NCBI GenBank assembly: GCA_045837725.1
Contig: JBEWZL010000296.1
Span: forward strand, 62,001-108,247
Direction of reading: 5' to 3'
From: Vermamoeba vermiformis
Taxonomy: Eukaryota
DNA: 46,247 nt
The notes under the pieces: model-generated
Told to the model about the DNA's origin: nothing
Seen by the model: only the letters and a program-made list of their open reading frames with translations
Databases searched by the model: none
Shown here: piece by piece, positions 1 through 46,247 of the stretch
Layout of the letters: every line of letters begins with the position of its first letter
Position numbering within the stretch: the stretch's first letter is position 1
Program-made: the position numbers and the translations under genes

Positions 1-68
1 TCAAGCAAAATTGTAAGCATTAGCTCCTAAGCTCATCAGTAAATATTTTTTATTTGTCCAAATGACAG

Positions 69-1327
69 ATGTCGGCGACGAAGCACAAGCCCGACGAGGA
101 TTGCTCGCATTGAGATATCCCATTGAAAATGGTACGTTACAGATGATATACTGATATTTTAATGTTCACTGAATGGCTTACAGTTCTTTTTTCCTTTTTA
201 GGCAAAATAATGGAATGGGACGCGCTCGAACAAGTTCTCCGTCACACTTTTGATAACGAACTGCGACGAGACCCGCACCATCATCCGGTTTTGATGAGCG
301 AACAGCCACTTGGTTCTAGACGTGATCGCGAGACATTGTGTCAACTCATGTTTGAAACGTTCAATGTGCCAGCCTATCACGCAGCGCTCTGTCCTATTCT
401 TGCGACGAATGCTTCTGGACGAAACACAGCCTTAGTAGTCGATGTTGGTACGTTGAATTGGACCTTCTCTCCTCAGGTGTTATATAGCTCGAGACGATCG
501 GACACTTAACAATCATATTCAGGTGATGGCGTGATGACAACAACGCCTATAACGCGAGGCTATGCAGCTAGACAAGCAAACCGAAGAGTGCACTTCTCGG
601 GACGAGATCTCACGCATTACTTGACGAGACTGCTGATCGATAGAGGGCAAGTAAAACTTTACTGATACTAGTGGAATCTATTAATGAATATCACTGTTTT
701 AGATATTATTTTACGCGGTCGTCGGATTTTGAAACAGTGCGAGAATTGAAAGAAAAGCTCTGTTACGTACCACTTGATTATGAAGCAGCATTGCATCGGT
801 CATTGGTATCGACTGAACTCGACAAAAACTATGAACTGCCTGACGGTCAAATCATCACACTAGGTATGTCTCCGTTAAATTGGTTTGCTGACTTTGGATC
901 CACTACGGGACAGCACTAACATTAAAACTCTTGCCTTATAGGCCATGAGCGCTTCACATGTCCCGAAGCGTTATTTCAACCATCATTAGTGGGTCGTGAA
1001 GGACCTGGCATTCATGAACTGGTGTTCGATGCAATCAACTCTTGCACGATTGATTCTCGAAAAGAGTTGTGGGGCAATATCGTTCTGACTGGTGGCACTA
1101 CAATGTTGAATGGCTTTGCAGATCGAATGCACAAAGAGATGACTCAGTTAGCACCGTCAAATATGGAAGTCAGAATCATCGCTCCACCTGAACGAAAATA
1201 CTCAGTTTGGATTGGTGGCTCGCTATTGGCACGTATCGTTGGCGTTGTGATGCTGTGGATCTGCAAAGAAGAGTACGATGAAACCGGTCCTGCAATGGTT
1301 CACAGAAAATGCTACGCTGGTGATTAA
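69..1327 (+). CDS. Divergent actin / actin-related protein, copy 1 (5' exons lie outside the window)
   Basis: Spliced exons read [84 protein letters not shown] and [14 protein letters not shown], ending KCYAGD*. Introns at 132-200, 448-522, 647-702 (GC donor) and about 864-941. Confidence 0.92.
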
Positions 1328-1568
1328 AACTTTTTCACTATAATTCTCACCACAGTCCCAAGCAAGATACATTACCTTAGGAGATGCTATACAAAAGCGT
1401 TTAATGTTCCTCATCCAAACAACGTGAATTCCCATCGATCCGGAGCTATTTTTGTCTCGACGTTTTACAAACAGAAGCAAGTAAAAGCACACGCGAATAA
1501 AATGAGAACAACAGAATCTTGATTTAATGCTCGTTTAATAGACAAGAATAGATAGCGCGAAACAACGA

Positions 1569-3276
1569 ATGGCGGACGAGTACTTCCCTTTAGTGTTAGA
1601 TCTTGGTTCAAGTAGGTAATGTTGGGCTAGCATGTCAACTTAGTCGCCAAAAAAATAATAAAAGCTGCCCCACACCGAATTATTTTTCGTTGCAGTATTT
1701 TATTTCCGGTTTCGAGGCTGTTCAATTTTTTGAAAATTAAATCATAATTTAATAATTCAAAATTGCGGTTTTATATCGACCATTCGGCAAGATTACAACT
1801 AAAAAGACTATAAATAATAAACAGCAACTCTTAATAATAACTTTAATGCCAGGTATGGTTAAAGCAGGCTACGCTGGCGACGATGCTCCTCGTGCAGTGT
1901 TTCCGAATATCATTGGCGCACCGAGACATCCTGCAGTTCAAATCGGAATGGGCGCTAAGAATCGCTGTAAGGATCAGTTGAAAGATTCAATAGACACGGC
2001 CAACGGATCTCATATATTTTTTCTATTACTAGACATTGGCGATGAAGCACAAGCTAAACGAGGCATACTCTCGTTAAAGTACCCTATAGAGAACGGTACG
2101 TTATTAATTATTTTAATTTAAGTAAAGTGTTGTCGATCCGCTGATCTTTCAATTGCTCAACGACTTAAAAGGGTTCTATTTATAGGCACAATAACAGACT
2201 GGGACGCTCTCGAAGCAATTCTGCACCACACATTTCACAACGAATTAGCCGTGGCACCGGAAGAACATCCGATCCTGATCAGCGAACATCCGCTCGGGTC
2301 CTCACTCAATAGCTGGAAGTTATGTCAGTACATGTTCGAGATATTTAACGTGCCTGCTTATTACTCCGCATTGGCACCTGTGTTAGCGATCTACGCTGTT
2401 GGCAGAGGAACGGGGATTAACGTTGATATTGGTAAGCTCGATAATATTATCATGCGTATTTATGGTTATTGACTAATTAATCAACTCCTAGGTGACGGAG
2501 TGATGACAGTGATGCCCGTATATTACGGCTACACTTTACGGCGGTGCGTCAGGCGAGTCAATTTTTCGGGACGGGATCTAACTCATTTCATGACGAAGTT
2601 ACTCATTGATCGAGGGTACGTTCAATAATTCGCATTCAATTATGCTTACGTAATTTATTACCTGCTAGGTATTATTTGAACCGTACATCAGACTTTGAAA
2701 CAGTGCGAGAATTGAAAGAAAAATTATGTTACGTACCACTTGATTACGAAACAGAAATACATCGGTCATTGGTATCGACTGAACTTGACAAGAACTATGA
2801 ACTGCCAGATGGTCAAATCATCACTCTAGGTACCACATTGATTTCACAAACTTTTACGACACTAATATTAACTCTGTTGCTTCACAGGCCACGAACGCTT
2901 CACATGTCCCGAAGCGTTATTTCAGCCATCATTAGTGGGTCGTGAAGGTTCTGGCATTCATGAACTGGTGTTCGATGCGATCAAATCCGCAGACAAAGAC
3001 ATCCAGAAGGACCTGTGGGGCAATATTGTACTTACCGGTGGCACTACAATGCTGAATGGCTTTGCAGATCGAATGTACAAAGAGATGACTCAGTTAGCAC
3101 CGTCGAATATGAAGTGTAAAATACTGGCATATCCTGAGCGAAAATACTCGACGTGGATCGGTGGCTCGATCGTAGCTTCGCTGTCTCATTTCCAACAGAA
3201 GTGGATCTCAAAAGAGGAGTACGATGAATGTGGACCTACTATACTTACTAGAAAGATGTCCTTCGCTGGCTACTAA
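1569..3276 (+). CDS. Divergent actin / actin-related protein, copy 2 (complete)
   Basis: [32 protein letters not shown]...[21 protein letters not shown]...[24 protein letters not shown]. Intron positions are shared with copy 1. Confidence 0.94.
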
Positions 3277-3527
3277 CCCTTCATCGTGCACGCGTAGATG
3301 TGCCTGAGGTGAAGTTTTATCCAATTGGATAAAGCGGAGAATTCATAGTATCATATCAGCTCCAATCACTTAGCGAAATATACAATGAGCGATTAATTGA
3401 CCTTAAAATAAACAAATTGATTTTTCCTTTTTTAGAATAGTTTCGAGTTTTCGCTCCAATTTTCGGCCCGTGGTGAAATGGCTCTTCGAAGACTTGAGTT
3501 CGTGCAGTATTTTACAATATTAATACA

Positions 3528-6500
3528 ATGGGTGACTTGCAACGAGAAGCACTAATCGATCATAACGGAAATAATGACAGTAACGAAGATCTGATCGAGG
3601 TCTCGTTAGCGACATTGAGATCAAGTCAATAATTAAAAAAGTGCGCCATTTTGCATTAATTAACGAATATAATCAATTTTGCTATGTTAATAGAAGGTTT
3701 TGTCAATTATTCGGTAAGATCAAGAAATAAAATATTTAAATCTAATCGTCACGATATTGCCTTGCTAATTTTTCATTGTATTAATTAGGTTACCAACGAA
3801 ACGAAATTATTAATCAGCATGTTTTTGAATTATACGGCGAGCTAACGGATTTCGGCGCCAAAGAAAAGATCTCGAAAGGTCTGACGAGCCACAAGGAAAA
3901 ATCAACGTCTCTCATATTATACCGAAAAGACAAAGTGCCTATGGAAGTATTTGTCCGAATATCTCCATTGAAGAAAGGTAATCAATTGCGATCCGTGCGC
4001 GGGAGATCGCGTGATTAAATTGTCTTCTTTAAAATTGCTCTTTACTTATCGTTATGGTACTTATAGTTAATTTATGACATAACCACGATATTCTTACAAT
4101 TTTTACTTGTCTTGGTAATTAGTTTCTTAATTTTGTTATTTAGATCCAGACACTATCGCCTTTCATTTGCTTACCGTCAAATACCTACTCAACTACCTAG
4201 TGATTATGAATTATTTTCACCTTCGAGTCCAAACTTGCGATCACCTTCTAAAGTCAAATCTGCTACAGTTAACACCGCTCCACAAAATGCAACGGACACA
4301 AGCGGCAAAGACGTCGTAATATCACTTCAACGTAATATAAAAATGGACGATATATCACCTATGGATTTAGAATGGGATATTTCATACGGCGTGGACATAA
4401 AGCTACCCAAGGAAACTCGATGCGGCAAATCCAAAACAATACACCGGAAGATTTTGCATTCTGTTCGTGCTTGTGCTAAACCTGGAGAACTACTTGCCAT
4501 TATGGGACCTACTGGTAGAATCAAATAATTTTTTGAGCAGATCAGTTTCCACTAACAATTGAAATGCAAAATTTAGGTTGCGGTAAAACAACTCTATTGA
4601 ATATTTTGGCGCAAAGAGCTAGAAGAGGCGTTAAAGGACAGCTATATGCGAACGGAGAAGTTCCGAATAAGAATTACAAACGAAAAATTGGTTACGTCTT
4701 ACAATCGGACATTTTCTTCGAGAATTTGACCGTAGAACAAACGCTAAATTTTCAAGCTGCTATGAGACTGCCTGCAGAACTCACTGATCAAGAACGGAAA
4801 GCCAAGGTAAGCAAATTTCAGCTCTGATGATGATTTGTCATTGTTACGCGGATGTGCTTTAAGAAACTCGACCATGGGACCTAAATACATCATTAATAGG
4901 TTCAAGATGTTATGGAGGTACTTAACATCACAAAAACACGCAATACTATCATTGGCGGTTATGCTCGCCGAGGAATTTCAGGAGGCGAGAAGAAGCGAGT
5001 CAATATCGGCAATCAACTGCTAACAAATCCGAGCATTTTATTCCTCGATGAACCTACTACAGGATTAGTAAGCATGTATATCATTTTTAAGTGCACATAC
5101 GCAACATTAGCTTCAGATCCGATCTACCGGATCCAGCTTTTTCTTGCTTGTTCTCGTAATTAACTCATATGCTCTATTTAGGACACTAGTACAGCATTGA
5201 GTCTTATGCTGACATTGAAAGAAATGGCGCGAGCAGGCATGACTATTGTAGCGACCATTCATCAACCGTCATCGCAGATCTTCGAACAATTCGACAAATT
5301 ACTTGTAAGCTTCGCATTCCATTTACTTATTAATATATGTTATTTTTTATCGTAGCTCGCTCAAATATTGAAAATGCGTTAAATTAACGTTATTATTTAT
5401 TAGTTAATGGTGGACGGCAACACCGTTTATTTTGGCGCCGCTAATGCAGCAATCAGTTATTTCAGCTCGATTGGCTTGAAATGTCCGAAGAACTATAATC
5501 CTGCCGACTTTATGAGTACGTAATTGATTAATAAGGCAATACCTTCATTAAGCTAACTGGTGACTAGTGGGACTGGTGCTCGAAGAAGAAATTAAACAAG
5601 AAGACATGTTAAAGAAGAAAATTATCAAAGATTGGCAAGAATATCAAAGAGACAGCAAGAATTATGAAAAACAATTCAAATATTTGACAAATGACACGAA
5701 CGGAGTAAGTAACGTTACAAATCATTCCAATACTCGTACTTATTACCCGCTTTAGGTCGATCAAGATGACAGTTCGGTCGAGTCAAAGCAAAAACAAAAG
5801 ATTAAGAAAGACTACGCGAGATCGTGGGGAGATCAATTCAAAACATTGTGGCTCCGTGCGATAATTCAAAGCAAAGGCGTTTATTTTGAAACAATACAGT
5901 ACATTCAACTAGCACTAGTCGTGGTACGTTAACTGTAGAAAAATATCTTTGACACGTGTCAACCTGTCAAGTGTCAAAACGTCGCTCCATTTTTTCACGC
6001 GATATTTTCAGTCTATTAACGTATCTTATTATAGTTAATCGTAAGTATATTGTGGCTTCAAACGCCAGCACGTGAAGATAGAATCAACGACATTATCGGC
6101 GTTATGTTCTTTTTGGCCATTTACAACATTGGATTCTTTCCCATGCTTTGTTCGCTCTTCAATTGTAAGTCACAATTTCCTTTTTTGGAATTAATCGTGA
6201 CATTTTGCAGTTCCACCCGAGCGCGATGTGATTATACGAGAGCGGTCAGAAGGCGCGTATTATCTCTCAGCCTACTTTGCTGCCAAAGCACTGAGCGACA
6301 TGCCCTTTTTGATCTTGTATCCATTTGCTTACGTCATTCCAACGTACTTCTTGGTTGGACTCGCGTATGACGCCGCAAAGTACGTACTAAATTTTCACAT
6401 CGGAAGCACAAACTCTAACTATTCTTTGCAGATTTTTCTATTTTTTGTTGCTGATCATGGTCGGATCCATTACGGCGACGGGTCTTGGTTTAGTCTTTAG

Positions 6501-7030
6501 CGCGGGATTTCCAGATGTGAGAAAGTCCCAAGTATTTGCTACTGTGGCCATGTTGTTCATGTACGATAAGTTTAACATTAGATCTAATACGAGATGTTAA
6601 GTGCTAACCTTGGCTTTCAGTTTATTGGCTGGCGGCTTTTACATCAAACTAGAGCTCATTCCTGCGTGGATTAGTTGGCTGCAGTATTTGTCGTACTTGA
6701 AGTACGCCCTTGATGTAAGTCTCGGTTTGACACGTGTCATATATATACTCTGTTTTGTTAAGTGACACGTGTCAAGTTGCAAAAGTCTTCTAACATTTCC
6801 AAATATAGTCATTGATCATCAGCCAGTTCACAGGCGCTACATTCGAACAAACACCACTTGTGACACAATTCGATGGCTACGATCCAATTCCCGGTGAACT
6901 CGTCATAGCATCGCGATCACTGACAGTGCCCTCAATGTGGGGCAGTTTTGCCGTGGTGATTGGTTGGGGCATTGCGTTCTGGGCCGTAGCATTTGTGTTG
7001 CTACGGAACTCGCTTAAACCACGCAATTAA
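3528..7030 (+). CDS. Half-size ABCG (White-family) transporter, NBD then TMD; 5' end uncertain, with a probable N-terminal PAS domain
   Basis: Walker A GPTG|CGKTT, signature ISGGEKKR, Walker [17 protein letters not shown] and YNPADF. TMD carries RERSEGAY and AGGFY...[16 protein letters not shown]. Stop at 7030. The core exons splice in frame. The start is either ATG 3528 (needs a frameshift near 4180) or ATG 4343. Confidence 0.9.
3611..4181 (+). other. PAS/PAC domain-coding exons (EAG/KCNH-like PAS) upstream of the ABCG core
   Basis: Exons (..3713, 3789-3977, 4144..) joined by GT-AG introns 3714-3788 and 3978-4143 give [88 protein letters not shown]. This fits the PAS pattern YVNxxFCxLxGY...E...YRKD...ISP. 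Confidence 0.8.
5950..5961. repeat. Palindrome TGACACGTGTCA (ABCG intron 5924-6034)
   Basis: Exact match, followed by extra TGTCAA and GTGTCAAAA half-sites. Confidence 0.95.
6728..6774. repeat. Two copies of palindrome TGACACGTGTCA (6728-6739 and 6763-6774; ABCG intron 6715-6808)
   Basis: Exact matches. Confidence 0.95.
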
Positions 7031-7141
7031 GACCTTGTTCAGCTTGTGGAGTTCATGGTAAGTTTATTCAAAATACACTAGGATAAGATACGGCGTAACA
7101 CTTAAGCTAGGCCGTGGACTCATGTCCTATTAGAGCTGTTG

Positions 7142-8432
7142 CTATTCGTTCTGGTTCAGTGGTGTCGGGCGGATTGCTCGTTGTGCTGCGGGCGTCCTAA
7201 AAAGTGTAGATGAGAGGGGTACGGTAAGAGCGCTCAGGGGTATGAACCGTGCTGGCGGCGTTGAAGTACGCTTGGGCAACACAAAAAAGTTGTGTGAGGC
7301 TTCAGGGACGTTTCTAATTTCTTTTTCAAAGTCCATCAACTGCCGCTTAAAGCCATTGTTCAACTTCGTCAAAATTTTCAATTCTTCTTCTATACGTCTC
7401 TTTGCTTCCTGTAGCGTCATTCTAAATAAAAAATTGCTTACTCACTTCCAAATAAGGCAATATTGCTGTACGTACCCTCGGTGCTTAATTAAATAGGCGT
7501 AAATTATAGCAACAGATCTCGACTGACCCATTTTGCAGTGCACTAATACACTACCAGAGACAAGGCCTTTCCAAATAAAATCAGTCAAATCATGCAGCTT
7601 GGGCATGATGTTCTCGTGTTCGCTGTCCTTAAATGGCTCTCTAAAAAAGATCCTGTTAATTAACGTGACACCAGGTAACTCTGGCAACTTACTTTTTGTA
7701 CGTAAACTGGAACGGAAGTTTACCATCGGTAAAAAATATATCTCGCTCGTAGTAATTGGATACCTTTTAGGCCACATTAACAATGTGCGTGACGTTCACT
7801 GACAATAGCCTGCAGTATTAAACGGCATTAGTTATTGGTGGAATATTCATTTAATACTAAAAACGTACCACTCGGAATTAATGGCGACATCAGCATTGCC
7901 TAAAAACAGACGAGACTCTGCTGTTATTTCAATTACTTCAATGCCTTGCTGAATATCGAATGGATGTAATGTCTCGCTGATCTGCCGTTCTGTTTTGATC
8001 GGAGTTAACTCGAGGTTGACTGGAGTTTCAGCTTTGTTGGGAGATTGCAAGAGCTCTGGATCAACTGCTATTTCATCCAAAGCGCCAAGATCGGATATAA
8101 ACGGCAAATCTTGAACTTGAAAATCAGTTGTTGGGAGCAGATCTGGCATTTCAGCGAGGATCTCGGATTTTTTGCTCTTGGCACGTTTCGGAGGCTTTGA
8201 TGCCTCTGAATCTTGTAGTGGCAACTTGCGTTTTCGATCTGCTGGCTTCTGGTAATCTTTCTTTGTCACTGCGGTTGTGTTTTCTTTGCCGATGATCCGT
8301 GATCTTTTTGGATTAGTTACGGAGCTCAAAAAAGTAATTGATATAAAAAAATTATTTACATACCATTTGCACGGGGTTAACCTCAGCAGAGCTTAAATCG
8401 TGATGCAAGCAAGTTGATGGATGTCTTGGCAT
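7142..8432 (-). CDS. Dual-specificity protein phosphatase (MKP-like/atypical DUSP)
   Basis: RLFLGNADVA and the catalytic loop VLVHCKMGQSRSVAIIYAYLIK, then MTLQEA...LNNGFKRQL. Basic NLS-like N-terminus (RKRK). The first exon is uncertain. Confidence 0.85.
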
Positions 8433-8705
8433 TAATTTCGGCTTAGTTTAATGCAGAAAATAAAATACATTAAGTGCAAAAATAATCATGTGATATTTAT
8501 TCTTACCAAAAGAAGTCATAACGTTTTAGTTTTCTGCCCGTTAAAAAACTGATCCAGATTAAACTAAACGGGTGACCTGAATTCCTCTTTTTGGCCAAAC
8601 CTACGATTGCATGAAAATATAAATATTAGGGCCATTGTGATTCTTCAACTTTACCTGATTTGGACAAATCACCAAATATTAATTTTTAGTCTTTGTTCTC
8701 GAGAA

Positions 8706-8744
8706 AAAAAAATTTCGTGAATGGTAAAAAATTTCGTGAATGGT
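8706..8744. repeat. Short tandem direct repeat, AAAAAATTTCGTGAATGGT x2
   Basis: Two adjacent 19-nt copies just past the stop codon of the minus-strand gene ending at 8750. Confidence 0.7.
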
Positions 8745-8749
8745 GTTTA

Positions 8750-11700
8750 TTATTTTGCTTTCACGTTGAACAATTGTTTCTCGCCATTATTGTACGTCAC
8801 GAGCAGCTCTGAAGAATTATGACCTGATTTGAAAGCCAATACTTCGCGCAAGTCATAGCGGACGCGAACTTTAGTCCTCTTTAAGAAATCGAGTGAAGGC
8901 AATACTGCTAGAGAACTGACAGCTAAACAAAAAATATAATTTTAGTAATTATTATGATAATCGTAAATTATTTGGCTTAATTATTTTTGGATTAGCTTAC
9001 CAGATTTGACGCGGAAAATTAACGGTGCAATGATGAAGTAACTAACAGCTGCGCAACCAACGCCAAAATAGAACCACTTTCTATTCTTCTTCACGAATCT
9101 TTCTATTTTAGCTTCAATTGTCGAGGATTGGACGATCTGTCGAATCCAGGTTAGACTTAGTCTTGCAACTGTATTTTTGAAGCTGAATAATTCTTACCTT
9201 CTTATCATTATTGTTTAATCGGTTAATTTCGTCGGTGAGCTAAATAAAGAATGAAGAATTAAAAAACAGATCGAGATCAAGAAAGTTGCAACGTACTCGT
9301 TGGATGTGCTTCTCTCGCTCAGCCAAAAGTGATTTAAACCGTTCAATTTCAACGTCTATATTATCGCCTGTAGTTTCTATGTGATTAGTACTCGATTGGC
9401 TGTTGTTAACTTCGAGCTGAAGAACGTTGACTTGTGTTTGCAATTGTTCATTGGCAGTTTCCTTATTTAGTAATGTCTCTTTGAGCAACTTGATCTCGTT
9501 ACGTAAAATTTCCATATTTGTACTGACTTTGGATTCGTCAGCGTTACTTTGCGTTAATTTCTTTCGCAGATCTCTTTCTCGTTCACTGAACGCTCTTTCC
9601 TTATTTAGTAATTCCGCTTCTTTTTCCTTCAATTGCGATTCTAATGTAATTATCGTGCTTTGTTGACTATTAATTTGATCTATTTTTAGCTTTATGTCAT
9701 TTTCTCGCTGAGCCAATTGATTTTCTTTTTCAGTCAACGCGGTTTCTAACTTGGAAATCGAAGCTTTGCTAGAATTCATTTGTTGCTCGAATTCTTTTTC
9801 TTTCTCGTTCAGTGAACTCTTCAAATTGCTGTTATTTTCTTCACTGCGTTTCAACTCTTCAGATCGAGTTTGCAGATCCGAACTGATCTTCGATGATTCT
9901 TCATATTTCCGCTTTAGTGCTTCTTCTAACTCGCTAATCTTTGCAGATTTTTCTTTAATTAACTGATCGTGATCTTTTTCATTTTGTTCCGTTGCAGATC
10001 TGACTTGATTTTCAAGGCTAGAAATAATTTCGTTCTTCTTAGTCAATTCTTCTTGTATCTGCGCTAATTTTTCTTGCAAGCTCTTCACTAACGCATCTTT
10101 CTCGTTAATTTTTGCTTCTCTTTCGCTCAATTCTTTTTGGACCAGATCCAATTTTTCTTCGAAATTTTTTCTCGTTGTAATTTCATTTTCTTTCAACTTC
10201 TTGTTCTCTTTTTTTAACTCGTCTAATTCATTATTCAATTCTTCATCAATTTTTTCTTGTTCGACCAAACTGTTTTTCGTCTGTTGCAGCATTTGTTTCA
10301 ACTGTTCAAAATTGCTCTTGTATTGTTCCGATTGCGTGGCCAATTTATCCTTCAGTTCGTTATTTTCCCTATTAACAATAAGCAAATTATTAACTGCTTT
10401 AAATTAAAGAACCATCGCTTACTTTTCCAACAAAGATTTTTGTTCGCGAACAGATCTGACTTCATTTTTGCGATTTTCAAGCTCAGCACGCACCTTTAAT
10501 TTTACCAACCGTTAAAATTATTATTAACTTTAGTATTAATATGAAATTACCTGTTGATTGCCTTCGTCTGATGCACGTAACTTTTCGAGCTCTGCTTGCA
10601 AATTGGCCGTGATCTCCTAAAAAGGAAATATTCAGATTAGTAGCAAATCTTATTAATGTTGCTATTATAGCGTACCTTTTGCTTCTCCAACTCTGCTTTC
10701 AACGTCGTCGTGCCTTCATTACACGGGGTCAAACTGCCGGTGACATTGTTCAACTGCGACTCTAAGCTCGCTTTGTTCTATTTTAAGCACCATTAATATA
10801 CTTAATGTAATATATAGGAATAATTTTGTACGTACTGCTTGCAAACTTTTAACTTGGTTCTGCAAGTCTTCGACTTGTTTGTGAAATTCTTCTTGCTGTG
10901 AACAAAAACGATCAGTTATTTCAATACGAATAATAAAATTGATAAAATTTCACTTACTTGCGCCGCTTGGACTTCCAAATCTTTCTTTTTGTTGAGCTAA
11001 AAAAAGAACGTGTCAAAAAAATGAAGTTGACATTTTTGGTTTCGTGAAAGACTTACAGCTGCAAATTTGATCAAGAACGGCACGAATTCTTCGTAATTTA
11101 GTTTTTCCGTGGTCTTTTTCCCACTCTCTTTGTACATCTCTTCGAGCACTGGATCGCTAATAGAAATACCTTGCGAGTCCAAAGTATTCTTGATATCATC
11201 GAATGTGATGTATCCATCGTCATCTGAATCAAATAGCATCGCGTACTGCTCCGCCGTTTCCCTAATAAGGAAATTACATTAGAATTAATGATTGCAAAAA
11301 TTTTTTGATTTGATCCAAAAAAGATCTGAAATTTTGTTAGACTTACTTGGAGGAAAAATCCGCTTCTAAAGGAGCGTTACTAAGCTTCGTGACATCAATC
11401 TTATTAATGACATTTAAGATTAAATCTGATTTTGACGGGGCTGACGGAACTTCAATCGGAAATTTCGTAAAAATCGTGGCAACGAAACCGATCAAATGCG
11501 CGTCTCCTTTCACGACGTCTTCAGCTGACACGAACTTTCTGCACTGAATTTTCTCGGCATTAGCAAGCATCGATTCAGCGCGATTTAATAAATTCTCGAT
11601 CTCGAGCGGAGATCTGTCGCATTGTTCTGGGGCTAGTTGATTCATCAAAACTGTCAAATTTTCACTATCCTATACATAAATAATAATAAATATTAGTCTA

Positions 11701-12767
11701 TCTATTAAAATTGCATCACCTATTAGCAGATCTTCCAACAAAAACTATTCGACTAATTTTTAAATATCTAAATAAATACCTACCGATAAATCAGATGTAA
11801 AATTCGTGACTACTCTAGGCCACTGTGCCATTCTTAAATGATAATTGAACCAACTCATCAAAATTTCTTCTGGCGGCAACTTGCTCGAATGAGACAATTC
11901 TGCGACTTGTTTCAATAAGCCGCTCTGTGCAATATATTAGCACCATACTATATAATGATGAACAACATAGTACGTACCTTGACGATTTGCCATAAGATAC
12001 CGAGAACCAAATGCGGCTTCAATTTAAAATTAATTATAAATTATTGGGGCCAGAAAAGGGCTTACAGTGCCTTGCAATAAATCCGTAGCGTCTAAATTAA
12101 CGATATTGCATCCAAATCGACCGGCAGCTTGCAAGAAAATCTTCAAATTATTAACGTTAAATAAATTCGATTGAATGACAGCCGTACAAACCTTATAATT
12201 TTCGATTTTTTCGAATTGAGCACGATTTTCATTAGCAAAACTTGTCTTAAATGGCTTTAAACCTTTGAATAAATGCGGAGCTATCGCATGTAACAGCCGG
12301 CTTTAAATTAATAAATATTAATTAACTAATACGGTTCACAAATCATCCGTTACGAACCATAATAATATGCCATCTTTCACTCGTTCAAATAGCTCGTCAT
12401 TTTCAGTGCTAATATTCACATCAGGCAGTACTGTATTAATAAAATCAACGAGACCTGAAAAAGATTTTGTTAGGGAATTTTGGAATTCACCAAATTGGGC
12501 ATAAACGAGCTAAATAGACTCTGTATCGATATAAAACAATTATTTATAGTGACATTTCGAATATTTGAATTATTTGGTAATTTTTTGCGATCTTGGTTGT
12601 AGAATTCACTTGCCTTTTGTTTCTGCGTCTGAAATATAGTGCTTTACAGTCATAGGACCATGAAGGTCAACCGAGCTACTTCTTAACGAGGGAGACGATC
12701 TGCCAGGCGAAACAGGCTGATCTTGATCCTCTTTCTTCGGTTGACGCGGCGTAAGTCTGTCAGACAT
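8750..12767 (-). CDS. Fimbrin-type CH-domain actin-binding protein with EF-hands, a long coiled coil and a C-terminal transmembrane helix
   Basis: Spliced N-terminus HYISDAETKGLVDFINTVL...LFERVKDGILLC, GCNIVNLDATDLLQG, LVLGILWQIV, PPEEILMSWFNYHL, LLNRAESMLANAEKIQCRKFVSAEDVVKG (plastin ABD). EF loop DSDDDGYITFDD. More than 400 aa of E/K/Q heptads (9240-10385 and flanking exons). Hydrophobic WFYFGVGCAAVSYFIIAPLIF, then about 60 aa to TAA at 8750. Confidence 0.85.
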
Positions 12768-12924
12768 GATATTAAATTATTTTTTCGTCAAGAATTGTGC
12801 CGTCATGAATTTATGAATAATAAAAGAATAAATTGGGATACATTTAATTTTTGGGCGGGCCGTTTGACTTATTATTTTTTACACAAATGCAACGTTAACA
12901 TAATAGAAGGCACATTGCAATATC

Positions 12925-14992
12925 ATGACAACTAAATTCAGCGACGATATTGGTAAATTAAGGAGCCCGACTTCAATGTCGTTGGATTTAGATGCAGAGG
13001 ACACAGTTTACAAACAAATTCAGCAAGCATTCATTACCACCGCTACACAATTAGTAGGCATGGCCGTTGCGTTACTGCTGTATTGGAACTATGTAAGAGT
13101 CAGATCCAAATAATTTTGTGACGTCGATCGTTGACAAACAAAATTAACGTAATTGGCTTAGCGATAATTTATGACACTATACTTTTTTACCGATGGTATT
13201 TATTCATATTTATTCAATTAAAATTGTTCGTGAATTAACGGATCTGGTTACTGAATTCCATTTTTTCAACAGGTCATGCTCAAGCCATATTTAACGCCAT
13301 TTTTCTGGGCACTTACATTCTGCATCGTATTATATAAGCCCCGACAAGCCGTCATTAATTTCCTCAAGCCACTAAGCAAGTTCGAGATAGATCCGCAAAA
13401 TGACAGCTACAAATTGCGCGTGATTGCCAAAGCGAGTTTCTTCATCGAAAGAATTGCTCATCCATTGAAGAATTTTAATATGGTCTTTTTTGTATTTTTA
13501 GTGCTCGGATACATCTTCTGTGGTAAGTTAATTCTTTCTATTTTCAGAATTGATTGAATACGGATCTGATTTTCTAACGATGAATTTGCAGCTTATATTG
13601 GCTTCTACTTCTCCATTCCTATATTTTGGATGCTTGGCTTGCCGTTATTTATATTTGCTACGAGTATTTTGACATTAACTCTGTGTAGCTCAAAATTCCA
13701 TGGCACGCTCGTGGCAGTATGGCAAGTAAAACCCTTTTAAATAATATAATTATACTAACACGATTAATATATAGGTTCTTATTATTTTTGTGCGTCGGAG
13801 CGATATTATTGTTCCACTTTTTTGTTACGAAGTCAACTGAGGAAGGCTGGATGTTCATTGAGGCGGTCAAAGACGTGCTTCAAGACCCAAATTTGCAGAC
13901 TAAATTAACTGAATATGGATTTACATCGCAATTTGTCAAGGATCGCGTGCAAGACGGCCAAGTAAGGAAAAACTATTGATCCTTGATCCGAAAAATAGTT
14001 TAATTATTTTTGTAGTATTATTTAGATAGTTGGCTACAATCTAACAACGTTAATCTTACGAGCATTACAACTATATACGATTTAGTCAGCAGACCAGCGG
14101 GCCTCAATGTTTCAATAGTCAACAGCATGCAAAAAGATCATTGGCAATTTTTGCAATCGTTGCTAAAAATAGACACAACACCAGTACGAAGAGTCGGAAC
14201 ATTTTTCCTGCAAACAGGATTTGGTTTCATATGGGTCATGGGCAGCTTTTTTGGATCATTTTACAACTTTGTGACGTACCTCTTAGTATTCCTGGCCTGC
14301 TTATTCTACTTGCTCCAAAGCGAGACGTTTTTCATCGAGTATATTGCAGCTATTTTGCCTATTCACTCGCAAAGCAAAACGAACTTCATCGACACTCTGA
14401 CCAAATCCATCAACGGCATTTTCGTTGGATCTTTCTTGGTCTGCATATCTCATGGCTTAGTTACCTACTTGTTCTTCTGGCTATTGGATCTCAACTATAT
14501 TTACGTCGCTACATTCATCACTGCATTCACAGCCTTGTTCCCATTCGTGTCGAGCAGTCTTATCTTCGTGCCTGTACTGTTCGGTCTAAGGCTCAAAGAG
14601 AACCCGTTTTGGTGGTACTACGTCGCAGCCTATGCCTCCTCACAATTCTTCCTATTGTGGATCTTGGAACCATTCATCTATCGAAGAATTCCCGCGTCAC
14701 ATCCGTACCTGACGGGTATTGCCATCGTGCTTGGTTGGTCAGGTACGCCATTAAATTTCTTCTAATATAACCACTAATATTATTTATAGCGTTTGGCTTC
14801 GAAGGAGTGTTTCTTGGACCAATGCTTATTGTGTTTACGATTACCGCGTACGATCTGTTCCAAAGCAACAAGAATATTGCGCTAAATACCTCAAGAAGCC
14901 GGCGCAAGAAGCGAAGAACATCAGGACGGTATTATGGTCTTAGTCCTAGCACGACAACAAGCATGGATCACCACATTGAATCAAAATTATAA
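12925..14992 (+). CDS. TMEM245-like / AI-2E (PerM) family multipass membrane protein
   Basis: KQIQQAF...MLKPYLTPFFWAL at the N-terminus. Also LFYLL, FTALFPFV and the C-terminal HPYLTGIAIVLGWS|AFGFEGVFLGPML motif typical of this family. Confidence 0.8.
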
Positions 14993-15492
14993 TTTCAAAA
15001 CCTTGTACATAATAACACAACAAAGAACTTACAAAATTGGAATATTTGTTCGGTTGTTTATCGGGAGACCGGTATGAACAATGTCAGCGAGATTTCTGCG
15101 ATGCAGTAAAAAACAACGGTCAAATCTGATGTTGATCAGCTTGGTTGATCGGGTAATTTAATTAATTTACAATCATAGTAATTATATTTGTGTTCGTGGC
15201 AATAGAACACTATAAAGAGATTCGTTTAATTAATTTTTGGTCAATTTTTATCGAATTTTCTACCGAATTACCGAATCTGCTTCAAATAATTCTCGTCTAA
15301 AACGTGCACCTGACGTGTGATTAATTATAATTTTAACCGCATTTTCGCGGGGTATTAAAATTTCGCAGCTCGTTAAAAGCAACCGGCCACTTTTCAATAA
15401 TCTTTACTCGCATTTCCTAACAGCCGTTGTATTTAACGCGAACTCCTCATTTTTTTATTTTGAATCAACTTTTGTAAATACAACGCCACAAT

Positions 15493-18400
15493 ATGAAGAA
15501 ATTATATTTATTTTTAGCGCTAGTACTATTTTCTAGCGCGATCTCCAATGTACGATGCGTCGACATTGAAGATCTGCTTTCAAAAATGTCTTTAAGAGAA
15601 AAAATTGGTCAGATGACTCAAGTAAGTATCTATCCTATACTATGTAGGAACCATATCACTGAACAATTTATCAGATCGCAGCTATTGTAATGTACCCCGA
15701 TGGAATTACCGTAGATCCGGGCATGGTCCGACAAGCTATCCAAACTTATGGCGTAGGCTCGATATATAATCACTACTACTTTGTCTCGTCACGAGGAACA
15801 GGTACGTCTCATCGTCCTTAGATTCTTTCGAAACGCACACATCTAGTTCGGAAAATTAATTTCAAATTTTTTATTTTTAGGCAATAGTGCTTGGACTATT
15901 GACGAGTGGCGTGATTTCACGGACATGTTGCAAGACATCGCCACGAACTCGACGGCCAATAAGATACCACTCATCTACGGTGTCGATGCTATTAACGGCG
16001 CTTCGTTTATTAAAAACGCAACGATATTTCCGCACGTAAGTGTTGGGCCAGATCTCGACGAAATTATTTCCCGAATTTGCAAAGTCTTATTGTCGGCTAA
16101 TATCACTATGCATAGAACTACGGTCTGGCTGCTACTTGGAATCTAGATCTGGCTCGTCAAGCCGCTTTCATTACCGCTAAAGATTGCCGAACTGTTGGCA
16201 TCAATTGGAGTTTTGCACCGACCGCGGATGTCGCCGTGCAACCTAACTGGGGTCGATTCTACGAGACTGTAAGTAACCACATCTCCTATAATTAGTCAAG
16301 ACTAGTCTAATGTCTGATTCAAAAGTTCGGAGACGATCCGGTTTTGATCTCGGAAATGGTCCGCGCCTCCATTCGAGGAGCGCAACAAAGCGACAACACG
16401 AACAAATTGTTCTGCAGACCTGAAGGCTCGAGCAATTATATGATGGCTTCTTGCGGCAAACACTTTATTGGCTACAGTCAACCTGACGGCGGATACGACA
16501 GAAGAAACGCAACGGTAAGTGTCAAAAACAGTATGACACGTGTCAAATATTCATTTGTCGGTCTTAGATTGCCGATTGGATGTTGGAGCGTTATCACTAT
16601 CCTCCCTTCCAAGTCGCCGTTGCTGAAAATGTAACGACGATGATGCTCAACTCCGTCGAATTCAACGGCACGCCCGTGCACATCAACAAAGCCTTGGTGA
16701 CTGATTTATTGAAGAACTCGTGGAATTTCCACGGATTTGTCGTGAGCGACTATCAATCGCTGTTGCAACTCACCATCAAGTACGACATTCCTTCGTACCG
16801 CGAGGCGATTCGATTGGCTATTTTGGCTGGTCTAGACATGTACATGGTGCCCTTGGACTTCTCCTTCGTTGATATTTTATACGACTTGGTGATGAACAAA
16901 GAGGTGCCAGAAGAATTGATCACCGATAGCGCGAGAAGAATTTTGACCGTGAAACAGAAACTCGGTTTGTTCGAGAACCCCTACACGTACCCCGACAACG
17001 TGTAAGTATATTGCTTGCATTATTCGAGCTATATAGCTAATTTATGTGTGTAGTCAAACTATTGGATCTGACGAGGACTTGCAAGTCGCGATGGACATTG
17101 CTCGTGAAGGCATTACGCTGTTGAAGAACGAGAATAACGCACTGCCACTCAAGGACGTCACCAAGGTGCTCGTGACAGGTCCAGCAAGCAACTCACTCAT
17201 GTGGCAGTCAGGCGCGTGGGTGTTCCATTGGCAAGGCGCTGAAAATGACGGCGAGTTCGATGGCCGTGGCAAGACTATCCTTGGTGCCGTGCAAGACACC
17301 TACGGTGCGGATAATGTCATTTGGGGCCTCGGAACTACTTACGATGCCCCTGTTGATGCTCAAAACTTGGTCGCGCAAGCTGGTCAAGTGGATGTGGTCA
17401 TTGTCGCTATTGGCGAACCTCCTGGTGCTGAAATGAGAAACGATATCGACGACTTGTAAGTAATACTACTCACGCATATTAATAATGCTTATTAATATTG
17501 TTTAGGCATTTCCCTGAAGCTCAGATCAACTTCGTCAATGACTTGGCTGCAGTGGCGAAGAAAATCGTTTTGGTTGTCGTAGCTGGTCGTCCTCGTTTGT
17601 TCCCTTCAGTCATTGACAAGGTCGATGCCATTCTCTACGCGTACTTGCCTGGTCCATGTAAGATTTATTTTGAATCCGCGGCGCGCGGCGAGGAAAAAGA
17701 GATTTCTAACTTTTTCTTTTAAATAGACGGCGGCGCCGTAATCACCGAAATTTTGACTGGAGCTACTAACCCGTAAGTTCTATTACTCGAAAATACCTTC
17801 GGAAATTCAAATAATTAATTACATGTCCCTAGATCTGGACGTTTGTCCTTTGCCTATCCAACCGCTAATGCCCAATTGTCTTACCAATACGGACAATACA
17901 AGCACGATGTTCAATGGGAGCGTGGCTTTGGCTTGTCATACACGACATTCTCGTACAGCAATCTGCAGCTCTCCGCCGACAAGATCTATGTAAGTTCATT
18001 CGCAGTACGAAAAACAATTCACATTTTTTAATTTTGCTTCACACCACAGAACAACGAGCAGATTCGTATTGCGATCGATGTCACGAATAATGGTACTGTT
18101 GATGGAAAAGAAGTCGTTCGTTTGAACTTTGCGGATCTGTTCAATTTTCCAGGTGAGGAATACTTGTTTATGCTCAAAAAATTCAGCAAAATCTCTTTGA
18201 AAGCTGGTAAGTATGACAATATTCAGCTCTTTCTATGTATAATCTTACGGTATCCTTTCAGGCGAAACTCAGACTGTCGAATTCTTGATCGCGCCATCCG
18301 ATCTGATCCACGCTGACACCGCTGATAGAATGAAACAAGGCGTAACTGTTAAGTTTAATATCAACGAGCAAATCACTGGTGATTTCCAGTTTATTGACCA

Positions 18401-18667
18401 ACAAACAACGGATCCGTAAGTAGATTTCTCTATTCGGCCCGCTCGTCGAACGGAAAAATAAGAGATCTAACCGCAATAATATTTAGAACTCCATTGCCTG
18501 ATATTTTAACACCCTCGACAACGCATGCACCTTCACCTTCTTCATCACCGAGTGTTGTCCTGACACCGATCGACGATCAGATCCGCAACAATGACAGTTC
18601 AGCGAGCAATTTAGCTGCTGGCCTGATCTTATTGCTGACATTGCTTAGCACTGTACTTTTAGCTTAG
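15493..18667 (+). CDS. Secreted GH3 beta-glucosidase with Fn3-like domain and a putative GPI-anchor signal
   Basis: Signal peptide MKKLYLFLALVLFSSAIS. Motifs MSLREKIGQMTQ, IPLIYGVDAING, WGRFYET|FGDDP, KHF, nucleophile GFVVSDY and ITLLKN. Last exon is P/S/T-rich and ends DSSASNLAAGLILLLTLLSTVLLA*. Confidence 0.93.
16534..16545. repeat. Palindrome TGACACGTGTCA (GH3 intron 16515-16567)
   Basis: Exact match, preceded by GTGTCAAAAA. Confidence 0.95.
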
Positions 18668-18768
18668 AGTAGACTAGTTTAAGATATTGCCTTATCTGGA
18701 ATTGTCACGGCCCGTGCAAACACGGAGGCGGAGATTAAATCGATTCCGACTCCGTTAATTAAGCCAGG

Positions 18769-18776
18769 TATAAAAG
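18769..18776 (+). promoter_or_regulatory. Candidate TATA box of the P450 gene
   Basis: TATAAAAG about 55-60 nt upstream of ATG 18831, in a 160-nt intergenic gap. Confidence 0.5.
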
Positions 18777-18830
18777 CGTTCTGTGAACGCAGTTTAAATT
18801 TTGTAAGTTTAATAAACACCACAACTCAAC

Positions 18831-20804
18831 ATGTTAATATCAATTGGTGTCGTATTTGCCTTGGTTGGCATGTCAATCGTGCTGCTTCTCCTCGATCGAC
18901 TTCGATCCAGAATGGTAAACAGATTTGACATTAGAATTAATTGCAATAAAATATTAATTATTATGCTATCTCAGCGCCGAATGGAGAAACTGCTTGGACA
19001 CTTGCCCGGTCCCAAGCCGAATCCAATTTTCGGACACTTCTTCGAGCTTGTTAAAAAGAAGGCTTATGCTAAGGCATTTGATCAATTTATTCCACAATAT
19101 GGCGATATTGTAAGTTATTTTATTTGACTTTGTGACCCTTCGTAATCCGGATCTAATCCAACGGCAGTTCGCTTTCTACGGTTTCTCTCCGGAGGTTGTG
19201 CTCAACAACCCCGAATATATCAAGACTATGTACCTCGCTTCCAACGAGCGCGGAACTGAGTTGGTAAAACCCATCATTGAAACAGCAGGAAGTACGGCAA
19301 CACATTTAATTTGTCATCCCAATAATATAATAATTCAATTAATAGTTGATGGTATCTTCACCATGTCGCATAATGATAAATGGAAATTCCACCGTCGTCT
19401 GATTTCTCCGAGTAAGTCGCACTACGATACACGAAGATTCAATGTGACATTTTTGACACTTTGACACCATTGCAGTCTTCCAAGCCTCGAACTTGCAAAA
19501 AACCGATTGGATTATGATCGAAAAGGTCGAGAAGCTGATCCAACGATGGAAGTCATTAGCGAAAGCCAACGGCGGTCAAGTCGAGCTCCGTTCTCTCGTC
19601 GAGTTCCAAAACTTGACAGTGGACGCTATTGGCCAAGCTGCCTTCGGTTACGACTTTAACTGTAAGTATTAATCTGGCGTAATGAATATTTATGGATGAC
19701 TAATCCTGAACTCCATTTAGCCATCAATGGTAACAACTCCGACTTGGTCAAGGCTTTCGATTTGATTTTGAACAACGCTGGTGAACGTATTAAGTACGGT
19801 CTTGTGCCTTACTGGCGCTGGCTCCCGTTCTTGCCCGTGAACGGTCAGCTGAAGAAAGCCAGAGAGCTCGTGCAAACTACTATCTCCCAAATGATTGATA
19901 CCAAGTTCGAAAACTACAAGAAACAAAAGGCTGAAGGCAAATTGAGCGACGAGAGACTCGATTTGATGGATCTGTTGTTGCGTGCCTCGCAAGAAAACGA
20001 TGAAGGAAAATTCTCCACTGATGATTTGTACGCTGAATGCTTCACTTTCGCGTAAGTAGTTCTCCTTGAACATTTGACACGTGTCATCAAGTCGCTAATA
20101 TCAACCATTCTTTAGCGTCGCTGGTAACGAAACTAGCGCTATTTCTTTGACTTTCTTGTTCAACTTGCTCGGTAACAACCACGCAGAACAACAAAAGGTT
20201 CGTGCCACTCAATTAACTTACTATATACAACATATTAACGTATGCCCTTATAGCTCCGCGATGAAGTTAACAAGGCTATTGGCACCAAGACTCCCACCAT
20301 TCAAGAGCTCAACGAAATTTCGTACTTGGACATGTGCATCAAGGAGGCCTTGAGAATCTACCCCGTCGCGTACATGAACAGACGTGAAGTGCAAGAAGAC
20401 CTGAAGATCGGTGGTTACCTCGTTCCTAAAGGCACTTCATTGCTGTACTCTGCCAACTACATCAACAACGACGAACGATACTGGAAAGAGCCTAGAAAGT
20501 TCAACCCTGAGCGATTCTCGAAGGATGAAGAAGAAAAGAGACCTATGCACGCATTCACGCCATTCGGTGGTGGGTAAGTTCCGAAATTTTATCAATTTTA
20601 TCTTCTTTCTAAATTTGTCGTTTTAGTTTGCGTGTCTGCGTCGGAAAAACTTTCGCATTGACTGAAATGAAATTCGCTACTGCTATGCTGATCAGAGACT
20701 TCCAATTCGACTCAACCAAGTGGGGCTTGACCGACACATCTGAACAATTCGTGTTGAGACCTGCCACTGTTTGCCCGTTCATTGTAAAACCAATCAATAA
20801 CTAA
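18831..20804 (+). CDS. Cytochrome P450 (ER-anchored, CYP4-clan-like)
   Basis: N-terminal TM, hinge LPGPKPNPIFGH, WKFHRR, I-helix AGNETS, EALR, PERF and heme motif PFGGG|LRVCVG. Confidence 0.95.
20075..20086. repeat. Palindrome TGACACGTGTCA (P450 intron 20052-20115)
   Basis: Exact match. Confidence 0.95.
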
Positions 20805-20946
20805 ATATCCTCATGTAAAAAATGCAACTATTTGCAATAAAATCGCGTTATTTATTTCATCCGGAATAAACTTGGCCCGAATTCTATGGCAGAAAACTTG
20901 TTCTCCGCCCAATTCAGTCTATCATATTTTTTATTGAAGCATCACC

Positions 20947-23900
20947 ATGGGAGCCAAGACAATTATATTGCCTCTGCTCTCGGGCTTGGCTATCTATGCC
21001 GTTCTCATAGCTTCCTTAATGAAATCCGTTCCTTTGGACTCAAGAAATAGCTTTGACTTGGCCGTGGTACGTGAAAAATATGATAATATGTAATCACAAT
21101 AAAAATATGAATAATCAAGTAAATGGAGAACCACTAGTGAAGAAAAAGTTTTTTTAATATTAAATAGCACTAAATATTATTTTATTATTTAGATGCAAGT
21201 TCAAAAATTGGCAGATCTTGCTGGTGCTGTTAAATTATTGAAAACTATTGGTGTATTTTTGGACGCAAGAAAATATCACGATCTGCCATCAAATTTTACT
21301 TTGCCGGGCTTAAAATCAACTGTAGACTTGTACACAGATGAGTAAGTATTAATCATCAATAAGATAATGCCTTTTGACACCTACCAAGATTTGGAGTGCC
21401 GCACATCTACGCCAAAAACACGCACGATCTGTACATGGCGTTTGGCTACATTCAAGCCCGTGATCGAATATGGCAAATGGAATTTCTTAGACTATTATCA
21501 ACAGGTACACGATGGATTTCTATTTAAGTATTATTAGAGACAAAATTTTTTTCTCGTATTAACGGATGTACCTTTCAAGGCCAATTGAGTTCCGTGTTGG
21601 GTCCTAAAACCTTGACTATGGACCGTGTGTTTAGAACTCTCGGTCTCGCTTGGCGTGCTAAGAACGATATTGACGTCTTGCAGAAAAAATACGTGCAGAG
21701 AATTGAAGCATTCGCGGCAGGTACAAAAATTAATCAAATTAAACTAAATTCATAACATTATTATACGCTGTATTCAGTATTAATATGATCGATAGGTATC
21801 AACGAGTTTTTGAAGACCGAGCAATTGCCGCTCGAGTTTTTATTGTTGGGTCATAAACCAAAACCTTTTACGCCTCAAGACGTTGCTGCTTGTGGTAGAT
21901 CGAGTAAGTTATTTGCAAATACACTGTAATTACCAATATTCAAACAATTTTATCGATATATTGAAATTTCAATATTCATCTTAAATTTTTATGATTAAAA
22001 CAATTATTTCGTACTATTATCAATTAATATTAATGTAAATATGATTGTTATAGTCGGGTGGATATTAGGCGTCGGAGATCAAGTTGAAATTGTTCGTCAA
22101 CTTCAAAATGAAACTTTGAACGCGGATGTGATCGAAGCAATTAGAGCTATTTATCCGGACTATCATCCTACTACTATCACCGAGAAACACGAGTTCAATC
22201 CTATTCTCGAGCACGGCATTGATATTAATTCTTTGTTGCCTCCCTACACGAGAGCGAAAGGCGCCAGCAACAGCTGGGCGTTGAATGGCAAATTAACCGC
22301 TTCGGGCAAACCAATCTTGGCTAGCGATCCTCATTTGCGTAAGTAACAATTACTGAATATTACTATTACACTTCATTTGCTTTATTATTGGGAACTGTAA
22401 CGTACTTCCGAAAAAGGAAATCAATTCTATGTTTATTTTTATGCGCAAATTTTCAGCGCTAGCTACCATTGTAATTATATATACCCTTATTATTATTTGA
22501 ATTTTAATGAACGGTTTCTTGATTATTAACGTTTTAAATTTCGGATCTGATTTTTTATTGTTAGTTCAAACCACGCCTGGTCAATGGTACTTAGTGCATC
22601 TCGTAAACGAAGACCCTAAAGAGCCTATTAACGTCATCGGTGCGAGCACGGGTGCTTCTCCGATCGTGGGTATTGGTCATAACGACAAGATTGGGTGGGG
22701 AATTACCGTCTCTATGGTGGACACCAAGGACAATTTCATCGAAAAATTCTTCCACAACGGCACTTACGAGTACTTGGGCAAGGCAATGTCGCCCAGAATT
22801 CGCGAGGAGGTCATTCAAATTAAAGGTCAAGCACCGCACGTTGAAAAAGTTATCGAGGTAAGCAAAGCAAATACAAATTAACCGTTAATTATCAGTGTCT
22901 ATTATTTACTCAACATATTAGTATGCATAACTGGCCTAATATGATGGCTGCACAGCTTTAAATTGTTTCTTTATTAATGTTTTTTTTTCGGCGAATTTCT
23001 TCGGTTTATTTATTATTCTTCATGTAACTTACGTTCTCCTAATAGACAGTTCATGGCCCTATTATCTCCAACTTGTCTCCGTTCTACAACGAGAGTTTGA
23101 ATGCACGCACTGCTGGCGACGATCACTATTACGCCATTGCTTTTGCTTCAACGCTAACTGACGCTGTAAATACAATCAATTATATTTGATATGCTACATA
23201 TTAACCTCTATTAATAGGACCATTCAGTCGGTTTCCAAGGATTTTTTGAAATGAACGAAGCGCAAGACTGGGACTCGTGGGTCAACGGTCTTTCAAAACT
23301 CGATTACGTCTCGTTCAATTTTGTGTATTCGGACTTGAAGGGCAATATCGGCTATTATTTGAGCGGAAAAGTCCCGAGACGAGCGGATGTAAGTCCAAAA
23401 TGATTTTTTACCGCAGGATCTGACCGACTATTTTTAGAAAATGGACGGTATGTCTCCGATGCAAGGTTGGACTGGACTACATGATTGGCGCGGATATATT
23501 CCATTCGATGGTACGCATTAGAATAACCGAACTAGATCCGGTTCAAAAAAACAATGCTCATTTAATTTCTTAGAACATCCTTGGGCGTTGAATCCTAAAG
23601 ACAATTTTGTCGTGTCAGCGAATAACAAGATTGCCCCTTCAAACTTCAAGCATTACTTGGTAAGCTAGGCAATATACTTTTTGATGCAAATTCTGCCTGA
23701 AAACTGACCCTTTTTTCCATAATAGGGCAATTTATTTGCAAATGGAGTTCGTGCGAAAAGAATTCGCGATCAATTGAGCGGAAAAACAGGACTGACCGTG
23801 AATGACACGATGACACTTCAAAATGACGTGGTGTCGCAATGGGCCATTGAATTCACTGAATTGTTGCTCAAAGCTGTCGACGAGAGTCAATTGACTAATT

Positions 23901-24911
23901 TGGAAAAAGAAGCATTGCAGTTGTTGAAGAACTGGAACGGACTGATGGATCGAGATCTGGTCCAGCCCACCATCTACCAGGCCACTCGTCGTACGTTGAG
24001 TCGCAGTATTATCTTCCCACACGTCAATGCAAGTCTGCACTACATTATGTACGGTGTTAATTTGACACCTGTCTCAGCTCAGAGCGAGGTACGGAATGAC
24101 ACGTGTCAAAGTGTCAAAAAAACTTCGGTGTTTTAAAAAACTAACTACGATTGAATCTAGTTTATTGGCCACGACTCAGTGCGTATTGTCAAGTTGTTGC
24201 GATCACCTGATCTAGCTGTCGTAAGTACTTGCCTAATTAGGAAAGTACGAGCTAACCTTTTAATTTTCAGTGGAAGAAGTTCGGTGGTTACAAAACAGCT
24301 GTGACCAATGCCTTCAAGAACACAATTCGCGACTTGTCTAAATTCGTAAGTACTCGTAGAATTCTTGCAATGTTTGCACTGGCCACTGACTATCGATCAC
24401 GTGACAGTTCGGTGAAAATACTAACAAATGGACTTGGGGTACCGTGCACAAACTGAGCTTCGTGCACACCATGGCTGAAGTCAAGCCACTCGATAAAAGT
24501 AAGTTTTCATGAACCACTCGTTCACTGAAAAAAAACCAAACCTGAATTCCTGGCAGTTTTTGAAGTGGGTCCGTTCCCCATGTCCGGTGATGAAGACACC
24601 GTGGCCATGTGTTCAGTGCGCTATCAGACCACGTGGAATGATTTTTCCGCTCGTGGTGGCGCAGGGTACCGACAAATTCTCGATTTTAATAATTTCGACG
24701 AGTCTGTGTGGATTTCTGTCCCTGGCCAGTCTGGAAGAATTTCTAGCCCTCATCATCAGTACGTGCGCGATATTTCCTAATTTGGCAACTGAGACTAACA
24801 TCTTTTTTCAGCGATCAAATCGAGAGCTGGTACACCGGCAAATACAACAAGATGCTCTATTCTAAGGAGAAGATTGTAGCGTCAATGAAACACACCAAGA
24901 TTATGCCATAA
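20947..24911 (+). CDS. Penicillin acylase / acyl-homoserine-lactone acylase family Ntn hydrolase (peptidase S45)
   Basis: N-terminal signal or anchor. Motifs DE|FGVPHIYA, FGYIQARDRIWQME, autocatalytic GA-SNSW...SGKPILASDPHL, GHNDKIGWGIT, NFVYSDLKGNIGY, SANN and PGQSG. Confidence 0.93.
24097..24108. repeat. Palindrome TGACACGTGTCA (acylase intron 24089-24160)
   Basis: Exact match, followed by AAGTGTCAAAAA. Confidence 0.95.
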
Positions 24912-25025
24912 AAGGAAATATTTAATAATTTGAACCTAAAATACAAGTGTTTGAAACAGTGAATAAATAACACAATACGGAGTTATATGTGCAAATAAAT
25001 TAATGCAAAGCTTCGAGTGCAGCTT

Positions 25026-28000
25026 CTAAAATAGACCCAATTTCTTCTTCTCAAGCAATTGTTTCCATTTAGGGACCTTTGCGAATTCAGCGCGGGTCAT
25101 GCCGAACACTTTGTCGAATTCTTCGTCGGTCAAATGCACTTCGAGTTGAGATCTGTCGCATTCTTTTGGCGCATTTGTCTTCAACACTTCGTACGGGTAC
25201 TTCTGATAGAATACTTGTAAAGTCTCGGTAACGCCGGCAGCGGGCTTTTGTTCCGGAGCAGCTCCGTCAGTCTTTGCAGCTGTTTGTGGTGCAGTGCCAC
25301 TTTGGGCAGCAGCTTCTGTGACAGGTGCCGTGGGATCTTCCCAGTCATGGAACAGTGCTTTGAAGCGCAATGGCTCTTTGCCTAATAAGGAAATGGTGTC
25401 AGCTCAAAAGTTCATGAAAAATACTTCCAAATACGTAAATCTTTTTCGTACCTTCTTCGATGACGGAGGTATTCATTTCAATGCCTCGATTTTCACGCTC
25501 TTTCAGCAGTGTCAAGTATTCAGCGGCGATTTCAAGGGCACTTCGCTTCTTCATTTCAGTCGACTTGGATCCGACCCACACTGTTGACGGACCATAAGCA
25601 ACACTGTATTAACACCTTTACGAGTTTACTTACCGAAGAGTTCAAAGTAGGCGTCGAGTATGAAAATGTCTTTGGACAGCAGATCTTCTTGGTAAAACTC
25701 GTAGATTTCATTGGCCTTTGAAAGTTGGTCAGTCACACGACTTGAAAAATCACCGGCTGTGACTTACAGAGAATACCGCATTCGCTGTTTTAGCAGCAGT
25801 GCAGTGGAACAAATGCATTTTGAGCAGTGGTGACGACAGGAACTCGTCATCAGCGTAAGGTTTTTTGCCGCCAATCGCCTCCCAGAACTCGGCCGGTTCT
25901 TCGCCTTCGAGGATTTTGACCACGAGTTTAATTTCCTAAAAAGGCAAAGCGTTTAGAATTGACAGAAATACTTGCAATCTTTTCGCACTTACAATGCCGC
26001 GAGTCTCGTCAAACTCGTTCATGTTGTTAGCGAGTTCGTCAATCCAGCCGATCTTGTCCATGTCAAGCCCCAGTGCCTTGCCGTACCACACGTATTGCAT
26101 CTTCGTGTCTGTATTGCGCACCACGAATGCATCGCGTGAGTTCAAACGAGAAGCAGACTAACAATGACATCGTGAGACAAACATCGGAAGTGATGTCATT
26201 AAAGTACGTACGACTGTCTTGGTTTGAATGGCGTGGATGGGCAAGATGTCAGTGCCGCGCAAGTGATACATGGCGACCTTGTCCAATGCATCGCCTTTGT
26301 GACCACGGTACACAATGTACAGGCCTTGGAATGCCAACAGGAACTGCAAGGTCTCTTTGTTTTGGAAAATCATTTGCTGCAATTAACAAGTTAGCCCCGT
26401 CTTATCCTACTTCCTAATAAGGAAATAAATTAAATTGACCGTACCTGCACGATGAACAAGGTGCGTGAGTAATGGCGGTAGAGATCTTCGGTGAATTTGA
26501 CAGCATAGCCCTGCTCGAGCTTGTTGCTGTCTTTGCCTTGCCAGGTCCAAATAATGTAGCGCAAAGCATTGTTCTTCTTGTACTCGTAGAGAATGATGTA
26601 GCATTGGCCCGAATAGAAATGACCGAACTCTTCTTCAGGTACTTCAATCTTGAATGGAGCGCGTTAGTTAGGATTATTTATGGCCCTTCTATCCTTACCT
26701 TGGTGCGCTTGTCCTTGACCATCCAGACCTTGAGCGTGCCTTCACCGTCAGGACAGGGCACGTCATCTTCAGGACGCAAGTTGAGCAACATAGTCTCGAC
26801 ATTGAATTTGTTCGAGTAAACTTTCTTAACGTTCAACGACTCGTGTTGACGGAACATCTACAATGACACGTGTCAACAGCTAAATGTGAGTCAAATGAGG
26901 ACGTACCTTTTTGATGGCCGATTGATGACTCAAATCAGGCCAGTCTGCAAATCGTTCTCTGAATAAGAAAGGCTCGCCACCCTGACCAACCATGAACATT
27001 TGTGCCCACGGAGCACGTGTCTCTTGCTTGAAAAGTTTCTTCGTTTCACCCTTGAGAGCATCACGCTTGATCTCCGAGCAATCTCGACCGTACCAGCCAT
27101 AGACTTCATTGCCGCAGTCCAGCACGTAGATTTCAGTGTCAACGAGCATGTCCATCAACAACTTCTTTTCGGGCTGAAGAACGACTTCGAGTCTCGTTTG
27201 ACCGTTGTCTTCGACTTCCACTTTGTACAGCTTGGCATGGTCCATCATGTCCTTCTCGTACTGCTCGTCATCACCGCCCTCTTCGCGAGGAGCAATAGTC
27301 TCAGGCTAGTAAATGTCAGCACGTGATTACTTCCGTAGCTGGATCTTACCTTGCCGCCAAGAGCTTTCCAGAACGCTTCTTGGTCCTCGTCCTTGGCGTA
27401 CTTGTCGACGGTCACGATGGTCGCGTGTGATGCTCGCTCGTGGTCGCGAATCATTGTAGCAATGCCAACTGCCTTAGACTTCTCCACTGCATTGGCCTTG
27501 GCGCCGTTCCACACGTAGATCACCTTGTCTAGATCCAGCACAAAAGCATCGCCTTCATTCAAGGACTTGGCCGATACCTGACAAGCTCGTTAGATTGACT
27601 TTCAGAGCATGGCTAAGTGCTGCTTGAACTTACCTCAACCTCGCGAACCCACACACGACGCTTGCCCTTGCAGTGCATCAATCGCACGCGGTGTACCTGT
27701 TCTTGTGCCTTCTTAACAGCAACTTTGTACCTGCGAAGAGTTAGCAACGCGACTTAAAAAAAGTGGGCGCGAGTGATCGTACATTTTAGCGGTCTCTTGG
27801 TTGTCGCGCTCTCTATCCCATTTTCGCGCGCTGGCGAGCACTTCTTTCTGGTTTTGTGCTTTTCTTTGCTCTTGTTCCTGTGCTCAGATTAGTCCTTGAC
27901 AAATGGCTAAAGTAACACTTACAATGCGCTCTTTTTCTTTCCTGCTTTCTCCGGCTTGGAAGAACTGATCGAGAGGACTGCTCGTGGTGGCAGGTGTTGT

Positions 28001-29566
28001 GGTCGTGACTGCAGGCTTGACTTGCACAGCAGGCGTTGTAACAGTAACGGCAGGCGTAGTTTCAACAGGCTTTACGTCTTCCTTCTTGGGCTCAGCTTGC
28101 TTGACGGGTGACGTGGTCTCCGCAGAAGTGGTTGGCTTGACCTCTGGCTTCGCATCAGGCTCTGTGGCTTTATAATGTTCTCGCGGAGTGACTTGCAACA
28201 CGACGACTTCCTCGGTAACTTCGAGTTTAAGAGGTTCGACAGCGAGAGATATGACAGGCTTCTCTTCAACGGCTGGCTTGTCATCGATGGTGATGTTCTC
28301 GGGCTGCGGTGCCTCAACTTCAACCTCTTCAGCACCAGCTTGTTTGCTTAACTTTTGATTGAACTTTTGAACCATGTCGAACCTTTGGCACAGGTCAGTA
28401 TTAAAGAATTTTAGTGCGTTAAAATCTTACTTAGTTGCCGGTTTGTTGGCACCTCTTCTCGGCAAGGCACGCTTCTTTAAGGCTGAGGTTTCTGTGGTCG
28501 TAGTGGACTCGGCAGTCTCTTTAGGAGGATCGACTGAAATTTCCTGTGCAGGAGTTGGAGCCTTCGTAATTGTAATCTCAACTCGCGGAGTGGAAGTGGC
28601 GGATCCGGTAGTTGGAGCTGGCTGATTTTGTGCAGGAGCAGTAAATAGGTCATAAACTACCTTACGTTCCACCTGAACCATACGAATCGATTTACTGCTA
28701 ATCGTGCGCTGGCCCCATTTTTCCTAATATAAGAACAACAAAAATGTTAGCAAAGATTATCAATCCCAAATCAGTTCCGTATCTCACCTTGTAACTCTTT
28801 TGACGGCTCAACGTTCGATACTTTTGTTCTTGAGTACGAGTATCGTGCGTTTTATAGGCCGCAACAAGATCTTCGACATCTGCTGCTTGTTTTTGTAGCT
28901 CTGCAAAATCTTGCTGTTGTTTGTCTTTATCTTCGGTCTCCGTTTGCGTAGTCTCGGTCGTAGACTCAAGTTCGTCTTTTTTATCCTTCTTTTTGTCCTT
29001 TTTATCTTTTTTATCCTTTGTTTTGTTCTTCTCTTTCTCTTTTTTCTTTTTCTTCTCGGGATCTTCGCTGTCTGCTAGCGGATCTCGCGTCTTTCCATCG
29101 TAACTCGATTTGATTTTACGATGACCTGATTTTTCCTTCTTTTTCTCTTTTTTATCGTCCTCCTTCTTGTGATCTGCTTTCTTTTTCTTATCATCGGCCT
29201 CAGTTCCGTTCTTAATGGTAGACGAGTTAGGCCCGCTATCTGTCGCATTCTCACTTTCAGCAAAATGCGCGAGAGCTTGCGCATCTGCGGCTTCGGCACC
29301 CTTGTGATCAGATGAATCTTCCTTGTCTTTCTTCTTTAAAAAATTAAACATCCCAGAAATTCGATTTTTCTTCTTCGTTTGGGAGTCAACTTTAAGCTGG
29401 GTGACTTTGTCTTTCGACGCGTCGTCCGATCTAAATTGACACCGTTTAAAAAATGATTTTTGTATAAAATTAATTACGCTTCGGCTATTTTCCCAAACTT
29501 GTAAAAATTAATTACTGCAGTGTATTTAACTTACGCTTTCTTCGAGGGCGTTTCCTTATCGGCCAT
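25026..29566 (-). CDS. Villin/supervillin-like protein: long low-complexity N-terminus, five recognisable gelsolin repeats and a villin headpiece
   Basis: RLMHCKGKRRVWVREV, SLNEGDAFVLD...IYVWNG, IYVLDCGNEVYGWYG, GHFYSGQCYIILY and LNSRDAFVV. Headpiece HLTDEEFDKVFGMTRAEFAKVPKWKQLLEKKKLGLF*. Start MADKETPSKK at 29566. Confidence 0.92.
26864..26875. repeat. Palindrome TGACACGTGTCA (villin-like gene intron 26858-26906)
   Basis: Exact match. Confidence 0.95.
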
Positions 29567-30007
29567 TGACGGGGTCAATCTGAAAAAAAATCTTCTGTCA
29601 ACTTCGATATGTTAGAACGCAAAATAAACCATAAAAATGTATTTAAGTAAGATTTGCGTTTCATAAACAAATTTTCCACTGCCAATAAACTACCTAATAA
29701 TGGATGAGAAAATCTTTTAGATGCGCTTGTCGATCTACACAACTTACAACTATATACAAGCGATCAATATGAAGTATGCTCTACACTGGTGTTCATTGAT
29801 CGGTCGGTGCTAAAAAAAGCCGTCAATAAATCATTTCTTTTATCAACGACCAAAAACCATTGTTACGCATGCCGCAATTTGAAGACGAGCGTTGATCAAT
29901 CCAAAAAGCCAAGAAAATGTTAGAGATGCCCAGCATGGAATCGCTTGCAAGTTTATCGATTTTATTTTAATTTGCTTGAACAACTTGAAGTTAGAAACAA
30001 ATCATAA

Positions 30008-31326
30008 ATGTTGAGAAAAAACTACAAGGTCGGCCTGTGGTACCTAAACCCCAAACTATTCATTTCTCATCCACCTCTTGTATTCAGGTTGTGTTCGAGA
30101 CTGAAGTAACGGAAAATAATGATCTGCACCTGCCCTATTTACCTATTAAATTATTGGAAGCCATGTGTTACGCTGGGTTTGTCTTCACGATTAAGTAATT
30201 TATTCGAAATTAATTAATTATTTATTATGAAGGGTGCCGGAACTCGACTCTTCGGCGCTCCCCGTGCTTAAGAAATACACTGTAATCAGTGCAATTAAAG
30301 AGTGCTACAAAATATTCGGTCTGAAGAAAAGAAAAGAAAAGAGACAATTCGTTGGTGTGATTAGATCCAAAACGGAGTACCACACTGAGCTGAAAGCTCA
30401 TCGGATTTTAGACCCTAGCGAGTGCCCACATATTATCCAACTATACGAGTCTGTTCAACTGAGCGAACTCAGGGGGCTTATCGTTACACATTTCTACAAC
30501 ACATTCGACTACAAAGTCTTGCGACCATTCGCTAAACTTGTTGTCTATCAATTGCTTCAGGTACATATTAATTATCGTATTAAGAGTCATACCCTTTGGT
30601 CAAAATATATAATATATATCTAGTTTCACTTTCAACTGCAAAGATTCGCGCTTTCAACGCACATCCACGGATTAATTAACATTCATTTAGGCGCTCAAAG
30701 TCTGTCACGACCACGGCGTATATCACAGAGACGTCAAGCCAGACAACATTGTGTTCTCGTGGGACGGAGATAAGCCGCACATCTACTTGCTCGACTTCGA
30801 AATTGCGTTCATTCCGGATGGTGAACACGATATGGGACAAATGTGCGGAACAATTGATTATATGGCACCCGAGCTATACTTCTGCTGTATGAAAAGTACA
30901 ATACGATAAGTTTGACTCGTGGGGTGCAGGTCTGGTGCTGACTGAGTTGGTAAGAGCTAGAGCTTCCTTTTGACAAAAATAACTGCCTCACTACCCACTA
31001 TTTTTTACCAGTTGCTACACAAGCCTCGAATGTTGCGCGACGATCGAAGGATGGAACAATGGGACCAGAAGAAGGACGAATGGTTCAAAGATCAAGATCC
31101 ACTCGCATACGATCTTGTGTTGAAGTTGCTGAATGAAGAACCCGAAGACAGAATCGACGTGTATGATGCATTTAATCATGCGTACTTTGACGATGTGCGC
31201 GAGAAGAATGACAGCAAAGAGAATAAGGCGAATGAATGTAAGAAGAGAAAGTTAGATCTGTCCAGCACTTCGGAATCAAACTCCGAAGCAGCACCACCAG
31301 AGAAGCGAAGGAAGAAACTAAATTGA
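30008..31326 (+). pseudogene. Degenerate Ser/Thr protein kinase-like gene with an apparent frameshift (pseudogene or assembly error)
   Basis: HRDVKPDNI, DFE in place of DFG, and CGTIDYMAPE, then an in-frame TAA at 30907. DSWGAGLVL continues in the +1 frame. C-lobe AYDLVLKLL...RI...AFNHAYF. No Gly-rich loop or VAIK lysine seen. Confidence 0.7.
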
Positions 31327-31495
31327 CGAGCCTACCGAGTCCATTATCACTCCTGTTACGAACTAACGTTAGAACGTTGCGCACATCGCGGAAGATACAG
31401 CTGCAACCGAAAACCTCCTTAATGTCTCCGTATTGCCTAAATATATGCGATGCCATAGTAGAGGTCGTGGCAGATAAGCCTAATCAAACTTTACA

Positions 31496-34060
31496 TTAAA
31501 ACTCACTACCGTCAATATCTTCGTCGTAATCCTCAGTATCTGCTATAGATCTATTTGAAAAAGCGGTGGTGGTTCGACTGATATCCGATCTGCCCTTCGA
31601 CGCCATAATAACGGCCATATTCTTTCGCTCTTGCTCACTTTCATCAACGCTAAATTCATTTCCTTCTTCTTCGTCTGACGAGTCTTCAAAGGTCCAGTCT
31701 TTGAACTCCGCTTCGAGCTGTGATATCGTTGGCGGTGCAGAACTATCGCTGAGCTTTGCAGACTTGCGTGACTGTTCCCTCAAACTCGGCACTCCTTGGT
31801 CTCTCAATGCCTCGCGGATTTGTGTTTGAATGTCCACCAATTCGCTGCTGAGCTGAAGAGAATTGGACTTCCGTTGAAGACTTTGCATGAGCTGCAACCG
31901 CCTCTTCGAGGTCACCGATGGAATAGTGAGAAGGTCTTGGAAGATTTCGTAGTTGACGATCATTTCTTTCACGACGTAAAGCGCCATGCCACTTTGTTCA
32001 TGAAGGCTGTTGGGGCGGAAAATATATCGTGCGAACATCAATGGCACTATTTCCGTGTACGTATTTCTCGGCAATATGATGCTGAGTGACTGAAATATCT
32101 TTCCAAGAATTGCTCTATTCGCCTTCGGCAGCTCCGTCACAATGGACCGCTGAACATTCAGCCTTGATTCAGGCGAAGAGATGTTAAATGTAGCAAACAA
32201 GCAGTCGTAGAACTCTGCAGGGAAGAGCGGACTAGGCAACTCGTTGAGCCATTCAAGAATTACATCGATCAATGCGGAGGGGTTGTCTATCTTCTCAAAG
32301 TCCACGGTCTGCCCGTTTTCAATGGCTAACTTGATCGGCGTTGAGTCGTGAGGCAGACTCAGTTCAGCACCCTCACACGTCACTATTGGCACGTTAACAC
32401 GAATACCATAGTAAGTACTATGAAGCACGTACCTAACAAGTAATCCATTATTTGTGCAACCACATTTGGAATGCCCATTTCGTTGCATTCTTGAATGTCT
32501 TCTAAGTTTCGCTTAAAGAGCCCACCTTTGGATGCAATCGATTTCTATACCATAGTAAGTCATGGCTGAACTCAATACCATGCTTTTACTTACGACTGAG
32601 TCTTGTGGCACGTTCTCTTTCTCGTCAAAGTTGGTGTCGTAATTGATTTTGACAATTGTATCGAACTTCACGCTGATTGGTTTCGGGCTCGACGTCGTTA
32701 CTGTGAACTTCCGAAGCGCCTCGAGACTGACCGCAGAAAGCGCTTTGTCCTCTTGTTGCTTGTTGAACGCGATCACCCAACAATCTCGATCCACTTCTGT
32801 CTCGGCAATGAACACCTGTTACTCGTCAATAAAGGTAATTAATCAATTGGAAACCTTACCAATGGTGTCTTCTTGCCACATTCAACGCAAAAGGCATTTT
32901 TCCAATCGAGAACGGATTCAACTACTGGTTTGGGTGTAACAACACGGTGCGTGGGAGCCAGTGAAGGTGCCTTAGAGCCCTCGCCGCTGCTTCGGATACT
33001 ATACTCATCCTACAAGGTGATTAGAATCAATTGTTCGACGAGGTGTTGCACTACTTCGTCTGAAGTGTTCCGCGTTCCAAGCGACTTCCTCGGCGAAGAG
33101 GGCTTTTGATCACGCGGGGAGGCCATTGGAGATAGGCTGTTATTGTTCTTATCTGACGGTCCTAGTGAAACATGCGTGAGAATTATTTCAACGGTTACAC
33201 TGAAAAGCTCGTACTTGGTGAAGCAGTGCCCTTCTTACTAGCTTTCGTATCGTCCAAGTTCTTTAAATTTGCAACAGCAGCGATGGCTTCTTTAAGTTCA
33301 TACTGGCGGTAAGGATGTTTCTCCTATTTGACGATGAGTACTTGGTATGAAAGTGGATCTCATCGTGTACCTTCGGATAATGATATTTATACAGCATGCC
33401 AGTACGAAGCACAAACCATCGTCGCTTGCACACACCTTCCTTGAATTGATATAGAAATCCCATTGCTTCGATGGATGTGTTCATTGGTGACACGGGTTCT
33501 GGCGCGGAAGATACCGTGGCCTCGCTGGGACCACGGAGGATTAGATAAATGCACCTAGCCATGAGAAAGCCTTACATATCATCTTCTTGCGGCGCATTCA
33601 TTGACTGCGCATCAGCCGTCAAAAACAATCGTAGCTTTTTGTCTCGCGTGATAGTTTTGTTGTGTACGACTAAAAATAGCCAATTCTGCAGTAATTGATG
33701 CCGCCTATCGATGACATAAGGAGATAGATTTTTCTTAAGTGCCTTCGGAGGAAAATTCTTTGGTACAATAGTGCCCCAAGTATTTTTGAGCTGATAAGGC
33801 CTCAATAAATATTAATTATTAAAATTAGCGTTCGACCTACATGTTCATTCAACGCATGAAATTGGCGATATCTTCGTCGAATAAGCCAAGAAGTTCCACT
33901 TTCGAATACAAGCACCTCGAACTCCTGAAATTTAGTGAGTAAGAATTTTCTAATTAAAGCCGTAAAGGTTAAAAATAATAACAAAGCGGCTAAACGAGTT
34001 ACAGTAGCCGATCGAGTTTTTTGGTGGCTTTAACAAAATTTTCTGTGCGAGATTTTTCAT
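31496..34060 (-). CDS. PX + split PH + RhoGAP-like domain protein
   Basis: PX: WLIRRRYRQFHALNEH...FPPK...IDRRHQLLQNWL. PH: GFLYQFKEGVCKRRWFVL...FIAETEVDRDCWVIAF. RhoGAP-like: IPNVVAQIMDYLL...WLNELPSPLF...LPKANRAIL. Confidence 0.85.
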
Positions 34061-34510
34061 ATTTTTTTTTTATCAAGTTTTTTGGATGCCACACTGATTG
34101 CGCCTTTTTAATACAACAAAGTTATACAAATTCACTGTGACATACCGTATAAGCTTTTTTATTTTTAGGAGTGACTACGCAAGTTCTCAAAATTACTGCG
34201 TGAAGATCGTCTCCTAAGCCGAACTCCTGAGCCTTAGTTGGATTATGCTCGGCCATTCAAATAATCTTTTATGCATGTTCGAGCCAAAATATCTGTTAAA
34301 ATGAAAATAGCTTGGAAAAAAAAGATCGAGCAAACATTCCCCAAGAGGCAGGTGCCCAGTCAGTGACCGACGAACAATAAGGTATATCCTGTCGAACCAT
34401 CTAGATTTGTTCCATCTTGGAAGTCGAATGTTCGTTGCCAAACTTGGATCGGGAAATTATCCGTGTCAACAGTGCTGTCAGCGTGTTTTGCGATACCTTC
34501 GATTTCTAGA

Positions 34511-35110
34511 ATGACAGCTTCATTGAATCATCACACAATCATGGCGCAAGCAGCAAGAGCATTAAAAATTTTCCTTAGACAACCGTTCACGCAGTCATCA
34601 AAGAGCGATGTTGCTCGTATTCAATCCGTGATGGATGCGATAAAGAGTTCGGACGGCAAGCCCTACAAGCTTGATTTCTTGACCGCGCCCATTGCTGAAA
34701 GTGAAGACAGCTTCAAGATTGCCTTCGAGACCTCGCAACGCAAGTCATTCACTCCATTCAATTTCAGAAATCATCGGTTGGGACTATTAAAAGAAGCTGA
34801 TGCATTTATCATTATTAAAACTTCTCTGAGTGAAAGCACTGCATTTGAAGTGGCCTACAATATATTCGGAGGACGAAACGTGCCAATGCTATTCGCCATC
34901 CACGAAAGTTCCTTCCCCATTAAAACGACACTGCTTAGAGAACTTGACGACCTTGCTAGCCACGTAGAGTATGTCACATTTAAGAATGGAGAAGAACTTC
35001 AAGGTCCCGTCCAGTCGTTTTTAAAACGTGTGGACGAAATTAAGAAAGCGAAATCCAGCACTTTAGAAAAACCGACCGCATCGCCACGACCTACTATGGT
35101 CCATGTATAG
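34511..35110 (+). CDS. Intronless nucleoside 2-deoxyribosyltransferase / DNPH1(RCL)-like Rossmannoid protein
   Basis: Single exon with start ATG 34511 or 34541. KIFLRQPF and LLKEADAFIIIKTSLSESTAFEVAY resemble the NDT/DNPH1 segment ADxxxxxxTxxSxxxx[YF]E. Confidence 0.6.
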   Translation: MTASLNHHTIMAQAARALKIFLRQPFTQSSKSDVARIQSVMDAIKSSDGKPYKLDFLTAPIAESEDSFKIAFETSQRKSFTPFNFRNHRLGLLKEADAFIIIKTSLSESTAFEVAYNIFGGRNVPMLFAIHESSFPIKTTLLRELDDLASHVEYVTFKNGEELQGPVQSFLKRVDEIKKAKSSTLEKPTASPRPTMVHV

Positions 35111-35139
35111 TTTCCATGATTTTAAAGTACATAAAGCAT

Positions 35140-36100
35140 TTATTTATGGTCTTCCATAAGTTCGTAATGCAGATCTGAGTTCTTCTTTGCCGGTTGCCTT
35201 CCGTAAGCAGCCCAATATAAGAATCCGACTAATATTAAACCTCCAAACGTGTTACCAACGGTTAATAAAACAAGATTCAACACGAACTCTGCTCCTGAGA
35301 TATCCGCGCCGTTCATCATTGCCAAAGGTATGAAGTACATGTTGGCAACCAAGTGATCGAAGCCAATAGCAATAAAGGATGTTATAGGAAAGAATATGGC
35401 AAAGATTTTCCCTGTAATTGAACATTATGTGAGCAAAAGTGTACACACATACGGATCTACGTTTCATGAAACGATCTGCTAACCTATTATCTCGTCCGAT
35501 GCTGTCGACATCCAAGTTGCCAAACAAACGAGCCATGTGCAACCAATACCTCGAATTAGCTGTTGATACCAGATAATTTGAACTTTGTTCTCGCCAAATC
35601 TGTTGACGAAGGAGTTCCAAGGATCATTGTCGACTAGACCAGCAAGCTTAGTAAAAAAGCCAGCAACTATGACCGCGCCAATGAAATTGCCGATATACGC
35701 GAATGCCAAATGCTTTGCAATCTTCAACGGCTTAACGCGTCTTTCAATCAAGCTTGGCAAAATATAGATAGTGTTTGCTGTATACAACTACGCAAGTTTT
35801 AGTCACGATTAATTATTATTTTAACATTAATTTGCCGATATTTACCTCCGATCCAGATATCACGCACAACATTAAACCAAAAGTAAATACTGCACCAAAT
35901 ACTAAACGTTGTAAGCCAGGATTATCTTCTTGAATAGATGGAATTCCACCGCCAACCATGATCGCCATCAAGCAGCCAAGAGAAATGTAAGATCCGGCAA
36001 AAAAACCGAGAACTAAAATTCGCTCCCAGCTCTGCTCGGTCTTATCTTTAGCCACAGTACATATTTGTTCTAAAATCTTCTTGGGCGGTATATGAGGCAT
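35140..36100 (-). CDS. Formate/nitrite transporter (FNT; FocA/NirC family)
   Basis: GFFAGSYISLG, GSE|LYTAN, YIGNFIGA, RGIGCTWLVCLA, AIGFDHLVANMYFIP and GNTFGG. Two introns. Confidence 0.95.
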
Positions 36101-36363
36101 TTCGCGGTGTCGTGAGTATTAGAGATCGGGTTATTGAAACAATAATTATCCGGGTATTTTCAGGCTTCGATATTTTGCGTAGCTTGGCAAAATGGTGTTC
36201 TAGAAGTGGCTCTGTTTGGGATAGAAGGCCCAAACTCGAAAATAGGGAAACGTGCACAAGTAGACGACAGCTGTCAATCTAAGGAAAGTTCTAGAAAGGC
36301 ACAACGTTTAAAAAATGTTGTTTGGAATCGTGTCCCTTTAATAATTAACGATTAAACAGTAAA

Positions 36364-39300
36364 ATGCTTAAGGCTGCGTCTTTGCTCAAAAAGTCGGGTA
36401 AGTGGATGTCATGTTTTGAATTGCCAAACCGCAATATGACTTTCGAAACTTCTATTAATCCTCCATCTAGGTACTTTGTCTTTGATATCGAAGGCATGTG
36501 CACCCCGACGTCGATTAAAGTCGACCGCGACCAAGCCTGCGGTAAGTAACGAGATGCAAGACCAACGACTCACCCGCGAGAAAACTCATTACTTATCATC
36601 GATTAGGCATACCTAGAGCTTGAAGACGGAACTATTCTCGAGGGCAAACCGTTCGGTGCGGCTCGATCATGTACAGGAGAAGTCGTATTCAATACGGGCA
36701 TGGTCGGCTATCCTGAAGCACTCTCCGATCCCTCATACAAAAATCAAATCTTGACGTTGACTTACCCGCTTGTTGGTAACTACGGTGTACCTCCCAAGAC
36801 GAAGGACAGCGCTGGCCTTTTAAACTTCTTCGAGTCTGACAAAATCCGTATCCACAATACCAAAATAGCAACGCTTCCGTAATTTTGCATTATTATTTTT
36901 GCCTTAACTATCAACTTACCACAGATATCTCTGGTCTTATTGTCGGCGATTACACGAAAGAATATTCACACTGGAATGCAGTTCAATCGTTGGGCGAGTG
37001 GTTGCAATCTGAGGGAGTCCCCGCGCTGTCGGGGATCGACACTCGCAGCTTGACGCGCGTCCTGAGAGAAAGAGGTACATCAATACTAGTTATAAGTTTG
37101 CACGGTCTATTATTGGATTATTATTTGAATTTGCTTTATCGCGTTCATGAAAAGTGCAACAGATTTAATTTCTGTCAAACTCAAAGCTTTACAAATGACA
37201 TAATTGACACGCTGTGTTGTCAACTTTAATGCACAGTATATTTCCGTCGTATTATTTGTTTTTTTGAGACGTGCTAAACAAAGATTTTGATTTTCTCGAT
37301 CTAGCCGTTGCAAAATCCGCCAAAAAAATCTTCGTCTCGTATCAATTCTTACCAAAAAAATGTACAGGATGCATGGCAGGCAAGATTGTAATCAACAATG
37401 ATGACCTCCCAATTCAAGATCCGCTCGCAGAGAACCTGGTCGCGCAGTGCTCAATTTCGGAGCCCAAGATCTACGGCAATGGCGATATCAAAATTATTGC
37501 TGTGGACTGTGGTATGAAGTACAACATTATTAGACAATTGACCAGTTTGCCCAACACGACGATCAAGATCGTGCCCTGGAATTACGATTTTACGCAAGAG
37601 CACTATGATGGCCTCTTTTTGAGCAACGGACCTGGAGATCCAGCACTAGGTACATCACTTGCACTCTTTATACGATTATTGGTGCTAACGCGTTGTCTAG
37701 TCACGGAGACCATCGAGCACGTTAAGAAGGCGATCGAGATCGGCAAACCTACCTTTGGCATCTGCCTTGGCAATCAATTGCTTGGCTTAGCTGCTGGTGC
37801 TAAAACAGTCAAATTAAAGTACGGAAACCGTGGTCAGAATCAGCCTGTCATGGACTTAACTAGCAACCAAGGTACGTAACACGAAGCCACATCTGTTCAT
37901 CGAACGCTCTGTTCTAACAACTTGTATTGTAGTTTATATTACCCCTCAAAACCACGGCTTTGCGGTCGATGTTGGCACTCTTCCTCCAGATTGGAAGCCA
38001 TACTTTGTGAATGCGAACGACGGCAGCAACGAGGGCATTATGCACACCACCAAGCCAATTTTCAGCGTGCAATTCCACCCCGAGGCTAGAGGTGGCCCCT
38101 ACGACACCAAGTTCCTGTTCCAGAAGTTCTACAAGATGGTCACGGAGTTCAAGTCTCGCGAGAAGATGTGGGAGAACAAGAACTTCAACACCAAAGTCAA
38201 GCCAAGCAAAGTTTTAATTATCGGCTCTGGTGCATTGCAAATTGGCAAGTCCTAGCGATATGACAGTGAAAGAAAGCAATAATTAATCCGTGATGCAGGT
38301 CAAGCAGGCGAGTTCGATTACTCCGGATCTCAATGCATCAAAGCACTCAAAGAAGAAGGTGTCAAGTCTGTGCTCGTCAATCCAAACATTGCGACCGTAC
38401 AGACAAGCAAAGGAGTGGCAGATCAAGTCTATTTCTTGCCAGCCACAACTGAGTTCATCGAGCGTGTCATTCAAAAGGAAAGACCCGACGGCATTCTACT
38501 CGGTAAGCAATTTAGATTTGCACAAAAGGGTAGTTTCTAACTTCGCGTAGGATTTGGTGGTCAAACTGGCTTGAACACTGGTGTAGAATTGGCACGTGAA
38601 GGTGTCTTCAAAAAGTACGGCGTTGAAGTGTTGGGCTCGTCAGTTGAAACAATCGAGGTAAGTTCTAGTCATAAGCAAGCGTGAAGTGCGTGTTCTAATG
38701 TTTTGTACAGGCTACTGAAGACCGCGAACTCTTCAACAAGAAGCTCTCAGAAATTAACGAACCCTTCGCCAAGTCATTCGCAGTAACCAATGTCGAGGAT
38801 GCACTGACAGCTGCGAAACAAATCGGATACCCCGTTGTCGTGCGTGCAGCATACGCACTCGGTGGTTTGGGCTCAGGCTTTGCGGCTAATCAGCAAGAGC
38901 TCGTGGCACTTGCGTCTCGTGCCCTCTCCTCAGCACCTCAAATTCTGGTCGAGAAGTCATTGAAGGGCTGGAAAGAAGTCGAGTATGAAGTGGTCCGCGA
39001 TCAAAACAACAACTGCATCACCGTGTGCAACATGGAGAACTTTGATCCGATGGGCATTCACACTGGTGATTCCATCGTCGTGGCACCGTCTCAAACGCTC
39101 ACTAATGAAGAGTACCACATGCTCCGCTCAGCTGCTATTCGCATCGTGCAACACTTGGGCATTGTCGGCGAATGCAACATTCAATACGCGCTCAACCCCA
39201 AGAGCCAAGAATACATCGTTATCGAAGTCAATCCGAGACTTTCACGTTCCTCGGCACTGGCCTCCAAGGCTACTGGCTATCCTCTTGCCTTCGTAGCCGC

Positions 39301-41793
39301 CAAGATCGCTGTTGGTGTTCCGTTGTCCCGTATTCAAAACTCAGTCACAAAGAGCACCCTCGCGTGTTTCGAGCCCTCACTGGACTACATTGTCACGAAG
39401 GTTCCTCGTTGGGACTTGGCCAAGTTCAAGCAAGTGGACCCTCATCTCGGCTCCTCAATGAAGTCTGTCGGTGAAGTAATGGCCATTGGTCGCACTTGGG
39501 AAGAGTCCATTCAAAAGGCCCTCCGTATGGTCGATACCTCCAACAATGGGTTCGAGCCCAAGTTCAACGGAGATATCGATGAAGAGCTGTTGCGTCCTAC
39601 TCCTCAACGTATCTTTGCTATTGCTAAGGCATTCGAGCAAGGCTACAGCGTGGATAAGATTCACGACATGACAAAGATCGACAAGTGGTTCTTGAACAAA
39701 CTGCACAAGATCTCCGAGATGCGCGGCTCGTTGAAACAAAACAAGTCCGTGGCTTCAATCGACTTGACTCAAATGAAGGCAGCAAAACAAGCTGGTTTCT
39801 CCGACAAACAGATCGGAACTTACGTGAAGGCCAAAGAAAATGAAGTGCGTGCTCATCGCAAGGCACTCGGAGTTGTTCCGCACGTGAAGCAAATCGACAC
39901 TCTTGCTGCTGAGTTCCCTGCTCAGACCAACTACTTGTACATGACTTACAACGCCACTGGTTCTGACATTCCTGAGGACAAAGGGTATGTTGGCATCTAA
40001 TGATGTTATGTATTTTCATGACTAACCCGTTGGTATAGTGGAGTGATGGTTTTGGGCTCAGGCACTTATCGCATTGGCAGTTCCGTCGAGTTTGATTACG
40101 GTGCTGTTAGCTGTTCTCGAAGCTTGCAAAAGCACGGGCAGAAGACAATCATGGTCAATTACAACCCCGAGACTGTGTCGACTGATTATGACGAAAGCGA
40201 CAAGCTGTACTTCGAGGAGCTCTCGTTGGAACGTGTGCTTGACATTCACGACCGTGAGAACCCACTCGGTACCGTGGTGTCAGTCGGAGGTCAACAGCCT
40301 CAAAACATTGCGCTGTCGCTGCACAACAGCGGTGTGAATGTGTTGGGAACCAAGGCCACGAACATTGATATAGCTGAGGACCGTTACAAATTCTCAAAAC
40401 TGCTTGGATAGCATTGGTGTCGCACAACCTGAGTGGAAAGAACTCAGCTCAATGGCTGCTGCCAAAGAATTTGCCGGCAAAGTTGGGTATGTGGCAGCTA
40501 CAGTAATGTACGCTAATGATCCGTTACTTAACATAGTTTTATTCAGCTACCCCGTGCTCATTCGTCCTTCTTATGTCCTTTCCGGTGCTGCTATGAATGT
40601 CGCTGCCGACGAGCACCAACTCGAGACGTTCTTGTCTTTGGCCGCTGACGTCAATCCCGAACACCCTGTCGTCATCACTAAGTTCGTGACTGGTGCCAAG
40701 GAGTACGTGTTTTTGTTGTTATTAGTTCTTCGGTAACTAACAGCCTCTTACAGAGTTGAATTGGACGCTGTTGCCCAGAACGGTGAACTGATCAACTGGG
40801 CCATCGCTGAACACATTGAACACGCAGGTGTGCACAGCGGTGACGCTACAATGGTGTTGCCTGCCCACGACTTGCCCACAAGTGTGCTCGATGAGATCAA
40901 GACCATCGGCACTAAGATTGCAACCGCTTTGCACATCAACGGTCCGTGCAACATCCAGTTCTTGGTGAAGGATAACGTAAGTCACGCTCATAGATGTGAT
41001 ATTAGCAGTTTATTAACGGTACGCTCTACAGAAGGTTAGCGTTATCGAGTGCAATTTGAGAGCCTCACGTTCGGTGCCTTTCGCCTCCAAAACCTACGAC
41101 GTGGACTTCATCGAAACTGCCACGAAAATCTTCTTGGGCGAGAAGTTGCAACCAAACAAGAAGTGCGAGGAAAAGCTGAACCACGTGGCCGTCAAAGCGC
41201 CTCAATTCTCCTTCCAACGCTTGTTGGGTGCGGATCCTGCTCCTAGCATTGAAATGACCTCAACAGGAGAAGTTGCATGCTTCGGTGACAACAAGTACGA
41301 AGCGTTCCTCAAGTCATTGATCTCGGTCCCTCCCTACTTCAAGCTGCCCAACAAGAACAAGACCATCCTGTTGAGCGGTAACATCAAGGACAGCTTCATT
41401 CCTTCAGCGAAGACACTTGCCAAGGGAGGCTACACTTTGTTTGCCTCGTCTCACGTGGCACCTCTGCTGATCCAATACGGTGTCGAACACAAGCTGCTTA
41501 CCCACAAGGACGGTGAGAGCGAGCTGATCGACCACATTTTGCAACGCAAGATTGATTTGGTGATCAATTTCCCTTCGCACGATGAAGACCCCGTCAACTA
41601 TCAAATTAGACGACGAGCGGTCGATTTTGGAGTGCCTTGCTTGACCAACGAACAGATCTGCAGCTTCTTGGCTACCGCGCTAACGACGGTCAAGGAAATG
41701 CCCATCAAATCGTACGCTGATTACTTCCCGGAGGAGAAACTCACGTCAAAAATTGAAATGATTGTAAAGGAGGAGCTGATGTCTTCTAAATAA
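36364..41793 (+). CDS. Fused small+large-subunit carbamoyl-phosphate synthetase, glutamine-dependent, with a mitochondrial presequence (CPS I/III-like, not CAD)
   Basis: [83 protein letters not shown] and RPSYVLSG. C-terminal MGS-like domain, then stop at 41793 with no DHO or ATC domain. Confidence 0.96.
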
Positions 41794-41843
41794 GTGTATA
41801 TTTATATTTATCACATAAAGTCTACAAGAACTTAAAATCAAAA

Positions 41844-44800
41844 TTACTTGAATAATTTCTTACGAAACAAAAAGACAGCTCCTCCGATCAAAGCAGCAGA
41901 GGCGATGATCGAAGCTGCGGTCAGAAGAGGTGTCCAAGACTTGCCGCTGCTTGTGCTGTCAGTGTTGCTAGGCTCGGGCTTCTTAGCAGTCTTGGCCTCT
42001 TCGGCGGCACGAGCAGCTTGTTGAGCGCGTGCACGAGCGGTTTCTTTGGCTTGTTTCAAGAACGGGTAAGTGTACGTCAAGTCCTTCAACAAGCCTTCGA
42101 ACTCTTCGATGAGCTGCTTTCTCAACTGCTCGTTGGTGATATCGGGATTGGCTTCGATGAGGGGCAGGGCGTAATCAGACCAACCAACGGTGATAACGAT
42201 GAGCAAAGGATCATCGGGATCGAAGTCTGGGTCCTTCAATAAGGCGAGAGTGCCGCGCATGATGGATTCGTAGCGCTGTTGATCGTCTTCCCAGTAGTCC
42301 ACTCGCTCTTCAGCTACTTTGCGGCAGTGAGCTTTGTATTCCTCGAGCGGTGCCTGAGGATCGAGAGGCTCTTCAGCGGAGAGGTACCACCACAACAAGA
42401 CCTCCAGCACTTCGCGGTCTTGATTGCCAAAGCGCGGGTTGCGCAATACACCACCGTAGTACTTGGCACCGCAATATTGACGAGCAGCCCAGATGTCGTC
42501 GGGGGTGGCGTCAGTGCCCTTGTTGTTGCTCTCGTCGCCTTCGCTTTCGAGAGTTTGTTCGGTGCTGTCGAGGTACGAATCAGCACCGAAAATGGTGTGG
42601 AACTCGGCACGTTTCTTGTCACGCTCTTCTTCAAAGTCCTTGCGACGAACGGCCTTCTCTTTGATGGCACGTGCATAGCGGTGACTGCACACCAAGGTTA
42701 GCCTACCAACAAAAATAAAATATCTATGTGCTTACCGGTAATACAAGCGATAGGAGACCAACAGGGCCAAGTCAACGCGATCTTGCCACGTTGGGTTCTC
42801 GGGGTCAGGGAAGTCAATGCGATGTTGACGCGCCAAGTTTTGCACGTGTCTCTTGATAAGAGGATGATCATCAGGGAAGTCTCGATCGGCTACAAACATT
42901 ATGAATGAGGAAATTGAGCATGGCAGAAAATCTTTCCTTAACGTACCAATAAAAATGGCTGAATTGGCGTCGTAGACGTGATTTTGAGCTTCCAATGTTC
43001 GCTTTTTCTAAAGCAAGCAGTTAGTACGCAATGAAGGTGCATTGTATGGGGATTACCAAGGACGGATCTTTCTCTTCGGCGGCCATGCGCTTCTCGCGTT
43101 CTTTCAACAAGTACGAGTTGTACTGGCTGGCGAGCATCAACAACAAGTTGTTGCGGACCAAGTTGAGCATTTGAGGCAGAGGGACATTGGTGTCGATGGG
43201 CAGTTGCAAGTCATTGATGACACGTGTCAACACGTTCTTAATCTCGGGTCTGTTTTCAGCAACAGCTCTGCAGCAATAAGTTAGACCTCACGCACTAGTG
43301 GAAGTGTTTAGGGTACGTACTGTCTGGTATTTTCAGTCTCGAGCACTTCGATCTTTCCAAACAACCATTCCATGAACTCTCTGAGGCGCTCGGTGGGGTC
43401 ACGAACCTTCTCAGCCTCTTTGCCCTCGTGTTCTTCACCCTCGGCATGTTCGTGATGGTCCTCGTGATCCTCGTGGTTCTCTTTAGTCTCTTCCTTTTGC
43501 TCGGACTTCTTTTCGTCGTGCTCTTTTTCGTAGTAGTCCATCGCACCCATCAGCTCTCTCTCAACTTCTTCGGGATCCTCGTCGTCAACCAATTGCTCCT
43601 CGAAGTCTTGAACTGCACGCGGAAGGTAAACATTATATTATAAATGTAGTTAAAGGCTAATTACTTACTGACTTGGCTGTACAACTTGAAGGGCCACTTT
43701 GAGTTGACCTCTTCGTCCTTCTCAAGCTCGCGCAAGTAATTGAGAATATCAAACTCGAATGGTTTTTCACCGAAGTTGACACGGCACTTATTGTCGAGAG
43801 TTCTAATGCCGACAGTCGGGTACATGTGCAACAAGTTGCGCACACGCTTGGCAGGTGAGCCGAGCATCACACCGTTGCGCGTGATGAAGATTTCTTTCTT
43901 GGCGAAATTGATACCGAGACCAACTGGAGCACGGTTAGTACTATTACATTGTTTAACTCCCGTTGATACGTACTCGTGTCGCCAACTTGCCACACTTCGG
44001 AGAAATTAAGACCGAACGGACGTTGGCTGAAGAAACATCCATCGTCAGCGTGAAGGCCGTAAGAGTCTTTGCCCCAACCAGGCATGGCGCGGGCGTATTT
44101 CTTCAACGCCAAACCAATGCCAATAACGCTGTTGAGGTGTTAATAAAGCTGGATTAATTTCGGGCGAATTACTTACGGCTCGCTATCTTTGCCAAACTCT
44201 TCGACGGTCAATTCGTAATAGGCCACAGCGAAGTTGACCATGGGCAAGGGATAGAGCTTATATTTTCCCTGAACGGCGTGTGTGAGTTAAAGAAATTAAA
44301 TAGGTGGAGCGGCGATAGAGACACGCGTGACAGATCTTGAGAAAATTAATTGAAAAGGATATGACCGCCTCAATACGGGTGTTGATGGAGTCAGTTGGGG
44401 CCACGAAGTGCAACGAGTTTTCATCTGCGTCAATTGGCCGGACCAAAGCAGAATCTTCAGATCGAATTACCAACTTGTTGTGGAAAATTCGATTGTAAAA
44501 GTAGTTTAGCACCTTATATTCGCGTTTCCAATTAATGTTGGCAGCGATAGATTCTATCTTCTTAAATTCTACGGTAGAGTATTAGAACGGGACCGAAAAC
44601 GAACTGATCGTTCAATGAATCTGCGCGTAAATATTTTAATTAAGCTTGGAAAATTTAATTAAGGCACAATCGCTACGAAGTCTTTCAGAAGGTAGCTTAT
44701 TAGCCACAAAGAAAAATTTCAGAAATATTTCTAGCTAAAAGGGAATAAATATGTTTTCGATTCTCCGAATAGTACTTACTTTCAGGCGATAGGTTCCATT

Positions 44801-44963
44801 GCTTAAGGCAATAATATTTCCAAAAACCTGCTTCCGAGGGCAAGTTATTGAAGCCCTTGCTTGCTTGCATTAAGCGTCCAACACTCTGCGCATCCAAGTG
44901 CGTCAGAATTAGGAACTTTAATTCCCTAGGAAAGACGTTCAATTCTCCAAACTCTTGCTCCAT
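41844..44963 (-). CDS. F-box + SPRY domain protein with acidic/His-rich linker and a C-terminal tail anchor
   Basis: F-box FPRELKFLILTHLDAQSVGRLMQASK...INWKREY. RanBPM-type SPRY MPGWGKDSYGLHADDG...GDT|VGLGINF...FITRNG...YPTVG...VNFGEKPFEFD. Terminal LLTAASIIASAALIGGAVFLF-RKKLFK*. Confidence 0.88.
43218..43229. repeat. Palindrome TGACACGTGTCA (apparently exonic, F-box/SPRY gene)
   Basis: Exact match within codons for V-L-T-R-V-I on the minus strand. Confidence 0.9.
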
Positions 44964-45102
44964 GTTGTGGACTTAAAGTGCGTTGCCAAAAAATACGATT
45001 TGGTTTCGTGCTTTTGAACAGACCACGCACGTGCGCGTGCCGTTAGTGTACCTTTTTTTTTAAGTATTTCACTACAGACGATTATAAGTAAACAATAAGG
45101 CA

Positions 45103-46188
45103 ATGGGAAATACAAATTCAGAAGATAAAAACCAGTCACAGGCCGCGGAAAACATTAAAATAGTCGCTGTTGGCTACGGTACTATGGATAGTCCCAAAGA
45201 TTATTGGCTTCATACTTATACGATAGGAGAAAAAGCACAAGATCTTTATCCAAGGGTAGAACTAATTTTAAAATTTAATTTGTAATTTTTAACTTGTATT
45301 TTATTTTTAGCCAGGCGCTCTTCCGGATTTCTCCACTATAGTCGAGTACAAAGGAAGGCGTGTAAATTTATCTCTTCACGACACAAGTAAGCCAGCTGCC
45401 GAATTTAAACTTTGTACTTAATTTTTTTGACCTGACCCAGATGCGACAGAGGACTACACGAAATACCGAATCGAAACTTATTATAAAGCAGGTACGCTAA
45501 CTGTTTAAAGTATTTTCTTTAAGCTGCTTAATCCAATTGTCTTTGATCCAGATGTAGTCCTGCTACTCTATAGCAGCAAAGAAGCGGTGACCTTTACGTA
45601 TTTGAAAGAAAAGGTAATATAAACAGATTAATTCGCGGTGCTAATAGTCCAATTATAGATGTTGCCAGAGATTACGTATCACCTTCCGTCCGTACCAATC
45701 ATTCTAATCGACATGAATAATACGGATGGAAATAAAACACCCGTGTCAGAGGAAGATGTAAGTTTGAGTATCGTATAATAATATAATTATACTTATCGAG
45801 AGCATCATAGTAGTTGAACTAATAAATTTTTTTGTAACAGATCGCCGCATTAAAAAAAGACAAGCGTTTTGCACTGTATTGTCATGAAATAGTACCTATG
45901 AACCAAGAGCGCATCAGACGCGTGATTGAAGTGACAGCAATTGAAGCCGTTGAATTTACGCGTAATTTGCCGTTCAAAGCTTTTGCGGACGAAGTGTACG
46001 AGAAGTACCATTCAGAATTGAAGAAATTAACAGAGAAATATAATAACGCTAAAAAGAAGAGCGCTGAAGAGGCAACGAGTGCAAAACAAATGCTCGATGA
46101 GTTACAAAAACAGATCAACACAGAGATTCGCGGAAAAGTTTTAGCTTGTAAATGGGATATATATGCGGAAAAACTCGGATGGAAATGA
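45103..46188 (+). CDS. Rho/Rac-like small GTPase fold with degenerate G-motifs, N-myristoylation motif and C-terminal coiled coil
   Basis: Six exons splice in frame: MGNTNS...IKIVAVGYGTMDSPKD...RVNLSLHDTNATEDYTKYRIETYYKADVVLLLYS...MLPEITYHLPSVPIILIDMN...KLGWK*. Confidence 0.8.
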
Positions 46189-46247
46189 GCAAGGTGTTGT
46201 GTATATTTTATGTACTGTATTATTGGATGTATTTATGGTTCCATAAA

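Follow-up and report, generated by a model that had tools for sequence, protein, structure and literature searches.

An invariant 12-bp palindrome in introns of unrelated genes of Vermamoeba vermiformis, a possible recognition site for a dimeric protein

Two monomers of the TGIF1 homeodomain are bound to ATTGACAGCTGTCAAT in a crystal structure, and TGACAGCTGTCA is the palindromic TALE-homeodomain site of TGIF1 and MEIS (PMC6158717). The element described here is a 12-bp palindrome, TGACACGTGTCA, present in eight exact copies in a window of 46,247 nt from Vermamoeba vermiformis (the window denotes the whole stretch of DNA that was analysed). The palindrome shares the geometry of the TGIF/MEIS site, with two (T)TGACA half-sites arranged head to head around a 2-bp centre. 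In the one copy that extends to 14 nt (TTGACACGTGTCAA) the outer T/A flanks match as well, so that this copy and ATTGACAGCTGTCAAT differ only at the central two base pairs, and lone half-words with a TGTCA core occur near the palindrome. However, the centre is CG here and GC there, and the copies in the amoeba are invariant and lie in introns of gene bodies rather than in promoters. E-box/G-box and ABRE-type ACGTGTC sites (bHLH, bZIP) share the CACGTG core and the ACGT centre, and a plant-like, promoter-like metagenome contig (L101) holds the 12-mer in threes. In contrast to such sites, none of the eight copies occupies a promoter or upstream position, and the extra half-words found beside the palindrome, here called satellites, keep TGTCAA and not CACGTG; to judge from their sequence, they would suit a reader of TGACA better than an E-box reader.

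Short elements that spread through non-coding DNA offer a different comparison. Introner-like elements and MITE-derived introners resemble the palindrome in placing a common sequence, in both orientations, in introns of unrelated genes, as here in an aquatic protist. They differ in that only 12-30 nt are shared here and not whole introns, that the splice sites lie outside the repeat, and that there are no terminal repeats and no clear target duplication. No terminal inverted repeats enclosing an internal sequence were found, the only inverted repeat in the flanks being a 5-nt arm in intron 20052-20115, and an all-against-all comparison of introns gave scores of 14-18.5, which correspond to the palindrome plus a few letters. 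The preliminary description of this DNA had concluded that the palindrome is not a conventional MITE, and a spacerless 12-nt unit without terminal inverted repeats is in line with this. Bacterial REP/BIME elements are likewise short, high-copy palindromic words of non-coding DNA, found singly or in direct or inverted clusters, but REPs are imperfect, 20-40 nt long, bacterial and tied to RAYT transposases; to our knowledge nothing comparable exists in eukaryotes. The spliceosomal branch site, yUrAy, is matched by the half-word TTGACAC, which fits yUrAy plus AC and is used elsewhere in the window at branch-site distance, and an extended branch-to-acceptor motif, ACTAACACACAG, occurs in Giardia and Trichomonas. 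The full palindrome, in contrast, is mostly separated from the acceptor by 35-79 nt, and recognition of a branch site gives no role to its second half.

Exact copies and their position in genes

All eight copies of the preliminary description were found again in the window. They are listed below, with no strand assigned to the palindromes themselves.

5950..5961, copy 1: ABCG intron 5924-6034, 26 nt past the donor; sole 14-nt palindromic copy (TTGACACGTGTCAA)
6728..6739, copy 2: ABCG intron 6715-6808, 13 nt past the donor
6763..6774, copy 3: ABCG intron 6715-6808; 23 nt separate copies 2 and 3
16534..16545, copy 4: GH3 intron 16515-16567; no other yTrAy branch candidate found there
20075..20086, copy 5: P450 intron 20052-20115, directly 5' of the I-helix AGNETS exon
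24097..24108, copy 6: penicillin-amidase intron 24089-24160, 8 nt past the donor GTACGG
26864..26875, copy 7: villin-like intron 26858-26906 (minus strand); its end is 6 nt from the acceptor
43218..43229, copy 8: coding exon of an F-box/SPRY gene (minus strand); encodes part of NVLTRVIND

No other 12-mer in the window is repeated as often, and no other palindrome of at least 10 letters has more than two copies there. Its number is far beyond chance, as had been claimed: none of 100 dinucleotide-preserving shuffles of the window contained a copy, and a third-order Markov simulation yielded a mean of 0.01 copies and a maximum of 1 (100 runs), so that a low-order Markov background fails to account for the eight copies within this window. 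Independent DNA contigs of run X1 cover the region and have no listed difference at six palindrome sites, which speaks against an assembly artefact. The AT-rich context of the introns is the sole point in favour of chance, base composition or an artefact, and the shuffles, the simulation and the contig coverage together rule this explanation out, leaving it a negligible probability.

The copies are also exceptionally uniform. The window contains no version of the palindrome with one mismatch, the two strings with two mismatches both adjoin exact copies, and edit-distance variants are no more frequent than expected by chance. The arms are 6 nt long in all copies, extending to 7 in copy 1. Every copy consists of TGACA and TGTCA on either side of CG, which agrees with the earlier reading as a CACGTG core flanked by TGACA half-sites; 12 further CACGTG sites in the window lack the palindrome flanks. 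At steady state, neutral decay predicts about as many one-mismatch copies as exact ones. The ratio of exact to one-mismatch copies in introns is 7:0 compared with the neutral expectation of about 1:1, and by our own reasoning this argues for constraint on the palindrome.

Introns were placed by our own gene finder on the basis of codon usage and splice signals. Seven copies occupy six short introns, which belong to five genes transcribed from both strands (ABCG, GH3, P450, penicillin-amidase/acylase and villin-like), in agreement with the preliminary description. In silico excision of introns 5924-6034, 6715-6808 and 24089-24160 gave gap-free alignments with the transcript-like orthologues P0003 and P0004. 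Pfam profile coordinates continue across the GH3 intron (183 to 193), and in the P450 gene they end at 270 before intron 20052-20115, with the I-helix AGNETS directly after it; the villin-like intron 26858-26906 is placed by the gene model only. The palindrome introns range from 49 to 111 nt and have donors and acceptors unrelated to the palindrome. The remaining copy is exonic, as first noted, and the peptide NVLTRVIND around it is present ungapped in two relatives (P0001 and P0002; 91-93% identity).

All eight copies are internal to transcription units, at distances of about 1-3 kb from the gene start, and none is at a promoter. The claim that they are concentrated in introns holds against a uniform spread over the window, where at least seven of eight copies in introns have a probability of 8e-5, but it is marginal when introns are compared with intergenic sequence in the non-coding DNA only (p = 0.047 for seven copies and 0.073 for six loci). 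Within this window, the intron concentration therefore mainly amounts to exclusion from coding sequence. The window indeed holds no intergenic copy; intergenic DNA makes up only ~11% of it, and the probability of finding none of eight copies there is 0.40. Three more palindrome contexts in X1 contigs also look intronic.

Flanks, half-words and RNA structure

The flanks had been described as otherwise unrelated, which does not stand. The same letter is found on both sides in six of the eight copies (TT-palindrome-T, p ~7e-4), an asymmetric flank absent from the preliminary description; extra half-words are present; and an 18-base inverted match connects 24103 with the branch region at 19450. 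T precedes TGACAC on at least one strand in all eight copies. Direct repeats of 2 nt across the palindrome occur in only two of the eight. Extra GTGTCAA(AA) half-words, missed earlier, adjoin the palindrome in three introns, and three of the four lone sense GTGTCA words in introns fall inside the six palindrome introns. The half-words cluster beside the palindrome in either order. Also missed earlier was the use of TTGACAC, singly or as a tandem, as a branch-site word in the expected position in four introns that lack the palindrome. The satellites and the branch-site half-words are the following.

5964..5979, plus strand: satellites CTGTCAA and GTGTCAAAA, in tandem with the right half of copy 1
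16519..16528, plus strand: satellite GTGTCAAAAA in the GH3 intron, where it overlaps the donor GTAAGT
24111..24123, plus strand: satellite GTGTCAAAAAAAC, in tandem with the right half of copy 6 and, with copy 6, the reverse complement of the 19450 18-mer
19450..19467, plus strand: tandem half-words TTTTTGACACTTTGACAC in P450 intron 19412-19475, at its branch-site position
21371..21380, plus strand: single half-word TTTTGACAC in amidase intron 21342-21388, 8 nt before its acceptor
11010..11018, minus strand: single half-word, sense TTTTGACAC then GT, 13 nt before the acceptor of intron 10997-11056
25396..25402, minus strand: single half-word, sense CTGACAC then CATT, in villin-like intron 25382-25451, 14 nt before its acceptor

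Lone sense TGACAC occurs as five words in four introns, all 8-16 nt before acceptors (the false intron 23991-24077 was left out). AC follows 6/17 of the TGAC-type branch sites compared with 2/39 of the TAAC-type, and TGACAC is in excess among the TGAC-type sites (5/16 versus 1/16 expected, p 0.002). Two of the six palindrome introns (26858-26906 and 16515-16567) have yUrAy at ~8-40 nt from the acceptor with no intervening AG, and since copy 7 ends 6 nt before its acceptor, its TTGAC is the likely branch site. In the other four the distance from the word to the acceptor is 35-79 nt and includes AGs and better branch sites, and the word's position relative to the splice sites is there not that of a spliceosomal branch site.

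As RNA, a lone palindrome forms a stem of only 4 bp. Copies 2 and 3 are predicted to be able to pair over about 20 bp, and predicted stems join UGACAC with a nearby GUGUCA in three introns. When the palindrome was kept fixed and the flanks were shuffled, one of the six introns folded better than its shuffles (5924-6034; z -2.83; 2 of 500), and the other five showed no folding beyond them (z -0.26 to +1.46). Rfam gave no matches, and the invariance of the copies leaves no room for covariation. There is thus no support for selection on RNA structure other than the palindrome itself, and of the splicing-related RNA element suggested earlier it is the hairpin version that is weakened by these comparisons.

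Possible explanations and their consequences

We tentatively favor, at a probability clearly short of even, the explanation that the 12-mer is a selectively kept recognition site on double-stranded DNA for a dimeric sequence-specific protein. Each monomer would read TTGACA(C), with TTGACA and TGTCAA placed head to head around the CG centre, and adjoining single half-words would add monomer sites. The sites would occupy what non-coding DNA a gene-dense genome offers, mainly introns, and their action would therefore come from inside transcription units, in an intragenic regulatory or architectural role. A spacerless perfect palindrome with eight exact and no one-mismatch copies, and with edit variants at chance level, argues for such a site, as do the half-words clustered beside it in either order and the failure of RNA structure to account for it (a 4-bp stem; nothing beyond shuffles in five of six introns), and the TGIF1 site offers a precedent for the geometry. 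The word's non-randomness, invariance and palindromy, its half-site clusters and its position are observed, whereas the binding of a protein, a target of DNA rather than RNA and the effect of binding are inferred. The exonic copy, kept in the mRNA of relatives, suits a DNA word more than a splicing signal. At least 120 unrelated metagenome stretches, with GC content from 0.17 to 0.77, hold the 12-mer as tight pairs or arrays, and by analogy only it may be a word that recognition systems use elsewhere. Several observations count against a DNA site. Ordinary transcription-factor sites usually show degenerate variants, which are absent here; the copies lie 1-3 kb inside genes with none at promoters; all seven non-coding copies are intronic (p 0.047-0.073), as the three X1 contexts appear to be; the additional use of the half-word as an over-used weak branch-site word would necessarily be a coincidence; and the asymmetric TT...T flank in six of eight copies is odd for a symmetric homodimer.

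It is only slightly less probable that a short unit built from TTGACAC (a micro-MITE, a REP-like or an introner-like module) is copied into new places in either orientation and survives where it is spliced out or harmless, the palindrome being recognised by a moving enzyme or as a DNA hairpin. The identity of the copies, which have no decayed relatives, would then reflect shared descent, and the same letter on both sides in six of eight could be a 1-bp target duplication or part of a 13-14-nt unit. The 18-nt inverted identity between 19450 and 24103 fits such copying, as do X1 contigs from other loci that carry the palindrome with neighbouring half-words, an X1 contig joint from 5978 to 24097 whose shorter side has 22 letters, loose contig ends at 5950, 5962 and 24121, and the length of three palindrome introns (111, 94 and 72 nt, compared with a median intron length of 58). 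Two other introns, from unrelated genes, show clear homology to each other, and intron sequence thus does get copied in this genome. However, no terminal inverted repeats surround an internal part, a target duplication of at least 2 bp is seen in just two of eight copies, the introns are unrelated outside the palindrome and satellites, and by our own estimate flank sharing beyond TT...T is about the chance level for AT-rich flanks. The X1 indels listed include no 12-nt presence/absence difference at six sites, the exonic copy is not young because its peptide is common to relatives at 91-93% identity, and we know of no mechanism in eukaryotes that moves a 12-30 bp unit.

An intronic RNA element is unlikely. 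UUGACAC would here be an extended weak branch-site word fused to its exact complement, which modulates splicing as an auxiliary or decoy branch site or by pairing with a second copy or a GUGUCAA satellite. In U2 snRNA, GUAGUA is preceded by a GU, with which an AC next to the branch-site C would form additional pairs. The excess of TGACAC among TGAC-type branch sites, the restriction of lone TGACAC to 8-16 nt before acceptors, the intronic position of all seven non-coding copies and the fact that introns 16515-16567 and 26858-26906 have their sole or strongest branch candidate in the palindrome are in line with such an element, as are the predicted UGACAC-GUGUCA stems in three introns and the pairing of the copies in 6715-6808. 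On the other hand, four of six introns have a better branch site downstream of a palindrome 35-79 nt from the acceptor, a loopless palindrome is a poor hairpin whose invariance shows no covariation, the flanks add structure in one of six introns only, one copy is exonic and retained in mRNA, and there is no RNA-level reason for the second half to be GUGUCA. Far less probable still is recurrent local mutation, in which a template switch or a 4-nt inverted insertion of GTGT into the branch-site module TTGACACCAT repeatedly gives TTGACACGTGTCAT with neither function nor mobility. The 3' end of intron 26858-26906 (TTGACACGTGTCATTGTAG) does equal that of 19412-19475 (TTGACACCATTGCAG) save for GTGT and one substitution, TGACACCAT(T) is present at two branch sites (19462 and 25396, the latter on the minus strand), and T follows six of eight copies, as CAT. 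Yet only two of six palindrome introns have the word at the branch-site position, the arms are always 6 (7 once) where variable arms would be expected, the eight palindromes outnumber the two supposed precursors, and no palindromes derive from other branch words such as CTAAC.

These results lead us to speculate, with considerable reservation, that the palindrome and its TTGACAC satellites represent a new eukaryotic short interspersed palindromic element, either a REP-like micro-repeat or a genome-wide intragenic docking site. The former may multiply from intron to intron, in either orientation and with a branch-site word on each strand, and the latter may be bound by a dimer that couples to transcription and to splicing of short introns. 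The available text of the Vermamoeba genome paper contains neither "palindrom" nor "motif" and does not mention the palindrome, and in the available literature text the 12-mer as a literal string was found in two Ebola-virus papers only. The V. vermiformis genome comprises 59.5 Mb (PMC7125106). At eight per 46 kb the palindrome would number in the thousands genome-wide, an extrapolation and not a count, and if this density holds few exact words in an amoeba genome would be more frequent. The word would also allow Vermamoeba-type DNA to be recognised by a simple sequence tag in water metagenomes. As an invariant intragenic palindrome, it could point to a general DNA-binding factor of Amoebozoa, to the way in which introns are colonised by short repeats, or to a link of branch-site words with symmetry at the DNA level.

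Recurrence and location of the palindrome

The 12-bp palindrome TGACACGTGTCA occurs as an exact word eight times in the window, at 5950, 6728, 6763, 16534, 20075, 24097, 26864 and 43218, precisely where the preliminary description had placed it. Chance is very unlikely to account for the eight copies, as not one of 100 dinucleotide-preserving shuffles holds any copy; in 100 runs of a third-order Markov model of the window the mean was 0.01 copies and no run gave more than 1. TGACACGTGTCA is the most repeated 12-mer in the window and, among palindromes of at least 10 letters, the only one seen more than twice. All eight occurrences of ACACGTGT lie inside the full 12-mer. There are no one-mismatch copies in the window, the two strings with two mismatches (5965 and 24063) both adjoin exact copies, and edit-distance totals for the window give no excess of insertion or deletion variants over simulated sequence.

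Genes were named from Pfam scans of open frames, which identified two tandem actin genes, a PAS-ABCG transporter, a dual-specificity phosphatase, a CH/EF-hand coiled-coil protein, an AI-2E-type transporter, a GH3 glycosidase, a P450, a penicillin amidase, a villin/gelsolin protein, a kinase, a RhoGAP/PX protein, a formate/nitrite transporter, a CPSase and an F-box/SPRY protein. Three window proteins have close relatives at 90–93% identity, one of them a EukProt transcript of Vermamoeba vermiformis, and the window GC content of about 0.42 fits the 41.7% given for this species in PMC7125106; the DNA is accordingly that of a Vermamoeba-like amoeba and not of a fungus. Introns were called with a Viterbi gene finder combining splice-signal scores with codon log-odds learned from long frames that have Pfam support. 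They are short (median 58 nt), with GTAAGT or GTACGT donors and CTAAC-like branch sites. One called intron, 23991–24077, is false, being ruled out by Pfam and by the penicillin amidase orthologue P0004, and the annotation leaves out the model's over-extension of a minus-strand gene into the CPSase region. The corrected annotation comprises 69.2% exon, 19.9% intron and 10.9% intergenic DNA.

Palindrome copies and satellite half-words (extra GTGTCAA beside a copy), with the evidence for each intron
5924–6034, ABCG intron (+): one copy; satellite half-words at 5964–5979; gene model and P0003
6715–6808, ABCG intron (+): two copies; gene model and P0003
16515–16567, GH3 intron: one copy; satellite half-word at 16519–16528; gene model and Pfam coordinates
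20052–20115, P450 intron (+): one copy; gene model and Pfam/I-helix
24089–24160, amidase intron (+): one copy; satellite half-word at 24111–24123; gene model and P0004
26858–26906, villin-like intron (minus strand): one copy; gene model alone
43218, coding exon of the F-box/SPRY gene: one copy

The Viterbi gene models place seven copies in six introns and bear out their earlier assignment to short introns of five genes on both strands, and that of one copy to an exon. Removing both ABCG introns and the amidase intron in silico results in gap-free alignments to P0003, a relative of the PAS-ABCG protein, and to P0004; the source contigs of these relatives (2.6–6 kb) are read as transcripts. Pfam profile coordinates continue from 183 to 193 over the GH3 intron, and the P450 match stops at profile position 270, with the following exon opening on the I-helix VAGNETS. 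The peptide encoded at the exonic copy, KNVLTRVINDLQ, is found ungapped in P0001 and P0002, two relatives of the F-box/SPRY protein.

The copies had also been described as concentrated in introns. This holds against a uniform spread over the window (P = 8e-5 for at least seven of eight intronic), whereas the comparison with intergenic DNA is marginal: within non-coding DNA, p = 0.047 for all seven copies being intronic and 0.073 for six independent loci. The window has no intergenic copy, as had been noted, an outcome with a probability of 0.40 for eight copies. In the window the palindrome is therefore excluded from coding sequence, with no more than a hint that introns are preferred to intergenic DNA.

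RNA runs X20–X22 carry the same species label, but only 70, 39 and 72 reads were placed from about 13 million records each, mostly 95–99% alike and fitting only partly. The runs are 5–13% diverged from the window, and the RNA is from a diverged relative. These reads give evidence of splicing at 19110–19167 (a loose end) and 24499–24556 (a joint), and none of those placed bridges a palindrome intron. Contigs from the DNA run X1 afforded glimpses of three further palindrome loci, which are anecdotes and not a count: one reads, in reverse complement, as a GTACGT donor, 8 nt and then the palindrome, and in the other two the palindrome is followed by branch-site-like words. Over 5600–25599 many sites distinguish the X1 contigs from the window, often with a split into two depth classes (e.g. 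287 of 699), as if from two haplotypes or strains.

Several other features of these genes were observed. The PAS exon (3785–4015) and the ABCG half-transporter form one gene, 3602–7030 (+), and P0003 (802 aa), which combines PAS, ABC_tran and ABC2_membrane, aligns from 3602 to 7027; such a fusion is unusual. A PDB search with two short ABCG exons found no match. The tandem actin-family genes, 62–1327 and 1846–3276 (+), have identical intron positions and exact exon matches of 20–29 nt, and their introns have diverged. Short spliceosomal introns abound in the penicillin amidase (20947–24911, +), which has about 17, and in the AI-2E transporter (12925–14765, +). Both families are mainly bacterial, which suggests that the genes were transferred long ago and gained introns later.

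Sequence context and RNA folding

The flanks, previously taken to be unrelated, are not: in six of the eight copies the letters next to the palindrome on its two sides are identical, so that these copies read TT-palindrome-T in one orientation (p ~7e-4), and T precedes TGACAC on at least one strand in all eight (p ~0.005). Extra GTGTCAA(AA) half-words stand in three palindrome introns, in tandem with the right half. Lone or tandem TGACAC in the sense orientation is found only 8–16 nt before acceptors (five words in four other introns, the false intron dropped), and AC follows TGAC-type branch sites in 6 of 17 cases compared to 2 of 39 for the TAAC type. TGACAC occurs 13 times in introns against 1.4 expected, in a table that still includes the false intron, and the intron enrichment of motif-derived hexamers is as strong as that of donor and branch hexamers. 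The sixth copy plus its satellite, read in reverse complement, exactly matches the 18-mer TTTTTGACACTTTGACAC at 19450. Intron 26858–26906 has a 3' end like that of intron 19412–19475, differing by one substitution and an additional GTGT. The possibility of antisense mirror introns was rejected, no acceptable antisense acceptors being apparent by eye.

The near-palindrome TTGACACCTGTCTC at 24062–24075 lies in an amidase exon directly upstream of the palindrome intron and codes for part of NLTPVS, conserved in P0004. A second word common to intron ends is the 14-mer CCTAATAAGGAAAT, present at 11261, 25381 and 26413; its reverse complement ATTTCCTTATTAGG spans the acceptor end of the minus-strand introns at 11261 and 25381. 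Introns 10896–10957 (−) of the CH/EF-hand gene and 20574–20626 (+) of the P450 gene are homologous in sense orientation although the genes are unrelated, with GTAAGT followed by an identical 19-mer and with similar 3' ends, which hints that intron sequence has been copied between genes in this genome.

As RNA, a lone palindrome forms a 4-bp stem with an ACGU loop and nothing more. In the predicted folds of three introns UGACAC pairs with a GUGUCA close by, and the two copies within 6715–6808 pair with each other. Full shuffles gave z of −3.85 and −3.54 for the two ABCG introns and −1.43 to +1.49 for the remainder. When the palindrome, donor and acceptor were fixed and the other letters shuffled, only 5924–6034 was unusual (z −2.83, 2/500), the other five introns being unexceptional (z −0.26 to +1.46). 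With one of six introns unusual in this test and no Rfam match in the window, no general selected RNA structure is seen. An intronic snoRNA or riboswitch was likewise rejected, the introns being too short and Rfam silent.

The word in other sequences

A metagenome search for two copies of the 12-mer 5–35 nt apart returned at least 120 stretches with GC from 0.17 to 0.77, including iteron-like arrays with gaps of 10–11 nt, pairs in high-GC contigs, tandem repeats, a repeat family within one assembly, a plant-like, promoter-like triple and operator-like arrangements. None of the stretches listed has homology to the window by blastn or tblastx. The search shows that many systems use the 12-mer for recognition; it has no direct bearing on the amoeba. 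In one type of AT-rich contig (GC 0.27; L026 at 4480–5140, also L025, L059 and L088), two inverted arrays of three copies at 23-bp spacing enclose about 430 bp of very AT-rich DNA, a structure that could be origin-like or promoter-like in another organism; L026 and L059 contain almost no ORFs of at least 90 aa in 10 kb.

The palindrome-plus-satellite pattern had no match in viral contigs and three in genome contigs, all from Guptibacillus and unrelated. Locus searches guided by P0003 in genome contigs (86 pattern matches) and by P0004 in viral contigs (three) confirmed none. Among the literature matched, the exact 12-mer appears for Ebola virus only, no such element is among the matches listed for ACACGTGT with "intron", and introners yielded no relevant match in combination with palindromes, chytrids or Amoebozoa.

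Age and possible nature of the palindrome

Under steady origin and neutral decay, exact and one-mismatch copies should be roughly equal in number. The intronic ratio is 7:0, which leaves two options: a very recent origin of every copy, or maintenance of the word by selection. Extreme youth is argued against by the X1 indels listed, which include no 12-nt gain or loss at the six palindrome sites covered, and by the exonic copy's peptide being common to relatives at 91–93% identity.

The main rival to a protein-binding site in DNA is a tiny dispersed repeat, a possible but doubtful origin. It accounts for copies being identical, for their same-letter flanks and for the sharing of modules, and fits a genome with at least one other homologous intron pair in unrelated genes; however, terminal repeats and clear target duplications are absent, and such a repeat would be without any known mechanism. 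A transposon excision footprint was rejected, as there are no direct repeats beside the palindrome. An RNA-level element related to the branch site, which we regard as rather improbable, accounts for the intron location and the half-word but leaves the palindromy unexplained. The AC after the branch-site C would extend pairing with the GU that stands before GUAGUA in U2 snRNA. As a short palindrome, the word may also be compared with bacterial REP units. Recurrent template-switch mutation is very unlikely, and chance is scarcely credible.

A binding site in DNA has weak points of its own, namely the absence of degenerate sites, the mid-gene position of every copy, the asymmetric flank and a half-word that coincides with the branch-site word. 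Amoebozoa have TALE genes. An exact geometric precedent is described in PMC6158717, where the TGIF1/MEIS palindrome ATTGACAGCTGTCAAT is bound by two homeodomains; it differs from the 12-mer only at the centre, which is GC there and CG here. Because of this precedent, and because the palindrome is perfect, without spacer and invariant, the half-sites are clustered in either order, RNA folding is unsupported and one exonic copy is tolerated, we tentatively favour the reading that a dimeric protein may recognise the palindrome as double-stranded DNA.
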